This document shows, piece by piece, positions 1 through 64,000 of a DNA stretch of 64,000 nt (positions within the stretch are counted from its first letter, which is position 1; the number at the start of each line of letters is the position of its first letter). Below the pieces are notes generated by a model that saw nothing but the letters and a program-made list of their open reading frames with translations, did no database searches and had not been told where the DNA came from. Origin of the DNA: Desulfobacterales bacterium (lineage in GTDB: Bacteria > Desulfobacterota > Desulfobacteria > Desulfobacterales > UBA5852); the NCBI GenBank assembly GCA_049366795.1, contig JBMNCP010000062.1, positions 6,201-70,200 of the forward strand, written 5' to 3'. The translations under genes were made by a program, and so were the position numbers.

Positions 1-49
1 CCTATAAAAATACCAGCCGCCTATCGGATTGTAAAGGCAGGCAGGGTGC

Positions 50-1804
50 TTACAGGTGCTGGCGTTTGTTTTTCCGGCTGCGGAGACCGGAAGGGTTGGA
101 GCCTTTGGCACGGCGGTCGGGCTTTCCGGTGATGAGCTGTTTCTGACGGGTTTTGCCCTTGAGGGTTTTCTCCACGAAAACCGGCTCTCCTGAAAAGGGG
201 TCGCGCCCGGTGTGGTACATCAGCGAGGACCATGTCGAAGGGGTCGGGGTGAAAATCTGCACCTGCTTCGGGAGCACCCCGAACCGCCCCAACAGTTCTT
301 TGCGCATGTCGTGCATCCGCTTTTCGTCGCATCCGGGGTGGGCTGCCATGAGGTAATAGGTGAGGAACTGCGGCTTGTGGGCTTTCTGTGAGGCGGCGTC
401 GAACATGACCTTGAAACGCTCGAGGACTTCAACGGACGGTTTTCCCATGAGGCGGAGGACCGTCGGATCGAAGTGTTCGGGCGCGACCTTGAGCTGACCC
501 GACACATGATGGGCGGCAACTTCCTTCAGATATTCCGCGGCCGAGCGCTGGTCGGCCAGTACCAGGTCGTACCGGATGCCTGAGGCGACGAATATGGATC
601 GGATTCCGGGCAATGTGCGAAGCGCCCTCAGAAGTTCGAGTTGAGGGCGATGATCCGGTTCGAGTTTGCGGCAAATCTCCGGGAAAAGGCATTGACGATG
701 TCGGCAGCTGCCCGAGACGGCCCGTTGCCGGCACTCGATCCCATACATGTTGGCGGTCGGTCCGCCGACGTCCGCGATTACCCCTCTGAACCGCGGGTGA
801 GCCGTCATCCTCTCCGCTTCGCGGACGATCGAAGCCTGGCTCCGCCAGTGAACCGCCTTTCCCTGATGCACGGCGATGGCACAGAAGCGGCAGCCACCGT
901 AGCAACCCCTGTGGGATGTGATCGAGAACCGAATCGTATCCAGGGCCCGCACCTCGCCTCCGGTGCGGTGATAGGGGTGAAGTTCGCGTTCATAATCCAG
1001 CTCGTGTAGACGATCCAGTTCGGGCGTATCCAGCGGTTCGGCGGGCGGATTCTGGATCAGCAGGCGGTTCCCGTGAGCTTGGAAAAGTCCCTTTGCACCC
1101 GGTATTTCCGCATTGGCGTAAAAGATCTCGAACATCCTCCCGAAGGCTTCGGGATCGGAAGCGGTCCTTTCGAATGCCGGCATCTCGATGTAGCCGGATG
1201 GCGCGGATGCGGCCCGGTAGCAAACACCGGGAATGTCCCTCGGGTCGGATCCTGCCTGGATGGCGTCGGCCATGCGGACGATCGATCTTTCTCCCATGCC
1301 GTAGATCAGGTAGTCGGCCTTGGCATCGAAGAGAATCGACCGCCGGATCCGGTCATCCCAATAGTCGTAGTGGGCAACGCGGCGAAGGCTGGCCTCGATG
1401 CCGCCCAGTACGATGGGGGCCGTGTCTTTGAAGAAGCGGCGGATGAGGTTGGCGTAAACGATCACGGCCCGGTCGGGCCGGCGGTCGTTGACGCCTCCGG
1501 GAGTGAAGTCATCCTGTTTCCTGCGCTTCTTCGTTGCGGTGTAGTTGGCCACCATGGAGTCGACGCTGCCCCCGGTCACCCCCCAGAACAGCAACGGTTC
1601 GCCCAGCCGCGATATGTCCGCACCGGAAGAGACGTCGGGCTGGCCGATGATGCCGACGCGAAAGCCCCGTTCGAGAAGTACCTTTCCCACCAGGCACGCA
1701 CCGTTGAACGCCGTGTCGACGTAGCTGTCACCGGATACGATGATCACATCGAGCCGGGACCAGCCCAAACGCTTCATCTCTTTCTGGGTTGTGGGAAGAA
1801 ACAT
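50..1804 (-). CDS. ygiQ: YgiQ-family radical SAM protein (UPF0313)
   Basis: 584-aa ORF. Radical-SAM CxxxCxxC cluster within SHRGCYGGCRFCAI. The N-terminal LDVIIVSGDSYVD region is typical of the YgiQ family. Confidence 0.85.
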   Translation of the reverse strand: MFLPTTQKEMKRLGWSRLDVIIVSGDSYVDTAFNGACLVGKVLLERGFRVGIIGQPDVSSGADISRLGEPLLFWGVTGGSVDSMVANYTATKKRRKQDDFTPGGVNDRRPDRAVIVYANLIRRFFKDTAPIVLGGIEASLRRVAHYDYWDDRIRRSILFDAKADYLIYGMGERSIVRMADAIQAGSDPRDIPGVCYRAASAPSGYIEMPAFERTASDPEAFGRMFEIFYANAEIPGAKGLFQAHGNRLLIQNPPAEPLDTPELDRLHELDYERELHPYHRTGGEVRALDTIRFSITSHRGCYGGCRFCAIAVHQGKAVHWRSQASIVREAERMTAHPRFRGVIADVGGPTANMYGIECRQRAVSGSCRHRQCLFPEICRKLEPDHRPQLELLRALRTLPGIRSIFVASGIRYDLVLADQRSAAEYLKEVAAHHVSGQLKVAPEHFDPTVLRLMGKPSVEVLERFKVMFDAASQKAHKPQFLTYYLMAAHPGCDEKRMHDMRKELLGRFGVLPKQVQIFTPTPSTWSSLMYHTGRDPFSGEPVFVEKTLKGKTRQKQLITGKPDRRAKGSNPSGLRSRKNKRQHL

Positions 1805-2107
1805 GATGTCGCCGACGCTGGGGTTTTATCGAATCGAACCTGCTGATCATCCGGAGTCAGCGCCGGATCCGTTGGCATGACGGCTGGAAGGGACAGACGC
1901 ATGGGCTTGAAGCGTGAGCATCGCGGATCAATCATCCATTTGGCAGGAGAGTAGGGAAGATGTTTCGGGATGTCAACGCGTCGGCGCAAAAGTCCGCCGG
2001 CTCGTTCGCCAATCTTGACACTCCCGGGCATTGCGGATAAAAGTTCGGATTTACATTGGAGACATCGATCCCATCGTCCATTGGGGATCACCAACCCGGA
2101 GGCCTAC

Positions 2108-4915
2108 ATGAACTACAAGACAACGCTGAATCTTCCCCAGACGGGATTCCCAATGAAGGCCAACCTCGCGCAGCGGGAGCCCGAACAACTCCGGAGCTGG
2201 GAAGATCAACGGCTTCACGACAGGGTCCGTGAAACGTCCAGGGGACGCGAGCCCTTCATTCTTCACGACGGGCCGCCATATGCCAACGGCCACATTCACA
2301 TCGGGACCGCCCTGAACAAGATCTTGAAGGATTTCATCGTCCGCGCGCGCCAGATGTCCGGGTTCGACGCCGTCTATGTGCCCGGATGGGATTGTCACGG
2401 GCTGCCGATCGAGCACAATGTGGACAAGGAGATCGGTCCTCGAAAAAAGGACATGACCCTTCCCGAGATTCGGGAAAAATGCCGGCGTTATGCCGAGAGA
2501 TTCATCGACATCCAGAGAGAGGAATTCAAGCGGCTCGGCGTCATGGGGGACTGGGGGAATCCCTATCTGACCATGAACTACGCCTACGAAGCCACCATCG
2601 CCGGTGAGTGCTGCAAGTTCGCGCTCGACGGCAGCCTCTTCCGTTCGAAGAAGCCGATTCACTGGTGCTGCAGCTGCCACACGGCCCTGGCCGAGGCCGA
2701 GATCGAATACGCAGACGAGATCTCGCCTTCCGTATACGTCCGGTTCCCGTTGCTGGGAGACCCCGCGGAAGTGGCTCCCGAACTTGCGGGAAAGTCCGTG
2801 GATATCGTGATCTGGACCACGACGCCCTGGACACTTCCCGCCAACCTCGCCGTCGCGCTGCACCCCGAAATCGGGTACGCGGCGGTCGAGGTGCCGGGGG
2901 GCGACGTCATGATTCTCGCCCGGGAGCTGGTGGAATCGTGCATGCGAAAATTCGGGTTCGAGGACTACCGGATCCTCGTCGAACTCGATGCCGCCTCCCT
3001 GGAGAGGAAAACATGCCGGCATCCGCTCTACGACCGGGAATCGTTGATCATCCTGGGCGATCACGTGACACTGGAGGCCGGGACCGGCTGTGTGCACACG
3101 GCCCCCGGTCACGGTCGTGAAGACTACGAGGTCGGGCTGGTCTACGGTCTCGACGCCTACTCGCCGGTCGACGACAGCGGGGTGTTCACCGATCAGGTCG
3201 ATTACTTCAGCGGGCAGTTCGTGTTCGATGCCAACAGCAGCATCATCGACCGGCTCCGAACGGCAGGAGTGCTGGTAGCCGAAGAAAAGATCGCCCACTC
3301 CTACCCGCACTGCTGGCGATGCAAAAAACCGGTGATCTTCAGGGCCACGCCACAGTGGTTCATATCTATGGAAAAAACGGGATTGCGGGCAAAGGCCCTT
3401 GCCGCCATCGATGAAGTGAACTGGATTCCCCATTGGGGAAGGGAGCGGATATACGGCATGATCGAGAATCGCCCCGACTGGTGCGTATCCCGCCAGCGAG
3501 CGTGGGGCGTTCCGATCGCGGTTTTCACCTGCGGGGAATGTGACGCCATCGTGATCAGCCCGGAGATCGTGGATCGGGTCAAACGGCTTTTCGAGGAACA
3601 CGGGGCGGACATCTGGTTCAGCAAAACGGCCTCCGAACTGCTTCCGGAAGGAACGGTTTGCGGCAACTGCGGAGGGACCCGTTTTGTCAAGGAGACCGAC
3701 ATCCTCGATGTCTGGTTCGATTCGGGCGTGAGCCACGCCGCCGTCCTGGAAGGCCGGGAGGATTTGAGATGGCCGGCCGACCTCTACCTGGAGGGAAGCG
3801 ATCAGCACCGCGGATGGTTCCACAGTTCGCTGCTGACCGCTGTCGGGACACGGAATCGGGCGCCCTACCGGTCCGTCTTGACCCATGGATTCGTTGTCGA
3901 CGCCGACGGCCGAAAGATGTCCAAGTCCATCGGAAACGTCATCGCACCCGGCGAAGTCATCCGCAAGTACGGCGCGGAGATTCTCAGGCTTTGGGTGGCC
4001 GCCTCCGACTATCGGGATGACGTGCGGATTTCCGACAACATCCTCAAGCAGTTGAGCGACGCCTACCGGAGGATCCGCAACACCAGCCGGTTCATGCTGG
4101 GCAACCTCTTCGACTTCGAGCCGGAAAAGGACGCGGTTGCCTACGAATCGATGCCCGAGCTCGACCGGTTCGCCCTGCACCGGCTCGCCCGGTTCATCCG
4201 GCGATCCCTCAAGGCTTACGAGACCTGCGATTTTCACGTGATCTACCACGGACTGTACAATTTCTGCACCGTCGATCTGTCGTCTCTCTACCTGGACGTT
4301 CTCAAAGACCGGCTTTACACCTCGCCGCCGACATCCCTGGAGCGCCGGAGCGCCCAGACGGCGCTCTTCCGGCTTCTGGACGCCATGGCACGGCTGATGG
4401 CGCCGATCCTCCCCTTCACCGCGGAGGAAATCTGGCGGTACATGCCTGCCTGGACCGGCAAGGAGGAGAGCATTCATCTCGCCGCGCTGCCGGATTCCGA
4501 AGCGCTTCCTGAGGATGAAGCGCTTGGCGCGGCGTGGGATCAGCTGCTCGTGATTCGCGGCGAGGTCATGAAAGCCCTCGAGACCGCCAGGGTCGACAAG
4601 CGGATCGGACACCCCCTGGATGCCTCGGTCCTGCTGGCGGCCGATGGAGACCACGGCGATCTTCTGGCCCGTTACGAATCCGTACTGCGCGATCTCTTCA
4701 TCGTTTCGAACGTCCGCCTGTTCGAGCCTGGCCGGTTGGAGGACGGCATCGCCAGCACGGAGATCGACGGGCTCCGGATCAAGGTCGAGTCCGCGGCCGG
4801 CCTGAAGTGCGAACGCTGCTGGGTGCACGACATCGACGTCGGCCGGAATGCGGATTATCCTACCGTGTGCGGCCGGTGTGCCGTCAAGCTGGATGTCATT
4901 CTGAAGAAACACTGA
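2108..4915 (+). CDS. ileS: Isoleucine--tRNA ligase
   Basis: Class I aaRS motifs: HIGH-type [11 protein letters not shown] and KMSKS ([10 protein letters not shown]). C-terminal CxxC...CxxC zinc-finger (CERCW, CGRC). I prefer the start at [12 protein letters not shown] (ATG 2108) over the track start at 1970. Confidence 0.95.
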
Positions 4916-4949
4916 TTCTGCAAAGGCTGAGAGACAGGGGACCGGAACC

Positions 4950-5456
4950 ATGGCCGAGGCACCGAATGAAAAACCGAGTCCCGATTACCGTCTCTTGGCG
5001 GTGGTGACCCTGATCATCCTGGTGCTCGACCAGGCGACCAAGGCGCTCGTGTTGCAACAGATACCGCTCCATGGTTCGATTCCTGTGATTTCGGGGTTCT
5101 TCAACCTCACCCACATCCACAATCCCGGCGGCGCCTTCGGCTTTTTGGCGGATCAGAGCATCGGCGTCCGCCGCCTGTTCTTCCTGATCATCTCATCGGC
5201 CGCCGTCGTTCTTGTTTTCTGGTTCTATCGTACCACTCCGCGAGATCGCCCCTTTCTGGCCCTGGCCTTCGCGCTCATCTTCGGAGGCGCCATCGGTAAC
5301 CTGATCGATCGCTTTCGATTCGGCAAAGTGGTGGACTTCCTCGATTTTTATTTAGGCCAATGGCACTGGCCGGCCTTCAACGTTGCCGATAGCGCCATCA
5401 CCGTCGGCATCGGGATCTTCCTACTTCACCTGTTAAGCGGCAAAATGCCCGATTAA
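4950..5456 (+). CDS. lspA: Lipoprotein signal peptidase (signal peptidase II)
   Basis: 168-aa polytopic membrane ORF with conserved NPGGAFG and FNVADS motifs. Classic position directly after ileS. Confidence 0.9.
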   Translation: MAEAPNEKPSPDYRLLAVVTLIILVLDQATKALVLQQIPLHGSIPVISGFFNLTHIHNPGGAFGFLADQSIGVRRLFFLIISSAAVVLVFWFYRTTPRDRPFLALAFALIFGGAIGNLIDRFRFGKVVDFLDFYLGQWHWPAFNVADSAITVGIGIFLLHLLSGKMPD

Positions 5457-6931
5457 TGGCCGAATTCAAGTACATCGATTTTCAAAAGCACCTGGCCAAG
5501 GCGGGTTCGGAGTGGCAGGAATGCCCGGCCTACCTGATCCACGGGGACGAGCTGCTCGTCAACCGCGTGCTGGACCGATTGATCCCCCGGCTTCTCGACG
5601 GCGCTTCGCTTCAGCACAATTTCGAGCCCATCGACGGCCGCAACGAAAACGTCAAAGAAGCGCTCTCGCGGCTCAACACATTTTCCCTGCTCTCGGGCCG
5701 CAAGGTCGTCGCCTTGAAGGATGCCAGGGTCTTCTACAGCAGGAAGCAGAACACGGATCTGTTTCGAAAGGCCAGGGAAGCGGCCGCTGCCGGACAGATT
5801 CCGGAAGCCGCCCGATGGCTCTGCGATCTGCTGGGGATTCTCGGGCTTCAGTTCGAGGATATCGATGATGCCGAATCCTCCGAGCGGCACCTCGACGGGT
5901 TCGATCCCGCGCGGGATCGAAATTGGCTGGATCGTACCCTCGCCCATGCCCGGGAGGAGGCCATGGCGCCGGGCACCGCACCAGACGTCCAGCAGGAGAT
6001 CGAAAAGGCGATTGCCGACGGGTTCCCGCGCGGCCATTACTTGGTGATCACCACTGATTATGTCGACCGCCGGCGCACCTTGTATAAAAGCCTGGCTTCG
6101 GCGGGCACCGTCGTCGACTGTTCGGTGCCGGACGGTGAGCGAAGCTCGGGGCGGGGTGAACATGACGCGCTGATCCGCGAACTGGTGGACGGCAGGTTGG
6201 GGATGGCCGGAAAACGTATGGAGCCGGGGACGGTGTCAGCGCTGGTGGAGAGGACCGGGACGGATCTGCGGATGCTGAGCGGCAATCTGGACAAGCTGGT
6301 CGATTTTGCCGGCGGGCGGGAGTTGATCACCGCCGATGACGTGGTCCAGGTGCTTCAGCGGACCCGCCAGGACCCCCTGTATGCCTTCACCAACGCCGTG
6401 ACGGACCGGAATCTGCCCCAGGCGCTCTTTTACATGGACTCCCTGTTGGAGGGAGGAGAAATCAACCACCCGCTTCCGCTCCTGTCGGCTGTCATCAACC
6501 AGGTGCGGAAGCTACTGGTGATCAAGGATTTCATGACCAAGCCGACGGGGCGTATCTGGAAGCCGTCCATGTCCTATCCGATGTTTCAGAGTCGGGTCTA
6601 CCCGGCCGTTCAGGAGTTCGATCGGGGGCTCGCCGATCGCATCCAGAAGTGGCGGCTGGCCATCGAAGACGATGACGCCGCAGACGGCCCCCGGAAAAAG
6701 AGCGGGCGCGGGAAGGGTCCATCCTCGGACCTGTTGATCTGCCGGCAGTCGAAGAGTCCCTATCCGGTTTTTAAACTCTTCCTCAAGGCGGATCGATTCC
6801 GCATCGAAGAACTGATCGATGCGCTGCAAACCCTTGAAGCGGCCGACAGGCGCCTCAAGCGTTCGGGAACGAGCGGGCGCCTTGTCTTGGAGCAGGTCGT
6901 GTTTCGAATCTGCACCCCGAAGGAGAATTGA
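5456..6931 (+). CDS. holA: Probable DNA polymerase III delta subunit (unusually long, 491 aa)
   Basis: The N-terminus (AYLIHGDELLVNRVLDRL...FEPIDG...LNTFSLLSGRKVVALKDARVF) follows the HolA pattern, and the C-terminal helical region fits. The start overlaps the lspA stop (TAATG). Assignment is from motif recollection only. Confidence 0.55.
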   Translation: MAEFKYIDFQKHLAKAGSEWQECPAYLIHGDELLVNRVLDRLIPRLLDGASLQHNFEPIDGRNENVKEALSRLNTFSLLSGRKVVALKDARVFYSRKQNTDLFRKAREAAAAGQIPEAARWLCDLLGILGLQFEDIDDAESSERHLDGFDPARDRNWLDRTLAHAREEAMAPGTAPDVQQEIEKAIADGFPRGHYLVITTDYVDRRRTLYKSLASAGTVVDCSVPDGERSSGRGEHDALIRELVDGRLGMAGKRMEPGTVSALVERTGTDLRMLSGNLDKLVDFAGGRELITADDVVQVLQRTRQDPLYAFTNAVTDRNLPQALFYMDSLLEGGEINHPLPLLSAVINQVRKLLVIKDFMTKPTGRIWKPSMSYPMFQSRVYPAVQEFDRGLADRIQKWRLAIEDDDAADGPRKKSGRGKGPSSDLLICRQSKSPYPVFKLFLKADRFRIEELIDALQTLEAADRRLKRSGTSGRLVLEQVVFRICTPKEN

Positions 6932-6932
6932 T

Positions 6933-8336
6933 ATGCCGAGAACCAAGATCGTATGCACCATCGGGCCGGCCAGCGGCACCCCCGAGGTCATCGAAGCCAT
7001 GATCCACAACGGTATGAGCGTGGCCCGCCTCAACTTTTCCCATGGGACCCATGAACAGCACGTCGTCAACATCCGGACGATCCGGGAGGTGTCTTCCCGC
7101 ATGGGAAAACCGGTGGCGGTCCTCCAGGATTTGTGCGGCCCCAAGATCCGCGTGGGAAGCCTGCCTGAAGACGGGCTCAGGCTGAAAACGGGCCAGACCA
7201 TCCGCTTGACGAGCGAGCTGGTGGCGGGAGCCGCCGATCGTATTCCGGTCTCCCACCAGGCGCTCCACACCGACGTGAAGACCGGAGACCGGATTCTGCT
7301 GGCGGACGGCATGATGGAGGTCACGGTCGATCGGGTGGATGGCCTGGACATTATCTGTACCGTGGTGACCGGGGGACTGCTGACCTCTCACAAGGGCGTA
7401 AACCTTCCAGCCCGGACGTTGACGGTTGACGCGATAACCGACAAGGATCGGGAGGACCTGCGGCTCGGGCTGGAAAACGGCGTGGATTTCGTCGCCTTGT
7501 CCTTTGTACGTTCCGCCGCCGACGTGAACAAGTTAAAGGCGCTCATCCGGGAGCACGGCCGGAACACGCCGGTCATCGCCAAGATCGAAAAGCACGAGGC
7601 GCTGGAGGATGTGGACCGTATCGTCGACGCGGCTGAGGCCATCATGGTCGCCCGAGGCGATCTCGGAGTGGAGATCCCTTTGGAGAATGTGCCGAACATT
7701 CAGAAGATGCTGATCCACAAGTGCAACGCCGCGGGAAAGCCCGTCATCATCGCCACTCAGATGCTGCGATCCATGGTGGACTCGCCACGGCCGACGCGGG
7801 CCGAGGCCGCCGACGTCGCCAACGGCGTCCTGGACGGTGCCGATGCCGTGATGCTCTCGGAGGAAACCGCCAGTGGAAGCTATCCCGTCGAAGCGGTCCG
7901 CTATATGGCCATGATCGCCAAAAGTGCCGAGACCCGCTATCCCCACGACCGCTATTCCCGTCAGATTCCAAGTCCCGATGTATCCGAAGCGGTGGCGGCG
8001 GCGGCCTGCACGCTTGCCGACAATGTTCGGGCCGCCGCGATCGTCGCCACCACCCGTTCCGGCGCAACCGCCATCCACATCGCCCGATTCCGGCCCCGCG
8101 CTCCCATTCTGGCCCTTTCGCCGGATGAGCGGAGCATCCGCCGGCTATGCCTCACCTGGGGATGCATTCCCTGCCCGCTCAAGATCAGCGAAGACACCGA
8201 CGAGATGGTGGAACGTGCCGCGGAGGCCGCTCTGGAAACCGGACATGTCGGCAGCGCGGACCGGGTGGTGATCACGGCGGGCCGCCCGTTGTGGGCGGAG
8301 GGCACCACCAATATGCTGTGGGTCAAGGAACTGTGA
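6933..8336 (+). CDS. pyk: Pyruvate kinase
   Basis: MPRTKIVCTIGPAS, NFSHG, MVARGDLGVEIP and MLSEETA motifs. ATG 6933 lies 2 nt after the holA stop. The track start at 6819 is an upstream extension. Confidence 0.93.
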   Translation: MPRTKIVCTIGPASGTPEVIEAMIHNGMSVARLNFSHGTHEQHVVNIRTIREVSSRMGKPVAVLQDLCGPKIRVGSLPEDGLRLKTGQTIRLTSELVAGAADRIPVSHQALHTDVKTGDRILLADGMMEVTVDRVDGLDIICTVVTGGLLTSHKGVNLPARTLTVDAITDKDREDLRLGLENGVDFVALSFVRSAADVNKLKALIREHGRNTPVIAKIEKHEALEDVDRIVDAAEAIMVARGDLGVEIPLENVPNIQKMLIHKCNAAGKPVIIATQMLRSMVDSPRPTRAEAADVANGVLDGADAVMLSEETASGSYPVEAVRYMAMIAKSAETRYPHDRYSRQIPSPDVSEAVAAAACTLADNVRAAAIVATTRSGATAIHIARFRPRAPILALSPDERSIRRLCLTWGCIPCPLKISEDTDEMVERAAEAALETGHVGSADRVVITAGRPLWAEGTTNMLWVKEL

Positions 8337-8338
8337 CC

Positions 8339-8557
8339 ATGAAAGGGTTTTTCAGGCTTCAGGAAGAACGATTCGCCCTCAGGCTTCTGACCTGGCAGTA
8401 TCAGAAGAACGGACTTTCCGTGCCTCCCGAGCCGGAATTGAGCCAACGCGCCGCCGGTCTCGTGGACGAAGCGCATCGCATCGGGGCCGAAAGGGGACGA
8501 AACGTGCTTTCAATCCTAAAGGAACTGGCGGAATCCGTTCTCAAGAAAAAGCAGTGA
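8339..8557 (+). CDS. Small hypothetical protein (72 aa)
   Basis: ATG 3 nt after the pyk stop, in frame with the C-terminal part of track ORF 8147..8557. No recognisable motif. Confidence 0.3.
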   Translation: MKGFFRLQEERFALRLLTWQYQKNGLSVPPEPELSQRAAGLVDEAHRIGAERGRNVLSILKELAESVLKKKQ

Positions 8558-8726
8558 CCGACGATTTGAAAACTGAATCCCACTACAGTCGCCGAAGCCG
8601 ACTTAGGGATTGATAAAAGACATTCGGCGTGCTATGGAGCCAGCGCAAATCAGCTTGATCGCAAGCGCTTGGCCCTCGTTTATCCCAACTGCTCCGCTCT
8701 GGAGAACGGAACCAAAGGAGGTCGGA

Positions 8727-9911
8727 ATGCGAAAAGGATTAAGTGTTCTCGTAGCAATGCTGGTCGTGAGTCTGGCCGTTGCACCCATGGCTTGGTCCGC
8801 AATGCCATGGTCCAGGGGAAAATCCATCAAGATCGGCCTCAATGTGCCCATTACCGGCGATATTCCGAAAGTGGGCGAGGGATCAAAGTTTACCTCCGAG
8901 ATGTGGCTCGAATCCATCAACAACACTCTCAAGGTCGGCGACAAGGAATACAAGGTGGAGGTCGTGATCGAGGACAACGAGTCCAAGGCGGAATCCGCCG
9001 TGCAGGTGATGACCAAATTGATCACCGAGGACGAAGTCCTTGCCGTGATCGGACCCCAGTCGTCGAAACAGGCCGTGCCGGCCGGCGAAGTGGCCAACAA
9101 CTACGGTACGCCGATGATCAGCCCGTGGTCCACCAACCCCAACACCACGCTCGACCGGCCCTTCGTGTTCCGCGCCTGCTTCCTCGATCCCTTTCAGGGC
9201 CCGGTTCTGGCCAACTTCATCAAGGAAGAGTTCGGCTTCACCAAGGCCGCCGTGCTTTTCGACGTTGCCAGCGACTACCCGAAAGGCTTGGCTGAATTTT
9301 TCAGAATGGCCTGGGAGGAGAACAACGGTCCCGGATCCGTCGTCGCCTACGAAAGCTTCACCACCAAGGACACCGATTTCAGCTCCCAGCTGACCAACAT
9401 TATCAAAAGCGGAGCCGAGGTACTCTTCACGCCCCAGTACTACAACGAGGTGGCGCTCATCGTCCAACAGGCGCACGAGCTGGGATGGAAGAATCCCATC
9501 GTCGGCAGCGACAGCTGGGGGTCCGCCGAAACGGTCAACCTTTGCGGATCGGACTGCTACGGTGAATTTTTCAGCACCCATTACGCAGCTGCCGGCGCCA
9601 CTGGGGCGACCAAGGAATTCATCGACAAGTACAACACCAAATACGGGTATGTTCCGGATGACGCCGCGGCGTTGACCTGGGATGCCTTCAAACTCATTCA
9701 GACAGCCATCGAAAACACGGGAGGCCTTTCCGGCGACCTTCAGGAGGACCGCAAGGCCGTTCGGGACGCCCTTTCGAAGATCCAGGAATTCGACGGCATC
9801 ACCGGCAAGATGAGCTTCACGGAAGGCAGCGGAGACCCCACCAAGTGCGCGGTCATCGTTCGCATCAGCGACAAGGGGGAGTTCGAATTCTATAAAACGG
9901 TATGCCCCTGA
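8727..9911 (+). CDS. Branched-chain amino-acid ABC transporter substrate-binding protein (LivK/PF13458-like)
   Basis: Signal peptide MRKGLSVLVAMLVVSLAVAPMAWSA after the RBS AAAGGAGG. Periplasmic-binding type I fold pattern. Followed by livHMGF. Confidence 0.85.
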   Translation: MRKGLSVLVAMLVVSLAVAPMAWSAMPWSRGKSIKIGLNVPITGDIPKVGEGSKFTSEMWLESINNTLKVGDKEYKVEVVIEDNESKAESAVQVMTKLITEDEVLAVIGPQSSKQAVPAGEVANNYGTPMISPWSTNPNTTLDRPFVFRACFLDPFQGPVLANFIKEEFGFTKAAVLFDVASDYPKGLAEFFRMAWEENNGPGSVVAYESFTTKDTDFSSQLTNIIKSGAEVLFTPQYYNEVALIVQQAHELGWKNPIVGSDSWGSAETVNLCGSDCYGEFFSTHYAAAGATGATKEFIDKYNTKYGYVPDDAAALTWDAFKLIQTAIENTGGLSGDLQEDRKAVRDALSKIQEFDGITGKMSFTEGSGDPTKCAVIVRISDKGEFEFYKTVCP

Positions 9912-9977
9912 TATTCGGCTGCATTGATCTCTGATTGAACCGCAAAGGCAATTGCTTTTCCCTCAGGAAAATAAAAG

Positions 9978-10011
9978 AGCGGGCCAGGGGTTGCCCCTGA
10001 GCCCGCTTTTC
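9978..10011 (+). terminator. Intra-operon stem-loop / attenuating terminator between the binding-protein gene and livH
   Basis: AGCGGGCCAGGGG-TTG-CCCCTGAGCCCGCT stem (one bulge) followed by TTTT. Confidence 0.5.
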
Positions 10012-10032
10012 TGAGAGCGCGAGGAGCCCTTC

Positions 10033-10956
10033 ATGTCCTTTTTCCTGCAAAATGTGGTCAATGCCCTCCAGTGGGGTAGCTTTTACGCCCTCATCGCACT
10101 CGGCTATTCGATGGTTTACGGCATATTGATGCTGTTCAACTTCGCCCATGGCGATATTTTCATGGTGGGCGCCTATATCGGGTTCGGCGTGGCAACGGGC
10201 ATCACGGCCCTGGCGGCTGCCGGCGCCATCGCGTTGCCGAACTGGCTGATCCTGGTATTGACCATCCTGATCTCCATGCTGTTCACTTCCTTTGTCGGCA
10301 TGCTGGTCGAGCGCATCGGCTATCGCCCGTTGAGAGACGCCCCGAGGGCCTCCGCCGCCATCACCGGCCTCATGATCGGCATCATTCTCGAGACCGGCAA
10401 CCTGGCGCTTTTGGGCGCCCAGCGGATCAGTTTTCCCTCCCTGATTCAATCCACCACCTACAACTTCGGCGGCGTGTATGTGACCAACAAGAAGATCATG
10501 ATCGTGGTCGTGTCGCTGAGCCTGATGCTGCTGTTGAACGAGTTCGTTCGACGCACCCGATGGGGGATGGCCATGCGGGCCATGGCCTACGACTACGTGG
10601 TGATTCCCTTGATGGGAGTCCCCCTGAACACCATCGCCGCCATGACGTTCGCGTTGGGATCCGCGCTGGCGGCCGCCGCCGGCATTCTTTTTGGCATCGC
10701 ATACCCGGTTCTGGATCCGTACATGGGAATTGTCTTCGGCTGGAAAGCGTTCGTGGCCGCTATTCTCGGGGGAAGGGGATCGATTCTCGGAGCCTGCCTG
10801 GCCGGATTTCTGCTGGGATTCATCGAAATTTTCGTTGCCATGATCTTCCCCTCGACCTTGAGGGACTTGATCGCCTATTCGATCATTCTGCTGATCCTGG
10901 TTTTCAGACCCCACGGCTTCTTCGGGGAGCCTTACAGTGCCAGGTTGAGACTCTAA
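10033..10956 (+). CDS. livH: Branched-chain amino-acid ABC transporter permease
   Basis: 307-aa polytopic membrane protein. The N-terminus FLQNVVNALQWGSFYALIALGYSMVYG is typical of LivH. Confidence 0.88.
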   Translation: MSFFLQNVVNALQWGSFYALIALGYSMVYGILMLFNFAHGDIFMVGAYIGFGVATGITALAAAGAIALPNWLILVLTILISMLFTSFVGMLVERIGYRPLRDAPRASAAITGLMIGIILETGNLALLGAQRISFPSLIQSTTYNFGGVYVTNKKIMIVVVSLSLMLLLNEFVRRTRWGMAMRAMAYDYVVIPLMGVPLNTIAAMTFALGSALAAAAGILFGIAYPVLDPYMGIVFGWKAFVAAILGGRGSILGACLAGFLLGFIEIFVAMIFPSTLRDLIAYSIILLILVFRPHGFFGEPYSARLRL

Positions 10957-11015
10957 TCCCCTTGCAATGAAAAAGGATGGAGGATCTTCAATAGAAACCT
11001 GACGAGGACGAACGC

Positions 11016-12320
11016 ATGGACATGAGCGATACTACTGCGGGACGATGGAAGCGATTCGGGCGCTGGTTGCAAAAAAAAGGAGAGGGTGTGCCGATGTTGG
11101 CATGGCTTTCCGGAGGCCTGCTGGCGGTCCTGCTCGAACAGTTTTTCGGAGACCTCCTTGCCTATCTGGTCGGCTTGCCCAAGATACCGGTTCTCTTCGG
11201 ATTTGTGATCATGTTGAAACAACCGGCACTGATTCCCAGCGCCGTGGTTTATGTTTTTCTCATCTATGTGGTCCCGATTTTCTTCATCGGCCGGTTGAAC
11301 CGGCGCTGGGCCAACGCGGTGGCGGGAAGCCTGCTGCGGATGCCGAGTTGGATTTCGGTGGTGGTGCATGTGGTTTTCTTCTATCTCATCCTGCATCTTT
11401 GGGCCGATGTCAGCGCCTACCGCGTGCTGTCCCTGAAGCTGACGTTGATCGCGGTGATGCTCACCCTCAGCCTGAATGTCATCAACGGCTATATGGGAGA
11501 GTTCTCCTGCTCCCACCCCGGATTCATGGCGCTGGGAGCCTATGCGGCGTCGGTATTTACGGTCGGGCTCTTCGTCAATGACAAGCTTTATGGAAATGCC
11601 CTGCTGCCTCCCGCGCTGGGTCCTTATCTTTTCCCAGTGGGTCTGATCTTCGGAGGGCTGGTTGCCTCGCTCGGGGCGTTGGCCATAGCGATCCCATCCT
11701 TCAAAACGCGGGGAGACTATCTGGCGATCATCTCCCTGGCCTTTCTCTTCATCGTCAAGAGTTTGATCGAAAACCTCGAATTCGTCGGAGGCCCCCGGGG
11801 ACTCAGCAGCCAACCGGATTACGCAGGGCTGCCGATCGTCTTCGGCTGGACCGTGCTTTGCGTCTGGGTGATCAACAACTTCGTTGGATCGACGCTTGGA
11901 AAAGCGCTGAATGCCGTTCGTGACGACGAACTGGCGGCCGAAGCCATGACCGTCGACACCCGCCGGACCAAGATGACCGCCTTCCTGTTTGCCGCCTTCT
12001 GGGCCGGGGTGGCGGGAGGATTGTTTGCCCATGTGCTGCGGTACGTGAATCCCAGCACCTTCGGAATTCAGAAGCTGGCGGAAGTGCTGGCCATGGTTTA
12101 CTTCGGAGGACTCAATTCCGTCTACGGCTCGATCGTGGGCGCGCTGAGTCTCAGCCTGCTGGGCGAAGCCCTGAGGCCGCTGGAGATCTATAAATGGATC
12201 ATCATACCGCTGATGCTCATCCTGGTGATGATCTACAGGCCGACCGGGCTTATCGCCTTCAAGGAGTTCGATGTCGTCGCCCTGATTCAACCCAAACGCA
12301 AACCTGGAGAAGAGGTGTAG
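11016..12320 (+). CDS. livM: Branched-chain amino-acid ABC transporter permease
   Basis: 434-aa membrane protein with the LivM-type core (NVINGYMGEFSCSHPGFMALGAYA). Located between livH and livG. Confidence 0.85.
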   Translation: MDMSDTTAGRWKRFGRWLQKKGEGVPMLAWLSGGLLAVLLEQFFGDLLAYLVGLPKIPVLFGFVIMLKQPALIPSAVVYVFLIYVVPIFFIGRLNRRWANAVAGSLLRMPSWISVVVHVVFFYLILHLWADVSAYRVLSLKLTLIAVMLTLSLNVINGYMGEFSCSHPGFMALGAYAASVFTVGLFVNDKLYGNALLPPALGPYLFPVGLIFGGLVASLGALAIAIPSFKTRGDYLAIISLAFLFIVKSLIENLEFVGGPRGLSSQPDYAGLPIVFGWTVLCVWVINNFVGSTLGKALNAVRDDELAAEAMTVDTRRTKMTAFLFAAFWAGVAGGLFAHVLRYVNPSTFGIQKLAEVLAMVYFGGLNSVYGSIVGALSLSLLGEALRPLEIYKWIIIPLMLILVMIYRPTGLIAFKEFDVVALIQPKRKPGEEV

Positions 12321-12321
12321 A

Positions 12322-13092
12322 ATGGCTTTGCTACGGGTAGACCACATGACCCACTACTTCGGCGGGCTGAGGGCCGTTCACGGTTTCAATCTCGACCTCG
12401 AGCCCGGTCAGATCCGGGGGCTTATCGGTCCGAATGGGGCCGGCAAAACGACCGTCTTCAACCTGCTCACCGGCATTTACACACCCACGGAAGGGCGGAT
12501 CTTCCTGGACGGCGAGGACATTACCGGGCTGAAGCCCAATCAGGTCGCGTCGAAAGGACTGGGGAGGACGTTTCAGAACATTGCCCTGTGGCGGCACATG
12601 ACCGTCCTGGAACACGTGAAAATGGCCCGCTATTCAAGAATCTCCTATGGCCTCGCCGGCGCGTTCTTCGGCACCTCAAAACGGCGGAAGCAGGAAGCCG
12701 AAAACGAGGCGCTGGCCCTCGAATTGCTGAATCTGGTCGGGATCGGACACCTGGCGGATCAGGTGGTGACCAACCTCCCGTATGGCGCGCAGCGTCGGGT
12801 GGAGATGGCCCGGGCATTGGCGACAGAACCCAAGGTGTTGTTCCTGGACGAACCCACGGCCGGCATGAACCCGGACGAACTCATCCAGATGATGAACACG
12901 TTCAGGCAGATTCACGAAAAGTTCGGCATGGCCATCTTTCTCATCGAACACCGGTTGAAAATGGTGATGGAACTCTGCCACCGGGTTCAGACGCTGGTTT
13001 TCGGCGAAGTCATCGCCGAGGGTACGCCGGAGGAGATTCAGGAGAATCCAAAAGTGATCGAGGCTTATCTGGGCAAGGAGGCGGTGGATTAA
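12322..13092 (+). CDS. livG: Branched-chain amino-acid ABC transporter ATP-binding protein
   Basis: Walker A GPNGAGKTT, Walker B LFLDEPTAGMNP, and a LivG-type C-terminus (VIEAYLG). Confidence 0.9.
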   Translation: MALLRVDHMTHYFGGLRAVHGFNLDLEPGQIRGLIGPNGAGKTTVFNLLTGIYTPTEGRIFLDGEDITGLKPNQVASKGLGRTFQNIALWRHMTVLEHVKMARYSRISYGLAGAFFGTSKRRKQEAENEALALELLNLVGIGHLADQVVTNLPYGAQRRVEMARALATEPKVLFLDEPTAGMNPDELIQMMNTFRQIHEKFGMAIFLIEHRLKMVMELCHRVQTLVFGEVIAEGTPEEIQENPKVIEAYLGKEAVD

Positions 13093-13805
13093 TGTTATCA
13101 GTGGAGAATCTGCATGTTTCATACGGCAACATCCGGGCACTTCACGGCATCTCCTTCTCAATCGATGCCGGCGAGATCGTCTGCATCATCGGGGCCAATG
13201 GGGCTGGGAAGAGCACGACCCTGAGAGCCGTTTCCCGGCTGGTTCCCGTGCATGGCAACAGCCGGTTGACCTATGACGGAAAGGACCTGTTGACCTACTC
13301 CGCGGACAAGGTGGTCAGTGAATTGGGGATCACCCACGTCCCCGAGGGCCGCAGGCTTTTCGGAAATTTGACGGTGATGGAAAACCTGGTACTGGCCACC
13401 TTTGCCCGGAAGGACAAGGAAGGCATCCAGCGGGATCTGGAAAAGGTCTTTTCAGTTTTCCCGCGCTTGAAGGAGCGGGAAATCCAGAAATCCGGCACGC
13501 TGAGCGGCGGTGAACAACAGATGCTCGCCATCGGACGCGCTTTTATGAGCGGAAGAAAGATCATGCTCCTGGATGAACCTTCCATGGGCCTGGCACCGCT
13601 GCTCATGTTGAACGTGTTCGAGGCGCTGAAAGAGATCAACCAGCAGGAAGGGACCGCCATTCTGCTCGTAGAACAGAACGCTCGCCTTGCCCTTCAGTTT
13701 TCCCAGCGGGGGTATGTGCTGGAAAACGGCAACCTGGTGCTGCAAGGCAAATCGTCCGATCTGCTGAAGGACCCGGAGGTCAAAAAGGCCTATCTCGGCG
13801 GCTGA
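13092..13805 (+). CDS. livF: Branched-chain amino-acid ABC transporter ATP-binding protein
   Basis: Start MLSVENLHVSYG at ATG 13092, overlapping the livG stop. Walker A GANGAGKST, signature LSGGEQQML, Walker B LLDEPSMGLAP. The track ORF from 12588 is a spurious 5' extension. Confidence 0.9.
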   Translation: MLSVENLHVSYGNIRALHGISFSIDAGEIVCIIGANGAGKSTTLRAVSRLVPVHGNSRLTYDGKDLLTYSADKVVSELGITHVPEGRRLFGNLTVMENLVLATFARKDKEGIQRDLEKVFSVFPRLKEREIQKSGTLSGGEQQMLAIGRAFMSGRKIMLLDEPSMGLAPLLMLNVFEALKEINQQEGTAILLVEQNARLALQFSQRGYVLENGNLVLQGKSSDLLKDPEVKKAYLGG

Positions 13806-14163
13806 GACCTGTCCTTCTCCGGATTTTGGAAATATGCCCGCATTCAAATCCGCGACGGCCCATCCATACCCCGGTCTCGGATTGGAAAGATAAAAGTCTT
13901 TGAGTTTTCGCGGTCGGTCCGGGCCATCGCCGTTCTTACCACCCGCCGGATGATCCGCTGTCAAGGATCATCCGATATCTTTTCATTCGAAAGTTCCGCG
14001 GCTGGAATCGGCCCCCGATTCGATGCACTCGATGGGTTCCATCCAGCACCCATGCCATTTCCTCCCTGTCGATGGCCATCGAGTTCGGTTTTGACCTGCA
14101 GGACTCCTGTGGTTATTTTATTATGATCTCTTCCCAAGAGTGTTGGCGTAAATGGGAAGCGGC

Positions 14164-14287
14164 CGAGGGGTCCAGGTCTCGAGGGTTCGAGGCAGGTGCA
14201 GAAACACGGCAGGGATCGCCACCCAAGAAAGTCATAAAATTACTTTATATTACCAAGCGCTTGATCCCTTGACGCCTGGACCCCTCG
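14164..14287. repeat. Perfect 13-bp inverted repeat enclosing a 98-bp AT-richer spacer
   Basis: CGAGGGGTCCAGG (14164-14176) and CCTGGACCCCTCG (14275-14287). The arms extend imperfectly to about 22 bp. Confidence 0.8.
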
Positions 14288-14338
14288 ATCCCTTTGTGTC
14301 GACCCCGATCACGATACCGATACCGATGGAGCCCTCAC

Positions 14339-14358
14339 CGAAACGATTCCGTTGGCGT
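14339..14358. repeat. Dispersed intergenic repeat, copy 1 (20-nt identical core)
   Basis: CGAAACGATTCCGTTGGCGT is identical to 40273-40292. Flanking similarity also exists (TCGACCC(C)GATC, CCGATGGRG). Confidence 0.85.
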
Positions 14359-14389
14359 TGGCAATCTTTATGGGTTTCAAGGAACAGCT

Positions 14390-15286
14390 ATGGAAGACAA
14401 GGCGCGTGCGGCGGTGTGGGGCGGATTCGTCGCCGATTCATTGGCACTGGGAGCCCACTGGATCTATGATGTCGATCGCATCGACCAGGAGATCGGGCGC
14501 GTCGATCGTCTGATGGATCCTCCGAAAGGATCCTACCACGCCGGCAGGGCTAAGGGAGATCTCACCCACTACGGAGACCAGATGCGAGTGCTGCTCGAAT
14601 CGGTATCCGCGACTGGAACCTATGACCAGATCCATTTCTTCACGGCCTGGAAACAACTGTTTTCGGAATATGATGGATATGTGGATCGTGCCACCAGGGA
14701 TACGCTCGGGAACATCGAATCCGGAAATCCCCCCGAGGCGGCAGGATCTGCTTCCGGCGATCTGAGCGGCGCATCGAGGGTAGCCGCATTGAGCTACCAC
14801 TACCGCAACGATTCAACCGGATTCGTAGTTGCGGCGCGATCTCAGACCGCAATGACGCACAATCATCCGCAGGTTATTGAAAGTGCTGAATTTTTCGCCC
14901 AATTGATATCGGGGGTCGTTTCCGGAGGCAAGCCGGCGGCGACGATAGCGGCGATCCGGCGACGACTTCCTCCGGATTCACGGCTTGGGAAATGGATTGA
15001 CCATGGGCTGGACAGTGCCGGAGTCGATACCCGATCCGCCATCAGAAAATTTGGCCAGATGTGTGACGTGACGGCCGGATTTCCATGCGTGATTCATCTG
15101 ATCGCCCGATACGAGAACCATCTGAGGGAAGCCCTGATCGAGAACGTGATGGCCGGAGGGGATTCTGCGGCGAGAGGCATACTGGTGGGTGCGATTCTGG
15201 GCGCCGATGCGGGGACCGGGGGCATCCCCGGCGACTGGGTGACGGGTCTGCGGGGTTATGAGCGAATACGGGATCTCATCCGATGA
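14390..15286 (+). CDS. ADP-ribosylglycohydrolase family protein
   Basis: MEDKARAAVWGGFVADSLALGAHWIYD N-terminus and C-terminal AGGDSAARGILVGAILGA are typical of the ARH family. The track start at 14294 runs through the repeat region. Confidence 0.75.
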   Translation: MEDKARAAVWGGFVADSLALGAHWIYDVDRIDQEIGRVDRLMDPPKGSYHAGRAKGDLTHYGDQMRVLLESVSATGTYDQIHFFTAWKQLFSEYDGYVDRATRDTLGNIESGNPPEAAGSASGDLSGASRVAALSYHYRNDSTGFVVAARSQTAMTHNHPQVIESAEFFAQLISGVVSGGKPAATIAAIRRRLPPDSRLGKWIDHGLDSAGVDTRSAIRKFGQMCDVTAGFPCVIHLIARYENHLREALIENVMAGGDSAARGILVGAILGADAGTGGIPGDWVTGLRGYERIRDLIR

Positions 15287-15723
15287 AATGGTTATGGTGG
15301 GTCCTTGCACTCGCTTATCTGCTATTTCCCTTTGACCTGCTGCCGGATTTTGCGATCGGATTGGGATGGATCGATGACCTGATAATACTTCTTCTCATTT
15401 ATTTCCTTGGCCTTCGGTCAGTCGGGAAACCCGACAGAGAATCCTTCCAAAATGACGAGAATCGCTTCCGGGAAGGCGGCGATCCAGCTGGCCAGCGAAC
15501 CGACTCGAACAACGGCAGATGGACCGCCCAGGATCCCCATGCCATCCTGGGCGTAAGGCCGGGGGCGTCGTCCGAGGAAATCCAGAAGGCCTTTCACCGT
15601 CTGGCGACGCAATACCACCCCGACAAGGTGGCGCATCTTGGGGAGGAATTTCGAAATCTGGCCGAGGAAAAATTCAAAAAAATCCAGAACGCCTATGACC
15701 GTTTGAAACAACGGGAGCTCTGA
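15283..15723 (+). CDS. DUF1232 (YkvA-like) membrane domain fused to a DnaJ J-domain
   Basis: The N-terminus LLFPFDLLPDFAIGLGWIDDL is the DUF1232 signature. The C-terminus DPHAILGVRPGASSEEIQKAFHRLATQYHPDKV is a J-domain with HPD. ATGA overlap with the upstream gene. Confidence 0.8.
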   Translation: MKWLWWVLALAYLLFPFDLLPDFAIGLGWIDDLIILLLIYFLGLRSVGKPDRESFQNDENRFREGGDPAGQRTDSNNGRWTAQDPHAILGVRPGASSEEIQKAFHRLATQYHPDKVAHLGEEFRNLAEEKFKKIQNAYDRLKQREL

Positions 15724-15784
15724 GTATCGGAAATTATTTGTTTTTTAAGGTAATCGCTTTAATTGTGAGAGTGGTTTAATTTCC

Positions 15785-15813
15785 TTGACTTTTAAAATGC
15801 ACCTTTCTAAGAT
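15785..15813 (+). promoter_or_regulatory. Sigma70-like promoter for cspA with a long 5' UTR
   Basis: TTGACT (15785-15790), 17-nt spacer, TAAGAT (15808-15813), in an AT-rich intergenic region about 130 nt upstream of the csp start. Confidence 0.45.
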
Positions 15814-15943
15814 ATATAACATCTACAAAATATTAACTATTTCGATTTTCACAGGATAGCCTGCCCGGCTATCGAGAAGGTGCAGAGCCATTCGGGGATC
15901 GGCCTGCCAGGAGATGACCAGCGGTTGGAAAGGAGAAAGGGTT

Positions 15944-16144
15944 TTGGCAAACGGTACAGTGAAATGGTTCAATGACAAGAAGGGCTATGGTTTCATTGAG
16001 AGGGAAGAAGGAGGAGACATCTTCGTTCACTACTCGGCGATCACGATGCCCGGGTTCAAAACGCTCACTGAAGGGGAGCAGGTTTCCTTTGAGGTGGAGA
16101 ATGGTGATCGGGGGCCGGCCGCCAAGAATGTGACAAGGATCTGA
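15944..16144 (+). CDS. cspA: Cold-shock protein (CspA family)
   Basis: [16 protein letters not shown] (RNP1) and DIFVHYS (RNP2). The TTG at 15944 is preceded by AGGAG at 15931-15935 and gives the canonical ~66 aa. An alternative upstream ATG at 15914 is in frame. Confidence 0.9.
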
Positions 16145-16179
16145 TTCAGGGGAAGTTCAACAGGGTTGAAATTCGATGG

Positions 16180-16209
16180 AATCCCGTCCGGGTTGCCCCG
16201 GACGGGATT
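16180..16209. terminator. Bidirectional stem-loop terminator between convergent cspA and the RecA-like ATPase gene
   Basis: Perfect 13-bp stem AATCCCGTCCGGG / CCCGGACGGGATT with loop TTGC. Followed by a T-rich tract on the + strand. Confidence 0.6.
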
Positions 16210-16278
16210 TCTGTTGCGGGGGTATCGGATACGGGCACGAATCCGAAGGGCCGGCAGGCGGCTCGGGCAGGGGAGCCA

Positions 16279-17127
16279 TCAAGCCGGTTCCCGGGCCGTC
16301 CCGTTATTCACCAGCATGGTCGATGGATCCAGTCGGAGGTCGGTTTTGGCATTTTCCCGGCTGCCGCCGATCAATGCATCCACGTGGATATCCTTGCCGT
16401 CGGGGACCAGCTGAAGTGCCGCTTCGAACAGATCCGCAACCGATTCCAATTGAACCGGCACTCCGGAAGCGCCGGGCGTCTCATGGCGATGGGTGCGGAC
16501 CGTAAACCAGACGTGGGTCTTGAAGGCACCCGCCAATCGCTTGAGAGCGGTCAATTCACCCCGAATGTTGGCGTCGAAAGGCATCCCATCGATGATGATC
16601 ATGTCCGGGGTGAAAATGTTCTGGGAGGTGAGATCCGTCAGTCGCTCCTCCAGCTTGGGAACGCTGAAACCTTCGACCTGAAAGGTCATGATGAAACGAT
16701 GGGGAAGCAGCGTCTCCCACAGCTGGTGAGCCTGCTTGACGTCATCTTCGCGGGTCAAATGGTGAAATACCTCTTCATACCAGAGTTTGACCTTGGTGAC
16801 CGGATCGTGAAGGCTGATGTGGAGAATGTTGAGCCCCCTGAGCATTTCGTTCAGCGCAATTTGAACCACGAAGGCGGTCTTTCCGACGCCGGCACGGGCA
16901 AGAACGGCACCAAAGCCGCCCGTGGTGAGCGTTTCTCCGCCCTCCAAGCCGACGAGCTTCAATGGGTTACGAAGGAGAAGATCCTTGGTGAGCATTTTCA
17001 GACTCCTTTCCCTGAGTCGGATAACGGGCGCATCGGCACCGCAGTCCATCCGCTTGAAGGTGCGCCTTTCGACCGGGACCACCGGCGAAGCGGGCATTCT
17101 GGGCGTGAACAGGTGGTTTTCTGTCAT
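16279..17127 (-). CDS. RecA-superfamily (KaiC/DnaB-C-terminal-like) ATPase
   Basis: Walker A ARAGVGKTAF and Walker B-like MIIIDGMPFD. Starts 42 nt downstream of the EF-G gene on the same strand. The start codon is uncertain (alternative MLTKDLL). Confidence 0.6.
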   Translation of the reverse strand: MTENHLFTPRMPASPVVPVERRTFKRMDCGADAPVIRLRERSLKMLTKDLLLRNPLKLVGLEGGETLTTGGFGAVLARAGVGKTAFVVQIALNEMLRGLNILHISLHDPVTKVKLWYEEVFHHLTREDDVKQAHQLWETLLPHRFIMTFQVEGFSVPKLEERLTDLTSQNIFTPDMIIIDGMPFDANIRGELTALKRLAGAFKTHVWFTVRTHRHETPGASGVPVQLESVADLFEAALQLVPDGKDIHVDALIGGSRENAKTDLRLDPSTMLVNNGTAREPA

Positions 17128-17168
17128 CGATCGGCAGCGTCAGCGCGCAAGCGGCGATCCCGCATGGA

Positions 17169-19265
17169 TCAGGCGACTTTCTTCTTTGCATCCGCGACCT
17201 TTTTGGCGATGTCCTCGGCCACGGATTGGGGAACTGGCCGGTAGGCGCAAAATTCCATGGTGAACTGTGCCTTGCCCTGGGTGGACGATCGGAGCACCGT
17301 GGAGTATCCGAACATTTCCGCCAGAGGCACCTGGGCTTCGATGACACACATTGGGCCTTCCTCCTGGGATCCGACGATCATCCCCCGCCGCTGGTTCAAC
17401 GTACCCATGACCGGTCCCTGGAATTCCGTGGGCGTCTCCACGACCACTTTCATCACCGGCTCCAGAATGACCGGTTTTGCCTTGGGGTACACCTCCTGGA
17501 AGGCGCCTCGAGCCGCCGCCTGGAACGCCATGTCCGAGGAGTCGACGGAGTGCGACGCGCCGTCATCGACGACAACCTTGATGCCGGTCAGCGGGAACTC
17601 CAGCTTCGGGCCCTTGGCCATGCACGCCCGAAACCCTTTTTCCACGGCCGGAATATACTGTGTCGGGATCGCACCTCCCACCACCTTGTTTTCAAAAACG
17701 AAGTCCGCGTCCTCGATGGGCTCGATCCAGCCCGCCACACGGCCGTACTGACCGGCGCCGCCGGTCTGCTTCTTGTGGGTATAATTGAACTCGGCCATCT
17801 GGGTGATGGCTTCCCGGTACGCCACCCTGGGCTGCCCTACGATGACCTCCGCCTGATACTCGCGTTTCATCCGTTCGACATAGACTTCCAGGTGGAGTTC
17901 GCCCATTCCGGAAATGATGGTGTCGCCGGTCTCGTCGCTGACGAACGTCTTGAACGTAGGGTCCTCTTTGGAGAAGCGGTTGAGCGCCTTGGACATGTTG
18001 ATTTCCGATTTGTTGTCCTTGGGCTGGATGGCCAGGGAAATCACCGGTTCCGGAACGAACATGGACGTCATCGTGAGCGAGGTTCCCGGGGTGACGAAGG
18101 TATCGCCGGAGGCGCAATCGATGCCGAACAGGGCGCCGATGTAGCCGGCCGGAATGGACGAGATGTCTTCCATCTGATCGGCGTGCATTCGAATGACCCT
18201 GCCGACCTTGACTTTCTTCCCCGTGCGGATGTTGACGACCGTATCTCCCTTCGCCAGGGTTCCCTGGTAGACGCGAATGTAAGTCAACTGCCCATAGGGG
18301 CCGTCTTCGAGTTTGAAGGCGAGGGCCACCGTGGGTTTCCCGGGATCGCCGGAAAGCGTGACTTCCGCGCCGTCCCGGTCCATGTCCATGGCGATGTTTT
18401 CGACGTCAGGCGGGGCGGGCAATAGGGCATTGACCATGTCGAGAAGCGGTTGAATGCCCTTGTTCTTGTATGCCGAGCCCATCAGCACCGGTGTGATCTG
18501 CCGCTTCAGGACGCCGGTCCGCAGAGCGGAGAGAATCATGTCCGGGGTCACTTCGCGTTCTTCCAGAATCGCCTCTGTAAGTGCATCGGAAGAAAGCGAG
18601 GCGGCGTCGATGAGGGATTCTCGAAGTTTCCTGGCATCGGCCATCAGGGCCTCCGGAACGGCCTCCTCTCGAACCGTCTCACCGTTGGCCCCGTCGAAGT
18701 AGAGCGCCGTCATGCGGACCAGATCGATCACGCCGCTGAAGTCGGCTTCGAGCCCGATGGGCATCTGAAGGAGCACGGCATTGTGACCGAGCTTTTCCCT
18801 GAGCTGATCGACAACCCGGTGGGGACTGGCACCGCTGCGGTCACATTTGTTGATGAACGCGATGCAGGGAACCTTGTAGCGCTTCATCTGCTGATCCACT
18901 GTAATCGATTGGGACTGGACGCCCCCAACCGAGCAGAGCACCAGAATGGCGCCATCCAAGACCCGAAGGGACCGCTCGACCTCAATGGTGAAGTCCACGT
19001 GCCCCGGGGTATCGATTATGTTGATTTCATGGCCCTTCCATTCACAGAAGGTGGCGGCTGAGGCTATGGTGATGCCCCGCTCCTTTTCCAACTCCATGGA
19101 ATCCATTGTTGCGCCGACACCGTCTTTTCCCTTGACGTCGTGAATTGCATGGATGCGATTGGTGTAAAACAACACCCGCTCGGTCAAAGTGGTCTTGCCG
19201 GAGTCGATGTGAGCGCTGATGCCGATGTTTCTAACCTTCTGGATTTCCTTTTTCATCTGTGCCAT
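17169..19265 (-). CDS. fusA: Elongation factor G paralog (not in an str operon context)
   Basis: G1 [10 protein letters not shown]3 DTPGHVDF, G4 NKCD, with full domains II-V. Preferred start [19 protein letters not shown] (ATG 19265). Divergent [14 protein letters not shown] in place of the usual MDWMEQE-type motif. Confidence 0.9.
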
Positions 19266-19384
19266 TTCACTGTTCTCTTCTCTGGGTCCTTCCCTGTACG
19301 TGCCGGAATCGGTTGACGGCTTCCCCGCGACCCATTCGGTGCCGGCCATGAGGAGCCGGCGATTGAATGTCGGTTGTGCGGAAA

Positions 19385-19426
19385 CGAAAACAAAAAACCC
19401 TTCACCCGACCCGCTACGGTTGAAGG
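19385..19426 (-). terminator. Putative rho-independent terminator downstream of the Smr gene
   Basis: On the minus strand: CCTTCAACC...GGGTGAAGG stem (one mismatch) followed by GTTTTTTGTTTTCG. Confidence 0.5.
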
Positions 19427-19502
19427 ATTGATAAAGCTCTGCCAGAAAAATTTATAATTTCTACTTCCTATCCGGTATCATGTCAACCCCTAAAATCGGA
19501 TT

Positions 19503-20201
19503 CTAGTATTTTTTCCCTGAACGCCGACGCCGCCGCTGGAGTGGATTCGGACGCAAAAGGACATAGGTGGCTCCGGGTCCTCCATCACACGCCCTGGCGG
19601 AAGCAAACGCTGCGACCCACTTTCGCCATGGGCTGCTGGTCAGCCATTTGACGACGCCGGCTTTGAGCACCGGCTCCCCTCGAGAGGAAAGCCCCCGGCC
19701 ATGGATGACCATGACCGCATTTTTCCGCGTTCTGACGGCTCTGCGCAGGAATTGATCCAAGGCCGTTTTGGCTTCCCGTACCGTCAGGCCGTGCAGGTCG
19801 ATCTGATCCTGAACCGTGAAATGACCCTGATGCAGCCTTCGGGCAATCTCGGGGTGGAGGCGGTCGTCCGTCCCCTCGATGTACTCGTCGGTCTGAGCCC
19901 ATGAGAACCCGGTGCCGTCTCCGATCAGGGCCCTCAGCCGTTCGAGGACTTGCTGCTCTTCGCTCGCGTAGGCCCTCTTCCCCGGGGACGGTCGACTGCC
20001 CCGGAGACCGGAGAGGCGGTCGTGCCGGCGGCGAAGCGGGGTGACGCCTTCCATTGCCTTGAAGAACAGCGTTCGGTCATCCATGCCGTCGCCATCGATA
20101 TCCGGCGCCTGAAGCGCAGGACCGGACTCCAGGGGGATTTCCTTCTCCTGAAAAAGGGATTTCAGATGCCTGAAAGGCTTGAAGGCACCGGAGGATTTCA
20201 T
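19503..20201 (-). CDS. Smr (MutS2 C-terminal-like) domain protein
   Basis: C-terminal DLHGLTVREAKTALDQFL...VMVIHGRGLSS is the Smr domain signature. Confidence 0.8.
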   Translation of the reverse strand: MKSSGAFKPFRHLKSLFQEKEIPLESGPALQAPDIDGDGMDDRTLFFKAMEGVTPLRRRHDRLSGLRGSRPSPGKRAYASEEQQVLERLRALIGDGTGFSWAQTDEYIEGTDDRLHPEIARRLHQGHFTVQDQIDLHGLTVREAKTALDQFLRRAVRTRKNAVMVIHGRGLSSRGEPVLKAGVVKWLTSSPWRKWVAAFASARACDGGPGATYVLLRPNPLQRRRRRSGKKY

Positions 20202-20693
20202 GAAACCTTCGAAATGTCGAACGTCTACGGGTTGATCAAAGCTCAGGATGCACTGAGGGGTTCAGGCCGGAATCCATGCTTTGGTGTGAACGGCTTTCAT
20301 GATATGCGCCTCTATCTGGTTTTGGGACCGACCGGGACGAAGTAACCAGCAAACGTCGAACAGCGGCAGCGGAAGCAGGAGAAGATTGAGAAGGTCAACC
20401 GGCCTCCTTATTAACAGGTGCGATCGCATCGGTCAATGCCGTGAGGCGATCCCGTCATTCCCCGCCTTCGCCGCGGGGAACCACTTGACTCTCCAAGGGA
20501 ATTGGGGTCTTATAGCCCGGCACGCCTTACTGAACCGGCTGCAGACAGCACATGCCGGCCGATCGGAATCGATGGCATTTTCGATCGGAGAGGATCGGGC
20601 AAGATGGGTCGTTGAGACCCCTCCGACCGCCGATGACTTGTGTTGGGATCGGTCAAGGATTTTCACCGGTACTTCCGAGAAGGGAAATTCCTG

Positions 20694-22610
20694 ATGAGCC
20701 TTCGGAATGTTCATCCGTCCAAGCTGGTTTCGGCCGGCAAGGCGGTGTCGATGGTCAAGCGGGGCAGCCGGGTCTTTCTGGGGACCGGCTGTGGAGAACC
20801 CCAGGAATTGATTCGGGCGATGGTGGCGGATCCTCATATGCAGGACATCATGATTTACCAGATGCTGTCCTCGACGCTGGCCAAGTATGTGGACGATGCC
20901 TCGTTTCTGGCCCGTTTCCAGATCAAGCTCTTTTTCATCAGCAAGGCCATGCGGAAGGCGGCGTTCGAGGGAAAAATCGACTATATCCCCGCATACCTTT
21001 CTCAGATTCCTAGGCTTTTCTCCAGCCAGCGCATCGGTCTCGACGCCGCCTTGATCCAGGTGAGCCCACCCGATCAGTTCGGATATTGCAGCCTCGGTGT
21101 ATCGGTGGATATCACACGATCCGCGATGGAAAACGCCAAGCTCGTGATTGCGCAGGTCAATTCCAGGATGCCCCGTACCTGGGGGGACAGTTTCGTTCAT
21201 ATCGACGAAATCGATTATTTCGTCGTCCACGACGAGCCGCTGGTGGAAATGCAGATGGTCGGCAAGGACAACCAGATTGCCCTGCGCATCGGCCATTTCG
21301 TTTCCCAGCTGGTGGAGGACGGGGCAACGCTTCAAATCGGATTCGGGTATCTGCCGAATGTGATCCTCAAATATCTCGATCGGAAAAAGGACCTGGGGAT
21401 CCACACCCAGCTCATCACCGACGGCCTTCTTCCTCTTTTTGAAAAAGGCGTGATCACCAACAAGAAGAAGAGCCTGTTGCCGGGCCGCGTCGTGGCATCC
21501 CTGTGCATGGGAACCGATCAGCTCTACCGGTTCGTGGACAACAATCCGGCCTTTTATTTCCGATCATCGGAATTCGTCAACGATCCCACGCAGATTGCGC
21601 GCAACGACCATCTGATATCGATCAGCTCGGCATTGGAGGTGGACCTGACAGGGCAGGTCTGTTCGGACTCCATGGGTCACCATTTTTACAGCGGGATCGG
21701 TGACCAGGTGGATTTTCTCAGGGGCAGCGCCATGTCGAAGGGCGGCTTCTCCATCATCGCCCTCCCGTCCACCGCCCAGAACGACCGGGTATCGCGGATC
21801 GTTCCGCATCTGTCCGAGGGGGCGGGGGTCGCCACCACCCGCGCCGACGTGAATTTCATCGTCACGGAATACGGCATCGCGGAGCTCCAGGGCAAGGGAA
21901 TATACCAGCGCGTGATGGAACTTGCCCAGATCGCCCATCCGAAATTCAGGGTGCAGCTGATCGAGGCGGCCAAGAAGCGGCACTACATTTTTCCCGATCA
22001 ACTGCCGCCTTCACAGGAAGATCTTTTATTTTTGGAGGGTTACAAAAACACCTTGATTCTTCGAAACGGCAAGGCCGTGGATTTCAGACCCCTTTTGCCG
22101 TCCGATGAATTCGCCTATCGAAATTTCTTTTATTCCCTTCAAGAAAAAACCATTTATTACCGATTCTTTTACAAGATGAAGCTGTTTTCCCACGAGGTGG
22201 TCCAGAAACAATGGGCCAGCGTGGACTATCGCAAAAACATGTCCATCATCGGCCTGGTTCAGAAGGGCGGGCACCAGGAAATCGTGGCCATCGGAACCTA
22301 TGCACAGGAAACCGAGGAGCGGGCCGAGGTCGCCTTCGTGGTCAGGGAAGATTATCAGAACATGGGCATCGCCTCCTACCTGCTGAAGACCCTGGAGGAA
22401 ATTGCCAGAGAGAACGACTACCGGTATTTTTCGGCATCGGTGCTGAGAGAGAATTCTTCGATGGTGAGAGTGTTCAAGAAAAGATATCCCAAGGCCAGCG
22501 TAACCACCGGGGATGGCGCAGATTTGACGATCCTCATGGACTTTGAGGACGCAGTCGATTCAACGACGGAGAAAATGTCGAACGAGAACGGCGCCGATGC
22601 CGCCGAATGA
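20694..22610 (+). CDS. Acetyl-CoA hydrolase/transferase family domain fused to a GNAT N-acetyltransferase domain
   Basis: The N-terminal ~430 aa (VFLGTGCGEPQELIRAM...SALEVDLTGQV...GIGDQVDF) is acetyl-CoA hydrolase/transferase-like. The C-terminal ~180 aa (VVREDYQNMGIASYLL) is GNAT-like. Start MSLRNVH at 20694. Confidence 0.8.
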   Translation: MSLRNVHPSKLVSAGKAVSMVKRGSRVFLGTGCGEPQELIRAMVADPHMQDIMIYQMLSSTLAKYVDDASFLARFQIKLFFISKAMRKAAFEGKIDYIPAYLSQIPRLFSSQRIGLDAALIQVSPPDQFGYCSLGVSVDITRSAMENAKLVIAQVNSRMPRTWGDSFVHIDEIDYFVVHDEPLVEMQMVGKDNQIALRIGHFVSQLVEDGATLQIGFGYLPNVILKYLDRKKDLGIHTQLITDGLLPLFEKGVITNKKKSLLPGRVVASLCMGTDQLYRFVDNNPAFYFRSSEFVNDPTQIARNDHLISISSALEVDLTGQVCSDSMGHHFYSGIGDQVDFLRGSAMSKGGFSIIALPSTAQNDRVSRIVPHLSEGAGVATTRADVNFIVTEYGIAELQGKGIYQRVMELAQIAHPKFRVQLIEAAKKRHYIFPDQLPPSQEDLLFLEGYKNTLILRNGKAVDFRPLLPSDEFAYRNFFYSLQEKTIYYRFFYKMKLFSHEVVQKQWASVDYRKNMSIIGLVQKGGHQEIVAIGTYAQETEERAEVAFVVREDYQNMGIASYLLKTLEEIARENDYRYFSASVLRENSSMVRVFKKRYPKASVTTGDGADLTILMDFEDAVDSTTEKMSNENGADAAE

Positions 22611-22862
22611 ACGGAACGGGGTGGGGGTTCCCGTCCCAGCGTTGTTGCGAATGTCGATATTTCGGTTGATAACCTTGGAAATTTTCTGATAATCGTTCAG
22701 GCTTGCCGGTTGAAACCGTGAAGCTCCCAAGGGCCGACGGATTGCCGCAGGGGATCCCCGAAGTGCAATATGCCATCGAGCGCCTCCTATCGGACGATTC
22801 ACCCGTTATCAAACGAATGCCCGGATTCAGGGCCAAGATCATCAAATAGGGAGGATGGGCTA

Positions 22863-23264
22863 TTGTCTTACGCACTGGGTCAAAAACAGCTGGATGGCAT
22901 CGATGAGATTCTCAAGAACGATCTCGTCGATATCGGTGTGCACTGTGTTTTCCTGATCGATATGTCCGGAAACATCATCGCCAGCTTGGACGACGGGGAG
23001 AACAAGCACGATATCTATTCTCTTGCCGCCCTGGCTGCCGGGAATTTCGGTGCGGTGAGCGCCATGGCCAAAATCGTGGGCGAAGGAGAATTTTCTCTTT
23101 TATTCCATAAGGGAAAGAAGGAGAACATTCACTTCAGCAAAGTCCTGTCCGAATTCCTGCTGATCACCCTCTTCGGAAACGAGATATCGCTAGGATTTCT
23201 CAGACTGAAAGTGGCCGAGGCTGTTGAAAGAATCAACAAGATTCTCGAACCGATCCAGGGGTAG
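22863..23264 (+). CDS. mglB: Roadblock/LC7 protein, MglB-like
   Basis: 134-aa ORF from TTG 22863, 5 nt downstream of the AGGGAGGA RBS. Roadblock pattern (VHCVFLIDMSGNIIAS...LAAGNFGAVSAM...LLITLF). Immediately upstream of the MglA-like GTPase. Confidence 0.75.
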   Translation: MSYALGQKQLDGIDEILKNDLVDIGVHCVFLIDMSGNIIASLDDGENKHDIYSLAALAAGNFGAVSAMAKIVGEGEFSLLFHKGKKENIHFSKVLSEFLLITLFGNEISLGFLRLKVAEAVERINKILEPIQG

Positions 23265-23325
23265 TCAGCTGACGGACGGTGAGGCGGATCTTTCACCAAT
23301 CCACGTTTAAGACCAGGTGATTTTC

Positions 23326-23931
23326 ATGGCATTCGTCAATCTCAAGAAGAAGGAAGTTCAAGTCAAGATTGTTTATTACGGGCCTGGAAGAGGGGGAAAG
23401 ACGACCAACCTGGAATATATCTACAAAAAGTTCAATGACCGTATCCAGACGGAAATGGTGACCGTCAAGACCCACGGTGATCGTACCCTCTTTTTTGACT
23501 TTCTCCCGTTCGATATCGGCAAGATCAACGGCTATACCGCCAAAATCCAGCTTTATACCGTTCCCGGTCAGGTCAAGTACAATGCGACCCGGCGTCTGGT
23601 GCTGCGCGGGGCGGACGGCATCGTGTTCGTCGCGGATTCCATGGCGGTCCGAAGAGAGAAAAACATCCTCTCCCTGAAGAATCTTCACGAGAATCTGAAA
23701 AACTACAAGAAGAGTATTTTTTCGGTCCCGCTGGTGTTTCAGTACAACAAGATCGATCTGGCCGAGCAGGGAATACCGATTCTGCCGTCGTCTACCATTG
23801 AAAAAGATCTCAACAGCCAGCTGAAAAAGCCCTCCTTCGAGGCAAGCGCCGTGGTAGGGACCAATGTGGTCGCGACGCTAAAGAAAATCATCATGATGAC
23901 GATGGCATCGATTAAGGACGAACTCAAGTAG
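23326..23931 (+). CDS. mglA: MglA-like Ras-superfamily small GTPase
   Basis: KIVYYGPGRGGKTTNL (P-loop), DRTLFFDFLP (switch I with Arg-Thr), LYTVPGQV (switch II Gln), YNKIDL (NKxD). Close match to my recollection of Myxococcus MglA. Confidence 0.88.
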   Translation: MAFVNLKKKEVQVKIVYYGPGRGGKTTNLEYIYKKFNDRIQTEMVTVKTHGDRTLFFDFLPFDIGKINGYTAKIQLYTVPGQVKYNATRRLVLRGADGIVFVADSMAVRREKNILSLKNLHENLKNYKKSIFSVPLVFQYNKIDLAEQGIPILPSSTIEKDLNSQLKKPSFEASAVVGTNVVATLKKIIMMTMASIKDELK

Positions 23932-23942
23932 GAGGTGAGCCG

Positions 23943-24683
23943 TTGGCCGACGAGGGTAAGGCAAAAACCGTTGACACCGAAGTCAAGAGCCGACTGGATG
24001 TCCTCTTCCCGGACGAACTGCCGGTGGGGTCGGCCGATAGCGGAATGAATTCACTGAAAGGTCTGGACCCGCTCGAAGAGCTGCGAAACCTGGTCATGTC
24101 CATCGAGTGGGAAATCACGGACGAGGTGATGGCCCGGTTCGTGGATCAGATCGAAGCGCTCAAGGCAAAATACGGCAAGGACAGAATTCTCGTCATGTTT
24201 CTCCAGCTCCTGGGATCGCTCGGGTTGTATGTCCGATCCTACAAGGCCAAGGCCCACCCGAGTTCCTTCAGGTTGATTCATTCGGTCTACTCCGGGTTCG
24301 ACAAGGTCATGAGCTCTGATCATCTGGACGCCTCCGAAAAGAAAAAACTCCTTTATGTGGAACTCAACAAGTACAAAGAGCTAAAGGAGCAGATCGACCA
24401 GGCGAAAACCCATTCCATGAAGGATCGAAAAGAGGTCATGCCGAACGACGTTCGGGCGGCGAAGGAAGGACCGGTCGGCGAGGAGACGGTCCCCGGCGTG
24501 GCAGCCTTCGAGCCGAAGGCGGTGACGGAAACACCATCGCCCGGCAAAACATCCGAATACGGAAGTGCGGATATTCAGAAGGTGGTCGATGCGATCGAAG
24601 ATATGAAAATTTCCTTCAAAAAGGAGCTTGAAGAGATCCGCAAGGAAATTCAAAAGCTCCGGAAGATTGAGTCGTCATCCTGA
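23943..24683 (+). CDS. Hypothetical acidic/coiled-coil protein of the mglA cluster
   Basis: 246-aa ORF (TTG start) 12 nt after mglA. No recognisable domain. Lys/Glu-rich helical C-terminus. Confidence 0.6.
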   Translation: MADEGKAKTVDTEVKSRLDVLFPDELPVGSADSGMNSLKGLDPLEELRNLVMSIEWEITDEVMARFVDQIEALKAKYGKDRILVMFLQLLGSLGLYVRSYKAKAHPSSFRLIHSVYSGFDKVMSSDHLDASEKKKLLYVELNKYKELKEQIDQAKTHSMKDRKEVMPNDVRAAKEGPVGEETVPGVAAFEPKAVTETPSPGKTSEYGSADIQKVVDAIEDMKISFKKELEEIRKEIQKLRKIESSS

Positions 24684-24747
24684 AAACGTTTCGACGGATC
24701 ATCGCGCTGATGCCGCATTCGCGGAAACGGCGCCCCGGGAGGTGGTG

Positions 24748-25221
24748 ATGGTTTTGGGTTCGGGTGATATTTCGCGAATGGTTTTCAAGCCGGTCGTGAG
24801 GGGAGACCTCGGCAACTTTTCCCTTGACGGGCACAGTTTGAGTCTACTGATGGCGCTCGACGGCAAGAAGAGCCTGGGAACCATTGCTCAGAAAACCGGG
24901 TTCAGCCCCGAGGAAATCGGCAGCATCGCCAATCGCTTGATTCAACTCAAACTGATCGAGCAGGTGCAGCAGCAGACGGTTGCGGCTGCCGATGCCGATT
25001 TTTTCAAACGCCTGACAGACGAACTTTCCCTGGCCATCGGGCCGCTGGCGGAGGTGCTGATCGAGGACGGAGTCGAGGATTTGGGTCATTCCCTCAAGGC
25101 CTTTCCAGCTCATCGCGTCGCGGATCTGGTTCAACTTCTCGCCGAGGAGATCCAGAGAGACGAAAAACGGACGGCGTTCACCCAAAAAATGCTGCAGATC
25201 ATTCAGAAAAAGGGCTACTGA
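24748..25221 (+). CDS. Hypothetical protein (possible winged-helix N-terminus)
   Basis: ATG 24748 preceded by GGGAGGTGG. 157 aa. No confident domain call. Confidence 0.55.
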   Translation: MVLGSGDISRMVFKPVVRGDLGNFSLDGHSLSLLMALDGKKSLGTIAQKTGFSPEEIGSIANRLIQLKLIEQVQQQTVAAADADFFKRLTDELSLAIGPLAEVLIEDGVEDLGHSLKAFPAHRVADLVQLLAEEIQRDEKRTAFTQKMLQIIQKKGY

Positions 25222-25331
25222 TTCGAATCCGTCCGGTCGGGCGGCGGGGAGTGCCCGATCATCGGCGGCCGACCAGCTGTAGCGGAACAACTTATTGCGG
25301 AATTTCTATCTGACGACAAAGGAGCTTCGCC

Positions 25332-26729
25332 ATGATCGTTCAATGTGACAACTGCGGGAAAAAATACCGGGTGGAACCCGATAAGATAAAAGGCCGGGAG
25401 GCCCGATTCAAGTGCAAGTCCTGCAACCAGTTGGTAACCGTTCTGAAGCCCGCCCCGGAACCCGAACTGGAATTTGCCCTCCTTGAAGAATCCGAAGCCG
25501 GGGTCGGCATCGTAACGTCGAGTCCGCCATCCGAGCCGAATCCGGGTTTCACATTTCCCGAGGCCGACCTCTCCGCCGAACTGGAAACCGTGACGGCCGA
25601 ACCCGAGGTGATAAGTGTCGACGAGCCGTCGAAAAACAAGGCCGAGGCCCCGGTCCGGAAAAAGGGCATCGGGCTGACCGGAAAAGTGATTCTTCTGATG
25701 CTCCTGGTGAGCCTCGTTCCACTGGGTGTTTTCTCCTTCATCACCATTCAGCAGGTCCAGGATCGGATTGTCCACAATCAGGAACAGTTGGGCGCCCAGG
25801 TGACCGAAGGTCTCACTGCCCAGGTGGATGAGTGGATCGACAAGAACCTGCGGGTGCTCAAAGCCCTGGCGGACATGCCGGCCATCCAGAGTATGAACCG
25901 GCTCAGCCAGGAAACGCTGCTCAAAATCGTCCACGATCAGTACCCTTGGATGTACCTCGTCTTTACGACCGACAGCCTGGGAATGAACGTTGCCCGGAAC
26001 GACGGGAACGAACTGACCGATTATTCGGATCGGCAATACGTGAAGGACGTCATATCCGGAAAGGCGGTCGCCTGGCAGACGCTGATCGGCAAGACTTCCA
26101 AAAAGCCGGCGCTGGTGATGGCCGTTCCGATTCAAAGAAATGGCGGTACGGTCGGCGTCATGGCGGCCGCCATGACGATCGATGACATTTCCAAAAGAAT
26201 CGCCAACTGGCGGCAGGGGCAGACCGGTTTCGCCTATCTGGTGGATGAGAAGGGCAAAGTGGTTGCCCACCAGGTGGACGCCTATGTGCAGGAACAGAGA
26301 TCGCTTTCGACCCATCCTCTCATTTCGGCCTTCAGAAACGGCTCCAAGGGGGTGATCGAGTTTACGACCGATGAGGGGCACCAAGCCATCGGTCAGGCCC
26401 GAAACACCGAATACGGGTGGACGCTCGCCATCCAGCAAAGCAAAAGCGAGGCTTTTGCCGCGTTGAGCCGGGCGCGGACCTTTGCATTGACCCTCCTGGC
26501 TCTGACCGTGGTCGTCGTTGTCCTGATCGCCCTGTTTTCCAGCCGAAGCATCGTCAATCCGATCAAGGCGCTGACAGATGCCGCCAACCGAATCAGCGTC
26601 GGGGATCTGGATGTGGAAATCCAGAACCAGTCCAGGGATGAAATCGGAGAACTCGCCGATGCGGTCACACGTATGCAGGACAGCATCCGTCTGTCCATAG
26701 CGAGGCTGCGCCGCAGGCGACGGAAGTGA
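25332..26729 (+). CDS. Zinc-ribbon (MJ0042-type) - Cache - HAMP sensor without output domain
   Basis: N-terminus MIVQCDNCGKKYRV...FKCKSCNQLV (CxxC...CxxC). TM, Cache-like periplasmic region, second TM, then HAMP (IVNPIKALTDAANRISVGDLDVEI...DEIGELADAVTRM). The protein ends about 25 aa after HAMP. Confidence 0.75.
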   Translation: MIVQCDNCGKKYRVEPDKIKGREARFKCKSCNQLVTVLKPAPEPELEFALLEESEAGVGIVTSSPPSEPNPGFTFPEADLSAELETVTAEPEVISVDEPSKNKAEAPVRKKGIGLTGKVILLMLLVSLVPLGVFSFITIQQVQDRIVHNQEQLGAQVTEGLTAQVDEWIDKNLRVLKALADMPAIQSMNRLSQETLLKIVHDQYPWMYLVFTTDSLGMNVARNDGNELTDYSDRQYVKDVISGKAVAWQTLIGKTSKKPALVMAVPIQRNGGTVGVMAAAMTIDDISKRIANWRQGQTGFAYLVDEKGKVVAHQVDAYVQEQRSLSTHPLISAFRNGSKGVIEFTTDEGHQAIGQARNTEYGWTLAIQQSKSEAFAALSRARTFALTLLALTVVVVVLIALFSSRSIVNPIKALTDAANRISVGDLDVEIQNQSRDEIGELADAVTRMQDSIRLSIARLRRRRRK

Positions 26730-26878
26730 AGACCCAAGCCGAGAATCGACTGCATTGACCGCCTGCAAACCGGAGGCTGACGGCTGAAAACCGCATGCCC
26801 CCGGCTGCAGGCGACAGCCTCCCGAGGAATGATCCACTGTCGGGTCGAACACCGTTGAAGGAGTCATAGCGCATTGCC

Positions 26879-27868
26879 ATGATTATCACGCCGAAGGAAA
26901 AGCCGGTCGTCCAGAAACTGAACAGCTATTATATTCGCATTCCAAAACTGATCGAACACTTCCAGGGTGAAATCGGGTCCGGGGTCGTGCATTTTACCTC
27001 TGCGATGGCAGAGGGCATGATTTTCTTCGACAAGGACGAGCTGCTGAACGGCGCTCTCCATGGCAGACAGACTTCCCTCACCGGCTCCGAGGCGGTTCAA
27101 ACGCTGTTGAATGTCGATGAGACTGCCAGTTACAGCTTATCGGTCTACAGCATCAGCCCGGACGAGATCTACTTCTGGTCGAGCATTCCGGATGCCAAGC
27201 TCATTTACAAGGATTTGAGCACCGAATTCACCGATCTGGAAGGTCTCATCAAGAAAATGCGCACCGAGGAGCTCACCGGCGTCATCGAAGTCGTTTTGGG
27301 TGACGGATCGGAAGGAGGGCTGCTTCTGCTCAACAACGGCAGCGTGTTTGGAGGCTCCTATTCCTGGGCCGAGGGCGGACGTTCGGACAGCGGGAACGAC
27401 CAGGAAATTCTTTTACGGAAATCCAAGGCCGTCGGAGGCATATTTCATGTCAGCCGCCTGCCTTCGCGGGGTGGGGCCGACACCGGAACCCGGGGCGAAC
27501 CGGGAGAAACGACCGGAGCTTCGAAGCGCGTGGTGACCTCCCTCGAAGAATTGCTGGGCATACTGGAACGCGTCGCCCAAAGCCGGAAAAGCGTCGCGGG
27601 AGGATTCCAGACCGCCCTCAACCGAAAATTCGTGGAAAAAGCGGACAAATATCTGTTCCTGGATCCTTTCGCCGCGGAATTCAAGTATGCCAACCGCAGC
27701 ATTTCCCTTGCCGCCGATATCTCCGACCCGGAACTGTGGAACGGCGTCGTGGAGTCCGTTGCCGAGCTCGCCGACGAACTGGGGCTGATGAATGTCTTCC
27801 AGGAGAACCTCGTGGGGTGGAAGAAGAAGTATCATAGCGAGCTGTCGATCTTCGGATTCGGAATTTGA
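26879..27868 (+). CDS. Hypothetical protein with two DUF4388-like repeats
   Basis: Two segments fit the DUF4388 pattern: GVVHFTSAMAEGMIFFDKDELLNGA...GSEAVQTLL and GVIEVVLGDGSEGGLLLLNNGSVFGG. Low-stringency call made by eye. Confidence 0.5.
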   Translation: MIITPKEKPVVQKLNSYYIRIPKLIEHFQGEIGSGVVHFTSAMAEGMIFFDKDELLNGALHGRQTSLTGSEAVQTLLNVDETASYSLSVYSISPDEIYFWSSIPDAKLIYKDLSTEFTDLEGLIKKMRTEELTGVIEVVLGDGSEGGLLLLNNGSVFGGSYSWAEGGRSDSGNDQEILLRKSKAVGGIFHVSRLPSRGGADTGTRGEPGETTGASKRVVTSLEELLGILERVAQSRKSVAGGFQTALNRKFVEKADKYLFLDPFAAEFKYANRSISLAADISDPELWNGVVESVAELADELGLMNVFQENLVGWKKKYHSELSIFGFGI

Positions 27869-28869
27869 AAGTGATTGCCAATCTTCCCGAATTTGTCGGC
27901 CAGCTGCCGGCTGCGATCTACCGCGTGACCATGGAAGGGAAGATCATCTACTGCAACAACGCCTACGCCCGGTTGTTCGGATTTGACACGGCTCGGGAAC
28001 TGATCGGCTCTCCGGTCATACGGCTCTATCGCAACAAGACGGATCGCGGCCATCTGTTGCAGGCGCTGCTTCAGAGGGGTTTGGTGATCGATACGCCGAT
28101 GGCCTTTCTCCGGAAGGACGGAATGCCGCTCTGGTGCGCGGTTACCGCCAAGGCGGTTTTGGACGACGACGGCATGGTCGTCTTTCTGGACGGCATGCTG
28201 CGGGATATCACCGGTGAAATCGAAGAGCGAGGACCGGGCCTGCCGGGTTCGACCGGGATGGCTTCCGAGGCCATGGCCACCTTTTTGCTGGATGTTCAGG
28301 GTCGATTCCTCGAAGCGAACGAAGCCGGGCACCGGCTTCTCGGTTCGGCAAAAGGGGAGTTGGACGGCAGGGCGATTACCGACTTTTTCCCTGAATCGGA
28401 TCGAGATCTCTTCCTTTTGATTCTGGGAGATATCCGAAAGATGGGGAGGGAAGAGGTCGTTCTGCGATTGAAAAACCAAAGCGGGGTGAACCGCTTTGCC
28501 GAAATCACGGCCATTTTCGTAAGAACCGAGGGCCGGGCGCACCATGTCAAGGTGCTGGCACGCGATGTCACCGAGCAGATACGACAGGCCGAGGAACGTC
28601 GCAACATCGAAAAATTCCAGGGCGTTCTGGAAATGGCCGGCGCCGTGGCCCACCGGTTCAATCAGCCGCTCACCGTGGTGACCAACGTGATCAACGAACT
28701 GTTGAGCGAAATGACGCCGGCGGACCGGTTTTATGGCAGCATTCAGAAAGCCCAGGACCAGATCAAGAGGCTCAATGAAATTACCACCAAGATCGGCAAT
28801 ATCAAAAAATATGCCGCAACGGATTACGTGGCCGGCGTCAAAATCGTCGACATCGACCAGGCTTCCTGA
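27865..28869 (+). CDS. PAS-PAS-HisKA-like protein lacking an HATPase_c domain
   Basis: Two PAS-like segments (AIYRVTMEGKIIYCNNAYARLFG; FLLDVQGRFLEANEAGHRLLG) followed by the H-box AGAVAHRFNQPLTVV. Only ~70 aa follow, and I see no N/G1/G2 boxes. Start is TTG 27865 or GTG 27871. Confidence 0.7.
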   Translation: MKVIANLPEFVGQLPAAIYRVTMEGKIIYCNNAYARLFGFDTARELIGSPVIRLYRNKTDRGHLLQALLQRGLVIDTPMAFLRKDGMPLWCAVTAKAVLDDDGMVVFLDGMLRDITGEIEERGPGLPGSTGMASEAMATFLLDVQGRFLEANEAGHRLLGSAKGELDGRAITDFFPESDRDLFLLILGDIRKMGREEVVLRLKNQSGVNRFAEITAIFVRTEGRAHHVKVLARDVTEQIRQAEERRNIEKFQGVLEMAGAVAHRFNQPLTVVTNVINELLSEMTPADRFYGSIQKAQDQIKRLNEITTKIGNIKKYAATDYVAGVKIVDIDQAS

Positions 28870-28892
28870 GATGACGCCCGGAGGGAATCGTC

Positions 28893-29930
28893 ATGATTCG
28901 TAAAGTGCTTTTTGTGGATGACGACCAGGAAATGCTCCTGGCGCTCAAAGAAGGGCTTGAAAAGTATGGCGATACCTTTTCCATCCTGCTGGCGCGCGAT
29001 GGGATGGAGGCCGTCGAGAGACTTCGAAAGGAAAACGTATCGCTCGTCGTAACCGATCTCAAGATGCCGCGGATGGACGGTTTCAATCTACTTGCCCACA
29101 TCATGGAGCATGCTCCGGACATTCCGGTGATTATCATTACCGGGTACAGCACGCCCGAAATGAAGCGCCTCGCCAGGGAAGGCGGCGCCGTCGGATACAT
29201 CAGCAAGCCGTTCCTGATCGAGGATCTTGCCCACCTGGTCATCAAGACGATCCGAAAGGAATCGGAAGGCGGAACGCTTCACAGCGTCAGCTCGGGTATG
29301 TTCCTTCAGCTGATGGAAATGGAGGAGAAGACCTGCACCGTCCGACTGGTGGAAAAATCCACCGAACGCGGCGGAGTTCTGTTTTTCCGGAACGGCAAAC
29401 TGCTGGATGCCCGCTGCGGGCAGCTCCAGGGACTGGATGCGGCCTATGAGATCTTTTCATGGGACCAGGTCAATCTTTCCATCAGAAATGACTGCCCCCA
29501 GGTTGAAAATCGGATCAACAGCGACTTGCAGCCCATCATCCTGGAGGCCGCACGCCGAAAGGACGAGCGTGACGCGAACGAGGAGAGGCCGGCGGACACG
29601 ACAGCGCTGCTGGATGTCGAGGCGGTAGAGGAGGAGCCTTCGGCCGAGGCGGGCACGCAGCGACTGAGGGATCTGCTCGTGAAAAAGGTCGGAGAGCATT
29701 GCGGCGTGGAAGACATCAGCAACGATCCGGAATACGACGAACTGAGCTTCAAGCTGACGCTCCTGGGCGGTTTGTTTCAATTCGGTTCCTTGAAGGCCGG
29801 CTACTTCGATCGCGGAGAAAAAACCGACATCATTCTGCTGCCCGGCAACCCGTCCACGATTATATCCGTCAACCCCAAATGCCCGCGGGACAAGATCCTG
29901 CGTGTATTGGCTGAACACAACAGGATTTGA
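28893..29930 (+). CDS. Response regulator receiver domain fused to DUF4388
   Basis: REC: VLFVDDDQ, VVTDLKMPRMDG (acceptor Asp), ISKPF. DUF4388: GTLHSVSSGMFLQLMEMEEKTCTVRL...GVLFFRNGKLLDARCGQLQGLDAAYEIFSW. Confidence 0.85.
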   Translation: MIRKVLFVDDDQEMLLALKEGLEKYGDTFSILLARDGMEAVERLRKENVSLVVTDLKMPRMDGFNLLAHIMEHAPDIPVIIITGYSTPEMKRLAREGGAVGYISKPFLIEDLAHLVIKTIRKESEGGTLHSVSSGMFLQLMEMEEKTCTVRLVEKSTERGGVLFFRNGKLLDARCGQLQGLDAAYEIFSWDQVNLSIRNDCPQVENRINSDLQPIILEAARRKDERDANEERPADTTALLDVEAVEEEPSAEAGTQRLRDLLVKKVGEHCGVEDISNDPEYDELSFKLTLLGGLFQFGSLKAGYFDRGEKTDIILLPGNPSTIISVNPKCPRDKILRVLAEHNRI

Positions 29931-30286
29931 TCACCATGAAAGAGCTCTTCAGCAACCTGCTCAATATGAAGGGTGTCCGCGGCCTGGTGCTGTTTTCAGC
30001 CGAGGGAGAGATCCTTTTCGATGCGTTTCCGGGCGCCGAAGAAGCGGAGGTCCGGAGTTTTGGAAACTGGGAGGCGGTTTCGGCCGCTTTGGCTGGGGTC
30101 AGGGAGGCGGATCTGCTGTTCCAAAACGGCAGGTTTTATATCCGGAGAACGGGAATCGGTATCCTGCTCGTCGTCATCGATCTGTCCCTATCCGTGGCCA
30201 TGGTGAAATTGAACTGTGATATAATTCTGCCGAATTTGAAACAGGTTTCCAGCGGTAAGGGGCTCCGGCGCTTTTTCCGAAAATGA
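29927..30286 (+). CDS. Second roadblock/LC7-like small protein
   Basis: LLNMKGVRGLVLFSAEGEILFDAF...GILLVVIDLSLSVAMVKLN fits the roadblock fold pattern. Overlaps the upstream stop. An alternative ATG lies at 29936. Confidence 0.6.
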   Translation: MITMKELFSNLLNMKGVRGLVLFSAEGEILFDAFPGAEEAEVRSFGNWEAVSAALAGVREADLLFQNGRFYIRRTGIGILLVVIDLSLSVAMVKLNCDIILPNLKQVSSGKGLRRFFRK

Positions 30287-30409
30287 TCGGATCCACAGCG
30301 GCCGGTGCCATATCGCTCGAGTCCGAACCGGTCGAAATTCCATAAATTCTGCCAAGGAATGCCTGGCTGCTGACGGCAGACCTTTGTACCGGCAGCCGAG
30401 AGTGCTGAC

Positions 30410-32797
30410 ATGACAAAAGTGCAAAAAACGCTGAAGTCGGATGCAGACGCCAAGATCAACGAGGCGGAAGTCTGCTTTACCATGGGACTCTTCGACGAAG
30501 CCGCCGCCATTCTGGAGCAGGTGCTGAAGGATTTTCCGACGCTGGATGCGGAAAAAAAACAATCCATCGAGAATCGGCTGAAAATCGTTCGGGAAAAGAT
30601 CGCGGAAACCGAAAAGGATGAAGCCGGAAGCGTTTCCTCGGAGGAGATCTCCATGCTGAGGAAAACGCTCTCCGGCCAGGAAGACGCTCCCGCGGTGCTC
30701 GACAGCGCTTCCGCCTTCAAGGACCTGGGCCTGTTTGATGAAGCGGTGTCGGAGTTCGAGAAACTGATCTTTCTCGGATATCCGGAACTGGACCGGGTTG
30801 TCCAGGAAGTATCCGCGTGTCTCGTCAAGATCCATTCGCCAGCCGATCTGTATGATCGCATCATGAAGATTGCCTGTGACCAGCGGCTCGAAAAGCCGCG
30901 GATGGCGCAGGTAAAATATTATTTCGGGCAGGAAATGGAACGGCGGGACAATCGGGACCTGGCGATGGATTTGTATGAATCCGCCCTGAAGGATTCGCCG
31001 GAGAACACCGAAATCAAGAAGCGACTCGAAGGATTGAGGACCTCGCTGAGCTCCGGTTCGAAATACGATTTCCTGCTCAGAAACGACCTGGTCAACACCG
31101 AACAGCTCCAGCGGGCCGCAACGCTTGCGAAGCAAACCAAAAAGAGCGTCGAGCACGTTCTGATGAATTCCTTCGGCGTCAAGCGGGAGGACATCGGAAA
31201 ATCCTTCTCCCAATTTTACGGATGCCCCTTCCGGCAGCACGACCCGGACCTGCCGACGCCTTACGAACTTCTGGGGAGCTTGAAAAAGGCCTTTCTTCTC
31301 AATGAACTGTGGGTTCCGCTCAATTGGGGCAAGGACGGCGTCGAAATCCTGGTGGACAACCCCCGGGATCTCAACAAGACCGACAATATCCGGGCCTTGA
31401 TGAAGACCAGCAAGATTCATTTTTCCGTTGCGACCAAGGAGGATATCGAGCAGTACATCGCCCGGTTCTTTTCAGCGGACCAGCAGCTCGAGGCCGTTGC
31501 GGGAGGCGGGGAAGGATTCGACAACTTCGACGAAATCCTGGATGTCTCGTTCGAAGAGGAGGAGGACCATCATGACGACCTCGATGAGATGGACGAGAGC
31601 TCGAGCAAGGTCGTCAAGCTTGTGGATCAGTGCCTGATCGCGGCCTACCGGAAGAATGCCTCGGACATTCATGTCGAGCCTCAGCCCCAGACCAAGACTA
31701 CCAACATCCGCTTCCGGATGGACGGCGTCTGCCAGGATTACATAAAAGTCCCCAATTCCATGGCCAGGGGCATCCTTTCCCGGATCAAGATCATGTCCGG
31801 TCTGGACATTGCGGAACGGCGGCTGCCTCAGGACGGCAAGATCAAGTTCAAACGAAAGGGCGTGCCCCCTTTCGAACTTCGTGTGGCGACGCTTCCGACC
31901 GCGGGCGGCTACGAGGATTGCGTGCTACGGATCCTGGCCACGGCCGGTGTCATGAAACTGGACGACATGGGGCTGAGCGAACGAAACATCAGCGTCATGA
32001 AAAACATCCTGACCAAACCCTACGGGCTCGTCCTCGTAGTGGGGCCCACCGGTTCCGGCAAGACCACCACCCTGCACGCGGGACTGGGGTATATCAACAA
32101 ACCGGGCATCAAGATCTGGACGGCCGAAGACCCTGTGGAAATCACCCAGACGGGGCTCCGCCAGGTCGAGGTCAAACCCAAGATCGGTCTGGATTTCGCG
32201 CGTGTCATGCGAGCCTTTCTGCGTGCGGATCCCGACGTGATCATGATTGGTGAGATGCGCGACGAGGAGACCGCGTCCATCGGCGTCGAAGCATCGCTCA
32301 CCGGGCACCTGGTATTCTCCACGCTGCACACCAACAGCGCGCCCGAAACGATCACCCGTCTGCTCGACATGGGATTGAATCCTCTCAACTTCTCCGACGC
32401 CTTCCTGATGGTGCTGGCGCAGCGCCTGGTCAGGCGGCTTTGCGCCTGCAAGAAGGCGTATCATCCCACGGCGGAGGAATTCGATGCCATCGTCCAGGAT
32501 TTCGGCAAGTCCGATTTTCCCCGAACCGGCATCGAATACAGCAAGGATCTCGTCCTGTATCGCCCCGGCAGCTGCGAGAAGTGTTCAGGGACCGGTTACA
32601 AGGGCCGGATGGGCATCCACGAGCTCATGGAAGGAACGCCGACCGTCAAGAAGCTCATCAAGCAGGCCGCCGATACGGACGTCTTGTTTCGAACCGCTAT
32701 CGACGAGGGGATGTCCACGTTGAAGCAGGACGGCATCGTGAAGGTGTTCCAGGGCCATACCGACCTTGCGGAAGTGCGGCGGGTTTGCATTACCTGA
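30410..32797 (+). CDS. GspE/PilB-family secretion ATPase with a long TPR-like N-terminal extension
   Basis: Walker A GPTGSGKTTT, Asp box/Walker B DPDVIMIGEMRDEETA, His box TGHLVFSTLHTNSA, tetracysteine CACK...CEKCSGTGYKGR. A T2SSE_N-like segment lies upstream. The first ~250 aa carry repeated GLFDEA helical-repeat motifs. Confidence 0.88.
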   Translation: MTKVQKTLKSDADAKINEAEVCFTMGLFDEAAAILEQVLKDFPTLDAEKKQSIENRLKIVREKIAETEKDEAGSVSSEEISMLRKTLSGQEDAPAVLDSASAFKDLGLFDEAVSEFEKLIFLGYPELDRVVQEVSACLVKIHSPADLYDRIMKIACDQRLEKPRMAQVKYYFGQEMERRDNRDLAMDLYESALKDSPENTEIKKRLEGLRTSLSSGSKYDFLLRNDLVNTEQLQRAATLAKQTKKSVEHVLMNSFGVKREDIGKSFSQFYGCPFRQHDPDLPTPYELLGSLKKAFLLNELWVPLNWGKDGVEILVDNPRDLNKTDNIRALMKTSKIHFSVATKEDIEQYIARFFSADQQLEAVAGGGEGFDNFDEILDVSFEEEEDHHDDLDEMDESSSKVVKLVDQCLIAAYRKNASDIHVEPQPQTKTTNIRFRMDGVCQDYIKVPNSMARGILSRIKIMSGLDIAERRLPQDGKIKFKRKGVPPFELRVATLPTAGGYEDCVLRILATAGVMKLDDMGLSERNISVMKNILTKPYGLVLVVGPTGSGKTTTLHAGLGYINKPGIKIWTAEDPVEITQTGLRQVEVKPKIGLDFARVMRAFLRADPDVIMIGEMRDEETASIGVEASLTGHLVFSTLHTNSAPETITRLLDMGLNPLNFSDAFLMVLAQRLVRRLCACKKAYHPTAEEFDAIVQDFGKSDFPRTGIEYSKDLVLYRPGSCEKCSGTGYKGRMGIHELMEGTPTVKKLIKQAADTDVLFRTAIDEGMSTLKQDGIVKVFQGHTDLAEVRRVCIT

Positions 32798-32831
32798 CAG
32801 CGGATCGGCCCGTTTTCGGTTTCGTGGCACA

Positions 32832-33506
32832 ATGAAGATCGGTTCCGACACCTGGAAGCAGCTCCTCCTCAGGGGGGCGGAAGCGCTCGGCTCGCCGCTC
32901 GATCCGCGGCACATCGAGATGTTGACGATTTTCGTCGAAGAATTGCTGCTCTGGAACCGCCGGTTCAATCTCACCCGAATCTGCGACCCGAAAGACATCG
33001 CAATCAAGCACATCCTGGACTCGCTGACGCCGGTGCCGTACCTGAAACCGTCCGGGCACGTCGTGGACCTGGGGTCCGGCGGCGGATTTCCAGGCATCCC
33101 ATTGAAAGTGGTCCGACCGGATCTGCGAATCGATCTGGTGGACGCCTCGCGAAAAAAAGTTCATTTTCTCAAACACGTGATCCGGGTGCTGGGTCTGAAG
33201 GGGATTCAGGCACACCAGAAACGCGCGGAAGAACTGGGGCGCCTCGGCGGCTATCGAGGCCAGTATCATGCGGTGGTGTCCAGGGCTTTTTCAGACCTGG
33301 ACGACCTCCTGGATCGGGCGGCGCCGCTGCTTCAAGGCCACGGACTCCTGATCGCCATGAAGGGAAGGGAATGCGAGAGCGAGCTGTCCGAAGTCCGCGG
33401 CCGAATAGAATCCGAAGGATTGCCCTTTGCGCTCGACTCACGGGTTTTCCATTTGCCCGAATCCGGCGACACCCGGCGGCTGGTCCTGTTGACCCGCCTG
33501 GATTAG
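32832..33506 (+). CDS. rsmG: 16S rRNA (guanine527-N7)-methyltransferase
   Basis: LLLWNRRFNLTRI and the SAM motif VVDLGSGGGFPGIPLKV. 224 aa from ATG 32832. Confidence 0.88.
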   Translation: MKIGSDTWKQLLLRGAEALGSPLDPRHIEMLTIFVEELLLWNRRFNLTRICDPKDIAIKHILDSLTPVPYLKPSGHVVDLGSGGGFPGIPLKVVRPDLRIDLVDASRKKVHFLKHVIRVLGLKGIQAHQKRAEELGRLGGYRGQYHAVVSRAFSDLDDLLDRAAPLLQGHGLLIAMKGRECESELSEVRGRIESEGLPFALDSRVFHLPESGDTRRLVLLTRLD

Positions 33507-33572
33507 CGAAAGGGCGTTCGACCCCATATCCCGCACCGGGGCTTGCACGGGAGGAGGCCATGCCTGATTCCG

Positions 33573-34484
33573 ATGAATGAAACCGCTCACCGACGACGTG
33601 CTCGAAAGGACTATGCGGTCCTTTTCCTAAAGGGGGTGTGCATGGGCTCCGCGGATGTGGTCCCCGGGGTTTCCGGTGGCACCATGGCGCTGATACTGGG
33701 CATTTACGAAGAATTGATTCGCTCCGTGCGCTCGATCGACATCCGGTTCTTCCGGCGGCTCGCCGCAGGCCGTCTCCGGGATGCCGCCGCAGCGGTGGCA
33801 TGGCCGTTTCTGTTCGCCCTCGGCGCGGGTATTCTCACCGCCATTCTCACCCTGGCCCGGGGGATCAGCTGGGCTCTCGTCCATCACGCCGTTTTGATCT
33901 GGTCTTTCTTTTTCGGACTGGTGCTCGCGTCGGTCTGGTCCGTTGGGAAGGAATTGAACCGGTGGGACCCGACGGCCGTTCTGTGGGCTCTCCTCGGAGG
34001 GGCGTCCGCGTACTGGATCGTGGGGCTTGTCCCCGTCGAAACTCCGAATGCCGCATGGTTTCTTTTTTTGAGCGGCTCCGTTGCGATCTGTGCAATGATC
34101 CTGCCCGGCATTTCCGGCTCATTCATCCTGGTGCTGCTCGGCAAGTACCATTACGTGCTCGATGCGGTGAATCAAAGGGATCTCGCAAGCCTGATCGTTT
34201 TCGCGGCAGGGGCGGCCGTCGGGCTGCTCTCATTTGTCCGCTTGCTCAATTGGCTGCTGGAGCGTTACCGGGATCCCACGCTGGCCTTATTGGCCGGCCT
34301 GATGGTGGGCTCTCTGAGAAAGATCTGGCCTTGGAAGACGGCAGCAGCCGGCATGCTCCCCGTGAATGTCTTTCCCGCCTCGTTCGATTCCGAGGTGGCT
34401 GCCGCGGTCGGATTGATGGTGGCGGGCATTGCCGCTGTCTGTCTCATGAACGCCGCGGCCGGGCGCATCAAAAACCGCTCGTAG
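33573..34484 (+). CDS. DUF368 family membrane protein
   Basis: GVCMGSADVVPGVSGGTMALILGIYEELI is the DUF368 signature. Polytopic membrane protein. The start is uncertain (33543 TTG or 33573 ATG). Confidence 0.8.
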   Translation: MNETAHRRRARKDYAVLFLKGVCMGSADVVPGVSGGTMALILGIYEELIRSVRSIDIRFFRRLAAGRLRDAAAAVAWPFLFALGAGILTAILTLARGISWALVHHAVLIWSFFFGLVLASVWSVGKELNRWDPTAVLWALLGGASAYWIVGLVPVETPNAAWFLFLSGSVAICAMILPGISGSFILVLLGKYHYVLDAVNQRDLASLIVFAAGAAVGLLSFVRLLNWLLERYRDPTLALLAGLMVGSLRKIWPWKTAAAGMLPVNVFPASFDSEVAAAVGLMVAGIAAVCLMNAAAGRIKNRS

Positions 34485-34500
34485 AGAACGCCAATCCGGT

Positions 34501-35070
34501 TCATCGGTGATGGGATTGTCCGTCATCCGGAAGCTCGATGAATCGATGGGAAACCCCGCCGTTTCGTATTTCCAGGATGGCGACGGTGGGAAGCAGGCCA
34601 AATCTCGGAAAGCTTGCGCTGCCCGGATTGAGGTAGAATACACCGGAATCCCTCTCCGCTTCTGGCCGGTGGGTATGTCCGGAGATCACCACCTGAATCC
34701 CGGCCGCCAGCGGGTCCAGGTCGATCCGTGAACGGTCGTGGAGAATGAAGATCAGAACTCCTCCGACCTCGATCAGTTCAGCCGATTTCAGGGCGGCTGC
34801 CCATCCTCCGGTGTCCATGTTTCCTTTGACGGCCGCAACAGGCGCGATCCGCCTGACCGACTCGAGCAGCCCCGGCTTGTCGATGTCGCCGGCGTGGAGG
34901 ATAAGGTCCATGCCGTGAAACACCTCTGACACCCCCTGGGGAAGATAGCCGTGCGTGTCCGAGATGATACCGAGGCGCAACGTCTGCCTTCCATCGAAGG
35001 TGTTCAACCGGGTCCCTTCTTCGAGGATGCTTCGAAGGGTTTTGTCGCTTGGCGATGTTTCAGACGCCAT
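34501..35070 (-). CDS. YfcE/MJ0936-type metallophosphoesterase
   Basis: Motifs ISDTHG, AGDIDKP, GNMD and SGHTHRP. Confidence 0.85.
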   Translation of the reverse strand: MASETSPSDKTLRSILEEGTRLNTFDGRQTLRLGIISDTHGYLPQGVSEVFHGMDLILHAGDIDKPGLLESVRRIAPVAAVKGNMDTGGWAAALKSAELIEVGGVLIFILHDRSRIDLDPLAAGIQVVISGHTHRPEAERDSGVFYLNPGSASFPRFGLLPTVAILEIRNGGVSHRFIELPDDGQSHHR

Positions 35071-35082
35071 GACCCGCTTTTC

Positions 35083-35808
35083 CTATCGCAATCGTCTGCA
35101 TTTTTTCCGCTTTCCGGTTTTCCGCGGTGGTTTCCGGGGGATATGGAGCCTGCCTTTCAGGGTCTGCGTACTGTGGACGATTTTTGCGCGAATCGATTTC
35201 CGGTATTCCACGATGGCGCCGTAGACCAGGAAATAGGCAACCACCGACAGGGGAAGGCCGACCACGACACCCCCGACCAGGAGCGTCCAAAGAATCTCCG
35301 GGCCCAGCTTCATCAGGGCGATCAAGGTGTCGATATCGAATTCCACGGGCAGGGAATAGACGGTCGACCTGCCAAGTATCTTTGCCCCGGTGATGTAGGT
35401 GATACCATAAAGGATCGGTGCGGAGAGCGGATTGGATACCCATACGGAGATGCCGGCGGCCAGCTTGTTCCACTTGAACAGGGCGGCGAGAAAAATGGCA
35501 ATCGCCATGTGCAGTCCCATGAAGGGCGTAAAGCCGATCAAAACACCCAGGGCGAAACCGTAGGCGATCTCTTTCGGATTGCCCCGGATTTTTAGAAATC
35601 GCGCATATGCATTGCGAATCACCTTGAACCGGCCTTTAGGGTCGGCTGCTTCACATTCGTCATCCGGGGGAGGAAAGTCCGGTGCTCCACTTGGCGGTTC
35701 CGGCGGAGGACTTGGATCGAGGGGGATCTCGGGGGGATCCGGATAATTTTCGGACCTGACAGCGGGGCTCAATGCGTTTATAGAAGGAACAACAAGCTTC
35801 ACAATCAC
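35083..35808 (-). CDS. DUF2062 family membrane protein
   Basis: GNPKEIAYGFALGVLIGFTPFMGLHMAIAIFLAALFKWNKLAAG matches the DUF2062 core. GTG start. Pro-rich N-terminal extension. Confidence 0.75.
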   Translation of the reverse strand: MIVKLVVPSINALSPAVRSENYPDPPEIPLDPSPPPEPPSGAPDFPPPDDECEAADPKGRFKVIRNAYARFLKIRGNPKEIAYGFALGVLIGFTPFMGLHMAIAIFLAALFKWNKLAAGISVWVSNPLSAPILYGITYITGAKILGRSTVYSLPVEFDIDTLIALMKLGPEILWTLLVGGVVVGLPLSVVAYFLVYGAIVEYRKSIRAKIVHSTQTLKGRLHIPRKPPRKTGKRKKCRRLR

Positions 35809-36228
35809 GGTCCGTGGCGGCGTTGGATCATCATCATTGTACTTGCCGGTTTCGATTCCGTTTCCTCGTGGACAACGGTGTCGTGCGGGGTTTCAACCGG
35901 CAGGGCATTTAACCATCGAATACGGGTCTTGTAAAGATATCGGTATCCGAAGGCTTCCCCTTGACTGCTTCTTTTACAATAGCGGCGTGCAAGGGTTTTC
36001 AATCGAATTCGTTTTCGGTCTCCCGGCTTGACAGGGACCGCGTTCGATACGAGACTCATAAATGGCGTGACCGCCGCGCCGCAGCGGGCGCCGTCAAAAG
36101 CTAACCTGTCCACTGTCGGTTCGGCCGGCAAGAAGGTTCGAGTGAATGGGCCGCCGCCCATCGCCACGGATGCCGGAGCTCGGTTCGGCCGAGGCGGCGC
36201 ATTTCGCTAAACCAAGGAGAAGTCTGCC

Positions 36229-36753
36229 ATGATGCTCAAAGGAAAAAAAGTCGTGATTCTGGTCGAAAACATGGTGAACGATCTTGAGTTCTGGTACCCG
36301 TACTACCGTCTCAAGGAAGAAGGCTGCGAAGTCGAAACGGTCGGAACCGGTTCGTCCGACCAATATGCGGGCAAGGCGGGTATTGCGGTTTCGGTCGACA
36401 GGGATGCAAAAGCCGTCGACGTCTCGAAAATCGACGGGATCATCATTCCCGGAGGATACGCCCCGGACATCATGCGGCGATATCCCGAAATGGTGCAGCT
36501 CGTTCGAGACGCCTTCGACTCCGGAAAAGTCGTTGCCGCCATCTGCCATGCCGGCTGGATGCTTGCCTCGGCAAAGATATTGAAGGGGCGAACGGTCACC
36601 TCCTTCTTTGCGATCCGGGACGACGTGGTTCACGCAGGAGCGGAATGGGTCGATCGGGAAGTGGTCGTGGATGGGAACCTGATCACGAGCCGGAAGCCCG
36701 ATGACCTGCCCGCTTTCATGAAGGCGGTCATCGCCGCGTTGCAAAAGGCCTGA
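36229..36753 (+). CDS. DJ-1/PfpI family protein (type 1 glutamine amidotransferase-like)
   Basis: KKVVILVENMVNDLEF, IIPGGYAPD, and the nucleophile elbow VAAICHAGWML. Confidence 0.85.
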   Translation: MMLKGKKVVILVENMVNDLEFWYPYYRLKEEGCEVETVGTGSSDQYAGKAGIAVSVDRDAKAVDVSKIDGIIIPGGYAPDIMRRYPEMVQLVRDAFDSGKVVAAICHAGWMLASAKILKGRTVTSFFAIRDDVVHAGAEWVDREVVVDGNLITSRKPDDLPAFMKAVIAALQKA

Positions 36754-36910
36754 AGCGAAGTCCCGACCCAGGGCGTCGGGATCCTGCGGGGAGGCATCAC
36801 CCGGAACGTCCATTCTCTCCGGTGGAATTCCCGGGGTGGATGTGGTAGTAAAATTCCCGGTCGTTCGTCCTCGAATCCGATAACCCCATCTTCCAAGGAG
36901 ATCAAAGCGA

Positions 36911-37303
36911 ATGAAACTGATGGTGGCGTTCGATGGATCCAATGTCGCCAAGGAAGCCGTGTCCCTTGCGGTCCAGCATGCCCGGGCTTTTGGCGCTCGG
37001 ATCGAACTCGTCTGGTCGTTGTTCAAGGGAACCGAAAACGAACGGGAAGAAATCGATGCTGCTGAAACAGCCCTCGAATACCGGAGGAAGGCGGTCGAGG
37101 AAGCCGAGGTCCCCTGTGAGACCCATCTTTTGATCCGAGGCAGAAGTCCCGGAGAGGATCTGACGGACTTTGCACGGGATCAGGATATGTCGATGATCTA
37201 CATCGGGGTTCGAAGACGGTCCAAGGTCGGAAAACTGGTTTTCGGTTCCACCTCCCAGTACGTCATCCTCAATGCGCCATGCCCGGTGGTCACCATCAGA
37301 TAA
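36911..37303 (+). CDS. Universal stress protein
   Basis: 130 aa. MKLMVAFDGS...IYIGVRRRSKVGKLVFGSTSQYVILNAPCPVVTIR is the Usp ATP-binding-type C-terminus. Confidence 0.85.
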   Translation: MKLMVAFDGSNVAKEAVSLAVQHARAFGARIELVWSLFKGTENEREEIDAAETALEYRRKAVEEAEVPCETHLLIRGRSPGEDLTDFARDQDMSMIYIGVRRRSKVGKLVFGSTSQYVILNAPCPVVTIR

Positions 37304-37373
37304 GGGGATTCGGGGAGGTCACGACTCAGCCAAACCGTCGAACCTGCCCCACACACAGAGGAGATGATTTCGA

Positions 37374-38348
37374 ATGAAACGATTCCGGGTTGGCGTTGCG
37401 ATCGTGGCGCTCATGGTGTTGCAGCCTATCGCGGTGGCGGGGGCGGCGGATACGGTCCGGATCTCGGTCAGCCAGTTCGTAGAGCACCCGGCCCTGGATG
37501 CGGTGTTGAAGGGTTTTCAGGAGTATCTCCAGGAACAGCGGCTTCCGGTCCAATACACCGTTCACAACGCTCAGGCGAACATGGCTGTCGCCGGCCAGAT
37601 CGCCGGCCAGATCATGGGGGAGAAGCCGGACCTCATTCTGGCCATTGCCACGCCCACGGCCCAGGCCGTGGCCCAGGCATTGCGCAAGGCTCCCCACATG
37701 CGGAAGACGCCTTTTCTCTTCACTGCCATCACCGATCCGGTCGGCGCGGGTCTGGTTGCCGATCTCGACAAGCCCGGCGCCAACATCACCGGCGTCAGCG
37801 ACCTCCTGCCGCTCGACAAGCATCTGGAAATGGTATTGACCTTCCACCCGGATCTGAAGCGGCTGGGCGTCATCTACAACGCGGGCGAAGCCAACAGCAA
37901 GAGCACCGTGGAAGGCATTCGGCGCATCGCCTCGGAGAAGGGATTCGAGGTGGTCGAGGCGACGGTCTCCAAGTCCAGCGAGGTCTATCCGGCGGCCAAA
38001 AGCCTGGTGGGGCGGGCCGATGCCGTTTTTATCCCCACGGACAACACGGTGGTGTCGGCCTTGGAGTCGGCCATCAAGGTGGGCGCCGACAGCGGGCTTC
38101 CGGTTTTCTGCGCGGATGTAGACAGCGTGAAGCGCGGCGCCGTCGCGGCGATGGGATTCGACTACTACGAACACGGACGCCAGACCGGCGCAATGGCCAT
38201 GCGAATCCTCGAAGGAGCCGATCCGGCTTCGACCCCGGTCGAAACCCAGAAGCAGCTCCAACTCCACATCAATCTGACCTATGCCGAAAAAATGGGCGTA
38301 ACCGTTCCGGAATCCCTGCTCGAAAGCGCAGACAGGGTTTATCGTTGA
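37374..38348 (+). CDS. ABC transporter substrate-binding protein (PF04392 ABC_sub_bind type)
   Basis: Signal peptide, then VRISVSQFVEHPALDAVLKGFQEYL, which is typical of this family. Confidence 0.8.
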   Translation: MKRFRVGVAIVALMVLQPIAVAGAADTVRISVSQFVEHPALDAVLKGFQEYLQEQRLPVQYTVHNAQANMAVAGQIAGQIMGEKPDLILAIATPTAQAVAQALRKAPHMRKTPFLFTAITDPVGAGLVADLDKPGANITGVSDLLPLDKHLEMVLTFHPDLKRLGVIYNAGEANSKSTVEGIRRIASEKGFEVVEATVSKSSEVYPAAKSLVGRADAVFIPTDNTVVSALESAIKVGADSGLPVFCADVDSVKRGAVAAMGFDYYEHGRQTGAMAMRILEGADPASTPVETQKQLQLHINLTYAEKMGVTVPESLLESADRVYR

Positions 38349-38376
38349 TTGGGTCGGAATCCCCCGGGGCGACCGA

Positions 38377-39264
38377 ATGACCACCTATGCACTGATCGGA
38401 GCCGTCGAGCAGGGATTCCTCTACGGCATCATGGTCTTGGGCGTTTTCCTGACGTTCCGCGTCCTCGATTTTCCCGACCTCACGGTCGACGGGAGCCTCC
38501 CCCTTGGCGCCTCCGTATCGGCGGTCGCCATTTCCCATGGAATGAATCCCTATCTCTCACTGTTTCTCGCCATGGCGGCGGGGTTCCTCGCCGGTTCGGT
38601 GACGGCACTGCTGAACACCAAGCTCAAGATACTTCACCTGCTGGCCTCCATTCTCACGATGATTGCGTTGTACTCGATCAACATCCGCATCATGGACGGC
38701 CCCAATCGATCCCTTCTGGGTGTCGACACAGTACTCGATGCCCTCGTGCCTCTCGGTATTCCCGGGTACCTGGCGGCACCCGCGCTGTTCGGGGTCATTG
38801 CGCTGCTCGTGACCGCCTGCATGATCGGGTTTCTGAATACGGAATTGGGGCTCGCACTGTTGGCAACCGGTGACAATCCCAGGATGATCACCAGCCAGGG
38901 CGTCAACACCCACGGAACCATTCTCCTCGGCGTCGGCCTGTCCAACGCGCTGGTCGCGCTTTCCGGGGCCCTGGTGGCGCAGAACCAGGGCGCATCGGAT
39001 GTCAACATGGGTGTCGGAACCATCATCGCGGGTCTGGCCTCGGTAATCGTCGGTGAAACCCTTTGCGGCAAAGGGGGGATTGCGCGCGCCTGCCTGGCGG
39101 CACTGCTGGGTTCCCTGGTCTATCGGATCGCCATCGCCCTTGCACTGAGCTTCAAATGGGGGCGCTTCTCCTTTACGCCCAGCGACCTGAATCTCATAAC
39201 GGCGGTTCTGGTCGTCTCTGCCCTGACGGTGCCGAAAATCAAGGCCAGACTGAGTCGATCATGA
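38377..39264 (+). CDS. ABC transporter permease
   Basis: 295-aa polytopic membrane protein immediately downstream of the binding protein. The N-terminus GAVEQGFLYGIMVLGVFLTFRVLDFPDLTVDGS is typical of the partner permease. Confidence 0.8.
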   Translation: MTTYALIGAVEQGFLYGIMVLGVFLTFRVLDFPDLTVDGSLPLGASVSAVAISHGMNPYLSLFLAMAAGFLAGSVTALLNTKLKILHLLASILTMIALYSINIRIMDGPNRSLLGVDTVLDALVPLGIPGYLAAPALFGVIALLVTACMIGFLNTELGLALLATGDNPRMITSQGVNTHGTILLGVGLSNALVALSGALVAQNQGASDVNMGVGTIIAGLASVIVGETLCGKGGIARACLAALLGSLVYRIAIALALSFKWGRFSFTPSDLNLITAVLVVSALTVPKIKARLSRS

Positions 39265-40058
39265 TCGTCGCCGAGCACCTGAGAAAGATATTCAACCGCG
39301 GCGGCGTCAACGAAGCCACAGCCCTGGACGATCTCTCCATTCACGTCGAGAAGGGAGAATTCGTGACGATCATCGGCTCCAACGGAGCCGGAAAGTCGAC
39401 CCTTCTCAACTGCCTGGCCGGCACCTATCCGGTGGAAGGGGGAACGATCCGGCTCGATGGCCGTGACGTCACTTCATGGCCGGAGTATCGCCGTGCGAGG
39501 TATCTGGGGCGCGTCTTCCAGGATCCGCTGGTCGGCACCAGCGCTTCCCTCACGATCGAGCAGAATCTGGCGCTGGCAGTCAAGAGAGGCCGGAGAAGAG
39601 GGTTGCGCATCGGCGTCAGAAACGCCCACCGGGATCTGTTCCGGGCGCAGCTTTCGGTCCTGGGGCTGGGGCTCGAAGATCGCTTGAAGCTGAGCGTTGG
39701 CCTGCTTTCCGGAGGTCAGCGCCAGGCGCTCACCATGGTGATGGCAACGCTCATCCGCCCCAAGCTGCTCCTGCTGGACGAGCACACGGCCGCCCTGGAC
39801 CCGAAAACGGCGCGCCAGATCCTCGAACTGACCCGGGAAATCATCGATGGCCGCCGATTGACGGCCCTCATGGTCACGCACAACATGCACCACGCCCTCG
39901 ACCTGGGGAACCGTTTGATCATGCTCCACAGGGGGAGAATCATTCTGGACATCCGCGGGGCCGAAAAAGCGAATACCTCCGTCGACGATCTGCTCGAAAG
40001 ATTTTACTCGCAGCAGGGAGAATCGTTCGCGACCGACCGGGGGTTGCTTTCCGGATAG
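39261..40058 (+). CDS. ABC transporter ATP-binding protein
   Basis: Walker A GSNGAGKST, signature LSGGQRQAL, Walker B LLLDEHTAALDP. ATGA overlap with the permease gene. Confidence 0.9.
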   Translation: MIVAEHLRKIFNRGGVNEATALDDLSIHVEKGEFVTIIGSNGAGKSTLLNCLAGTYPVEGGTIRLDGRDVTSWPEYRRARYLGRVFQDPLVGTSASLTIEQNLALAVKRGRRRGLRIGVRNAHRDLFRAQLSVLGLGLEDRLKLSVGLLSGGQRQALTMVMATLIRPKLLLLDEHTAALDPKTARQILELTREIIDGRRLTALMVTHNMHHALDLGNRLIMLHRGRIILDIRGAEKANTSVDDLLERFYSQQGESFATDRGLLSG

Positions 40059-40215
40059 TTAAGCTAGTTAGGATAGTTATGTTAGTTGAGATAGTTATGT
40101 TAGTTGAGATAGTTATGTTAGTTAAGATAGTTAAGTTAGTTAAGTTAGTTTAGATAGTTGAGTTAGTTTAGATAGTTGAGTTAGTTTAGATAGTTTAGAT
40201 AGTTTGGTTAGTTTG
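40054..40215. repeat. Tandem array E: 18 consecutive 9-bp units G(A/T/C)TAGTTNN
   Basis: Read directly: GATAGTTAA GCTAGTTAG GATAGTTAT GTTAGTTGA ... GATAGTTTG GTTAGTTTG. Contains three tandem 18-bp GATAGTTATGTTAGTT(G/A)A copies; the third differs at one base. The first unit contains the TAG stop of the ABC ATPase gene. Confidence 0.95.
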
Positions 40216-40272
40216 GTCCTTTTCACTGGACAAATCCTCGACCCGATCCCGATGGGGATTGATTCTCCCTGG

Positions 40273-40292
40273 CGAAACGATTCCGTTGGCGT
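40273..40292. repeat. Dispersed intergenic repeat, copy 2 (20-nt identical core)
   Basis: CGAAACGATTCCGTTGGCGT is identical to 14339-14358. It lies about 60 nt after array E. Confidence 0.85.
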
Positions 40293-40348
40293 CGGTGGTT
40301 CCTCCCGTCACAAGCGCGTGCGGTTCGGAAATCAGACTCCTTCCAACC

Positions 40349-41722
40349 TCAATTCTTCAGGCTGTGAATCGGCGCGGGGATTCGTCCGCCGTGCTGCATG
40401 AATGCGTTTGCGGCGGAACCGTTTCGCACCGGGATGATCGTTGCCTCCCCCAGCAGGCCGCCGAAAGAGGCCTGGTCGCCCGCGGCCTTGCCGGGGACGG
40501 GGATCAGCCGCGCGGCGGTGGTCTTGCAATTGATGACGCCGATTGCCATCTCATCGGCGATGATGGCGGCCAGGGTTTCCGCCGAGGTGTCGCCCGGAAG
40601 CGCGATCATGTCCAGGCCCACTGAGCACACGCTGGTCAGGGCTTCGAGTTTCTCCAGGCTGAGATAGCCCCGGGCGGCCGCGTCGGCGATATTGAGATCC
40701 TCGCTGACCGGAATGAAGGCGCCGCTCAGCCCGCCCACGTGCGAGCTGGCGAAGGCCCCGCCTTTTTTCACCGCGTCGTTCAGCATGGCCAGCACGGCCG
40801 TGCTGCCCGGAACGCCGATGCGTTCGAGCCCCAGGCTCTGAAAAATCTCCCCGACGCTGTCCCCGATGTTGGGCGTGGGGGCAAGGCTCAAGTCCACGGC
40901 GCCGAACTCGATGCCCAGAGAATCGGCCACCTCGCGGCCGATCAGTTCTCCGACCCGCGTGACCCGGCATGCCGTTTTCTTGATGAGTTCGGAAATCTCC
41001 CCCAGGTCCATGCCGGGCTTCATCTCGAGCGCCCGGTCGATGGCCTTTTTGACCACGCCGGGCCCGCTAACGCCGACATTGATGACCGCATCGGGTTCCC
41101 CTATGCCGAGATAGGCACCCGCCATGAAGGGAATGTCCGGGGGAATGTTGGCAAAAACGCACAGCTTGGCGCAGGCGATGCCGTCGCGATCGGCCGTGAG
41201 CGCCGCCGACTCCTTGAGAATGCTGCCCATCATCAACACGGCATCCATGTTGATGCCGGCCCGGGTGGAGGCGACGTTGACCGAGGCGCAGACCCGATCG
41301 GTCTCCGCCAGTGCCGTGGGCATCGCCTCGAGAAGTGCCCGGTCCCCCTTCGTGAATCCCTTCTCCACCAAAGCGGAGTAGCCTCCGATGAAATCCACGC
41401 TCACCGATTCGGCCGCCTCGTCGAGCGTGCGGGCAACGGCCACCATTTCCTCAGCGCCCTGGTTTCCCGCGAAAACGGCCACCGGACTGACTGAGATTCG
41501 CTTGTTGACCACCGGGACGCCGTACTTGTCGCCGATGCGGTTGCACACCGGCACCAGGCGGCGGGAGAGGGTGCGGATCTTTTCCTTGATGTTGGCCCGG
41601 AGGCGGGCGGGGTTCTCGCTGGCGCAGTCCATCAGGCTGATGCCCAGCGTTACGGTTCTCAGATCGAGATGCTCGCTTTGGACCATCTCCAGGGTGGAGA
41701 GAATTTCATTTTGTGTCAGCAT
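40349..41722 (-). CDS. UPF0210 / DUF711 family protein
   Basis: 457 aa. MLTQNEILSTLEMVQSEHLDLRTVTLGISLMDC and the overall length match the UPF0210 family, from recollection. Confidence 0.75.
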   Translation of the reverse strand: MLTQNEILSTLEMVQSEHLDLRTVTLGISLMDCASENPARLRANIKEKIRTLSRRLVPVCNRIGDKYGVPVVNKRISVSPVAVFAGNQGAEEMVAVARTLDEAAESVSVDFIGGYSALVEKGFTKGDRALLEAMPTALAETDRVCASVNVASTRAGINMDAVLMMGSILKESAALTADRDGIACAKLCVFANIPPDIPFMAGAYLGIGEPDAVINVGVSGPGVVKKAIDRALEMKPGMDLGEISELIKKTACRVTRVGELIGREVADSLGIEFGAVDLSLAPTPNIGDSVGEIFQSLGLERIGVPGSTAVLAMLNDAVKKGGAFASSHVGGLSGAFIPVSEDLNIADAAARGYLSLEKLEALTSVCSVGLDMIALPGDTSAETLAAIIADEMAIGVINCKTTAARLIPVPGKAAGDQASFGGLLGEATIIPVRNGSAANAFMQHGGRIPAPIHSLKN

Positions 41723-41789
41723 GGATCGTCACCATCTACGACGGGGTTGAGGAGTGAAAACGCGTTGCCGGCATTCATGGAGGGTAGGC

Positions 41790-42344
41790 TCAGATACGGT
41801 TCAACACCTTGAAGATCTCCCGGTGTTGAATACTGATCTTCAGCCTGAGTTTTTCGGATCGACTTTTCAGATCCGCAAAAAGGGCATCGTGATCCGCCCG
41901 GCGTGGAATATCCACTTCGTAAATCATGATGTTGGCCGTGGGATCGTCTCCACCCTTGAATAGCGCTTGAAGATTGGTGATGTTGACCCCGTGATGGGCG
42001 AGAACGGCGCTGATTTCCGCCACCAGACCCTTCCGGTCGGGGCCGCGGGTGGTGATGACGAAGGGATCGGCCTCCGGCGCGGAGGAGGGGGCTTCCAGCG
42101 CCGCCATCGGTTGAACGTGCACCTGAAGCCCCATGGAGGAAAGCCGTTCCGCGAGGGCATCTTCGATCGTCGAAGGCGCCAGGCGGTCCGGTATGGCCGC
42201 AATGAAGATCCCGGCAAAACAGGACTGCAAGGTCGTCTGACTCACGTTCTCGATATTGCTTTCATGCTCGAGGAGGACGCGGGAGACGGCGGCGATGATG
42301 CCCGGGCGGTCCTGGCCCAGTACGGAGATGATGATCTTGCTCAT
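41790..42344 (-). CDS. Tandem ACT-domain protein (glycine-cleavage-regulator-like)
   Basis: Two ACT-type repeats: IIISVLGQDRPGIIAAVSRVL and FVITTRGPDRKGLVAEISAVLAHHGVNI. Confidence 0.75.
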   Translation of the reverse strand: MSKIIISVLGQDRPGIIAAVSRVLLEHESNIENVSQTTLQSCFAGIFIAAIPDRLAPSTIEDALAERLSSMGLQVHVQPMAALEAPSSAPEADPFVITTRGPDRKGLVAEISAVLAHHGVNITNLQALFKGGDDPTANIMIYEVDIPRRADHDALFADLKSRSEKLRLKISIQHREIFKVLNRI

Positions 42345-43369
42345 GGATTCGGTCCGGTATGCGGTCTGAGTATGCCGCGCCCGGCCTCGGTAATCCGGCT
42401 GACGCCCGTCAATACCATGGCTGAGAGCAGTTCCGACTTGATCTGGTCGATGTAGGCGTGGACGCCTTCCTTGAGCCCGCCCATGACAGCCACGGAGAAC
42501 GGGCGGCCGATCATGACCGCATCGGCCCCGAGGGCGATCATTTTCAGGACATCCGCCCCCGAGCGGACACCGCCGTCGGCCAGGATCGCCACCTGGCCCT
42601 TGACGGCGTCTGCAATCTCCGGCAGCACTTCCGCGGAGCCGGGCGTGTGGTCCAACACCCGGCCCCCGTGGTTGGAGACCACAATGGCCGCAGCTCCCGC
42701 ATCGACGGCAAGCTTCGCCTGGTCCACGGTCATGATGCCCTTGAGGATGAAGCGGGCGGACACCCGGCGAATGATCCCGGCGAGTTTCTCGACAGGCTTG
42801 GGCGTTACCGGCCGTCCCATGAGTTTCAAGGTGATGAGTCCGGCGGCATCGATGTCCATTCCGATGACGTCCGCTCCGGTTTCGAGCGCCTTCTCCAATT
42901 TCGGGAAGAGTTCGTCATCCTCCCAGGGTTTGATGAACGGAATTCCCTTTCCGTCGACGGATCGGATGGCGTCAAAGCCTGCTTCGTGAATGAAGGGAGG
43001 GACGCCGTCGCCGGTGCAGCCGACGATGCCTTTCTCGTGGCACCCCTGAAGCTTGGCGGTGATGTAATCCACTTCGGATACCTTGCCGCCCATGTTGAAC
43101 GAGACCCCGCCGATGGGCGCAGCCATCACCGGCAGGTCCAGGTCCATTCCCAGCAGTTCGACGCGGGTGTCAGGTGCGTCGACGCCGTGAATCAGGCGCA
43201 TGTTGAATCGCCAGCCTGCGAGCGCATCAAGATTGGCGCGGAAGGAGGCGCCGGTTCCGATTCCGCCCATCCCCGGCACTTCACCCGCGCAGACACGCCC
43301 GTTGCAAACCGGGCAGACCCTGCAGAAACCCTGCATCCGTTCTCTCGCTTTCGCCTTGACCGCCTTCAT
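42341..43369 (-). CDS. FMN-dependent alpha-hydroxy-acid dehydrogenase/oxidase family protein with an N-terminal Cys cluster
   Basis: TIM-barrel FMN motifs (AAIVVSNHGGRVLD, ILADGGVRSGADVLKMIALGADAVMIGR). N-terminal CRVCPVCNGRVC. Preferred start MKAVKAK (ATG 43369). Overlaps the ACT gene start. Confidence 0.8.
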   Translation of the reverse strand: MKAVKAKARERMQGFCRVCPVCNGRVCAGEVPGMGGIGTGASFRANLDALAGWRFNMRLIHGVDAPDTRVELLGMDLDLPVMAAPIGGVSFNMGGKVSEVDYITAKLQGCHEKGIVGCTGDGVPPFIHEAGFDAIRSVDGKGIPFIKPWEDDELFPKLEKALETGADVIGMDIDAAGLITLKLMGRPVTPKPVEKLAGIIRRVSARFILKGIMTVDQAKLAVDAGAAAIVVSNHGGRVLDHTPGSAEVLPEIADAVKGQVAILADGGVRSGADVLKMIALGADAVMIGRPFSVAVMGGLKEGVHAYIDQIKSELLSAMVLTGVSRITEAGRGILRPHTGPNP

Positions 43370-43557
43370 GCATTTCCTTTCCGTTGGTTGTCTCCGTTGG
43401 GAGCCTTGTGGTATGAGGCCATCGTTGGAGATAATCACTCCCGATTGGGGGAAAGTTGAGCCGGTAGGTATCGTTTAGAAGGTGGATACTACCCACGCGC
43501 ATGCCGATGGGCGCTGACTGTCTTACTTATTCAAAAGTCCCAACGACCCCAACGATC

Positions 43558-43680
43558 TTAACCATTTTAACTATCCTAACTAACTTAACTAACCTAACTA
43601 TCTTAACTAACTTAACTATCCTAACTAACTTAACTATCCTAACTAACTTAACTATCTTAACTAACTAAACTATCTTAACC
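43558..43680. repeat. Tandem array F: ~13 units of 9-bp NNAACTA(T/A)C, the reverse complement of array E units
   Basis: TTAACTATC CTAACTAAC TTAACTAAC CTAACTATC ... TAAACTATC TTAACC. TTAACTATC is the exact reverse complement of the GATAGTTAA unit in array E. Confidence 0.95.
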
Positions 43681-43724
43681 GTACTACCCGCTCCGACCGC
43701 CATACAAACCAGAAGGACCCGTAA

Positions 43725-44564
43725 ATGTCAAAGCAAAACATGATGCAGATCGTGCGGGACCACAAAACCATGTTCGTGGTCATCGGGGTCTGCCTTCTGT
43801 TGATCGAAATCGAGATTTTTGCCATCGCCGCGATGAAATCAGGCCGGAAGTCCACCATCCAGGTACTCACCCCGGAAGGCTCCGTGATCTACGAGGCGGA
43901 CGGCTCCAATCTGAGCCAGTTCGACAAATACTATTTCGAGCAGAATTTCGGCCCTCTCGACCGGTACGAACTCCGACTCGCAACGCGCGAGGTGCCGTTC
44001 CCGTTCCGGGCATGGTTCGTGGCGGCGTTCGGAATTCCGATCGGCGCCATGCTGCTGTTCGCCTTCCTGGTGAAGGCCTTCCTTGCCGTCTTCTACGGCG
44101 AGTCGCCGGAAACACCTCCGAGGGCCGATTCGCCGGATGACCGGAACCGCCGGGAGAGCACCCGCCTCGAGCGTCTCCTGCTGCGGCTGAGCCGCTACAA
44201 CATCTTCATCATCGGCTTCCTCATTCTGGTCGGCATTTTCGCCTACTGGGTGGTACCCAACCTCATCACCCACCTCGGACGGGTCGGCATCGAGACGCTG
44301 AGCCGCTTTAAATGGGGATTTCTCGGTCTCGGCGCCGTTGTGCTCGGGCTGCTGGTCTGGATCATCTACCTGCGGTTTCTCCTCGCCAGGAAATCACTGG
44401 AAAGCCAGACCGAGTTGGAGCGCTACCGGCTCGAGCTCGAATATCGGTCCGGGAACCGGGATGAAAAACTTCTGACGGACGGCAGCCCGGACCGTCCCCT
44501 TGTCGAATGGACCCCGCCGGTTGGCCGTCCGGATCCCGAATCCCGGAAGGATCGCCCGATATGA
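43725..44564 (+). CDS. Hypothetical membrane protein
   Basis: 279-aa ORF with about 4 predicted hydrophobic helices. ATGA-coupled to the downstream DHH-CBS gene. Confidence 0.6.
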   Translation: MSKQNMMQIVRDHKTMFVVIGVCLLLIEIEIFAIAAMKSGRKSTIQVLTPEGSVIYEADGSNLSQFDKYYFEQNFGPLDRYELRLATREVPFPFRAWFVAAFGIPIGAMLLFAFLVKAFLAVFYGESPETPPRADSPDDRNRRESTRLERLLLRLSRYNIFIIGFLILVGIFAYWVVPNLITHLGRVGIETLSRFKWGFLGLGAVVLGLLVWIIYLRFLLARKSLESQTELERYRLELEYRSGNRDEKLLTDGSPDRPLVEWTPPVGRPDPESRKDRPI

Positions 44565-45880
44565 ATCCCGATACCGATCTCCTGCAGATTGCCACGACCC
44601 ACCGCAACTGTGATTTCGATGGACTGGCTTCCGTGGTCGCCGCCACGCTCCTGTATCCAGGCGCCGTGCCGATCGTCCCGACCGCCGTCAATGCCAATGT
44701 GAAGGCCTTTCTCTCCTTTCACAAGGACATGCTGGACGTCAGGGCGCCGGATGATGTGGATCTCCAGAAAGTCGGCCGCCTCATCGTACTGGATACGGCC
44801 CGGTGGGACCGGCTGGACCGGATGTCGCCGCTGGAGAACAAACCGGGGCTCGAAATCGTGCTGTGGGACCATCACTCGGATGTGGGAACCATCGAGGCCG
44901 CTTCCGCCGTTACGGAAGTGATCGGCGCTACGATAACGCTTCTGATTCGGGAGTTGAGGCGCCTGAAAATCCCGCTGACGCCGATGATGGCCACCCTTTT
45001 TCTGTGCGGGATCTACGAGGACACCGGCAACCTGACCTTTACGTCGACGACCGCCGAAGACGCTTACGCGGCCGGATGGCTTTTGGAGCAGAAGGCCGAC
45101 CTTCACGTGCTGGAGCGGTTTCTCCGCCCCGCCTACGGTCAGAAGCAGAAGGAGGTTCTGTTCCAAATGCTTCAGAAGGCCGAGCGGGGGACCGCCCGCG
45201 GGCACTCGATCAGCATCTGCAGCATCGACGTGACCGGGCATGTGGGCAGCCTTGCCATCGTGGTCCGGATGTACAAGGACATCGTCAACGTGGATGCGGC
45301 GATCGGCATCTTCAGGGACACGGCCGGCGATCGCTGCATCGTCATCGGCCGCAGCCAGCCCGATACGATCGACATGGGGGTGCTGATGCGGGCGCTCGGC
45401 GGCGGGGGACACGCAGGGGCGGCCTCCGCGCTCGTCAAGGGGGCCCGCCCCGAGGCCATCGAGGAGATGATCCTTTCCCTGATTTACGGAAACCAACAGG
45501 CGTCGGTTCAGATGAGCGACCTCATGTCGTTTCCGGTCGTTGCCGTCACTCCGGACACCTCCATGGACCAGGTCGCGAAAGTGCTTCGAAGCCGGGGGTT
45601 CACCGGGCTTCCGGTCATGGACGACGGACGTCTGGTGGGAATGATTTCACGCCGCGATTTTCGCAAGGTGCGGAAGGAATCGCAGCTCAAGGCGCCCGTG
45701 AAGGCCTTCATGGCGACGAAAATCATAACCATCGAACCGGGGGCGAGCCCGCTCCAGGCGGCCCATCTCATGGTGAAGCACGATATCGGGCGGCTCCCGG
45801 TGGTAGAAAACGACCGGGTCATCGGAATCGTCACCCGCTCGGATTCCATGACCTACTTTTACGATCTGCTGCCGGATTGA
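44561..45880 (+). CDS. DHH/DHHA1 phosphoesterase domain fused to a CBS pair
   Basis: DHH motifs NCDFDGLAS, VLWDHHSD and DHHA1 LGGGGHAGAAS. The C-terminus carries two CBS repeats (MSFPVVAV...LPVMDDGRLVGMISRRD; IITIEP...LPVVENDRVIGIVTRSD). Confidence 0.8.
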   Translation: MNPDTDLLQIATTHRNCDFDGLASVVAATLLYPGAVPIVPTAVNANVKAFLSFHKDMLDVRAPDDVDLQKVGRLIVLDTARWDRLDRMSPLENKPGLEIVLWDHHSDVGTIEAASAVTEVIGATITLLIRELRRLKIPLTPMMATLFLCGIYEDTGNLTFTSTTAEDAYAAGWLLEQKADLHVLERFLRPAYGQKQKEVLFQMLQKAERGTARGHSISICSIDVTGHVGSLAIVVRMYKDIVNVDAAIGIFRDTAGDRCIVIGRSQPDTIDMGVLMRALGGGGHAGAASALVKGARPEAIEEMILSLIYGNQQASVQMSDLMSFPVVAVTPDTSMDQVAKVLRSRGFTGLPVMDDGRLVGMISRRDFRKVRKESQLKAPVKAFMATKIITIEPGASPLQAAHLMVKHDIGRLPVVENDRVIGIVTRSDSMTYFYDLLPD

Positions 45881-45991
45881 TGTGACGGTGTACCGACGCG
45901 CCGCGGGTCCGGCAGCCGAAACCGATGGATCGTCGCGAGGTTCCGGGTTCGAAGGGAGGCGGTGCCGGACGTAACCGGGCCGGGGCCGGGT

Positions 45992-46546
45992 TCAGCCGAT
46001 GCGGCTCCGGTAGTCCTGAACGATTCGTTCGATTCGGCCCCGAATGAACTCTGCCAGGTCTTCCGCCTCGCTCCTCGTCATGATTTGGATGGTTTCGGCC
46101 AGTTCGGCAATGCGATCGTCGGGAATGTCGGTGGTCTTGTTGATCATGAAGTCGTCGACCTCCCCGTCTTCCAGCAGCCGGCCGCAGCCGCCGGCCGCGC
46201 CCAGAAACTCCCCGTCGACGAAGATCGGCACCACGATCTTGATCAGCCCCGCGTCGCACTCCTCGATGATAAAGTTCTTCGTGTTCTGCGCCATGGCGGC
46301 CATGTTCTGGTGGGCGACGGCGCAGATGTAGGTCTGGCCTTTTCCAGTCGCCCGGATCTCGGAGCAAAGCTCGCCGGTCGGGGCACTTTTTCCGCTGATG
46401 CCGATACCGTCGATATCGTAGACGCGGGCGCGCATCCCGGAGCGCTGGCGGATTTCCTCCTCCAGCTTCCCCCAATTTTCCGCGGGTTGCAGATCCGTCA
46501 ACAGCATGGATCGGTCTCCTTTCGCTGTCCTTCTGATTTGAGCCAT
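45992..46546 (-). CDS. Stand-alone PocR sensory-domain protein
   Basis: ~170-184 aa. Cys/His pattern ...CSEIR...YICAVAHQN...ECDAGLIKIVVPIFVDGEFLGAAGGCG is consistent with a PocR ligand-binding domain. The start is at 46546 or 46507; both overlap the oleD 3' end. Confidence 0.6.
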   Translation of the reverse strand: MAQIRRTAKGDRSMLLTDLQPAENWGKLEEEIRQRSGMRARVYDIDGIGISGKSAPTGELCSEIRATGKGQTYICAVAHQNMAAMAQNTKNFIIEECDAGLIKIVVPIFVDGEFLGAAGGCGRLLEDGEVDDFMINKTTDIPDDRIAELAETIQIMTRSEAEDLAEFIRGRIERIVQDYRSRIG

Positions 46547-47529
46547 TCTTCCAGCAGCCGCAGCCCCTGGTCAATGGAGACCGCCGGATCGTAGCCGAGG
46601 TCCCTCCTGGCGGCCCCGATGTCGAACCAGTGGCTGGTGGCGAGTTCCTCGGCGACGAATCGGGTCATCGGGGGTTCGCCGGGCAGTCGGAAGGTCCGAT
46701 AGGCCCATTCCATTGTTGCCCCCAGTCGCCGCGCCGCGGCGGTCGAAATGCTTCGTCTGACCGGCGGCATACCGCCGGCGGAAAGAATGCCGTCCACCAT
46801 CTTCCAGAGCTGGATGGGCTGTCCGTTGGAGACGAAATAGACGCGTCCGCTGAGCGAGGGGGTTTCCGCCAGTCGGTGGAGCGCCAGCAGGTGGGCGTCA
46901 GCGGCATTGTCGATGTAAACGGTGTCGACCCGGTTCATGCCGTTTCCGACCCGGACCAGCCGCCGCCCCCGTGCCAGGATCCGCGGAACGAGATGGTTGT
47001 CGCCCGGCCCCCAGATGAGATGGGGACGCAGACAGATCGTCCGGAGTTCATCGCTCGCGGCCTCCCGGACGGCCGTTTCCGCAAGCGCCTTGCTGGCGGG
47101 GTAGGGGGCGTGGAATTGCCGCGCCAGGGGAACGGATTCGTCCACGCCTTCCATGTCCAATCCGTCGAAGACCACGCTGGGGGAGCTCGTGTAGACCAGG
47201 CGGTTGACGCCCGCGGCCCGGCAGGCGGCGATGACATTGAGGGTGCCTTCCGTGTTCGTCCGGTGGTAGGCTTCCCACGGCCCCCACACGCCGGCTCTTG
47301 CGGCCGTATGAACGACGGCGTCAACACCTTCGACGGCTGTCTTCACCGCATCGGGGTCCGCAATATCTCCCGCGATCTGCTCGACCCCGAGGGCGTCGAG
47401 AGCGGAATGACGCCGCCTGGAAAAGCTGCGGAGCCGGTGGCCGTGCTTCAGGAGCTTTTGGACAATCGCGCCGCCCAGGAATCCGCCGCCCCCGGTGACC
47501 AGAATCGTTTCCGCACCATGGATTCGCAT
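46498..47529 (-). CDS. oleD: OleD: NAD(P)H-dependent 2-alkyl-3-ketoalkanoate reductase (3-beta-HSD/epimerase family)
   Basis: Rossmann motif VTGGGGFLGGAIV and catalytic YPASK. The start codon directly abuts the oleC stop. Position in the oleABCD order supports the call. Confidence 0.8.
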   Translation of the reverse strand: MRIHGAETILVTGGGGFLGGAIVQKLLKHGHRLRSFSRRRHSALDALGVEQIAGDIADPDAVKTAVEGVDAVVHTAARAGVWGPWEAYHRTNTEGTLNVIAACRAAGVNRLVYTSSPSVVFDGLDMEGVDESVPLARQFHAPYPASKALAETAVREAASDELRTICLRPHLIWGPGDNHLVPRILARGRRLVRVGNGMNRVDTVYIDNAADAHLLALHRLAETPSLSGRVYFVSNGQPIQLWKMVDGILSAGGMPPVRRSISTAAARRLGATMEWAYRTFRLPGEPPMTRFVAEELATSHWFDIGAARRDLGYDPAVSIDQGLRLLEEWLKSEGQRKETDPCC

Positions 47530-49242
47530 TCAGCGCTCCTCCGGCGCCTGGATTTTTCCCTTCAGTTTTCCCGCCGCCCAGTCCGCCAGTTTTTCCCTGA
47601 ATATCTTTGAGTTGTGCCGGATGTCGACCGGAAACGACCGGTGGTAGAGGATGGTCTGAATGCCCTGGGTCAGTGGGTTTTCTCGGCCCAGCTCCAGAAG
47701 GTCCCGGGTCAGCTGCTCCCGGTCGGCCCGGGAGTGTTCAGAGACCGTCTCGATACAGATGACGGGCGTCTGGCGTCCGGGGTCTCCGATGCCCACGAGG
47801 GCGCTCCGGAGCACGGACGGATGACGGTTGAAAACGGCCTCGCAGGGGATCGTGAAAAGATCGCCATTCGGCGTGGTCACCCGGTGGCTTTTCCGGCCGC
47901 AGAACCAGATCCGGCCCTTGGAATCCCTCCAGCCCAGATCTCCCATCCGGTGCCAGAATCCGTCTCCATCCTGGATCTTGTGGAGGGTATCGGCCTCGGG
48001 GTTGTCGAAGTAGCGGCGTGTGACGATCGGACCCTTGACGGCAATCTCTCCGATGTCGCCGTCCCTGACCTCCAGCTCATCGGTCCAGGCGGCGATGGGA
48101 CTGTCGGAGATCCGGATGATGCGCACCGCGATGTCGTTGATGGGGCGGCCGACACAAATCCCGAAGCCCTGGTCGCTCAGCCTGCGGGTCTCCGACAGGA
48201 TTTCCCGGCTGCCGATGGAGAGGACCGGGACCGCTTCGGTGGCCCCGTAAGGTGTGTGCACTTCCGCTGACTCGGCAAGCATCGCGGAGAATTGCTCGAT
48301 ATTGTCGGGGGAAACGGGCGCCCCCGCGGATACGACCCTTCGCAGCGACGGCATCCGGATTCCGTTCGCCTTGCCGAACCCGCCCACCCGGTTGAGAAGG
48401 GCCGGTGAGGCGAACATGTTCGTTACGCCGTGATTGAGGATCGGCTCGATGACAGCATCCGGGTTCACGGCGGCCGGCCGGGTCGGGTCCATGTCCGGGA
48501 TCACGGCGGTCATTCCCAGCGCGGGATCGAAAAGGGCGAAAAGCGGAAACGTGGGAAGGTCGATCTCATCGTCGGCGATGGCGAAGTGGGCCTGGATCTG
48601 CTCGATCTGTGCATCGAAGTTGCCGTGGGTGTAGACGGCGCCCTTTGCGGGGCCGGTGCTGCCGGTCGTAAAGAGGATGGCGGCGGCATCGTCACGCCGG
48701 GTGCCGGCAGGCGTGTAGGGACGCCAGGGCCTGTGATACAGGCCGTGAAGCGTCGTGGCGCCGAAAAACCAACGCGGTCCGACCACCACGGATGTCTTGA
48801 TCGACTGGAATGCCTCCCGGAAGAGACCTCGAAGCAGGTGGGCCTTCGGGATGCCCACGAAGGCCCGGGAGCGGGTCGACCGAAGGCACTCCACCATTCG
48901 CTGTATTCCCATGCCCGGGTCCACCACGACCGGGATGGCGCCGGCTTTGAACAGGGCGAAGGTCAGTACGAAGAAGTCGATCCCCGGCGGGACCATCAGC
49001 ACCGTCCGCACGCCCTTCTGGATGCCGGCGGCCGCCAGCCCGTGAGCCAGGCAGTCCGATTCCCGGTCCAGTTGTTCGAAGGTGAGATGGACGTAGGCCG
49101 CGCGGCCGAACCGGTCCCTTCCCGCGGTGCAGACCACCGCCCGCTTGTAGGGATGACGGGCGGCCGTATCCCGCAATCGGTTGGCAATGTTGACCGTGTC
49201 CGGGGTGAAGTATTCGTTTTCCGTCATATGGCTCAGTGTCAT
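47530..49242 (-). CDS. oleC: OleC: AMP-dependent synthetase family beta-lactone synthetase
   Basis: AMP-binding motif ILFTTGSTGPAKGAVYTH. ~570 aa. ATG 49242 overlaps the oleB stop (ATGA). The track start at 49287 is an extension. Confidence 0.8.
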   Translation of the reverse strand: MTLSHMTENEYFTPDTVNIANRLRDTAARHPYKRAVVCTAGRDRFGRAAYVHLTFEQLDRESDCLAHGLAAAGIQKGVRTVLMVPPGIDFFVLTFALFKAGAIPVVVDPGMGIQRMVECLRSTRSRAFVGIPKAHLLRGLFREAFQSIKTSVVVGPRWFFGATTLHGLYHRPWRPYTPAGTRRDDAAAILFTTGSTGPAKGAVYTHGNFDAQIEQIQAHFAIADDEIDLPTFPLFALFDPALGMTAVIPDMDPTRPAAVNPDAVIEPILNHGVTNMFASPALLNRVGGFGKANGIRMPSLRRVVSAGAPVSPDNIEQFSAMLAESAEVHTPYGATEAVPVLSIGSREILSETRRLSDQGFGICVGRPINDIAVRIIRISDSPIAAWTDELEVRDGDIGEIAVKGPIVTRRYFDNPEADTLHKIQDGDGFWHRMGDLGWRDSKGRIWFCGRKSHRVTTPNGDLFTIPCEAVFNRHPSVLRSALVGIGDPGRQTPVICIETVSEHSRADREQLTRDLLELGRENPLTQGIQTILYHRSFPVDIRHNSKIFREKLADWAAGKLKGKIQAPEER

Positions 49243-50198
49243 GGGCACAGTGGGTGCTGCTCCAGAAAGTCGATCGTTTCCCTGCATACGGCTTCAGGCT
49301 CGTCCTCGAGAAGGTAGTGGCCGGCATCCGGAAACACGCGGCACCGGGACGTTGGAAAACGTCGCCGCCACTCGTTGTAGTAATCCCGGTCAAAAACGAA
49401 ATCCCGCATTCCCCAGCAGATCAGCGTCGGGACCTGGGCCAGGAGATGAAGGCGCCGGTCGGTTTCGCGAACGATAGAATAACCCGGATCGCCGGGCCGA
49501 AGGGGTATGTCCTGAACGAACCGCAGGGTTGCCGTTCGATTTCGCGGCCGGTCGTAGGGGGCGATCAATCCTTTTCGGACCTCCGGGTCCAGACGTTTGC
49601 GGGGAGCCATCACGAGTGCGCCCCGGGCGAAAAGATTGAAGCCCAGGACGGCGGGGACGCCGAACCATGCCAGGTTGCGGATCAACCGCAGGCGCTTCGG
49701 GATCGGCTTGCCGGCCGGCGGGAGAAAGCCCGACGTGTTGGTGACGACCAGACGACCGACGCGTTCGGGATGGCGCGTTGCGTAAACCAGTCCGATCATG
49801 CCGCCCCAGTCGTGCAGCACCAGCGTCAGGCGGTCCTTGAGCCGCATGCCGTCCAGAAAAGCCTCGAGATCGGCTGCCCGGTCTTCGAGACGGAAGCCGT
49901 AACCGGTTTTTCGGGGCTTCTCCGAGAGGCCGCAGCCGATGTGGTCCGGGGCGATCACCCGGTAATGCTCCCTCAGCGCTCCGACCAGGCTGCGGAAGTA
50001 GAAGGACCAGGTGGGGTTGCCGTGCAGGAGGACGACGGGATCGCCCTTTCCTTCGTCCAGGTAATGGTACTGCCGTCCGCGGACATTCGCGAAGTGAGAG
50101 GCAAAGGGATACAGGGCCTCGAATTCCGCGCTGCCGAAAAAACCGGCCGGCCGGGATGAGCCGCGAGTGCCGGTTCGAATCGCGGGCGCACCTACCAT
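49239..50198 (-). CDS. oleB: OleB: haloalkane-dehalogenase-like alpha/beta hydrolase (beta-lactone decarboxylase)
   Basis: HYLDEGKGDPVVLLHGNPTWSFYFR and the nucleophile elbow LVLHDWGGMIG. 7-nt overlap with the oleA 3' end. Confidence 0.8.
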   Translation of the reverse strand: MVGAPAIRTGTRGSSRPAGFFGSAEFEALYPFASHFANVRGRQYHYLDEGKGDPVVLLHGNPTWSFYFRSLVGALREHYRVIAPDHIGCGLSEKPRKTGYGFRLEDRAADLEAFLDGMRLKDRLTLVLHDWGGMIGLVYATRHPERVGRLVVTNTSGFLPPAGKPIPKRLRLIRNLAWFGVPAVLGFNLFARGALVMAPRKRLDPEVRKGLIAPYDRPRNRTATLRFVQDIPLRPGDPGYSIVRETDRRLHLLAQVPTLICWGMRDFVFDRDYYNEWRRRFPTSRCRVFPDAGHYLLEDEPEAVCRETIDFLEQHPLCP

Positions 50199-51232
50199 CT
50201 CAGCCCCATCATCAGGCAGTTGAGTCCGCTGCCGATCCCCAGAAAGCCAACCCGGTCGCCCGATTCCAGAAAACTTCTCTCGTGGGCGATGGCAGCGGTG
50301 ATGAAAAGCGATACGGTCCCGATGTTGCCGAGGTACCGGAACGTGCTGAAGTCCTTGGATACCGGAATTCCGATGCCGTCCAGGATCGTCTTCTGGTGGG
50401 CCGCGCCGACCTGGTGGCAGATGATTTTATCGGGAGCGTCCGGCCCCCATTCCAGTTCCTTCCGAAACGCCTTGAAGGTGTCGACGCCCAGGGCGACGCC
50501 GTTTTTGAGCACGCCCACCGAGTCGGTGTTCATCACGTGCGGAAGGGTGGCCGGGATCCCGGTGTCCGGGCCCCATGTGCACAGGCGATGGTGCCGAACA
50601 CTGTTCCGGACGATTCCGCCCAGAAGACGATGGCCTGCGGATCCGAACGAGCCGTCCGTCAAGACGGCCGCCGCCGCTCCGGAACCGCCCGTGAGGGTTG
50701 CAACCGTGGTTTTGAACACCTCCATGCTCCGGGTTTCGATAAGCCTCTCGATGGTGCTCTCGACGATTTGCCGGCAGGATTCGCAGGCAACGACGATACC
50801 GGCGCGGATCTGGCCAAGCTCGATCGCGTTGGCGATCTGCACCATGCCGTTGAGCATGCCCAGGCAGGCATTGGAGACGTCGTAGACCTGCGCCTCCGGG
50901 CTCAGGCCAAGACCGTCGGCGACCGCGCAGGCGGTGGCCGGTTCGAGGTTCTCACGGCAGACGGCGCCATAGATGAGCATACCGATTTCGCTCGCCGGAA
51001 CGCCCGATGTCTCCAAGGCCTTCCGGCCGGCCCGGACCCCGCCCTCGGACAGGCGGAACTCCTCGTCCCAGTACCGGCTTTCCTGGATGCCGGTGATCTG
51101 CTCGAGCTGGCCGGGCTTGAGGTGCAACGCCTCGTATACCGGGGCAAGCCGGGACTCGATGTCGTCCGAGGTCACCACGTTGGGGGCCAGCTCGTAGCCG
51201 ATGGAATCGAGGTACACGTTTCGATATTTCAT
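50192..51232 (-). CDS. oleA: OleA: FabH-like thiolase-superfamily condensing enzyme
   Basis: Active-site DVSNACLGMLNG, ENLEPATA, and the C-terminus FLGIGSGLNCLMMGLRW. These closely follow my recollection of Xanthomonas OleA (…LLGIGSGLNCSMAEVVW). First gene of the oleABCD order. Confidence 0.8.
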   Translation of the reverse strand: MKYRNVYLDSIGYELAPNVVTSDDIESRLAPVYEALHLKPGQLEQITGIQESRYWDEEFRLSEGGVRAGRKALETSGVPASEIGMLIYGAVCRENLEPATACAVADGLGLSPEAQVYDVSNACLGMLNGMVQIANAIELGQIRAGIVVACESCRQIVESTIERLIETRSMEVFKTTVATLTGGSGAAAAVLTDGSFGSAGHRLLGGIVRNSVRHHRLCTWGPDTGIPATLPHVMNTDSVGVLKNGVALGVDTFKAFRKELEWGPDAPDKIICHQVGAAHQKTILDGIGIPVSKDFSTFRYLGNIGTVSLFITAAIAHERSFLESGDRVGFLGIGSGLNCLMMGLRW

Positions 51233-51256
51233 GATCTCAGCGGGTCGATCGTCGGG

Positions 51257-54200
51257 TTAATCCGCGTTCGCGGCGTCCGCAACCAGGCGAACACCGAAAT
51301 TCAGCAGCTTATAAATGAAAAGGCCGTCCACTTTCAAGGCGCCGTCGATCCGGAATTCGGATCCGTTGTCCCCATCCTCCTCTTCGCAGGAGGCTTCGAC
51401 GACGATGGTCTTGTTGGAAGGCAATATCTGTCCGCGATACTGCCAGGTATGCGGGCTTCCGACGCGAAGCTCCAGCCTGTGGCCCGGATACCGGGTGCGC
51501 CAGATGTCGAGGGCGGCGCACCGGGCCATCTGGATCAGGGATTCGATGCCAAGGGAGCCCGGGCAAACAGGATCCTGGTGAAAATGAGCCTTGAAGTACC
51601 ATGCGGCGGGGTCGACATCCTTGAACCCTCGCATCTCCAGAACCCTTCCGCCGGCGGTCTGCCGGGGAGCCACCTGGATCCGGTCGATCATGCGAATGGC
51701 CCGAGCCGGAAGGCCGGGCGGGAAATCCGGTTCGTCCACGCGGTCTTCCGGCAAGAAAGGCGGCAGGTCCGTCAGGGTTTCGACCGGAACTGCGGTGGAT
51801 TCGGCCCCGACGCCGGCATCGAATGTCTCGCGGATGCCTCTTTGTTCGTCCAGGGCCTCCGCGGTAAAGAACCCGAAGCCGGTCCTGCCGGTGTAGACGG
51901 GGCTGCCTTCCCGCGACACCTCGAATTCGAACTGTTCGATGATCATATCCCCCGCGGACGAGGCGCGCAGGAGGCGGCAGCGTGTCGTCAGCGTGAAGGC
52001 GCCCCGGCGGACATTTTCATGAATCGTGGCGGTTCCGTCCAGATTGCGGAAGTGAAGGTCCTGTTCGCTTTTCAGCGCCGAACCCATGTAGGCTGCCAGA
52101 AATCCGCAGGACTGAAGCGCGATTTCCATGAGAACGCAAAGCGGCATCACGTCCGAACGGTTGGCTTGAAAATACCAGTGCCAGGGCTTGACGTCGAATT
52201 CCGTCTGGAGCCATCCGCCGGGCTCGAGCACCCAGGGTTCGGGCTCGGCAACGGTCACCCGGTCGATAAAGGAGTAGGGCGGCGCGGGAAGCCTGGCGAT
52301 GAACCGTCCGTCGTCGAACGGCCGGTAGCGGCTGCCGAAGGCGTCCGAGGGCCTTCCGGAGGCGAAGGCGAGGATGTGGCGGCGTTCGAAAACCGCCGGG
52401 ACTGTCCTGCCCGGCACTGGACGGTGTTCCGAACGCTTCCTCCAGAACTGCTTTAAGTCAGATTCCCCAACATTCGATAATTTAAGCGACATCCCCTTGA
52501 ATCGGACGATCCGCCGTCCGTCTGCGATCATCATGGCGTCGGCGATCGCGAAGGGTTCGGGATTCGATCCGATGTCGGTGATCTCGATTTCGTAAACCAC
52601 TTTTTTCGTTTCGGGCGTGACCGGCCCCCTGCATTTGAGAACCGCGGGCGCGGTCGTCAGCGGCTCGAAGCGAGCCTCCTCGTTCGGGCTGACCCATCCC
52701 ATCCCCTGCAACAGGACGCGGAGGGCGTGGGCGCAGCACTCATACATCAACGTGCCGGGCATGACCTGGTCATCCACGAAATGGCAGGTGAGAAACCAGT
52801 CGTCCGGCCGGATGTCCGCCTCGGCGCGGATGGCCCCCAGCCCGCCCGTGCCGCCGAAAGGATCCAGGTCGAGAACCCGGTGGATCAGACGCATCCGTCC
52901 GGCTGGCAGGCGCTGGCCTTCCGGGAGTCTGATGCCCGCGAAATCCGCTCCGAATGCCTTCTCGAGATCGCCGTCCCTCAGCGCATCGAGAGCCTCGTCG
53001 TCAATCCGTCGGGAGCGAACGGCGACCAGCGGCTCCGCCCCGCCCGCCGGAACCGGTGTTTCTTCGGGTTCGCCTGGCAGAATTCCGCCCGAGTTGCGGA
53101 CCTCTTCCTCGGTGAAGAAGCCGGCGCAGCCGTTTCGCATCGTGATCAACGGTTGTCCGGCGATCGATCCGTCGAATTCGAAAAAGAACATCCAGGTATC
53201 GCCCTGTTTGATGAATTTTTCGATCCGGATGTCGTAGCGGATCGTTTCTCCGGGAAGCGGCAACCCCCGGTGAAAGGTGACCGTGGCGTCGAGAAGCCGG
53301 TAGGTGCGCAGGCCCCTGACGTGGAGATCGATCCCAAGATAGGCGCACAAAAAGAGGTCGGCCTGGCCCGCCTCCACCGAAATGCAGACCGGCGCCCGGC
53401 CGCCGTCCAGGTACCACTGGTCCGGCAGGACATCGTGTTCCGTGACAATCCTTCCCGGTCCCAGCTGCCCTTTCCGGCCTTCGATCCGAAGGATCCGGTC
53501 CACCAGCATCAGGGGCTCGTCCGGCAGCCGGACCCGTACGCGATACCGGTCCACCTCCGCAAAATCGGGACCGAACAGGCGAGCAACGGATCCCACCGCG
53601 AACTCCATGCATTGCCCGCGGGTGAAGACAGGGGCGGGAATGCCGGAATGCGAAAATGCGGGAAAGCGGGGATGCGGGGGCGTGGAAAGCGCGGTTTCCG
53701 GGGTATCCGGGACGTTGGGCGCTGGAACGGCTGAAGACGTTTTGCCGCCCGGTTTCGTTCCCGGGGGCGACGCCGCCAGCAGGCGGGATTTGAGTTCAAC
53801 CGCATCGGCGTACGACCGGATCCAGTCCTGAGATAGTGAAAGGAATCGCTCATGGGCCGCGCTGGTCTGCTCCGAGCTTTCGACGAGGTCCTGGACCAGC
53901 CGGTCGATCGATGGCTGGGCGAACGTCGGGTACGGGGTCGGCGGACCGGAGACGGACGCCGGTACCCGGTAAGAGGCCGCTTCCGGGGCGGGGGAGGGTG
54001 CATCGACGGCCAGGGCCGGAAGCGCCGGCCAGTCGATCGACTTTCCGCCGTTGACCACCCGGATCGATGCGGACGGATCGACCGAAGCCGTTTCCACGGC
54101 CGCCGGCCGGACGGTCAGAAGCGACCACTCCACCGGGACGCGGTGCACGGCCAGCGTTGCGGCGATCCTGGCGATGGCGGCAAAGTCGCCTTGGTGCCGA

Positions 54201-57200
54201 TGGGAGGCGGAAAGGGCCAGGTGAGGTCTGCCGTCGAGAATCTGCTGGATCATGCGCGTGCAGGAGGCCCCCGGCCCGGTTTCGATAAAGATGCGGACCC
54301 CGTCCCGGTAGACCCGCTCGACCAGCTTCGGGAAATCGAATCCGTCGAGCCCCTGCCGGAGGATGGACTCCGCCATGGCGTCGGACTCGATCCGGATCGG
54401 GGCGGCGTCCGCGCAGCCATAGAGCGTGATGCCGTTCAACTCCCGGACCGGCAGCCGGTGCAGGTCCCGGTAGGCATCGGCGGAAGGGGAAAGCGCGTCG
54501 CAGTGAACGCTGATCACCCCGTCCAGCGGTACGGCGTTGGCGCCGAGGCGCCGGACCAGCGCCTCCACCTGGGGGCGGTCCCCGCCGATGACGGATGCCT
54601 CGGGTGTGTTGACGATGAGCAGGCGAACGCGGGAAAATTCCTCCAGGGCCGATTGGATGGCGTCGGCCGGGCGGTCGACCACGACCGCGTGCCATTCGAA
54701 CGTTTCGGTTTCGGATAGCCCCCAGGCTTTGCGGGCCGAACGGCAGGCGCCGTAGAGCGCATGGGTGAACAGGTCCGTCTTCTGAATCCGCTTCAGCATC
54801 TCGTCGGGATGGGGCCATGCCCCGGTTGCGAAATAGGCGGCGGATTCGCCCAGGCTGTAGCCGAAAGCGGCGCGGGGCCTCAGCCCCAGGCGTTCGAGAA
54901 GGCGCGTCACCACCAGGCCGTGGGTGACGTGACCGCAAAAAAGATCCCTGGGATCCCGGGACAACCCGGCCATGGCCGCGGACTCCCAGCCGGGGGGCCA
55001 CTCGCTGCGGCACGGCAGAAGCCGTCCGGGGCGGGCTCGGTCCCGAAGCCTTCCCGTCTCCCGGTCCATTTCATCGAGAATGCCGGGCCAGAACAGTCCG
55101 ATCTCCCGCCCCATTCCCGGAAACTGGTTTCCCGATCCGGGATAGACCAGCGCCACTGCGGACGACGCGCCCAACGGGGCAGAGGCGTAGCAGGCGGCCG
55201 AGGTCGGCGTGAACCGGATTTCCGTTCCGTTCCGGATGGCAGTCCTGGCGGCTGCGATGGACCGTTTCAGCTCCCGGGGGTCGGAGCCCTCGACCGCGAC
55301 GGCGAGGCGAGCTCCGAAATCAGGGGGGTGTTCCCGAAGCCAGGCGGCCGCGGCGTGCCCGATCGGCCCGTCGAACTGCGAAGCCTCCCGTTCGAGCCGG
55401 TCCAGCCGGCTCAGGAGCGCATCCGGATCGGCCCCGTCGACCAGAAACATCCCCAGGGGCGGAAGGGACGCGGCATGGAGGCCCGCGGTCACGGGTACGG
55501 CGGCATCGGACGGTGCTTCCCGCAGCACCGCGGCCATGGCGACCCCATCCGGGGTCATGGCGCTGACGCAGGCACGTCGCGGGCCGTCTTCGCTATTCCG
55601 CAGCCAATAATGGGTGGCACGGGGAAGATGGAACCGCTCGGAATCCCACCCGGGCTCCTCGCCGACCGCGTATCCGGGAAGACCGGGGATCCGTCTCCGG
55701 TGGAGGCAAAGGGCGGTTTTCACGACGGCTGCCAGACCGGCGGCCGCCCCCGCGTGTCCGATCGCGGACTTGACGGAGCCGATCGCGCAGGGAAACGGGC
55801 GGGCCGGAAAGACGCGGTGGAATGCCTCCCTTTCCGCTCGGTCCTCCGGGGGAAACCCGCTGCCGTGGGATTCGACGTATTCGATTGCTTCCGGACCGAC
55901 CCCGGCGTCCCGGAATGCAAGCGCAATGGCGTCGGAACAAGCGGTCGAAGCAGGCGCCTCCGTGGGAGCGAATGCCCCGGAAACGGATCCCAGCCCATCC
56001 AGAACGGCGTAAATGCGGTCTCCGGAGGATGTGGCGTCGGATAGCCGCTTGAGCACCAGGGCGGCCGCACCTTCGCCGGGAAGACTGCCGTCGGCTTTCC
56101 GATCGAAGGGATGGACTGCCGGCCGGCCGGACCATCCTCGAATGGCGTCCGCCGCAGCCATTTCCCGAAGGTCGCCCGGGAGATCCACCGCTCCGACCAG
56201 GACCGCGTCGACCTCGTGTCTTTGAAGCGACCGGGCGCCGATTTCGAGCGCCTTCATCCCGGAGGCGGCTTCACACGAGAGAACGAAGCTCGGGGCGCCG
56301 AACCGGAAGGCCTTTGCAATCCGGCTCGCGATCAGGCTTCCCAGGGCGCCCAGCGTCCGCACATGGGTGAGGGGGGGAGAAATGCCGTCGGCCAGGCGTT
56401 TTGCGCCACCCGCCGCCTCGACGGATTCAGTCCGAAGTCCATGTTTTCCTTCGAACTCCCGCAACAGGCGCCGCAGGCTCCAGCGCAGCTGAAACTGGGT
56501 TTCCTCGAAATCGAAACCCATGCCGATGACCGCCCCCATCCGGGGGCGTGCCGGTTCATCGGCCATGCCGGCGTCGGACAGGGCTTCCATCGCCACTGCC
56601 AGCATGAGCAGATGCTGCGGCAGAATATCGGGAATCTCCCTGGGCGGAATCGGAAATCTTCCCAGGGGGATGTCCAGGCGATCCAGGTAGTTTCCTTTCG
56701 GTGGGGAGCGGCGGAACAGGAGGTCCTGAACGGTGCGGCATCCTTTCCATCGGCTGGCGGGCGCTGAACCGAACTCATGGGCTTCCTTGAAAACCGCCTC
56801 CTCGAAAGCCTTCAACGAACCATATCGACCGAAGGCGGCCGACATGCCGACAATCACGACCGGCTCCTCGGCAGGCGGCGCCGGTGCGGCGACCGGCACG
56901 GACGTTTTTCCGGGAAGCCATTCCTCGACCAGGAGGTGAGCGTTGATACCGCCGAAGCCGAAAGCGCTGACCGCCGCTCGCCGCGGTGTGGCGGAATCCC
57001 TTTGATGCCAAGGTTCGGCGACCGTCTGGACCCTGAAGGGACCGTTTTCCAGCGGGCTTCCAGGACGCGGGCGGTTGAAGTTCAATGACGGCGGGAGCGT
57101 TCGGTGTTTCAGGCCGAGCAGGATTTTGATCAGGCCCGCGATGCCGGCCGCGGTGAGCAGATGGCCGATCGTCGACTTGACCGAGCCGATGGCGCACTGA

Positions 57201-58261
57201 CCCGGCGACCATGACGCACCTTCCCACAGCGCCCCGAGACTTTTGAGCTCGACCGCATCCCCGACCAGTGTGCCGGCACCGTGGCATTCGACCAGGTCCA
57301 CCTGGTCAGGGGTCCATCCGGCATCGGCGTAGGCCGCCCGCATCGCCCGCAGCTGGCCCTCCATCTCAGGCGCGAGCAGGCTGCCCCGCATGTCGTTGGA
57401 GAGGCCCATGCCTCGGATGATGCCGAGGATCGGGTCGCCGTTCCGAACGGCGTCCTCCAGGCGCTTGAGGACGACGAGCCCGGCGCCTTCTCCCACCACC
57501 AGACCGTCGGCATCCGCATCGAACGGAGCGGCGCGTCCGGACGGTGAAAGGGCCTGAAGCTGACTGAAGCCGATCTGCGTATAAAGGCAGTCGGGTCGCG
57601 AAACCCCGCCTGCGATCATGGCGTCCGCCCGGCCGGAACGAAGGGCGTCGCAGGCGAATTTGATTCCGAAAAGGGATGAGGCGCAGGCCGCGTCGAGCGT
57701 AAAGCTTCCGGCGCGGTAGCCGAAGGCACGGGCCAGTAGGGCCGCCGGCAGCGCCGTCACCCTGGAGGCCATCGCTTCGAGCGGCGTGACGGGATTTCGG
57801 GAACCGGCGGGTGATTCCGGAAACCAGCGGCGTTCGAGTTCCTTTCCGAACAGCTTCCGGGACAGTGCCGACGCCGCATCCGTGGGAAGGGCGATGGCGG
57901 CCAAAACCACGCCGATCCGCCCTGGATCCACGCTGTCGAGCCTTCCGGACTCCGCGATCTCCCTGCCGCAGTGGAGCACCAAATGATAAAGGGGATCCAG
58001 GGCCAGAAGGTGCTCCGGCGGAAGGAAATAACCGGTCGGGTCGAAGTCGAAGTCGAGAATCAAACCGGCCCGGTTGGACACGGCCCGGTCCGGCTCGTTG
58101 CGGCTCGAAACGACCGACGCCGCCGGAGCGATCCATCGATCCTCAGGCACCGGCCCCGTGCAGTCGAGGCGATGGATCAGGTGGTCCCAGAACTCGTCCA
58201 GGGACCGGCTCCCCGGGAAAATCCCGGAAGCTTCGATGACGGCGATGGGATGGGAAGTCAT
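51257..58261 (-). CDS. PUFA-synthase-type megasynthase, PfaC/Pfa3-like: KS - CLF - AT - (FabA-like DH)x2, 2334 aa
   Basis: See the domain features below. No ACP, KR or ER segment is recognisable in this ORF. Confidence 0.88.
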   Translation of the reverse strand: MTSHPIAVIEASGIFPGSRSLDEFWDHLIHRLDCTGPVPEDRWIAPAASVVSSRNEPDRAVSNRAGLILDFDFDPTGYFLPPEHLLALDPLYHLVLHCGREIAESGRLDSVDPGRIGVVLAAIALPTDAASALSRKLFGKELERRWFPESPAGSRNPVTPLEAMASRVTALPAALLARAFGYRAGSFTLDAACASSLFGIKFACDALRSGRADAMIAGGVSRPDCLYTQIGFSQLQALSPSGRAAPFDADADGLVVGEGAGLVVLKRLEDAVRNGDPILGIIRGMGLSNDMRGSLLAPEMEGQLRAMRAAYADAGWTPDQVDLVECHGAGTLVGDAVELKSLGALWEGASWSPGQCAIGSVKSTIGHLLTAAGIAGLIKILLGLKHRTLPPSLNFNRPRPGSPLENGPFRVQTVAEPWHQRDSATPRRAAVSAFGFGGINAHLLVEEWLPGKTSVPVAAPAPPAEEPVVIVGMSAAFGRYGSLKAFEEAVFKEAHEFGSAPASRWKGCRTVQDLLFRRSPPKGNYLDRLDIPLGRFPIPPREIPDILPQHLLMLAVAMEALSDAGMADEPARPRMGAVIGMGFDFEETQFQLRWSLRRLLREFEGKHGLRTESVEAAGGAKRLADGISPPLTHVRTLGALGSLIASRIAKAFRFGAPSFVLSCEAASGMKALEIGARSLQRHEVDAVLVGAVDLPGDLREMAAADAIRGWSGRPAVHPFDRKADGSLPGEGAAALVLKRLSDATSSGDRIYAVLDGLGSVSGAFAPTEAPASTACSDAIALAFRDAGVGPEAIEYVESHGSGFPPEDRAEREAFHRVFPARPFPCAIGSVKSAIGHAGAAAGLAAVVKTALCLHRRRIPGLPGYAVGEEPGWDSERFHLPRATHYWLRNSEDGPRRACVSAMTPDGVAMAAVLREAPSDAAVPVTAGLHAASLPPLGMFLVDGADPDALLSRLDRLEREASQFDGPIGHAAAAWLREHPPDFGARLAVAVEGSDPRELKRSIAAARTAIRNGTEIRFTPTSAACYASAPLGASSAVALVYPGSGNQFPGMGREIGLFWPGILDEMDRETGRLRDRARPGRLLPCRSEWPPGWESAAMAGLSRDPRDLFCGHVTHGLVVTRLLERLGLRPRAAFGYSLGESAAYFATGAWPHPDEMLKRIQKTDLFTHALYGACRSARKAWGLSETETFEWHAVVVDRPADAIQSALEEFSRVRLLIVNTPEASVIGGDRPQVEALVRRLGANAVPLDGVISVHCDALSPSADAYRDLHRLPVRELNGITLYGCADAAPIRIESDAMAESILRQGLDGFDFPKLVERVYRDGVRIFIETGPGASCTRMIQQILDGRPHLALSASHRHQGDFAAIARIAATLAVHRVPVEWSLLTVRPAAVETASVDPSASIRVVNGGKSIDWPALPALAVDAPSPAPEAASYRVPASVSGPPTPYPTFAQPSIDRLVQDLVESSEQTSAAHERFLSLSQDWIRSYADAVELKSRLLAASPPGTKPGGKTSSAVPAPNVPDTPETALSTPPHPRFPAFSHSGIPAPVFTRGQCMEFAVGSVARLFGPDFAEVDRYRVRVRLPDEPLMLVDRILRIEGRKGQLGPGRIVTEHDVLPDQWYLDGGRAPVCISVEAGQADLFLCAYLGIDLHVRGLRTYRLLDATVTFHRGLPLPGETIRYDIRIEKFIKQGDTWMFFFEFDGSIAGQPLITMRNGCAGFFTEEEVRNSGGILPGEPEETPVPAGGAEPLVAVRSRRIDDEALDALRDGDLEKAFGADFAGIRLPEGQRLPAGRMRLIHRVLDLDPFGGTGGLGAIRAEADIRPDDWFLTCHFVDDQVMPGTLMYECCAHALRVLLQGMGWVSPNEEARFEPLTTAPAVLKCRGPVTPETKKVVYEIEITDIGSNPEPFAIADAMMIADGRRIVRFKGMSLKLSNVGESDLKQFWRKRSEHRPVPGRTVPAVFERRHILAFASGRPSDAFGSRYRPFDDGRFIARLPAPPYSFIDRVTVAEPEPWVLEPGGWLQTEFDVKPWHWYFQANRSDVMPLCVLMEIALQSCGFLAAYMGSALKSEQDLHFRNLDGTATIHENVRRGAFTLTTRCRLLRASSAGDMIIEQFEFEVSREGSPVYTGRTGFGFFTAEALDEQRGIRETFDAGVGAESTAVPVETLTDLPPFLPEDRVDEPDFPPGLPARAIRMIDRIQVAPRQTAGGRVLEMRGFKDVDPAAWYFKAHFHQDPVCPGSLGIESLIQMARCAALDIWRTRYPGHRLELRVGSPHTWQYRGQILPSNKTIVVEASCEEEDGDNGSEFRIDGALKVDGLFIYKLLNFGVRLVADAANAD
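51302..52504 (-). other. Megasynthase domain: dehydratase region 2 (pseudo-DH + FabA-like DH)
   Basis: PWHWYFQANRSDVMPLCVLMEIALQ segment, then AAWYFKAHFHQDPVCPGSLGIE (His2226, codon 51584-51586). Boundaries are approximate. Confidence 0.7.
52562..53659 (-). other. Megasynthase domain: dehydratase region 1 (pseudo-DH + FabA-like DH)
   Basis: TEHDVLPDQWYLDG segment, then FabA-type DWFLTCHFVDDQVMPGTLM (His1827, codon 52781-52783). Boundaries are approximate. Confidence 0.7.
54212..55144 (-). other. Megasynthase domain: acyltransferase
   Basis: VYPGSGNQFPGMG and the GxSxG motif AFGYSLGE (Ser1136, codon 54854-54856). Boundaries are approximate. Confidence 0.75.
55547..56815 (-). other. Megasynthase domain: chain-length-factor-like KS (active-site Cys replaced by Ala)
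   Basis: SFVLSCEAASG aligns to SFTLDAACASS, so the catalytic position (aa 665, codon 56267-56269) is Ala. His motifs ESHGSG and KSAIGH are retained. Boundaries are approximate. Confidence 0.7.
56852..58252 (-). other. Megasynthase domain: ketosynthase (active)
   Basis: DAACASS with Cys193 (codon 57683-57685). ECHGAGT and KSTIGH His motifs. GFGGINAHLLVEE end. Boundaries are approximate. Confidence 0.8.
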
Positions 58262-58399
58262 GAAAACAGTTGGCTCTGAGAATGACAGACCCCGGGCGCA
58301 GCATCCCGCACCCGGGTCAATATGATCGATCGGTGATTTTTATTCGTTCAGAAGCCTTCTTTCATACTCGAAATTCCCTGTCTCCGCAACCTTATAAAA

Positions 58400-58451
58400 G
58401 GCTAAAGGCGAAAGGCTAAAGGCGAAAGGGGAAAGGGCAAAGGGCAAAGGC
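58400..58451. repeat. Heptamer tandem array A (GGNNAAA x7)
   Basis: GGCTAAA GGCGAAA GGCTAAA GGCGAAA GGGGAAA GGGCAAA GGGCAAA GGC. Confidence 0.95.
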
Positions 58452-58649
58452 TGATGGTGAAGGGGTGAAAGATAATCGAGTTGGGAGTTGGGGCGATCCG
58501 GAGAGCGATTTCGCTTTCGTGCTTCTGACCGGGAATACGACTTGTTTTTTCCAGATACGCTCACTCGCTGGAGCATGGGAGCGAGGACATGACCCTCATT
58601 TCTGAATCGGACACGCTCGTTCCCATATCAAACCATCGCGGATGGGCAC

Positions 58650-58713
58650 CAGTTCACGGATCAGGACAATCGGCACACGGTTCACATCCCACGGTTCACG
58701 GCTCACGAATCAC
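58650..58713. repeat. Degenerate ACGGTTC-type heptamer repeats (distal part of the left IR arm)
   Basis: CAGTTCACGG ... CACGGTTCACATCC CACGGTTCACGGCTCACGAATCAC. Confidence 0.8.
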
Positions 58714-58730
58714 TCTCCGCCTTCTCCCTT

Positions 58731-58829
58731 GATCTTTGATCTTTGATCTTTGATCTATTATTCCTCGAGCCTTTAGCCCTTTCACTTTGGCCTTTAGCCT
58801 TTCCCCTTTAGCCTTTTTGCTTTTCCCCC
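58731..58829. repeat. Heptamer tandem array B: (GATCTTT)x3.7 then CTTTNNC units. Left inverted-repeat arm.
   Basis: GATCTTT GATCTTT GATCTTT GATCT ATTATTC CTCGAGC CTTTAGC CCTTTCA CTTTGGC CTTTAGC CTTTCCC CTTTAGC CTTTTTG CTTTTCC. The reverse complement matches arrays A and C. Confidence 0.95.
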
Positions 58830-58907
58830 AACGCCTTGACTTTCCAAAACGGAAGATTTAAAAAATTCCTTTCCTCGCCAACAAGTTTCCCTGGAGGTGG
58901 AATCAAA

Positions 58908-59498
58908 ATGACGGATCCAAGGCAGTCCTCGGAGAGCGAAGACCAGTTGCGGGCCATGCTTGCACGGACCGGTTACTCGGCAAAAGCCATCGATTACTAC
59001 ATCCGGAAACCCCACATGGGTTCCATCGAAAACGCCGATCAGATTTCGGAAATGGTCGGCACCTGCGGCGATTCCATGACGGTGTTCCTCAAGGTGGACC
59101 AAGGTCGCATCGAGGACGTGAAATACCAGATTCTGGGCTGTGCCGGCTCTATTTCCGCGGCGATGGCGGCGGTCGATCTCGTGAAGGGGAAAACGGTCGA
59201 GGAAGCCCTTGCGGTCGATGACGGCGATGTGTTCAAGTCCCTTGAGGAGATTCCGGCAAAGAAGCACCACTGCATTCAGCTTTCCGTGAAGGCCCTGCAA
59301 AAGGCCATCAGGGCCTACCAGAAGTCCAAGGGCGGCCAAGCGCTGATCTCCGCCGAGGTGCCTGCGGGACCGCCGCTGGCGGCGGGCAAGGGCAACGGTG
59401 AGACCGCTTGCTGCAAGCCCTCCCCGGGCAAGGGGAGTTGCGGCGGGAACGGCGGGGGATGCTGCGGTCATTCGGGCGGCCCGAAAATCGGCAATTAG
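58908..59498 (+). CDS. NifU/IscU N-terminal-domain-like Fe-S scaffold protein with a Cys/Gly-rich C-terminal tail
   Basis: Three scaffold cysteines in GTCGDSM, LGCAGSIS and KHHCIQLS. ATG 58908 is preceded by GGAGGTGG. Tail GETACCKPSPGKGSCGGNGGGCCGHSGG. Confidence 0.8.
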   Translation: MTDPRQSSESEDQLRAMLARTGYSAKAIDYYIRKPHMGSIENADQISEMVGTCGDSMTVFLKVDQGRIEDVKYQILGCAGSISAAMAAVDLVKGKTVEEALAVDDGDVFKSLEEIPAKKHHCIQLSVKALQKAIRAYQKSKGGQALISAEVPAGPPLAAGKGNGETACCKPSPGKGSCGGNGGGCCGHSGGPKIGN

Positions 59499-59532
59499 AG
59501 CCGAACGATCTGGATTCCAATTTTCATGCGAC

Positions 59533-59570
59533 GGCCTCTTTTCCGGACCCGGAAAGGGGCCGCCTCTTTT
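59533..59570 (+). terminator. Putative terminator after the NifU-like gene
   Basis: GGCCTCTTTTC / GGAAAGGGGCC stem (two G-U pairs) with a 7-nt loop, followed by GCCTCTTTT. Confidence 0.45.
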
Positions 59571-59621
59571 GCGGGAAGGCCGATCCGTAACGGTTGAGGG
59601 ATCGGAACGGGCAAATCACTG

Positions 59622-60233
59622 ATGACCGGTTATCGAGACGAGCAGCTCGAATGCCATCGGCAGGTCCGTGATGCCATCGCCAGGATGGGCGAGGTTGAAA
59701 AGGCCGCCCTTTTGAATGAGATCACACCCTACCTGGAGCTTCGCCGCCAGGTCGACCGCTTCCAGGAGGCTTTTTTCAGCGACACGTGTTCGGAGGCCTG
59801 CTTCAACAGCCGATTGAGTGCGTGCTGCACCAAGGACGGCATCATCACCTTTTTTGCGGATCACGCGATCAATGCGCTGACCGCACCGCTCGAATCCTTG
59901 AAATCGCTCATCGATGCCCTGACCGGCCATCGTTCCACCGGCAAATGCATCTACCTGGATCCCGGTGGCTGCCGCTGGCATATCAAGCCCGTCATTTGCG
60001 AAATGTTTCTGTGCGAGCCTGCCGCGCGCAACATCTTCTCCCTTTACCCCGAGGCCGGCCGTGAGTGGCAGCGGCTTCAAGCCGCCATCAAGGCGTTTCG
60101 ATGGCCCATCAGGCCGGTTCTCTTCGATTCCCTCGAAAAACGGTTCATCGCCCTGGGCGTCGATTCCCCCCTGATGCATCTGCACAAAAGCCCGGGGCTC
60201 ATCCGTCTCAAACAGCGTCATGGGGTGGAGTGA
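59622..60233 (+). CDS. Cys-rich YkgJ/UPF0153-like (putative Zn/Fe-chelating domain) protein
   Basis: CSEACFNSRLSACC and GKCIYLDPGGCRWHIKPVICEMFLC resemble the two halves of the CxxCxxCC-family domain. 203 aa. Confidence 0.55.
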   Translation: MTGYRDEQLECHRQVRDAIARMGEVEKAALLNEITPYLELRRQVDRFQEAFFSDTCSEACFNSRLSACCTKDGIITFFADHAINALTAPLESLKSLIDALTGHRSTGKCIYLDPGGCRWHIKPVICEMFLCEPAARNIFSLYPEAGREWQRLQAAIKAFRWPIRPVLFDSLEKRFIALGVDSPLMHLHKSPGLIRLKQRHGVE

Positions 60234-60309
60234 GGAAAGGCGAAAGGCGAAAGGCTCAAGGCTAAAGGCTAAAGGCTCGAGGGATAGATCAAAGATCAAA
60301 GCAGAAAGC
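60233..60309. repeat. Heptamer tandem array C: GGNNAAA units then (GATCAAA). Right inverted-repeat arm.
   Basis: GAGGAAA GGCGAAA GGCGAAA GGCTCAA GGCTAAA GGCTAAA GGCTCGA GGGATAG ATCAAAG ATCAAAG CAGAAAG. Starts at the last base of the stop codon of the YkgJ-like gene. Confidence 0.95.
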
Positions 60310-60360
60310 CGAGAGTGACCGTGAGCCGGGAGCGGGGTAAGGCAAATTGCCGAGCGTTCT

Positions 60361-60468
60361 AATCCTCAATCCACTAATCCTATAATCCTTCTTTCTACTT
60401 TCTACTCGCTACTTTCTGCTCGTTACTCGTCTACTTTCTGCTCGTTACTCGCTACTTTCCACTCGCTC
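60361..60468. repeat. Heptamer tandem array D: AATCCNN units then CT(T/C)(T/G)CTA units, with a 22-bp tandem duplication (21-nt conserved core)
   Basis: CTTTCTA CTTTCTA CTCGCTA CTTTCTG CTCGTTA CTCGTCTA CTTTCTG CTCGTTA CTCGCTA CTTTCCA CTCGCTC. CTACTTTCTGCTCGTTACTCG occurs twice in tandem. Confidence 0.95.
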
Positions 60469-60493
60469 CCCGTCGCGCCTCGCGCCTTTCTCT

Positions 60494-61942
60494 TCAGGGG
60501 GTCTCCTGGACCAGCTCGCGGGCGGCTGTGCGGTAGTGGACGCGAACGCGGCTGCTGGCCGGGGAGACGATCCGAACCGCGCCCGGCTTGATCGCCAGTT
60601 CGGTGACGATGTCCCCCTCCTGGCTGAGGCTGTCCACGGGAATTTTCAGTGTGTAGAGGGTCTCGATGGGGTTCAGGACCTGTTTGGTCCCGGACACCTC
60701 GATCGTTGGTGGGATGACCCGGGTTTCGGCGATCCGCCTGCCCTTGGGCATGGGGCCGGTCCAGTCGACCTGGATCGGCAGCACCTTGCGGACGATCTCG
60801 TCCATCTCGAGCTTGATGACATCGGGCTCCACGTTGTTGAGGCTGATGCCCGGGGGCAGCTCGATGTTTCCTTGTCCCACCGTGAGCGTGTTGACGCCGG
60901 CGGTCGCCCTCGAAAGATCGAATCGCACCTTGACCTGATCCGGCATGATGGCCTGAACCAGCGTTTTGGGGCCGCTCAACTGAAGCCTGATCTTGGAAGC
61001 CGAGGTTTGAACGATTTCCATGGCCGGGTCCCGCTTGTCGTATTCGACGGGCACCTCGAGAGTGGCGAGCGCCTCGCCCGAGCCGACCGAAAAGCTGAAC
61101 CATATCGCCGAAACGACGAAGAGGCAGATTGCCGCCGCCGCCGCAATGCGAAATTTTTCTTCCCGTTTGCCGGTGGGAACACGCCGGCTCTCGCCCGACT
61201 GGGTCTTGAGAAGCGCCAGCAGGCTTTCGGGCGACCGGACCGGCGTCAACACGTCTCGCCGGGCGACCGTGACGTCGCCGCGCTCCTCCGATACCACCAC
61301 GACCACGGCGTCGGTCTGCTCGGCAAGGCCCAGGGCAGCCCGGTGCCGCGTACCGTAGTGGCTTGGGAGGTCGGTCCGGCTCGACAAGGGTAGAATGGCC
61401 CCCACATGGGCGACCTGATCTCCGTTGACGATTGCCGCGCCGTCGTGGACCGGGTTCCCCGGCCAGAAAACACTCTTGATCATCTCCCTCGAAAGCTTGC
61501 CCTGCCACGAGACGCCTCCGTAAACGATCCCTTCGAGGTCCTGGCGGCCGGGGAACACCAGTATGGCGCCGATTCTGGCACGCGCGAGATCGAATACGGC
61601 CGATACGAGTGCGTCGGTCGGCGTGTCCGTGGATTTCTTGGGGAAACGCCAAATCAGGTCCCCCATGTTCTTGGCCTGGAATGCCGTCCGGATTTCGTTG
61701 CGGAACACGATGATGACGACGATGGCGGCCAGGGCCGTGATGCCCTGGAGAACCCAGCTCGTGATGATCAGGCCGATCGAATAGGACAGCCGTTGGAGGA
61801 TAAAAAAAACGATGACGACCGTGAGGACGCGAAACAGCCGGGTGCCTCTCAGAACGATCAGCAGGCGGAACAGGATGTAGCTGTTGATCAGGATGTCAAC
61901 GACATCCTGCCAGCGCATGGCGGAAAACAGGGATTCGAACAT
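60494..61942 (-). CDS. cdaA: Diadenylate cyclase CdaA fused to a YbbR(CdaR)-like domain region
   Basis: Three N-terminal TM helices. DAC domain motifs VHDGAAIV, GTRHRAALGL and VVVVSEERGDVTVA. Then an extra TM (IAAAAAICLFVVSAIWF) and ~200 aa of YbbR-like beta-rich repeats. Confidence 0.8.
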   Translation of the reverse strand: MFESLFSAMRWQDVVDILINSYILFRLLIVLRGTRLFRVLTVVIVFFILQRLSYSIGLIITSWVLQGITALAAIVVIIVFRNEIRTAFQAKNMGDLIWRFPKKSTDTPTDALVSAVFDLARARIGAILVFPGRQDLEGIVYGGVSWQGKLSREMIKSVFWPGNPVHDGAAIVNGDQVAHVGAILPLSSRTDLPSHYGTRHRAALGLAEQTDAVVVVVSEERGDVTVARRDVLTPVRSPESLLALLKTQSGESRRVPTGKREEKFRIAAAAAICLFVVSAIWFSFSVGSGEALATLEVPVEYDKRDPAMEIVQTSASKIRLQLSGPKTLVQAIMPDQVKVRFDLSRATAGVNTLTVGQGNIELPPGISLNNVEPDVIKLEMDEIVRKVLPIQVDWTGPMPKGRRIAETRVIPPTIEVSGTKQVLNPIETLYTLKIPVDSLSQEGDIVTELAIKPGAVRIVSPASSRVRVHYRTAARELVQETP

Positions 61943-61943
61943 G

Positions 61944-62396
61944 TCAATCGGTGATGCTGAAGCGAAGTGTCGTCAGAACCCGGCCGTTGTCATCGGTGAT
62001 GTCGACACGCCAGGGGCCCTTGTCGGCGTCCCGGATCTGGATGCTGCTTGCCGAGGACCATTTGGGAGGGATCAGTTGAAGCCCCCTGCGGGTGACCAGC
62101 TGATCCCTTCGATACCAGTGATGATGGATGAACATCTTCTCGGGGATTTTTTCAAACGCAGTGAAGCAGTATATCTTGCCGACCGAAACCGGAAAAACAG
62201 AGCCGCTGTTGACCGGTTTGAATGCGCGGATGGATTCGCACATGGCCGCCTCGGTCAGGCGGAGCTCCTGGCGGTCCGCCGGCGGTGCGGCCTCCTGCAT
62301 CTCTTCGCTTGCTGCAGGTTGACCCAGCAGGAGCCAGGCAATGGCGGCAATCATCACCCCTCTGACCGGAAGGGCTATGGCTTGGGTGAATTTCAA
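61944..62396 (-). CDS. DUF2914 domain protein with signal peptide
   Basis: GKIYCFTAFEKIPEKMFIHHHWYRRDQLV...WSSASSIQIRDADKGPWRVDITDDNGRVLTTLRF fits the DUF2914 pattern. Stop lies 1 nt before the cdaA start. Confidence 0.65.
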   Translation of the reverse strand: MKFTQAIALPVRGVMIAAIAWLLLGQPAASEEMQEAAPPADRQELRLTEAAMCESIRAFKPVNSGSVFPVSVGKIYCFTAFEKIPEKMFIHHHWYRRDQLVTRRGLQLIPPKWSSASSIQIRDADKGPWRVDITDDNGRVLTTLRFSITD

Positions 62397-62467
62397 CGTC
62401 TGCTGACCCCTTGCGTAGCTTCAAAAGTCCCCGTGCGCGGCATCGGCGATGCCTCTGAATCGGCCCC

Positions 62468-62496
62468 ATACAAAATCAAATGCAAGGCATTGTCAA
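62468..62496 (-). promoter_or_regulatory. Possible sigma70-like promoter for the DUF2914-cdaA genes
   Basis: Minus strand: TTGACA (62496-62491), 17-nt spacer, TTGTAT (62473-62468). The -10 element is weak. Confidence 0.3.
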
Positions 62497-62560
62497 TGCC
62501 CGACCGCGGGGGTGACCCTCTCCCGGCGGGTTTCATGTGCCGGTAACCGGGCTGATTGGA

Positions 62561-64000
62561 CTACCCGGCGGCGGCAAGCAGGTTCGGCTTGAAAGAGTGG
62601 ATCAGGGCGTCGTCCATGATGGCCTCGTGGCCCGCGATGGCGGCGACCACACGGCCTTCACCGTCCAGAAAGGTAAAATCCCCCTTTACTCTGCGTTCGG
62701 TCGCTTCTCGAATCTCGAGCACGGCCGTAATGGATTCCGACGGGTACACCCGCCGGTATTGACGATAGGCGGCGTTGTAGCTGGGAAGCGATACGCGTCC
62801 TTTCTGTTCGTGGCACCAGAGGCTTGCCATCTGATGCGCGGAGTCCAGAACCAGTGGGTCGGCGATCCAGCGGTTGCGGGGCGGGTCCGACATCCACTGA
62901 CTCGGGGAAGGGGCCGTTGCGAGCAGGGCGACCATCCCCCTGGGACCTAGATGTTCGACCTTGCGGATTCCCTGGAGGGCGTCTCCGTGAAACAGCACGT
63001 CCCGATAGATATCGCCGATCGGCCGGTGATAATTCCGATCCGACAGCTCCGGCGGTATGACGAAAGCGGGCGGAGGCGGAAACGTATCCGAAAGAATGGC
63101 CGTTGCCCGGGAGTGGACGATTTCGCGGTCGTTTTTGAATCCGTCTCTGAGTTCCAGGTCCACTGCGAATCCCGTGTCGCTTTTCCGCGCTTTTCCAGCC
63201 ATCAGGCGGATGTGCTTGCTGCCGTTGTCGATCACGACTCCCTTGAGCAGGCGCATATCGTCGATGCCCGACAAGACGAGCCCCGGGTTGTCGTGGAGGG
63301 CGCTGTGGGCAAACCACTCCGCCATCAGAGCGAAGGGGAGGACCGGTTTCCCGTCGAGTTTGTGATGGGTGAGCACGGGAACGGTCTTCTCATCGATTTC
63401 CCGTTGAAAATTCAACGACAGGTTTGACGTCGGCGGGTCCTGGATCACTTGGGGGGAAGCTTCGGTCATGGCGGTCGACGAGACTGCCGGTGCTTCCTCC
63501 GGCGGAAATCCGGAGCCGACGACGACTTCCACGTCGGCGCCGCCCTTGGCGGAGAGCTCGTGAAGAAGGGCATCCACGCCAGCGGGGACCGGGATCAGGG
63601 CGGTGCCGTTTCTGAGAAATTCCCGTTTCAGCGCCCCGGTGACCATTCCGCCGTCCCAGGGACCCCAGTTGAAGCTCACGACACGGCAGGCGGGGAACTG
63701 TTGAGCGATCGCCCGCGCCGTTTTGTTGAGGACCTCGTTGGCCGCCGCATAGTCCGACTGCCCACGGTTTCCGTAGCGCGCGGCCGCCGAGGAAAAGAGC
63801 GCCAGGTAGCGCAGCTCCTTCGGGTCGATGCCGGCGAGCAGGTTCCCCAATCCGCCGATCTTGGTGTCCAGCACCCGTTCGAACTGCTCGGCCGTCTTGT
63901 CCAGAATCAACCGGTCTTCCAGAACTCCGGCGCCATGCAGCAGGATCCTCACGGGTCCATGGACCAACTGAACATCCTTCAACACCGCCATCACCTTGTC
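62561..64000 (-). CDS. 3' end of a PfaA/Pfa2-like PUFA synthase subunit (KR C-terminal part + PKS-type DH). Partial: continues beyond the window.
   Basis: KR motifs LFSSAAARYGNRGQSDYAAANEVL. DH motif LTHHKLDGKPVLPFALMAEW (HxxxGxxxxP). The frame stays open to nt 64000 upstream of the track start at 63994. Confidence 0.8.
   Translation of the reverse strand, partial: DKVMAVLKDVQLVHGPVRILLHGAGVLEDRLILDKTAEQFERVLDTKIGGLGNLLAGIDPKELRYLALFSSAAARYGNRGQSDYAAANEVLNKTARAIAQQFPACRVVSFNWGPWDGGMVTGALKREFLRNGTALIPVPAGVDALLHELSAKGGADVEVVVGSGFPPEEAPAVSSTAMTEASPQVIQDPPTSNLSLNFQREIDEKTVPVLTHHKLDGKPVLPFALMAEWFAHSALHDNPGLVLSGIDDMRLLKGVVIDNGSKHIRLMAGKARKSDTGFAVDLELRDGFKNDREIVHSRATAILSDTFPPPPAFVIPPELSDRNYHRPIGDIYRDVLFHGDALQGIRKVEHLGPRGMVALLATAPSPSQWMSDPPRNRWIADPLVLDSAHQMASLWCHEQKGRVSLPSYNAAYRQYRRVYPSESITAVLEIREATERRVKGDFTFLDGEGRVVAAIAGHEAIMDDALIHSFKPNLLAAAG

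Follow-up and report, generated by a model that had tools for sequence, protein, structure and literature searches.

We identified a ten-gene cluster that is strongly conserved in sulfate-reducing Desulfobacterales, in which the ten genes travel together. On balance, we favour the reading that it is a polarity-type Mgl GTPase module connecting sensory input to a dedicated PilB-type ATPase for type IV filament extension, with the filament machine encoded elsewhere; most likely, it controls where and when such a type IV pilus-like machine switches on. Three features newly link it to known Mgl biology: a PilB homologue preceded by a TPR domain of a narrow family, a GltJ-like Zn-ribbon in the sensor g5, and a double-PATAN protein, g6, that co-occurs with the ATPase. 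We found neither this operon nor its TPR-PilB fusion described in the literature, and to that extent the preliminary remark that the combination is not a recognised system stands; links among the components, however, are on record, including MglA/MglB genes adjoining PATAN genes (PMC4316618).

Layout and conservation of the cluster

The window, by which we mean the whole 64-kb stretch of DNA analysed, carries an operon of ten co-directional open reading frames on the + strand at 22863-32797 (g1 to g10, Table 1). All ten genes of the preliminary description are present, as are its TTGA overlaps at 27865 and 29927 and the housekeeping gene rsmG directly downstream. Intergenic gaps of 110-150 bp precede g5, g6 and g10. 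The promoter upstream of g1 is a candidate only, because such sites are no commoner in this region than expected by chance.

Table 1. Features of the cluster, in window coordinates.
Feature	Position	Strand	Basis
Sigma-70-like promoter candidate, TTGATA-16-GATAAT	22666..22693	+	Consensus scan, 10/12 matches; in 250-bp gap upstream of g1
g1, MglB, Roadblock/LC7 GTPase-activating protein, 133 aa	22863..23264	+	Pfam Robl_LC7
g2, group-1 MglA small GTPase, 201 aa	23326..23931	+	Full-length matches to solved MglA
g3, cluster-specific protein	23943..24683	+	No Pfam/NCBIfam family
g4, small putative winged-helix protein, 157 aa, probable revised start	24748..25221	+	Sub-threshold wHTH matches
g5, membrane sensor	25332..26729	+	Pfam Zn_ribbon_4, dCache_1 and HAMP, all above cut-off
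g6, two PATAN-like alpha/beta repeats (4-95, 104-198) and helical C-terminal domain	26879..27868	+	hhalign
g7, PAS-PAS-DHp (HisKA-like) protein, cluster accessory	27865..28869	+	PAS_9 E 1.6e-25
g8, REC-PATAN (DUF4388) response regulator	28893..29930	+	Response_reg, DUF4388
g9, small, probably Roadblock/longin-like protein, 116-119 aa	29927..30286	+	Sub-threshold Robl_LC7; translationally coupled to g8
g10 N-terminal part, cluster-specific TPR domain, residues 1-215	30410..31054	+	Several TPR families, sub-threshold/borderline
g10 C-terminal part, full-length PilB-type ATPase	31055..32797	+	T2SSE, MshEN

The gene-neighbourhood search proposed earlier, seeded with the GTPase, recovered the same gene order in 35 of the 54 genome loci that reach 9.5 kb or more beyond the GTPase on its downstream side; of these 35, 19 have all ten genes and 16 lack g7 only. 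The g10 ATPase is present in 40 of the 54. Seeding with the TPR domain instead returned the whole cluster in every one of the 19 metagenome loci that extend 7.5 kb or more upstream. The order recurs across families in which the GTPases are 72-95% identical and g3, g6 and g9 only 30-60%. Flanking genes vary between loci while the cluster itself is retained, and no additional gene family recurs beside it in 80 genome loci. These patterns support a conserved functional module rather than incidental adjacency. Reduced forms also occur: Desulfatibacillum has an mglB-mglA-g3 core with full histidine kinases and without an ATPase or TPR gene, and g4 is absent from some clusters that retain the ATPase.

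As had been noted for the cluster, no pilus or secretion structural gene was found there or among the tested open reading frames of the window, and pilin, PilC, PilM-Q and PilT genes were absent from both and from up to 10 kb around related loci. In none of 96 loci is there a second PilB/PilT-type ATPase less than 10 kb from the cluster, and the g10 orthologues all sit in this cluster, none in the pil or gsp operons that would have suggested a chance association.

Components of the cluster

Judged by their best solved relatives, g1 and g2 are a bona fide MglB/MglA pair with intact catalytic residues, as the proposed GTPase/GAP pair implied. The g1 protein passes the Robl_LC7 threshold (28.4 bits, cut-off 23) and is closest to M. 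xanthus MglB (E 2e-20); its TTG start codon follows a GGGAGGA ribosome-binding site, read directly, its orthologues are mostly 130-134 aa, and it is present in 79 of 80 genome loci. Over its full length, the GTPase matches MglA of Thermus (3t12, E 2e-51) and of M. xanthus (E 1e-48). Its relatives in the database number more than 8000, of which the best 120 are 82-97% identical to it. Its MglA hallmarks GPGRGGKT (P-loop), DRTLFFDF (intrinsic Arg) and TVPGQ are 92-100% conserved among 77 orthologues; in the fourth, YNKID, the N, K and D occur in all 77, but the I in just 13%.

The two proteins previously left as unknown now have tentative folds. No Pfam or NCBIfam family matched g3, which follows mglA in 78 of 80 loci and has only 190 homologues, the few with an organism name being Desulfobacterales. 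Its N-terminus bears an RLDxLF motif; residues 43-163 form a helical bundle, which a disordered linker joins to a long C-terminal helix (209-245). The AlphaFold2 pLDDT is mostly 83-94 across residues 41-150, the best fold matches are weak ones to CheA P1/Hpt bundles (E 0.06; TM 0.31 by query, 0.53-0.55 by target), and H105 is invariant. For g4, sub-threshold matches in 48/48 orthologues (HTH_47, best E 6e-6; MarR_2, best E 3.6e-7) point to a winged helix, and wHTH regulators top its profile search of solved structures (E 0.08-0.3). Its start is probably ATG 24748, which removes any overlap with g3; orthologues are mostly 156-158 aa (n=56).

The zinc-ribbon-Cache-HAMP architecture proposed for g5 was confirmed by Pfam, whose scan revealed no output domain and no kinase domain. 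A cytoplasmic Zn-ribbon (C5, C8, C28, C31) is followed by about 75 residues, a transmembrane helix, a periplasmic dCache domain, a second transmembrane helix and HAMP. Across 48 orthologues, conservation is limited to the Zn-ribbon and HAMP. The periplasmic part is variable, and we take the unconserved stretch of about 75 residues as a flexible linker. Among solved structures, residues 4-41 are closest to the ZnR domain of M. xanthus GltJ/AgmX (7zok, E 6e-4). In GltJ, this domain binds MglB and raises its GAP activity, and the adjoining linker binds MglA-GTP (PMC11135422).

Among the remaining regulators, the domain calls of the preliminary description fared unevenly on profile searches: Robl_LC7 in g1 and DUF4388 in g8 are above cut-off, whereas Roadblock in g9 and DUF4388 in g6 are sub-threshold. 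The two repeats of g6 are borne out by hhalign (internal repeat probability 86%, E 5e-6; repeats against the g8 PATAN domain, E 2e-4 to 1.5e-3), but the window protein has no Pfam hit for them, and DUF4388 is the commonest sub-threshold match among its orthologues (18/49, best E 4.9e-5). The AlphaFold2 model (mean pLDDT 80.7) has no meaningful match among solved structures. The gene occurs in 39 of 40 complete ATPase loci and in none of seven TPR-PilZ loci, a co-occurrence that could stem from one or two clades and not have arisen independently. In g7, present in 21 of 54 long loci, the two PAS domains hold, but HisKA falls below its cut-off (21.2 bits against 26.9), and no HATPase (ATP-binding kinase) domain was found by Pfam; 23 orthologues conserve the H-box AHRFNQPLT, including its histidine, and a C-terminal DYVxGxKIVDID motif.

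Both domains of the REC-DUF4388 regulator g8 were recovered above cut-off (Response_reg, E 3.8e-26; DUF4388, E 3.9e-13); its C-terminal region is poorly conserved. The protein looks phosphorylatable, with the acceptor D55 in 48 and K105 in all of 54 orthologues, and D55E is confined to five loci, every one without g7. PATAN-REC regulators bind PilB1 in Synechocystis, and PATAN co-occurs with GspE_N (bioRxiv 10.1101/2021.06.11.447907). A second Roadblock protein is probable in g9, although all its Robl_LC7 matches are sub-threshold (E 1.5e-3 in the window copy; 22/52 orthologues). Dynein roadblock and coatomer-zeta longin chains top its profile search of solved structures (E about 0.3), and it aligns co-linearly with g1 over 96 columns (hhalign, E 0.05). 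Because M4 is nearly invariant, its start is probably ATG 29936.

The TPR domain of g10 belongs to a small family (117 representatives at E <= 1e-10 among 1.84 billion), whose matches lie nearly all at the N-terminus of their proteins. It is 34-40% identical to the N-terminus of 343-aa stand-alone proteins in variant clusters; in seven such clusters, a PilZ-like domain replaces the ATPase on the same TPR domain. This PilZ-like domain carries RxxxR and NxSxxG motifs, and the PilZ call is sub-threshold. Since the TPR domain is fused to either partner, it, and not the ATPase, is the cluster-specific part. PilB and PilZ domains both belong to type IV pilus control.

Judged by sequence, residues 215-795 of g10 make up an entire PilB homologue: the N-terminal MshEN/GspE_N (N1) domain, the N2 domain and an ATPase core with its Walker A/B motifs, Asp and His boxes and Cys motif. 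Pfam T2SSE (E 7e-115) and MshEN (E 1.2e-11) match, and residues 215-794 align with PilB of M. xanthus (3jc8, E 5e-104) and Geobacter (E 3e-103 to 1e-102), in keeping with the GspE/PilB-family assignment. The protein is a diverged paralogue, as it scores below both NCBIfam cut-offs (PilB, 492.7 bits against 675.65; GspE, 462.7 against 630.25); its catalytic motifs are at least 95% conserved (40 orthologues). The N1 motif KYDxLLR... is without the Arg, Gly and Gln of what we take to be the c-di-GMP-binding MshEN consensus. PilB-type ATPases work on a PilC/PilM-type platform. The suggestion that the module is self-contained is thus unlikely, because a complete PilB homologue needs a platform, here to be encoded elsewhere.

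Proposed function and competing readings

MglA acts on PilB via the TPR protein SgmX (PMC7519303, PMC7668184, PMC11580455). In Myxococcus, PilB is brought to the pole when MglA-GTP binds the TPRs at the C-terminus of SgmX. In the same way, MglA-GTP would bind the g10 TPR domain, recruiting the ATPase to a defined site or activating it there; in the variant clusters, the same domain would deliver a PilZ-type c-di-GMP receptor instead. MglB would turn MglA off, and g5 would present its Zn-ribbon and linker to MglB and MglA, allowing a signal from the periplasm to shift the balance of the GTPase cycle at the membrane. Like the PATAN-REC regulators that bind PilB1 in Synechocystis, the PATAN proteins g8 and g6 may make contact with the ATPase, with the state of g8 set by phosphorylation. 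The kinase-less g7 could be an accessory phosphotransfer or phosphatase partner, g9 an MglC-like Roadblock adaptor joining g8 to MglB, and g3 and g4 obligatory partners.

Precedents in the literature (MglA, SgmX and PilB; PATAN-REC regulators on PilB1; MglA/MglB beside PATAN genes) speak for this Mgl/PilB reading, as do several sequence features: the MglA and MglB identities of g2 and g1, the conservation of the cluster from both seeds, the strongly conserved catalytic motifs and retained N1/MshEN domain of g10, the TPR domain as an apparent link fused to PilB or a PilZ-like domain, the tracking of ATPase clusters by g6 and its absence from TPR-PilZ clusters, the resemblance of the g5 Zn-ribbon to a known MglB binder, and a conserved REC D55 replaced by E only where g7 is missing. 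Against it stand the absence of pilus machinery genes from the cluster, the tested window frames and up to 10 kb of its relatives, the sub-cut-off PilB and GspE scores, the sub-threshold g6 PATAN, g9 Roadblock and PilZ calls, and the lack, in the whole cluster, of a histidine-kinase ATP-binding domain as phosphate source for g8.

The same regulatory module might instead serve an ATPase that powers a system other than type IV pili (type II secretion-like, another type IV filament system or an unrecognised partner), or that is a free-standing hexameric motor or scaffold whose target is among the cluster's own proteins. We regard this as unlikely yet worth serious attention: g10 fails both equivalog cut-offs, no machinery gene lies nearby in 96 loci, and g3, g4 and g6 are cluster-specific and without known function, but the best solved relatives of g10 are PilB proteins end to end, N1 domain included, the alternative TPR fusion partner is of a pilus-associated regulator type, and the known MglA-, PATAN- and ZnR-based precedents all concern pili or surface motility. 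Rather less plausible is a conservon-like G-protein pathway with transcription as its main output, in which the membrane sensor, the Roadblock proteins and winged-helix g4 control MglA, g4 binds DNA and the ATPase is one target of several. The set of sensor, Roadblock, small wHTH-like and MglA-family proteins does recall CvnA-D (PMC4316618; bioRxiv 10.1101/2025.07.03.663114), and the wHTH matches in every g4 orthologue and the ATPase-free Desulfatibacillum core with its full histidine kinases fit such a pathway. However, g2 is a group-1 MglA with canonical NKxD and not of the group-2 CvnD type, DUF742 is not among the Pfam hits of g4 or its orthologues, g5 lacks a kinase domain, and g4 is missing from some ATPase-bearing clusters. 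That an ordinary mglBA pair simply lies beside unrelated two-component genes and an orphan ATPase gene is hardly credible. The gaps before g5, g6 and g10 could hold internal promoters, but the order persists across families despite low g3/g6/g9 identity, the association is reciprocal between the two seeds, and neighbours change while the cluster stays; the order kept in 35/54 and 19/19 long loci contradicts it.

Comparison with known systems

The Myxococcus xanthus polarity module comprises MglA/MglB, RomR, MglC, RomX/RomY and the TPR protein SgmX acting on PilB. As there, MglA belongs to group 1, has the intrinsic Arg and Gln and is encoded next to its GAP, MglB; a response regulator (g8) adjoins a small Roadblock-like protein (g9) in the manner of RomR and MglC, and a TPR module would stand between MglA and a PilB-type ATPase by analogy with SgmX. 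However, SgmX is a separate 14-TPR protein, whereas the TPR domain here, some 215 residues long, is part of one polypeptide with the ATPase or a PilZ-like domain; g8 carries a PATAN domain unlike the RomR output region; homologues of RomX, RomY, FrzS and SopA were not identified here; and all components lie in one operon instead of being scattered as in Myxococcus.

Cyanobacterial regulators such as PixG and PixE, which are PatA-type and bind the PilB1 motor, share the REC and PATAN (DUF4388) architecture and, by analogy, a functional link to a PilB with a GspE_N/MshEN N-terminus. The cyanobacterial proteins are encoded in Tax/Pix chemotaxis-like operons alongside CheA- and MCP-type proteins but without MglA/MglB, whereas the PATAN proteins here sit with MglA/MglB and include the REC-less double-PATAN g6. 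The sensor g5 is best compared with the ZnR-linker switch of GltJ (AgmX) in the Myxococcus gliding machine and with ZitP of Caulobacter, which likewise have an N-terminal cytoplasmic four-Cys Zn-ribbon of identical spacing, then an unconserved linker and a membrane anchor; GltJ has a GYF domain and is part of the Glt envelope complex, whereas g5 has a periplasmic Cache domain and HAMP, with no GYF detected. In actinobacterial conservons (CvnA-D, Mfp), too, one operon encodes an MglA-family GTPase together with a membrane sensor, a Roadblock protein and a small accessory protein. In contrast to this cluster, their GTPases belong to group 2 and have an atypical G4 motif, CvnA is truly histidine-kinase-like, and DUF742 is used, but there is no PATAN protein, REC domain or ATPase.

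Conservation and layout of the cluster

The ten genes g1 to g10 are identified parts of one conserved unit. A scan seeded with the GTPase, taking one genome per species, recovered 80 loci, nearly all labelled Desulfobacterales or related Desulfobacterota (labels include Desulfobacteraceae, Desulfosarcina, Desulfococcus, Desulfonema, Desulfatiglandaceae, Desulfosalsimonadaceae and Desulfatibacillum). In 54 of these loci the sequence runs 9.5 kb or more downstream of the GTPase; of the 54, 19 carry g1 to g10 complete and in order, 16 lack only g7, four lack g4, g5 and g7, seven are variants that lack g6 and g7 and end in a TPR-only gene, and eight are reduced or cut short. In the reverse test, aligned g10 TPR domains served as the seed of a metagenome scan; where 7.5 kb or more lay upstream, g1 to g10 stood in identical order in 19/19 loci. 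Clustering of all ORFs at the GTPase-seeded loci returned no further gene family recurring beside the cluster.

The preliminary description had noted a cluster free of pilus and secretion genes, and this held: genes for PilC, PilM-Q, pilin and PilT are absent from the cluster, from the tested ORFs of the window and from 10 kb around the related loci, and no second PilB/PilT-type ATPase was found within 10 kb at any related locus. The tested ORFs elsewhere in the 64-kb window are housekeeping and lipid-synthesis genes, with no pilus or secretion genes among them. It had also allowed that the gene order might not be conserved, or that orthologous ATPases might sit in canonical pil/gsp operons. 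Since the gene order is kept and the ATPase orthologues lie outside pil/gsp operons, neither objection stands, and incidental adjacency of the cluster genes is excluded.

Features of the cluster and its surroundings, with two related genome loci from the GTPase-seeded scan (L-numbers)
Feature	Position	Strand	Content	Basis
g1-g10	22863-32797	+	ten ORFs
g1	start TTG 22863	+	Roadblock/LC7	Pfam, exceeds cut-off
g2		+	Ras-like GTPase	Pfam and NCBIfam scans
g3		+	no family	Pfam and NCBIfam scans
g3 N-terminus	23943-24020	+	short near-invariant RLDxLF motif
g4	start probably ATG 24748	+	weak winged-helix matches	Pfam and NCBIfam scans
g5		+	Zn_ribbon_4, dCache_1, HAMP	Pfam and NCBIfam scans
g6		+	no family	Pfam and NCBIfam scans
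g7		+	two PAS, sub-threshold HisKA, without HATPase	Pfam and NCBIfam scans
g7 C-terminus	28780-28869	+	strongly conserved KYxxxDYVxGxKIVDIDxAS
g8		+	Response_reg, DUF4388	Pfam, both exceed cut-off
g9	start probably ATG 29936	+	sub-threshold Roadblock	Pfam and NCBIfam scans
g10		+	TPR, MshEN, T2SSE	Pfam and NCBIfam scans
5' neighbour	20640-22610	+	acetyl-CoA hydrolase/transferase-GNAT fusion
ORF 3' of rsmG	33638-34510	+	no match at E <= 0.001	Pfam
ORF 3' of rsmG	34951-35595	+	no match at E <= 0.001	Pfam
ORF 3' of rsmG	36094-37026	-	no match at E <= 0.001	Pfam
G+C-rich block	46498-58261	-	putative lipid gene cluster	our reading of domains
DAC-YbbR ORF	60494-61942	-	diadenylate cyclase (DAC) domain, then YbbR-like domain
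Last gene of a variant locus	L044:14551-15582		343-aa TPR protein
Desulfatibacillum alkenivorans DSM 16219	L069:5512-14400		mglB, mglA, g3 and regulators

From g1 to g10 the inter-gene gaps are 61, 11, 64 (with the revised g4 start), 110, 149, -4, 23, -4 and 123 bp. The TTG start of g1 was retained, with GGGAGGA upstream and a length that matches the 130-134 aa of most orthologues. Site counts from a promoter and terminator scan were not above those of shuffled controls.

On the 5' side the cluster is preceded by EF-G, an Smr protein and the acetyl-CoA hydrolase/GNAT fusion, which is kept there in 19/80 related genome loci; rsmG follows directly on the 3' side. The three ORFs without Pfam match in the region beyond rsmG (33543-37026) are either wrong frames or uncharacterised proteins. 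The G+C-rich block (0.63-0.69) holds a 2334-aa multidomain synthase with two ketoacyl-synthase and two FabA matches, together with an AMP-binding enzyme, an alpha/beta hydrolase and a 3-beta-HSD/epimerase-type reductase, and by our reading of these domains would be a PUFA-synthase- or olefin-type lipid gene cluster. DAC and YbbR-like domains are normally encoded on separate genes, cdaA and cdaR; either a gene fusion or an error in ORF calling could explain the single 482-aa ORF that joins them here.

The MglA/MglB pair and the TPR-linked ATPase

The GTPase g2 aligns over its full length with MglA of Thermus (E 2e-51) and of Myxococcus (E 1e-48). It combines a Ras-like fold, the P-loop GxxxxGKT, a G3 motif (TVPGQ) that has Thr instead of Asp and contains the catalytic Gln, the intrinsic arginine of DRTLFFDF, a canonical NKxD G4 motif and an adjoining cognate mglB, the pattern that defines group-1 MglA (Wuichet and Sogaard-Andersen 2014, PMC4316618). 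Across 77 orthologues the P-loop, the arginine and TVPGQ are 92-100% conserved, and the N, K and D of NKxD are found in 77/77. The mglB-mglA pair, 61 bp apart in the window, is present in 79/80 loci. The best solved relatives of g1 are MglB of Myxococcus xanthus (E 2e-20) and of Thermus (E 2e-9); it scores 51.9 bits against the NCBIfam Thermus-type MglB equivalog, whose cut-off is 200, and is therefore not that narrow equivalog. By sequence, g1 and g2 are a true MglB/MglA pair, predicted to act as GAP and GTPase.

Residues 215-795 of g10 align full length with PilB structures from Myxococcus (E 5e-104) and Geobacter (E 3e-103 to 1e-102) and with Thermus PilF (E 4e-99). Conservation in 40 orthologues reaches at least 95% for the Walker A and B motifs, the Asp and His boxes and the Cys motif, the last reading CxC in the window's lineage and CxxC in most orthologues. 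The protein thus has the PilB domain make-up, a T2SSE core with its motifs behind an N-terminal GspE_N/MshEN domain. It falls below the NCBIfam equivalog cut-offs for both PilB (TIGR02538, 492.7 bits against 675.65) and GspE (TIGR02533, 462.7 against 630.25), so we name it PilB-type and not PilB. Its N1 domain was considered as a c-di-GMP binder, a role we do not claim, the NCBIfam MshE-related motif matching only at E 0.007 and looking degenerate.

The first 215 residues of g10 are a TPR domain of a narrow family. Among 1.84 billion representative proteins, only 117 have a match at E <= 1e-10, which in nearly all of them lies at the N-terminus; fragments aside, the lengths of these proteins group around 795 aa and 320-345 aa. 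At the seven variant loci (L042, L043, L044, L048, L051, L054 and L065), whose clusters also lack the ATPase, the final gene codes for a protein of 343 aa whose first ~200 residues share 34-40% identity with the g10 TPR domain. The last ~115 residues carry RxxxR (RREHR) and (D/N)xSxxG (NYSSHG), with small variations among the seven, and their sole Pfam match is a sub-threshold PilZ (E 0.004-0.01, 17-18 bits, cut-off 22.5). Because g10 and the 343-aa proteins share the TPR domain, one adaptor domain appears to have two alternative fusion partners, a pilus-type ATPase and a PilZ-like c-di-GMP receptor domain. The TPR domain is the element specific to the cluster, and a TPR-PilB fusion encoded with mglBA would be expected if this domain were an MglA effector surface.

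Sensor, regulators and unannotated proteins

The families of g3, g4 and g6 are without annotation. In 78/80 loci g3 comes after mglA. Its detectable relatives number only 190, and those few that carry an organism name belong to Desulfobacterales. Its predicted fold is a helical bundle with a long C-terminal helix; a disordered stretch separates this domain from the N-terminal RLDxLF motif, which looks like a docking peptide. An Hpt assignment was rejected: CheA P1 was the top Foldseek match only at E 0.06 (TM 0.31 by query, 0.53-0.55 by target), and the invariant H105 lies in KAHP, not in an HxxKG-type helix. We treat the model of g3 as a generic helical bundle. The small winged-helix protein g4 was considered as DUF742 (CvnC) and this too was set aside, DUF742 not being among the Pfam matches of g4 or its orthologues.

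In the sensor g5, a Zn-ribbon (Cys at 5, 8, 28 and 31) and ~75 unconserved residues come before a variable periplasmic sensor flanked by two membrane helices, with HAMP after the second; across 48 orthologues only the Zn-ribbon and HAMP are conserved. The best solved relative of the Zn-ribbon is the ZnR domain of Myxococcus GltJ/AgmX (7zok, E 6e-4). GltJ ZnR binds to the C-terminal helix of MglB, with an approximately fourfold gain in GAP efficiency, the flexible linker adjoining it binds MglA-GTP, and the related ZitP regulates pili (PMC11135422).

The architecture of g8 is that of a PATAN-REC regulator (PATAN being the DUF4388 domain). Its acceptor D55 is kept in 48/54 orthologues and K105 in 54/54. 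Glu replaces D55 at five loci (L019, L021, L022, L024 and L025), all five without g7, and this change is seen only in g7-less loci; L026 has Val. An Asp-to-Glu change at a REC acceptor is usually taken as a phosphorylation mimic. In Synechocystis, PilB1 is bound by PATAN-REC regulators; the same study also records PATAN together with GspE_N domains and close to mglA/mglB genes (bioRxiv 10.1101/2021.06.11.447907).

The profile calls of the preliminary description stood for Roadblock in g1 and DUF4388 in g8, and reached only sub-threshold level for g6 and g9. The window copy of g6 has no DUF4388 match; 18/49 orthologues match below threshold (best E 4.9e-5), which is the most frequent Pfam match among them. 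An hhalign comparison gave a probability of 86% for an internal repeat and E 2e-4 to 1.5e-3 against the g8 PATAN domain. The AlphaFold2 model is confident (pLDDT 80.7), and Foldseek against solved structures returned no meaningful match, only sliding-clamp-like noise at TM about 0.12. g6 occurs in 39/40 ATPase clusters and 0/7 TPR-PilZ clusters, a co-occurrence that may reflect only a few evolutionary events.

In g7, the conserved C-terminal motif stands where the kinase ATP-binding domain normally follows the DHp helices. The window copy of g9 matches Robl_LC7 at E 1.5e-3 (18.7 bits, cut-off 23), and 22/52 orthologues match the family below threshold. Roadblock and longin chains rank first in its profile search of solved structures (E about 0.3), the PDB search returning dynein roadblock and longin chains weakly and neither MglB nor MglC; hhalign against g1 gives E 0.05. 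Translationally coupled to g8, g9 is probably a Roadblock or longin-like protein. Comparisons by hhalign of the g6 C-terminus, g8 C-terminus, g3 and g4, mutually and against Roadblock, found no relationship. The pairing of g8 with the putative Roadblock protein g9 would resemble RomR-MglC of Myxococcus.

Readings of the cluster and comparison with Myxococcus

We lean, with modest confidence, towards a module of the Mgl type that governs polarity or activation. Its input would come from a membrane receptor and a phosphorelay; its output would be a dedicated PilB-type ATPase, controlled via the TPR adaptor and the PATAN proteins, with the filament machine encoded elsewhere. All contacts between the parts, and the pilus as target, are what we infer. 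The main rival, though unlikely, has this module driving another machine, which may be of an unrecognised kind.

A conservon-like transcriptional pathway would accommodate the winged-helix protein g4 and the arrangement in the cultured Desulfatibacillum alkenivorans. The locus there comprises an 892-aa REC-PATAN protein, a 130-aa ORF, a small HisKA-HATPase kinase, mglB, mglA, g3 and a GAF-PAS-HK-REC hybrid kinase, so that the GTPase core and a REC-PATAN protein stand with two complete histidine kinases and without a TPR or ATPase gene. Conservons (CvnA-D) comprise a CvnA-type histidine kinase with HATPase, a DUF742 protein and a group-2 GTPase, whereas g1 to g10 include no kinase domain with HATPase and no DUF742 among the matches of g4 or its orthologues, and the GTPase is group-1-like; we regard this pathway as improbable. 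Because Desulfatibacillum has the GTPase core and PATAN regulator without the TPR or ATPase gene, these are older than the link to the ATPase. Only slightly less doubtful is a kinase-free receptor-to-small-G-protein pathway ending in a mechanical output, in which the transmembrane Cache receptor would act directly on the MglA/MglB cycle via its Zn-ribbon and linker, MglA-GTP would switch the hexameric PilB-type motor directly through the fused TPR domain, and the motor with g3, g4 and g6 would act on a target other than a classical pilus.

If the Mgl-type module controlling a PilB-type ATPase is correct, the interactions of MglA-GTP with the TPR domain and PilB, of PATAN domains with PilB, of the Zn-ribbon with MglB and of the Roadblock protein with the REC domain could each be probed directly using only a few defined partners. 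Abundant marine sulfate reducers (relatives of Desulfosarcina, Desulfococcus and Desulfonema) would then have signal-controlled, polarised surface appendages, which would bear on aggregation, syntrophic consortia and sediment colonisation. In the searchable literature we found no description of this operon, of the TPR-PilB fusion or its TPR-PilZ alternative, or of a Zn-ribbon/Cache/HAMP receptor in an mgl operon, and no paper combining MglA with Desulfobacterales genera. The single ingredients and several pairwise links are already in the literature, and the system, while of interest to the bacterial polarity and pili field, falls short of categorically new.

In Myxococcus, the genes that tie the pilus motor to the MglA polarity switch lie at scattered sites in the genome. 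How PilB is recruited to the pole by SgmX has yet to be explained there (PMC11580455). Here, the corresponding parts would lie in one operon with the TPR adaptor fused to the ATPase, a compact and presumably more direct version of the pathway that is only partly understood in Myxococcus.

Follow-up and report, generated by a model that had tools for sequence, protein, structure and literature searches.

A three-gene operon encoding an FMN-dependent dehydrogenase (FMN_dh), a double ACT-domain protein and a DUF711 protein, in that order and all on the minus strand, is enclosed by two mirror-image blocks of a 9-base repeat, arrays E and F, in the DNA analysed here, a single 64-kb window from one metagenome-assembled Desulfobacterales genome. 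Analysis of the window confirmed this arrangement, and domain matches agree with the gene assignments made in a preliminary description of the same DNA. Tandem arrays were called with Tandem Repeats Finder (TRF), and inverted matches were identified by repeat search and blastn. The features of this locus and of two further inverted-array systems in the window are listed in Table 1.

Table 1. Positions of arrays, genes and upstream elements in the window.
Feature	Position	Strand	Basis or composition
8-mer (CGAGGGNT) array and inverted copy	14157-14294		arms 14157-14191 and 14260-14294
ABC transporter ATPase	39261-40058	+	start by homology to 265-aa orthologue
Array E	40054-40215	+	18 tandem 9-mers G[A/T/C]TAGTTNN; 162 nt
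DUF711 (UPF0210), last operon gene	40349-41722	-	79-88% identity to relatives' orthologues
Double ACT-domain protein	41790-42344	-	domain match
FMN-dependent dehydrogenase (FMN_dh)	42341-43369	-	79% identical to L001
Upstream motif TCATACCACAAGG	43404-43416	-	alignment with relatives; common to them
Array F	43540-43686	-	12 canonical units (43557-43680) and 3 decayed inner units
279-aa conserved gene, no Pfam match	43725-44564	+	homology
Array A1, (AAAGGCN)x8	58397-58451	+	third, more diverged copy of 7-mer element
Left arm (A2) of compound inverted repeat at NifU	58696-58823	-	repeat search
Promoter-like TTGACT-17 nt-TAAAAA for NifU	58836-58864	+	conserved in L121 and L125
NifU_N-domain protein	58908-59498	+	71-77% identity to relatives' orthologues
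203-aa conserved protein, no Pfam match	59622-60233	+	homology
Right arm (A3) of compound inverted repeat	60236-60331	+	repeat search

Anatomy of arrays E and F

The sequence and TRF bore out the earlier account of array E as 18 back-to-back 9-mers that include three 18-mers, GATAGTTATGTTAGTT(G/A)A. TRF reported period 9 at 40054-40213 (16.8 copies) and period 18 with 8.9 copies (score 180). Array F had been described as about 13 units; it is indeed a reverse-complement array, but the exact tally is 12 canonical units plus three decayed ones, also the reverse complement of the E unit, which extend it to about 43540. For this array TRF found period 9 at 43557-43679 (12.6 copies) and period 18 with 6.8 copies (score 183). 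Scores of 162-183 for 12.6-16.8 copies place the length of the 9-mer arrays far beyond chance. Units in both arrays stand back to back without spacers, hence CRISPR had been correctly set aside.

Comparison of the two arrays, which lie 3.3 kb apart, revealed inverted matches of 111-154 nt (77-83% identity), with a lowest E-value of 5e-33 and a longest perfect match of 26 bp. The GC content of E and F is 25-27% against a window mean of 60%, in agreement with the earlier picture of an AT-rich inverted pair in a GC-rich region, and the two arrays rank second and third in AT-richness among the 120-bp stretches of the window. A single C occurs in the 162 nt of E, and no G in 124 nt of the plus strand of F (43557-43680). 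The core G.TAGTT is unchanged in all 30 canonical units (180 of 180 bases), and variation is confined to positions 2, 8 and 9. At position 2, units 1-12 of E show the same pattern as reverse-complemented F, A,(C/T),A,T,A,T,A,T,A,T,T,A, in which the alternation of A and T breaks at units 10-11 in both arrays. Because this pattern and its irregularity are common to both, a duplicative origin is indicated, and E and F are shown to be colinear inverted duplicates. The variable positions are homogenised block-wise inside each array, with no match between E and F, and decayed units (AATGGTTAA, GATCGTTGG and GGTCGTTGG) occur at the edges. Such edge decay and block-wise homogenisation are typical of tandem-array dynamics, and the 18-mer repeats that recur in blocks inside each array point indirectly to slippage.

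Both arrays are non-coding and intergenic, and orthologous proteins reach the same last residue without an array. Array E was previously said to begin inside the stop codon of the ABC ATPase gene; the stop codon TAG (40056-40058) does lie within the first unit, but E begins 2 nt earlier, and the ATPase ends on the same final residue as in the related locus L001. The FMN_dh open reading frame extends to 43438, and its start was placed at 43369 by orthologue alignment. The motif TCATACCACAAGG lies 35-47 nt ahead of the FMN_dh ATG and about 125 nt inside F, and F is therefore upstream of the conserved control region. Towards the 279-aa gene, F ends about 13-19 nt short of a block of about 26 nt (43699-43724) that precedes the gene start and is kept in relatives. 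F sits between the conserved upstream blocks of two diverging genes. None of the arrays reaches into the blocks upstream of the operon genes that relatives conserve, and these blocks are read as putative promoters.

Further inverted arrays in the window

Analysis of the window revealed two further inverted-array systems, a 7-mer system at NifU (58.4-60.3 kb) and an 8-mer hairpin (14.16-14.29 kb), and TRF likewise detected the 7-mer and 8-mer arrays. The compound 7-mer inverted repeat encloses NifU and the 203-aa gene. On the minus strand, its left arm reads (AAAGGCN)n - CTCGAGGAATA - (AGATCAA)4 - GGGAGAAGGCGGAGAGTGA - GTGAGCCG... and contains TRF arrays at 58729-58756 and 58768-58816; the right arm reads (AAAGGCN)6 - CTCGAGGGAT - (AGATCAA)2 - GCAGAAAGCCGAGAGTGA - CCGTGAGCCG and begins 2 nt past the stop codon of the 203-aa gene. 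Since four different sub-arrays and linkers follow in the same order in both arms, a duplicative origin is indicated for this pair as well. The promoter-like element of NifU is placed between A2 and the NifU ATG, and A2 stops just ahead of its conserved -35-like hexamer. A strong terminator-like hairpin (59532-59562) is found between NifU and the 203-aa gene.

The arms of the 8-mer pair are separated by a 68-nt AT-rich loop, and the predicted fold is a long hairpin. The exact 20-mer CGAAACGATTCCGTTGGCGT recurs next to arrays, at 14339 and at 40273. All array families in the window are present only as nearby inverted copies, at distances of 68 nt, 312 nt, 1.4 kb and 3.3 kb, and each is confined to one neighbourhood.

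Comparison with relatives and possible explanations

Six loci (L001, L002, L003, L004, L132 and L133) were used as the synteny set for the DUF711 operon and three orthologous loci for NifU, with L121 and L125 used for promoter comparison. All six DUF711-operon loci have identical genes, order and relative orientation, with no arrays in gaps of 7-74 bp on the ABC side and 120-298 bp on the other. Protein identities to L001 are uniform over the operon and its flanks (69-88%). Gene order and orientation are also kept at the three NifU loci, where gaps are short and arrays are absent from all three. Conservation of gene content, order and orientation in six array-free relatives therefore marks the DUF711 cassette as ancestral and fixed. 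Judged by synteny, the cassette was not introduced by the arrays and gives no sign of inversion, and the array gain appears to be recent, within a vertically inherited region. A cassette-linked role, raised in the preliminary description, did not survive this comparison. No second genome with these arrays turned up in sequence searches, and no array copies were found in the viral or metagenome collections searched. The sequence rests on one metagenome-assembled genome, which would suit an assembly artefact, but the arrays are imperfect and internally structured, the sequence to either side of them is colinear with that of relatives, the reading frame of the ABC ATPase terminates correctly inside array E and the same pattern recurs in three independent systems; an artefact is thus very improbable.

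The 40 window proteins scanned contain no transposase, integrase or recombinase domain, and the earlier statement that no transposase is nearby stands. A mobile cassette or composite transposon was rejected, as relatives hold the same genes at the same site, no transposase is present and copies are local. An invertible switch is very unlikely, with no site-specific recombinase in the window and a single orientation in all relatives. Simple homologous recombination between the arrays, flipping the operon between two expression states, is hardly credible either. The inverted repeats of 110-150 bp include a perfect match of 26 bp, close to the shortest that RecA-dependent recombination can use, but the arms are only about 80% identical and the orientation is that of the six array-free relatives. 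Moreover, because the conserved upstream block lies inside the arrays, a flip would carry the operon and its likely promoter together and would not by itself switch it off. The arrays could instead be the arms of a foldback-type or MITE-like non-autonomous element in which short tandem repeats make up the terminal inverted repeats, with copies that inserted independently to the left and right of the operon. Two pairs resemble small foldback elements, the 8-mer pair with its 68-nt loop and A1/A2 with a loop of 312 nt. The same 20-mer stands beside arrays in two neighbourhoods, and arms of short tandem repeats also define Drosophila FB elements. This origin is decidedly unlikely given families that are local and not dispersed through the 64 kb, enclosed genes that are ancestral at the site, no transposase in the window, no copies in the collections searched and no target-site duplications or shared termini in the aligned array flanks. 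From sequence comparison, the arrays do not seem to be part of a mobile or invertible cassette.

Folding predictions bear on a reading in which antisense read-through from flanking same-strand genes carries both arrays, which pair and are cut by RNase III, so that antisense RNA is removed and flanking messages are separated. For E paired with F the predicted duplex reaches about -150 kcal/mol, and for A2 paired with A3 it lies between -141 and -149 kcal/mol; two arms are nearly unstructured on their own (F plus-strand RNA -1.0 and E minus-strand RNA -0.9 kcal/mol). The 26-bp match, the spacings of 1.4 and 3.3 kb, which resemble those of rRNA processing stems, the absence of any predicted intrinsic terminator between the flanking genes and the arrays, and the bracketing of a whole opposite-strand unit with its conserved upstream block all suit such a model. 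However, the variable positions show no co-variation between E and F that would preserve pairing, the hairpin at 59532-59562 splits NifU from the 203-aa gene, and Rho normally terminates antisense RNA that runs untranslated for several kb. With conserved promoter-like elements located inside the arrays, mRNAs of the operons themselves are also expected not to include the 5' array. RNA processing stems are quite unlikely. A search of the entire window against Rfam gave no match at the gathering threshold.

The arrays may alternatively be boundary elements in which a protein coats the core (G.TAGTT with a 9-bp period, AAAGGC with a 7-bp period), bridges the inverted arrays, and loops out and insulates the opposing operon topologically or transcriptionally. 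This reading, also unlikely, draws on a core without a single change in 30 of 30 units, next to free variation at positions 2, 8 and 9, on arrays placed at gene ends and directly upstream of the operon genes' conserved blocks, and on pairs that both enclose a whole opposite-strand unit including its conserved upstream block. The AT-richness rank of E and F also fits, AT-rich DNA being the kind favoured by nucleoid-associated proteins, but the 7-mer arrays are not AT-rich. Units differ by system (9-mer, 7-mers and 8-mer), and recognition would therefore call for several proteins or for a readout of shape alone. No candidate array-binding protein is encoded nearby among the window proteins, relatives run the same operons without arrays, and the opposite-strand blocks at 16279-20201 and 34501-35808 in the window have none. 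Curvature was estimated by a wedge model and ranked as a percentile within the window; the arrays fall between the 18th and 85th percentiles, with no intrinsic curvature predicted, which speaks against the curved-DNA role proposed earlier. The related proposal that a 9-bp period aligns sites on one DNA face fails on geometry: with 10.5 bp to a helical turn, successive units are offset by about 309 degrees, and the sites therefore spiral round the helix. Overall, the interpretation offered in the preliminary description is partly supported.

Overall, our analysis tentatively favours (probability about 0.45) lineage-specific long simple-sequence repeats, grown by slippage and locally copied in inverted orientation, without dedicated function. 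Arrays E and F would have arisen after the lineage of this genome split from its sequenced relatives, with short units grown and homogenised through replication slippage. One of the two would be an inverted duplicate of the other, and the copy would have settled in the nearest insertion-tolerant DNA, the opposite end of a tightly packed operon. The same copying would have taken place at least twice more within the 64-kb window. The copying step may have been a switch of template from one arm of a replication fork to the other, which fits because such a switch is local and by nature yields inverted copies. Arrays would fill spare DNA only, flush with a stop codon or between the upstream blocks of diverging genes. 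Absence of a dedicated function is most likely, and we infer near-neutrality, although as AT-rich spacers the arrays may incidentally alter promoter coupling.

Several observations count against this account. By a rough estimate, an invariant core has a chance of 0.0005 to 0.04 under uniform mutation, a hint that the sequence of G.TAGTT is constrained. Each of the two operon-spanning pairs encloses an entire transcription unit opposed to both its neighbours, an arrangement with the look of design. Copying was inverted in all four inferred events. As a rough control, 116 loci with 9-bp arrays in other genomes were inspected, and none had a non-coding inverted partner kilobases away. There is a small but appreciable chance that the bracketing pairs are functional boundary elements, each with a private sequence, whose arms pair or are bridged, as DNA by a coating protein or as RNA in read-through transcripts cleaved by RNase III, and so insulate an operon set against its neighbours.

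If the arrays are by-products, the locus is a clean record of array spread by local inverted copying into the next free gap, and of array confinement by stop codons and conserved upstream blocks. If pairing is functional, they would constitute a new kind of bacterial boundary element fencing off an opposite-strand operon, a cheap and fast-evolving way for a bacterium to fence a gene block. In either case, inverted repeats around genes should not be taken to indicate mobility until synteny in relatives has been checked.

Comparison with known repeat systems

In invertible switches (hin, fim and shufflons) inverted repeats flank a segment, and iterons and parC-type centromeres consist of tandem short sites. 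The arrays described here share inverted repeats around a segment with the former and tandem short sites with a conserved core (G.TAGTT, 30 of 30) with the latter. They differ in that orientation is fixed, the site is chromosomal and syntenic, and the window contains no recombinase, replication initiator, partition gene or cognate binding protein gene. The processing stems around 16S and 23S rRNA are conserved, lie within a known transcript, join complementary sequences 1.5-3 kb apart and are cut by RNase III. Here too, a unit is flanked by complementary arms that might pair within one transcript, but that transcript is hypothetical, pairing positions do not co-vary and relatives have no arrays. 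Drosophila FB transposons, which are eukaryotic and dispersed, have long inverted arms of short tandem repeats and may flank unrelated DNA, including genes. The likeness lies in such arms flanking genes; here, however, the genes are ancestral, copies are only local and no target duplications were seen. Cyanobacterial STRR heptamers are another example of short-unit arrays.

The preliminary description did not recognise the repeat family; the unit sequences are indeed its own, but arrays of this kind have been published (PMC4679880), as have inverted pairs (PMC4692102). In Xanthomonas, GGGAATC heptamer arrays form inverted pairs, 70-75 per genome (Rehm 2015, PMC4692102); these are in close proximity, capable of stem-loops or cruciforms and G-quadruplex-forming, and pair-versus-single status is usually kept between species (PMC4692102). 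The window likewise has arrays of the same short unit on opposite strands, near and facing each other. However, E/F (3.3 kb) and A2/A3 (1.4 kb) are far apart with genes between, the units are not G-tracts, and only the 8-mer pair with its 68-nt loop fits the Xanthomonas format. TAACTGA heptamer repeats lie mostly just upstream of start codons (PMC4679880), whereas the arrays here are not so placed. Operon-spanning array pairs are not described in PMC4679880 or PMC4692102.

Long simple-sequence repeats (Mrazek 2007 as summarised in MacGregor 2015, PMC4679880) are intergenic tandem arrays of short units (5-11 nt), absent from close relatives with the same neighbourhood. The arrays analysed here agree with them in head-to-tail units of 7-9 nt, intergenic position, sporadic occurrence among lineages, compound arrays in which several units adjoin, and shorter repeat-free gaps in relatives with the same neighbourhood. 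In both, arrays can overlap gene ends because units contain stop codons. They differ from long simple-sequence repeats in their unit sequences, in the occurrence of all families as nearby inverted copies, and in two pairs that span a whole operon.

Paired arrays and other repeats in the window

Analysis of the window revealed inverted arrays of a 9-mer on the two sides of three minus-strand genes, coding for FMN_dh, a double-ACT protein and DUF711. The preliminary description of this arrangement was borne out by TRF, a repeat search, blastn and annotation, and the features of the arrays are real. The left array (E) is composed of 18 G(A/T/C)TAGTTNN units, head-to-tail without gaps. The right array (F), read on the minus strand, has 12 canonical units of the E kind and then three decayed ones (AATGGTTAA, GATCGTTGG and GGTCGTTGG) that carry it out to about 43540. 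Comparison of E with F revealed inverted matches of 111-154 nt with 77-83% identity, 3.3 kb apart (repeat search and blastn), with a best blastn E-value of 5e-33 and a longest perfect stretch of 26 bp. The GC content of E and F is 25-27% versus a window mean of 60%, and strand asymmetry is extreme, with one C in 162 nt of E and no G in 124 nt of F. On the plus strand, an ABC transporter operon lies left of E, and a conserved 279-aa gene and a DHH-CBS gene lie right of F. The inner end of F also has CGTTGG-like repeats. Rfam and tRNA scans of the window found nothing, and the only promoter-like sites within the arrays are two weak matches, both in E.

Array systems found in the window, with their positions and the basis of each call
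Feature	Position	Strand	Basis or description
Array E, TRF call	40054-40213	+	period 9 and 18, score up to 180
Array F, TRF call	43557-43679	-	period 9 and 18, score up to 183
Compound inverted repeat, arms	58696-58823 and 60236-60331	left arm -, right arm +	arms 74-82% identical
AAAGGCN element, third copy, more diverged	58397-58451	+	repeat search
8-mer array and inverted copy, hairpin-like, 68-nt loop	14157-14294		TRF, repeat search, folding

The two genes enclosed by the compound inverted repeat, NifU and a 203-aa gene, are on the plus strand and have minus-strand neighbours. The same ordered series is present in both arms: (AAAGGCN)n, linker, (AGATCAA)n, linker and GTGAGCCG. Each array family is restricted to a single neighbourhood within the 64-kb window, and no tandem arrays were found between genes elsewhere in it, the gaps beside two further opposite-strand blocks included.

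Further repeats were observed. A (TAATCCT)x4 array and a 14/22-bp CTACTTTCT.CTCG array (60360-60467) have no inverted partner in the window; with the 7-mer array of the right NifU-locus arm (A3) they take up nearly all of the 260 bp separating the 203-aa and DAC genes. The exact 20-mer CGAAACGATTCCGTTGGCGT occurs at 14339-14358 and 40273-40292 (two occurrences; chance expectation, 0.02). Both copies lie in a loosely similar 65-nt stretch, with a tandem array a few tens of bases to their left; the 20-mer was found in none of the fetched relative loci and in no viral contigs. The giant synthase ORF contains an 8-bp tandem repeat at 53634-53678 (GCGGGAAT; 5.6 copies, 75% matches). The most AT-rich stretch of the window (15731-15900, 24% GC) is non-repetitive and precedes a small cold-shock-like gene (15914-16144).

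Bracketed operons in relatives and placement of the arrays

Six loci related to the DUF711 operon (L001, L002, L003, L004, L132 and L133; DUF711 identity 79-88%) were compared with the window. ABC transporter genes lie opposite DUF711 in all six, oriented relative to it as they are in the window. A conserved 275-aa-class gene follows beyond the operon in all three loci that reach the far side (L001, L002 and L004), with the DHH-CBS gene further out in L001 and L004. The gaps in relatives measure 7-74 bp next to the ABC genes and 120-298 bp at the opposite end of the operon, and tandem arrays are present at none of the six loci. Protein identity to L001 is even over the operon and its flanks (69-88%). 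At the NifU locus, the giant PKS-like gene, the 203-aa gene and the DAC gene keep their order and orientation in three relatives (L121, L123 and L125); NifU is present in L121 and L125 and missing from L123, and the gaps are short and free of arrays. Synteny, orientation, even identities and array-free relatives together indicate that both operons are ancestral, were inherited vertically and have a fixed orientation, and that the arrays are recent additions to the two gaps beside the operons.

The preliminary description had linked the arrays to the enclosed genes as a cassette; the presence of the same genes in the same order and orientation in array-free relatives, an outcome that it had itself given as refuting, speaks against such a role. 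Its remark that no transposase is nearby holds: a domain scan of 40 window proteins revealed no transposase or recombinase. Reading the bracketed genes as a cassette, with inversion or mobility, finds no support, and a switch inverting the operon is highly unlikely. Foldback or MITE-like elements would suit the hairpin-like pairs and the exact 20-mer beside arrays at 14339 and 40273. However, the copies are local only, no transposase was detected among those 40 proteins and no target duplications were seen, and we regard such elements as very doubtful.

Replacement of FMN_dh and NifU by foreign genes was rejected, their identities (79% and 71-77%, respectively) being similar to those of neighbouring genes. 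What lies between the 203-aa and DAC genes differs among genomes: an ADP-ribosylglycohydrolase gene in L125 (6737-7507), a cold-shock gene in L123 (6687-6932), only 46 bp in L121 and arrays in the window (60234-60493). A move of the window ADP-ribosylglycohydrolase gene (14391-15286, beside the 8-mer pair) from a NifU locus like that of L125 was rejected at 25% identity. Two large synthase genes are kept in relatives around the NifU and DAC genes: a 2334-aa ORF (51257-58261), whose orthologues have ketosynthase and FabA domains as in PUFA or polyketide synthases, and a second gene with KR and PS-DH domains (62561-63994) that continues past the window end.

Array E starts at the ABC ATPase stop codon, contained in its first unit, and the ABC ATPase C-terminus has the same length as in L001. 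A3 starts 2 nt past a stop codon, and the 7-mer array of the left NifU-locus arm (A2) ends immediately upstream of a promoter-like TTGAC(T/A)-17 nt-T(T)A..A conserved in L121 and L125. Array F is flanked by two conserved blocks, a motif 35-47 nt ahead of the FMN_dh start and the roughly 26 nt directly upstream of the 279-aa gene. In this placement between genes and conserved blocks, the arrays fill DNA without conserved signal; the 5' arrays would lie outside the operons' own mRNAs. Between NifU and the 203-aa gene, at 59532-59562, is a strong terminator-like hairpin (12-bp stem, then a T-rich tail); these two genes may be separate transcription units. A head-on orientation of both bracketed operons to replication was rejected: GC skew is positive throughout the window, so that one operon would be head-on and one co-directional, with no consistent pattern.

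Inverted duplication and origin of the arrays

Unit-by-unit listing from the outer ends revealed that GAT... and GTT... units alternate in both E and F, and that the alternation is interrupted at the identical place, units 10 and 11, in both. This common irregularity means that E and F are related by inverted duplication across at least 110 bp and did not arise by two independent expansions. After copying, E and F appear to have diverged at unit positions 8-9 alone, block-wise within each array: the endings of units 3-8 are AT GA AT GA AT AA in E and AA AG AA AG AA AA in F. The inner edge of F is decayed; such an edge and block-wise drift are the usual evolution of tandem arrays.

The core G.TAGTT is identical in all 30 canonical units of E and F, which may reflect constraint or simply young arrays. 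Its conservation and the placement of the arrays favour protein-binding boundary arrays. Against this, each system has different units, the window encodes no candidate protein, and a wedge model predicts no intrinsic curvature, contrary also to the curved-DNA idea of the preliminary description; boundary arrays seem rather unlikely.

The block-wise drift at positions 8-9 shows that complementarity of E and F at variable positions is not kept up. This bears on RNA stems in read-through transcripts, for which duplexes of about -150 kcal/mol are predicted; two arms, F as plus-strand RNA and E as minus-strand RNA, are predicted to be nearly unstructured alone, and no terminators are predicted ahead of the arrays. 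However, Rho normally stops long untranslated antisense RNA and should halt these transcripts, and no co-variation between the arms was found, leaving RNA stems decidedly improbable. Polarity through Rho loading (rut-like) was rejected, as the G-poor strand points outward for E/F and inward for A2/A3 and follows no common rule.

A generic 9-mer array pattern was scanned over 185,579 genomes, the source genome not being among the matches. The scan revealed at least 116 unrelated 9-bp microsatellite loci in many phyla, coding and non-coding. An inverted partner of any sort occurs at just four of them; the only one kilobases away (L059) consists of two Thr-rich coding repeats on opposite strands. 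As a rough control, a non-coding inverted partner kilobases away was found at none of the 116 loci from other genomes. The specific 18-mer pattern gave six unrelated low-GC matches in metagenome contigs and none in viral contigs, and a second copy of the E/F family was not found in either. Inverted 9-mer array pairs about 200 bp apart or palindromic were observed in a Bacteroidota MAG and a Ramlibacter MAG (L019, 394-776; L027, 1737-1925), and in L016 (an Ignavibacteriaceae MAG) and L088 several short units of different kinds adjoin in compound arrays. Short-unit arrays are widespread across genomes and poorly described.

The source of the window is a metagenome-assembled Desulfobacterales genome, of which it is one stretch; we give very little credence to an assembly artefact. 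The reading we favour, at slightly under even odds (about 0.45), is that slippage built the arrays as long simple-sequence repeats and that local copying in inverted orientation spread them. The copying step would be a template switch within the replication fork, an event that is short-range and inherently inverting; the other operon end would merely be the nearest site tolerating an insert, and no dedicated function would be expected. Slippage with template switching fits the irregularity common to E and F, the strictly local families and all four of the four inverted copy events. Against it stand the core that does not vary in any canonical unit, the enclosure of a complete opposite-strand unit by both large pairs, and the rough control. 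The operon-bracketing geometry merits a genome-wide look, since it occurs twice in 64 kb and is absent from the control sample.

Comparison with known repeat systems

The foldback element of Drosophila has inverted arms composed of short tandem repeats and is probably the nearest structural analogue; the window arrays part from it on mobility. In Xanthomonas, heptamer arrays occur in inverted pairs, 70-75 per genome, with the members in close proximity (PMC4692102). The window arrays match this type only in part, because two of their pairs span 1.4 and 3.3 kb and have genes inside. Intergenic arrays of short units, sporadic among lineages, have been described (MacGregor 2015, PMC4679880), as in the Mrazek 2007 work summarised there. 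Often they are compound, combining several units, and some extend over gene ends; close relatives with the same gene neighbourhood lack them (PMC4679880). The window arrays share the defining features of this group.

Follow-up and report, generated by a model that had tools for sequence, protein, structure and literature searches.

The tandem-repeat arrays that bracket two gene cassettes in the analysed 64,000-nucleotide stretch of a Desulfobacterales genome (hereafter the window) are, with a probability of about 60%, lineage-specific long simple-sequence repeats that grew by slippage in spacers and were copied there in inverted orientation, while the orientation of the enclosed genes is ancestral. 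Long arrays were found by TRF at these two loci alone within the 64 kb window. Their units are 7–9 nt long, strongly strand-asymmetric and, with the exception of a perfect four-copy TTGATCT run, imperfect (63–91% matches), and several families are mixed within a single spacer. The arrays have a G + C content of about 27%, compared with 60% for the genome. All of them are intergenic; only array 1 touches a gene, as it shares the stop codon of the ABC ATPase gene. Neither an RNA family nor a tRNA or recombinase was associated with the arrays. Another short dispersed element was observed in spacers of this genome, at positions 14339 and 40273.

Cassette 1 (40349–43369, minus strand) is one operon composed of genes encoding an FMN-dependent dehydrogenase-like protein (FMN_dh, 42341–43369), an ACT-domain protein (41790–42344) and a DUF711/UPF0210 protein (40349–41722), and the same trio is present in the same orientation in the relatives L001 and L124. 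It is flanked by two plus-strand genes, one encoding an ABC ATPase of 265 aa (39261–40058) and the other a four-helix membrane protein (43725–44564). Cassette 2 (58908–60233, plus strand) is a gene pair encoding a NifU-like protein (58908–59498) and a conserved protein of 203 aa assigned to no Pfam family (59622–60233), with a terminator-like hairpin between them (59532–59562). Its minus-strand neighbours are a PKS-like gene of 2334 aa, starting at 58261, and a DAC/YbbR gene with the stop codon at 60494. Both cassettes are complete transcription units. The gene calls agree with the sequence-only reading, according to which each cassette runs opposite to its neighbours on both sides.

Array 1 (40054–40222) consists of about 18 units of G[A/T]TAGTTNN with an 18-mer super-period, is C-less on the plus strand and has a G + C content of 27%. 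TRF delimited it to 40054–40213, with a period of 9/18, 16.8 copies, a score of 162–183 and the unit GATAGTTAA/GTTAGTTGA. Its first unit includes the TAG stop codon of the ABC ATPase gene (40056–40058), and degenerate units lie on the side toward cassette 1. Despite this start within the stop codon, the ATPase is collinear with its L001 homologue through the last residues. Array 2 (43533–43686), the reverse complement of array 1, is G-less on the plus strand and was delimited by TRF to 43557–43679 with 12.6 copies, the scores of both 9-mer arrays ranging from 149 to 183. It starts about 165–190 nt upstream of the FMN_dh ATG and ends about 40–45 nt upstream of the ATG of the membrane-protein gene. 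The G-less strand of the 9-mer arrays reads TTAACTAAC/TTAACTATC; array 1 stands in reverse orientation after a stop codon, array 2 in forward orientation before the ATG at 43725.

At cassette 2, the arms are composite. The left one (58696–58823) is built of the non-repeat sequence CGGCTCACGAATCACTCTCCGCCTTCTCCC, (TTGATCT)4 at 58729–58756, the linker TATTCCTCG and (AGCCTTT)7 at 58768–58816, and weaker similarity reaches outward to about 58650. The right arm (60234–60330), an inverted copy of 58696–58823, begins 2 nt past the TGA stop codon of the 203-aa gene and comprises (AAAGGCN)6 at 60236–60282, the linker CTCGAGGGATA, (AGATCAA)2.3 at 60286–60301 and the non-repeat sequence GCAGAAAGCCGAGAGTGACCGTGAGCCG; the limits of these four runs were given by TRF. 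The AAAGGC family has three arrays, the third being (AAAGGCN)8 at 58397–58451. This array lies 136 nt ahead of the start of the PKS-like gene; it stands inverted to 58768–58823, from which it is separated by 312 nt, and in the same orientation as 60236–60282. A degenerate (CGGTTCA)5 array (58671–58707) in the same spacer overlaps the left arm at its outer end. Moreover, TRF detected two unpaired arrays between the right arm and the DAC/YbbR stop codon, (TAATCCT)4 at 60360–60390 and the 14-mer array (CTACTTTCTACTCG)5 at 60391–60467. The NifU-like gene is preceded by a promoter-like element, TTGACT-17-TAAAAA (58836–58864, plus strand), which is located inward of the left arm by 12 nt. In L002 and L004, two relatives devoid of arrays, it reads TTGAC(T/A)-17-TAG(T/A)(A/G)A, and this conservation suggests that it acts as a promoter.

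Each array pair is a true inverted segmental duplication and not the result of independent expansions, because the units at cassette 1 are colinear and the arms of cassette 2 have non-repeat sequence in common. Arrays 1 and 2 are in register for 12 units from the outer end and share an irregular GTTAGTT-GTTAGTT doublet at units 10–11; the linkers are likewise common to both arms of cassette 2. The arms of cassette 1 show 77% complementarity over 154 nt, or 83% over 133 nt, and those of cassette 2 show 82% over 51 nt and 88% over 33 nt. The longest exact inverted match is 26 nt at cassette 1 and 18 nt at cassette 2, with an overall identity of 77–88%. TRF and the arm alignments agree with the earlier statement that inverted tandem-repeat arrays of different families (9-mer versus 7-mer) mark the boundaries of both cassettes.

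The predicted energy of the inter-arm duplexes is −147 and −133 kcal/mol, compared with −44 ± 6 and −54 ± 5 kcal/mol for shuffled sequences. Such high stability speaks for pairing at the RNA level, where the 5′ and 3′ arrays would be co-transcribed and form an mRNA panhandle serving stabilisation or RNase III processing, and a similar array–gene–inverted-array layout is found around murD in a Bacteroidota MAG. We nevertheless regard this explanation as barely plausible. The conserved promoter of cassette 2 lies downstream of the left array, which should therefore be outside the mRNA, while at cassette 1 the outer array adjoins the stop codon of the neighbouring gene, 126 nt past the operon's own stop codon. 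Moreover, the arrays are absent from relatives.

The comparison with relatives was based on eight fetched loci from six to seven independent genomes, and across these the loci of both cassettes show the gene order and orientation of the window, with short spacers that contain no arrays; the orientation of cassette 2 is constant down to 49% protein identity. No arrays were detected by TRF across about 97 kb of L001, L002, L004, L123–L125 and L132. In the relatives compared for cassette 1 (L001, L123, L124 and L125, with DUF711 85–88% identical), the convergent spacer measures 39–73 bp and the divergent one 120–297 bp, as against 290 and 355 bp in the window. Likewise, the two spacers of cassette 2 measure 203–261 and 28–74 bp in L002, L004 and L132, as against 646 and 260 bp, respectively. 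As the array-less relatives share the orientation, the opposite direction of the cassettes is ancestral and independent of the arrays. Judged by one genome of this lineage, whose closest relative is 88% identical in DUF711, the arrays appear to be a recent, lineage-specific gain at operon boundaries and not evidence of gene flipping.

According to the sequence-only reading, the segments between the inverted arrays would be inverted by recombination, and the arrays might mark a general mechanism of cassette inversion or shuffling; this proposal was not borne out. Recombination between the arms is physically possible, as inverted repeats of 130–170 bp stand on both sides of each segment, and the 26-nt perfect match at cassette 1 is about the minimum for RecA-type recombination, which needs a perfect match of roughly at least 25 nt. 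The ancestral orientation would also be restored by an even number of flips. We consider such inversion very unlikely, however, since every array-less relative at both loci has the same orientation, the arms share no more than 77–88% identity, and at cassette 2 no perfect match is longer than 18 nt. The arrays are duplicates and do not represent a single array that an inversion cut in two, the contig assembly runs unbroken through both of them, and inverted pairs elsewhere enclose co-directional genes. Pfam scans of the genes in the 64 kb window revealed no invertase, tyrosine recombinase or transposase, and a second orientation was found neither in the window nor in the eight fetched relative loci. 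The enclosed genes are of a conserved housekeeping type and not typically phase-variable. As the promoter of cassette 2 lies inside the repeats, a flip would move promoter and genes together and expression would not be switched; a switching function is probably absent. Known invertible switches (fimS, hin/gin, shufflons and R-M specificity shufflers) resemble the window cassettes in that a segment is flanked by inverted repeats. They have, however, short specific recombination sites, an adjacent recombinase gene and both orientations in the population, and their promoter or alternative coding ends are placed so that inversion alters expression. None of these sites, recombinases, dual orientations or expression-changing layouts was found for the window cassettes.

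In a curated map of the window, with 52 genes and 10 strand switches, each of the four spacers that carry arrays coincides with a strand switch. This association is nominally significant (P = 8e-4 for all gaps and 0.02 for gaps of at least 100 bp), and the chance of both pairs bracketing exact directons is 0.0026, the tests being post hoc and resting on two non-independent pairs. Local partners of the same family are found elsewhere in both orientations: of 119 arrays from unrelated loci, 8 are paired with an inverted one and 13 with a direct one at a distance. An inverted pair surrounds murD inside the co-directional dcw cluster of L049, the Bacteroidota MAG, and another surrounds divergent metK/aldehyde-dehydrogenase genes in L046, a MAG labelled Hyphomicrobiales; inverted array pairs do not appear to follow any general rule of orientation. 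The earlier alternative, that arrays accumulate wherever transcription converges or diverges, fits the four spacers of the window.

The concentration of all arrays in strand-switch spacers is also in line with a role as boundary or insulator elements, in which paired arrays would be functional modules at both ends of a counter-running transcription unit, acting as a platform for DNA-binding or nucleoid proteins, as Rho-loading G-less RNA tracts, or as barriers to read-through or antisense transcription. The arms adjoin the unit limits exactly (stop codon, −35 element), and the symmetry recurs at two independent loci whose unit families are unrelated. No intrinsic terminator was found in the convergent spacers, and the G-less strands of the 9-mer arrays fold at only 0.0 and −1.0 kcal/mol over 154–169 nt, that is, they are wholly unstructured, as expected for Rho loading sites. 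The C-rich/G-poor strand, however, faces outward from cassette 1 and inward toward cassette 2; therefore, there is no consistent Rho polarity. Relatives with the same gene arrangement do without arrays, with spacers down to 28–73 bp, and no arrays occur in the window's five other strand-switch spacers that measure 100 bp or more. As no candidate binding protein was found either, we hold this role to be unlikely.

All four spacers are remodelled compared with relatives, and the duplicated segments carry unique sequence besides the arrays, features that would suit MITE- or foldback-like non-autonomous mobile elements, whose flanking copies would be separate insertions tending to re-insert nearby in spacers. 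The left spacer of cassette 2 indeed has a foldback layout, (AAAGGCN)8, 312 nt, (NGCCTTT)7; array pairs of the same family occur in neighbouring spacers in other phyla too, and spacers of this genome contain another short dispersed element, at 14339 and 40273. We judge mobility to be decidedly improbable, however. No direct repeats that would represent target-site duplications are visible where any of the arms begins or ends, the window encodes no transposase, and within the 64 kb no family extends beyond a single locus. A metagenome scan with the 18-mer gave six matches, all unrelated and none from Desulfobacterales, and a looser genome scan returned only unrelated genomes among the matches listed. 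Eukaryotic foldback transposons have terminal inverted repeats built from tandem repeats, and the window arms are similar to them in being long inverted arms of short tandem units with degenerate units at one end. They differ in that no transposase, target-site duplication or dispersed copies were found in the window, and the genes between the arms are native and keep their synteny with relatives.

Mazel and co-workers reportedly described cyanobacterial STRR heptamer arrays in 1990. Long simple sequence repeats (LSSR) have units of 5–11 nt according to the summary of Mrazek et al. 2007 given in PMC4679880, and orthologous spacers of heptamer-rich spacers are shorter and repeat-free in close relatives (PMC4679880). 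The window arrays resemble LSSR/STRR in all these respects: they consist of tandem 7–9-nt units, within the 5–11-nt range and above chance, are intergenic, sporadic and lineage-specific, mix several families, and correspond to shorter, repeat-free spacers in relatives. Their copy numbers are 16.8 and 12.6 for the 9-mers and 4–8 for several 7-mers. They are unlike LSSR/STRR in that inverted segmental duplicates bracket whole transcription units, an arrangement of which the literature search found no description. The host, a member of Desulfobacterales, is outside the LSSR/heptamer taxa listed in PMC4679880.

The TAACTGA direct repeats of marine Beggiatoaceae, Cyanobacteria and Bacteroidetes occur mostly in 2–6 copies, 1 nt from the ATG (MacGregor 2015, PMC4679880). 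They have the TAACT core in common with the window 9-mers, and both contain many stop codons and are predicted to form no RNA structure. The window arrays, in contrast, have 13–18 copies, array 2 lies about 40–45 nt from the ATG, and two 9-mer arrays were seen as against a genome-wide set. Instead of the heptamer TAACTGA, the window has 9-nt units with a super-period of 18 nt; its arrays are probably repeats of the same kind as the cyanobacterial STRRs and the TAACTGA-type arrays, with another unit. The REP/BIME sequences of enterobacteria, for which roles in termination, mRNA stability and control of DNA topology have been proposed, are, like the window arrays, repeated extragenic sequences that are concentrated at the ends of operons and in convergent intergenic regions. 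Each REP unit is a palindrome, and the units are scattered over the whole genome, whereas the window units have no self-complementarity (0 to −1 kcal/mol) and each family is local to one locus.

If the arrays are lineage-specific simple-sequence repeats, as we prefer to read them, they would have grown through replication slippage in the spacers that separate transcription units in this Desulfobacterales lineage. An array-carrying spacer segment of about 155–170 bp at cassette 1 and about 130–175 bp at cassette 2 would then have been copied in inverted orientation to the far end of the adjacent transcription unit, and the two copies would have diverged by substitutions and local gain or loss of units. 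The arrays would fill the spacer up to its functional boundaries, the stop codon on one side and the promoter −35 element on the other. They may be located at strand-switch spacers because inter-operon positions tolerate several hundred bases of AT-rich, stop-codon-rich filler.

For neutral filler, however, the arrangement is remarkably neat: in both cassettes the arms flank a complete transcription unit symmetrically, lie 0 and 2 nt from a stop codon and end 12 nt before the conserved −35 element, and the strand switches at all four array-bearing spacers. We know of no mechanism by which a spacer segment could be duplicated in inverted orientation at a distance of 1.4–3.3 kb while the intervening DNA keeps its own. 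There is a small chance that spacer segments are copied inverted to the opposite end of a unit by an undescribed process, for example template switching at the scale of transcription units or transposase-free local movement, that the brackets are boundary elements, and that the L049 and L046 pairs are further instances. In that case, the symmetric brackets might isolate a transcription unit from its neighbours.

Apart from a short 8-mer run in a coding region, the long arrays that Tandem Repeats Finder located in the 64-kb window, whose G+C content is about 60%, are confined to two places. At the first, array 1 (40054-40222) consists of about 18 units of the form G[A/T]TAGTTNN with an 18-nt super-period and has a single C in 160 nt, while array 2 (43533-43686), its reverse complement, lacks G altogether. 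Between them lies cassette 1 (40349-43369), a minus-strand operon encoding FMN-dependent dehydrogenase-like, ACT-domain and DUF711/UPF0210 proteins; the flanking genes outside the arrays are on the plus strand and encode an ABC ATPase on one side and, on the other, a protein of 279 aa that has four hydrophobic helices. The start of array 1 lies within the TAG stop codon of the ABC gene, whose 265-aa product is equal in length to the 79% identical homologue of a relative and collinear with it to its end. The units of array 1 form two sigma-70-like matches (TTGAGA-16-GATAGT; 40086-40131, plus strand) that aim into cassette 1 in antisense, a number not above expectation (1.4 in shuffles).

The second place surrounds cassette 2 (58908-60233), in which a NifU-like gene and a conserved 203-aa gene lie on the plus strand between two minus-strand genes, a 2334-aa PKS/PUFA-synthase-like gene and a DAC/YbbR (CdaA-like) gene. 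The left arm (58696-58823) is a composite of non-repeat sequence, (TTGATCT)4, a linker and (AGCCTTT)7, and the right arm (60234-60330) is an inverted copy of it. The cassette-2 spacers hold further arrays, namely (AAAGGCN)8 at 58397-58451, (CGGTTCA)5, (TAATCCT)4 and a 14-mer array at 60391-60467. The right arm starts 2 nt past the stop codon of the 203-aa gene. A TTGACT-17-TAAAAA element lies 12 nt beyond the end of the left arm, 5' of the NifU-like gene, and is probably the promoter of cassette 2, judging by the form TTGAC(T/A)-17-TAG(T/A)(A/G)A kept before the same gene in two array-less relatives. The arms at the two loci thus abut the unit boundaries exactly, and as they end at stop codons or at this putative promoter, the units that they bracket are complete transcription units. 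The coordinates, strands and unit lengths given by the sequence-only reading were all correct, and the pattern it described, opposite-strand cassettes with inverted arrays at both boundaries, is real. Inside cassette 2, a strong terminator-like hairpin (59532-59562; 12 pairs, of which 7 are G-C, followed by a T-rich tail) separates the NifU-like and 203-aa genes, which may therefore not be fully co-transcribed.

The array-rich spacer at 58262-58907 is the upstream region of a minus-strand PUFA-synthase/PKS-like cluster (45992-58261 and 62561-63994). The cluster encodes the 2334-aa KS-KS-FabA-FabA protein, a KAS III-like protein, a hydrolase, an AMP-binding enzyme, an epimerase and a PocR-domain protein, and a second multidomain PKS begins at the window end. 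In the relatives L001, L002 and L004 the cluster is conserved. Within the coding region of the 2334-aa PKS-like gene lies (GCGGGAAT)5.6 (53634-53678) with an 8-nt period, which is unusual for a coding repeat because the unit length is no multiple of three.

Both pairs of arms are genuine inverted segmental duplicates and not parallel expansions. Those of cassette 1 are 77% complementary over 154 nt (83% over 133 nt) and those of cassette 2 are 82% complementary over 51 nt plus 88% over 33 nt; the predicted inter-arm duplexes reach -147 and -133 kcal/mol, against -44 and -54 kcal/mol with shuffled partners. Arrays 1 and 2 agree in register over the first 12 units from the outer end, have in common an irregular GTTAGTT-GTTAGTT doublet at units 10-11, and decay on the cassette side to GTTTGG/GTTGGG-type units followed by CTTTT. 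The cassette-2 arms have in common the linker TATYCCTCGAG and some 30 nt outside the repeats (CGGCTCACG.ATCACTCTC.GC.TTCT). This agreement in unique sequence and unit order marks the arms as duplicates, and two other origins were therefore ruled out, a single array split by inversion and a telomere-like addition of repeats to ends.

The contigs of relatives were located through their DUF711 proteins (85-88% identical to that of the window) and their 203-aa protein homologues (49-61%). For cassette 1, the loci L001 and L124 span the operon with its two flanks, and L123 and L125 the DUF711/ABC junction. As in the window, the FMN_dh-ACT-DUF711 operon of L001 and L124 is opposite in strand to the membrane-protein and ABC genes. 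For cassette 2, the 203-aa gene lies on the strand opposite to the PKS-like and DAC genes in L002, L004 and L132, and a NifU-like gene stands beside it in L002 and L004. Tandem Repeats Finder detected no arrays across about 97 kb of the relatives' loci, and since these array-less relatives have the same orientation, the opposite orientation of both cassettes is ancestral and stable. The convergent spacer of cassette 1 measures 39-73 bp in the relatives versus 290 bp in the window and the divergent spacer 120-297 bp versus 355 bp, while the cassette-2 spacers measure 203-261 and 28-74 bp versus 646 and 260 bp. The comparison thus shows that the window's lineage gained the arrays, after its split from relatives at about 88% DUF711 identity. 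When the spacers of the window were aligned to those of the relatives, no similarity was found beyond the coding ends, so that base-exact insertion points are not mappable.

These results bear on the proposal that the arrays mark, or provide the mechanism for, inversion of the cassettes, which found no support in the window or the relatives' loci. In principle, inverted arms that recombine would flip the DNA between them, yet no sign of a past or programmed inversion was seen, and programmed or recombinational inversion was rated lower than the main reading, array gain around cassettes whose ancestral orientation at both loci is older than the arrays. The suggested search for recombinase genes showed that invertase, tyrosine recombinase and transposase domains are absent from all window genes. 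The putative cassette-2 promoter lies inside the arms, so a flip would leave expression unswitched, and the enclosed genes are of a conserved, housekeeping type. Moreover, divergence between the arms has left perfect matches of at most 26 nt (cassette 1) and 18 nt (cassette 2), and as duplicates they are not halves of one array split by an inversion.

The arrays are best read as members, in a new lineage, of a class of intergenic simple repeats that is known but poorly understood. They consist of imperfect 7-9-nt units with several families per spacer, are strongly strand-asymmetric, poor in G+C and rich in stop codons, and are lineage-specific, the relatives' spacers being shorter and repeat-free; in all of these traits they resemble the long simple-sequence repeats of the literature. 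In Mrazek's survey, as summarised by MacGregor 2015 (PMC4679880), heptamers are more frequent than any other class and the repeats are proposed to originate by slippage. For the TAACTGA arrays described by MacGregor 2015 (PMC4679880), some close relatives show an unchanged gene neighbourhood in which the spacers are shorter and free of repeats. The TAACT core of these arrays is also present on the G-less strand of the window's 9-mer arrays (TTAACTAAC/TTAACTATC), although the unit in the window differs from the TAACTGA heptamer. Rfam and tRNA scans linked nothing to the arrays. The arrays would have grown by slippage, their location would reflect the tolerance of inter-operon spacers, and they would have no switching role.

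The fallback explanation, that arrays gather where transcription converges or diverges, fits the window. The curated gene map comprises 52 genes and 51 spacers, 10 of which are strand switches, and all four array-bearing spacers are strand switches (P = 8e-4 if any spacer is eligible; P = 0.02 for spacers of at least 100 bp only), while a random three-gene block and a random two-gene block would both be exact opposite-strand units with a chance of 0.0026; these statistics were computed post hoc, on spacer sizes that count the arrays in, and the sample is effectively two pairs. A rough background sample consisted of 119 arrays in 118 unrelated loci, among the matches listed from a genome-contig scan with the generic pattern TAGTTNNGNTAGTTNNGNTAGTT, many matches of which are probably coding 9-mer repeats. 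Among these listed matches, an inverted same-family partner was present in the locus for 8 of the 119 arrays and a distant direct partner for 13; both orientations being found, an array family spreads locally to neighbouring spacers in either orientation.

Two inverted pairs among the listed matches enclose genes, neither with the window's pattern. In the Bacteroidota MAG 'MSU bin76' (L049), inverted same-family AGTTCAG/GAACTNCCT arrays (2882-2930 and 4645-4765) lie around murD in a co-directional dcw cluster. In a MAG that is labelled Hyphomicrobiales but is AT-rich (L046), inverted heptamer arrays (3420-3471 and 6235-6306; units TAACAAT/TAATCAT versus GATTAAT/GATTAGT) bracket a divergent metK/aldehyde-dehydrogenase pair, each array standing directly past a gene's stop codon. 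The two pairs, from taxa and unit families that differ from the window's, therefore give no sign of a general rule joining inverted arrays to opposite orientation. A second contig of 'MSU bin76' (L059) carries an inverted pair about 150 bp apart (387-563 / 709-768), and this genome appears rich in paired arrays. A scan of metagenome contigs with the 18-mer pattern returned six unrelated, mostly AT-rich contigs and no relatives.

The unusual point is the paired arrangement. A mirror-image duplication of a whole spacer segment across an operon occurs twice in the window, with unrelated unit families; a spacer segment of about 130-175 bp would have been copied in mirror image across 1.4-3.3 kb by some mechanism that left the intervening DNA uninverted. 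Literature searches on bacterial genes flanked by inverted array pairs turned up nothing specific. A mobile element of the MITE/foldback kind that re-inserts locally was rated lower, as was a boundary or insulator function of the arrays; with Rho-loading, the G-poor strand faces outward at cassette 1 but inward at cassette 2, giving no consistent polarity. Pairing of the arrays between the 5' and 3' parts of an mRNA was also rated lower, and for cassette 2 an mRNA panhandle was ruled out, as the conserved putative promoter is downstream of the left array. GC skew suggests that the plus strand is the leading strand throughout the window; on that basis a head-on replication conflict was ruled out, cassette 1 being head-on but cassette 2 co-directional.

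Other repeats were also present in the window. A 20-nt motif (CGAAACGATTCCGTTGGCGT) occurs twice in exact form on the plus strand, at 14339-14358 and 40273-40292 (0.02 expected by chance), with similarity over about 55 nt around the copies (…CGATCCCGATGG…; context 14300-14360 and 40235-40295). One copy is about 25 nt upstream of an ADP-ribosylglycohydrolase gene and the second falls in the stretch from array 1 to the DUF711 stop codon; the motif could be a binding site (AACG-N4-CGTT dyad) or else a small spacer element of the dispersed kind. Just upstream of CGAAACGATTCCGTTGGCGT, in a co-directional spacer, an imperfect 35-nt inverted repeat (14157-14191 / 14260-14294; 77% complementary) with a short CGAGGGNT run brackets an AT-rich stretch of 68 nt. 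In L004 an ADP-ribosylglycohydrolase gene (8713-9483) follows the 203-aa gene within the cassette-2 unit; in the window no gene follows there, and the ADP-ribosylglycohydrolase gene preceded by the dispersed motif (14400-15286) is 45 kb away. At 22770-23931, the genes of a Roadblock/LC7-domain protein and a small Ras-like GTPase adjoin each other as an MglB/MglA-like pair; sensor, PAS, response-regulator and T2SSE ATPase genes lie downstream of them.

The lesson of both loci is that finding inverted repeats on either side of a gene block that runs against its neighbours is no evidence of inversion, as the orientation here predates the repeats. Should the arrays prove to be the long simple-sequence repeats that they resemble, Desulfobacterales join the scattered lineages with such repeats in their spacers, and they offer a clean, dated example, in which orthologous spacers of 28-297 bp are repeat-free in the relatives versus 260-646 bp and array-filled here. 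The paired mirror-image arrangement, with two examples in one genome, is a lead and not a finding. Its most interesting reading is a boundary function or a specific copying mechanism, either of which would bear on how bacterial intergenic regions are constructed and how neighbouring transcription units are insulated.
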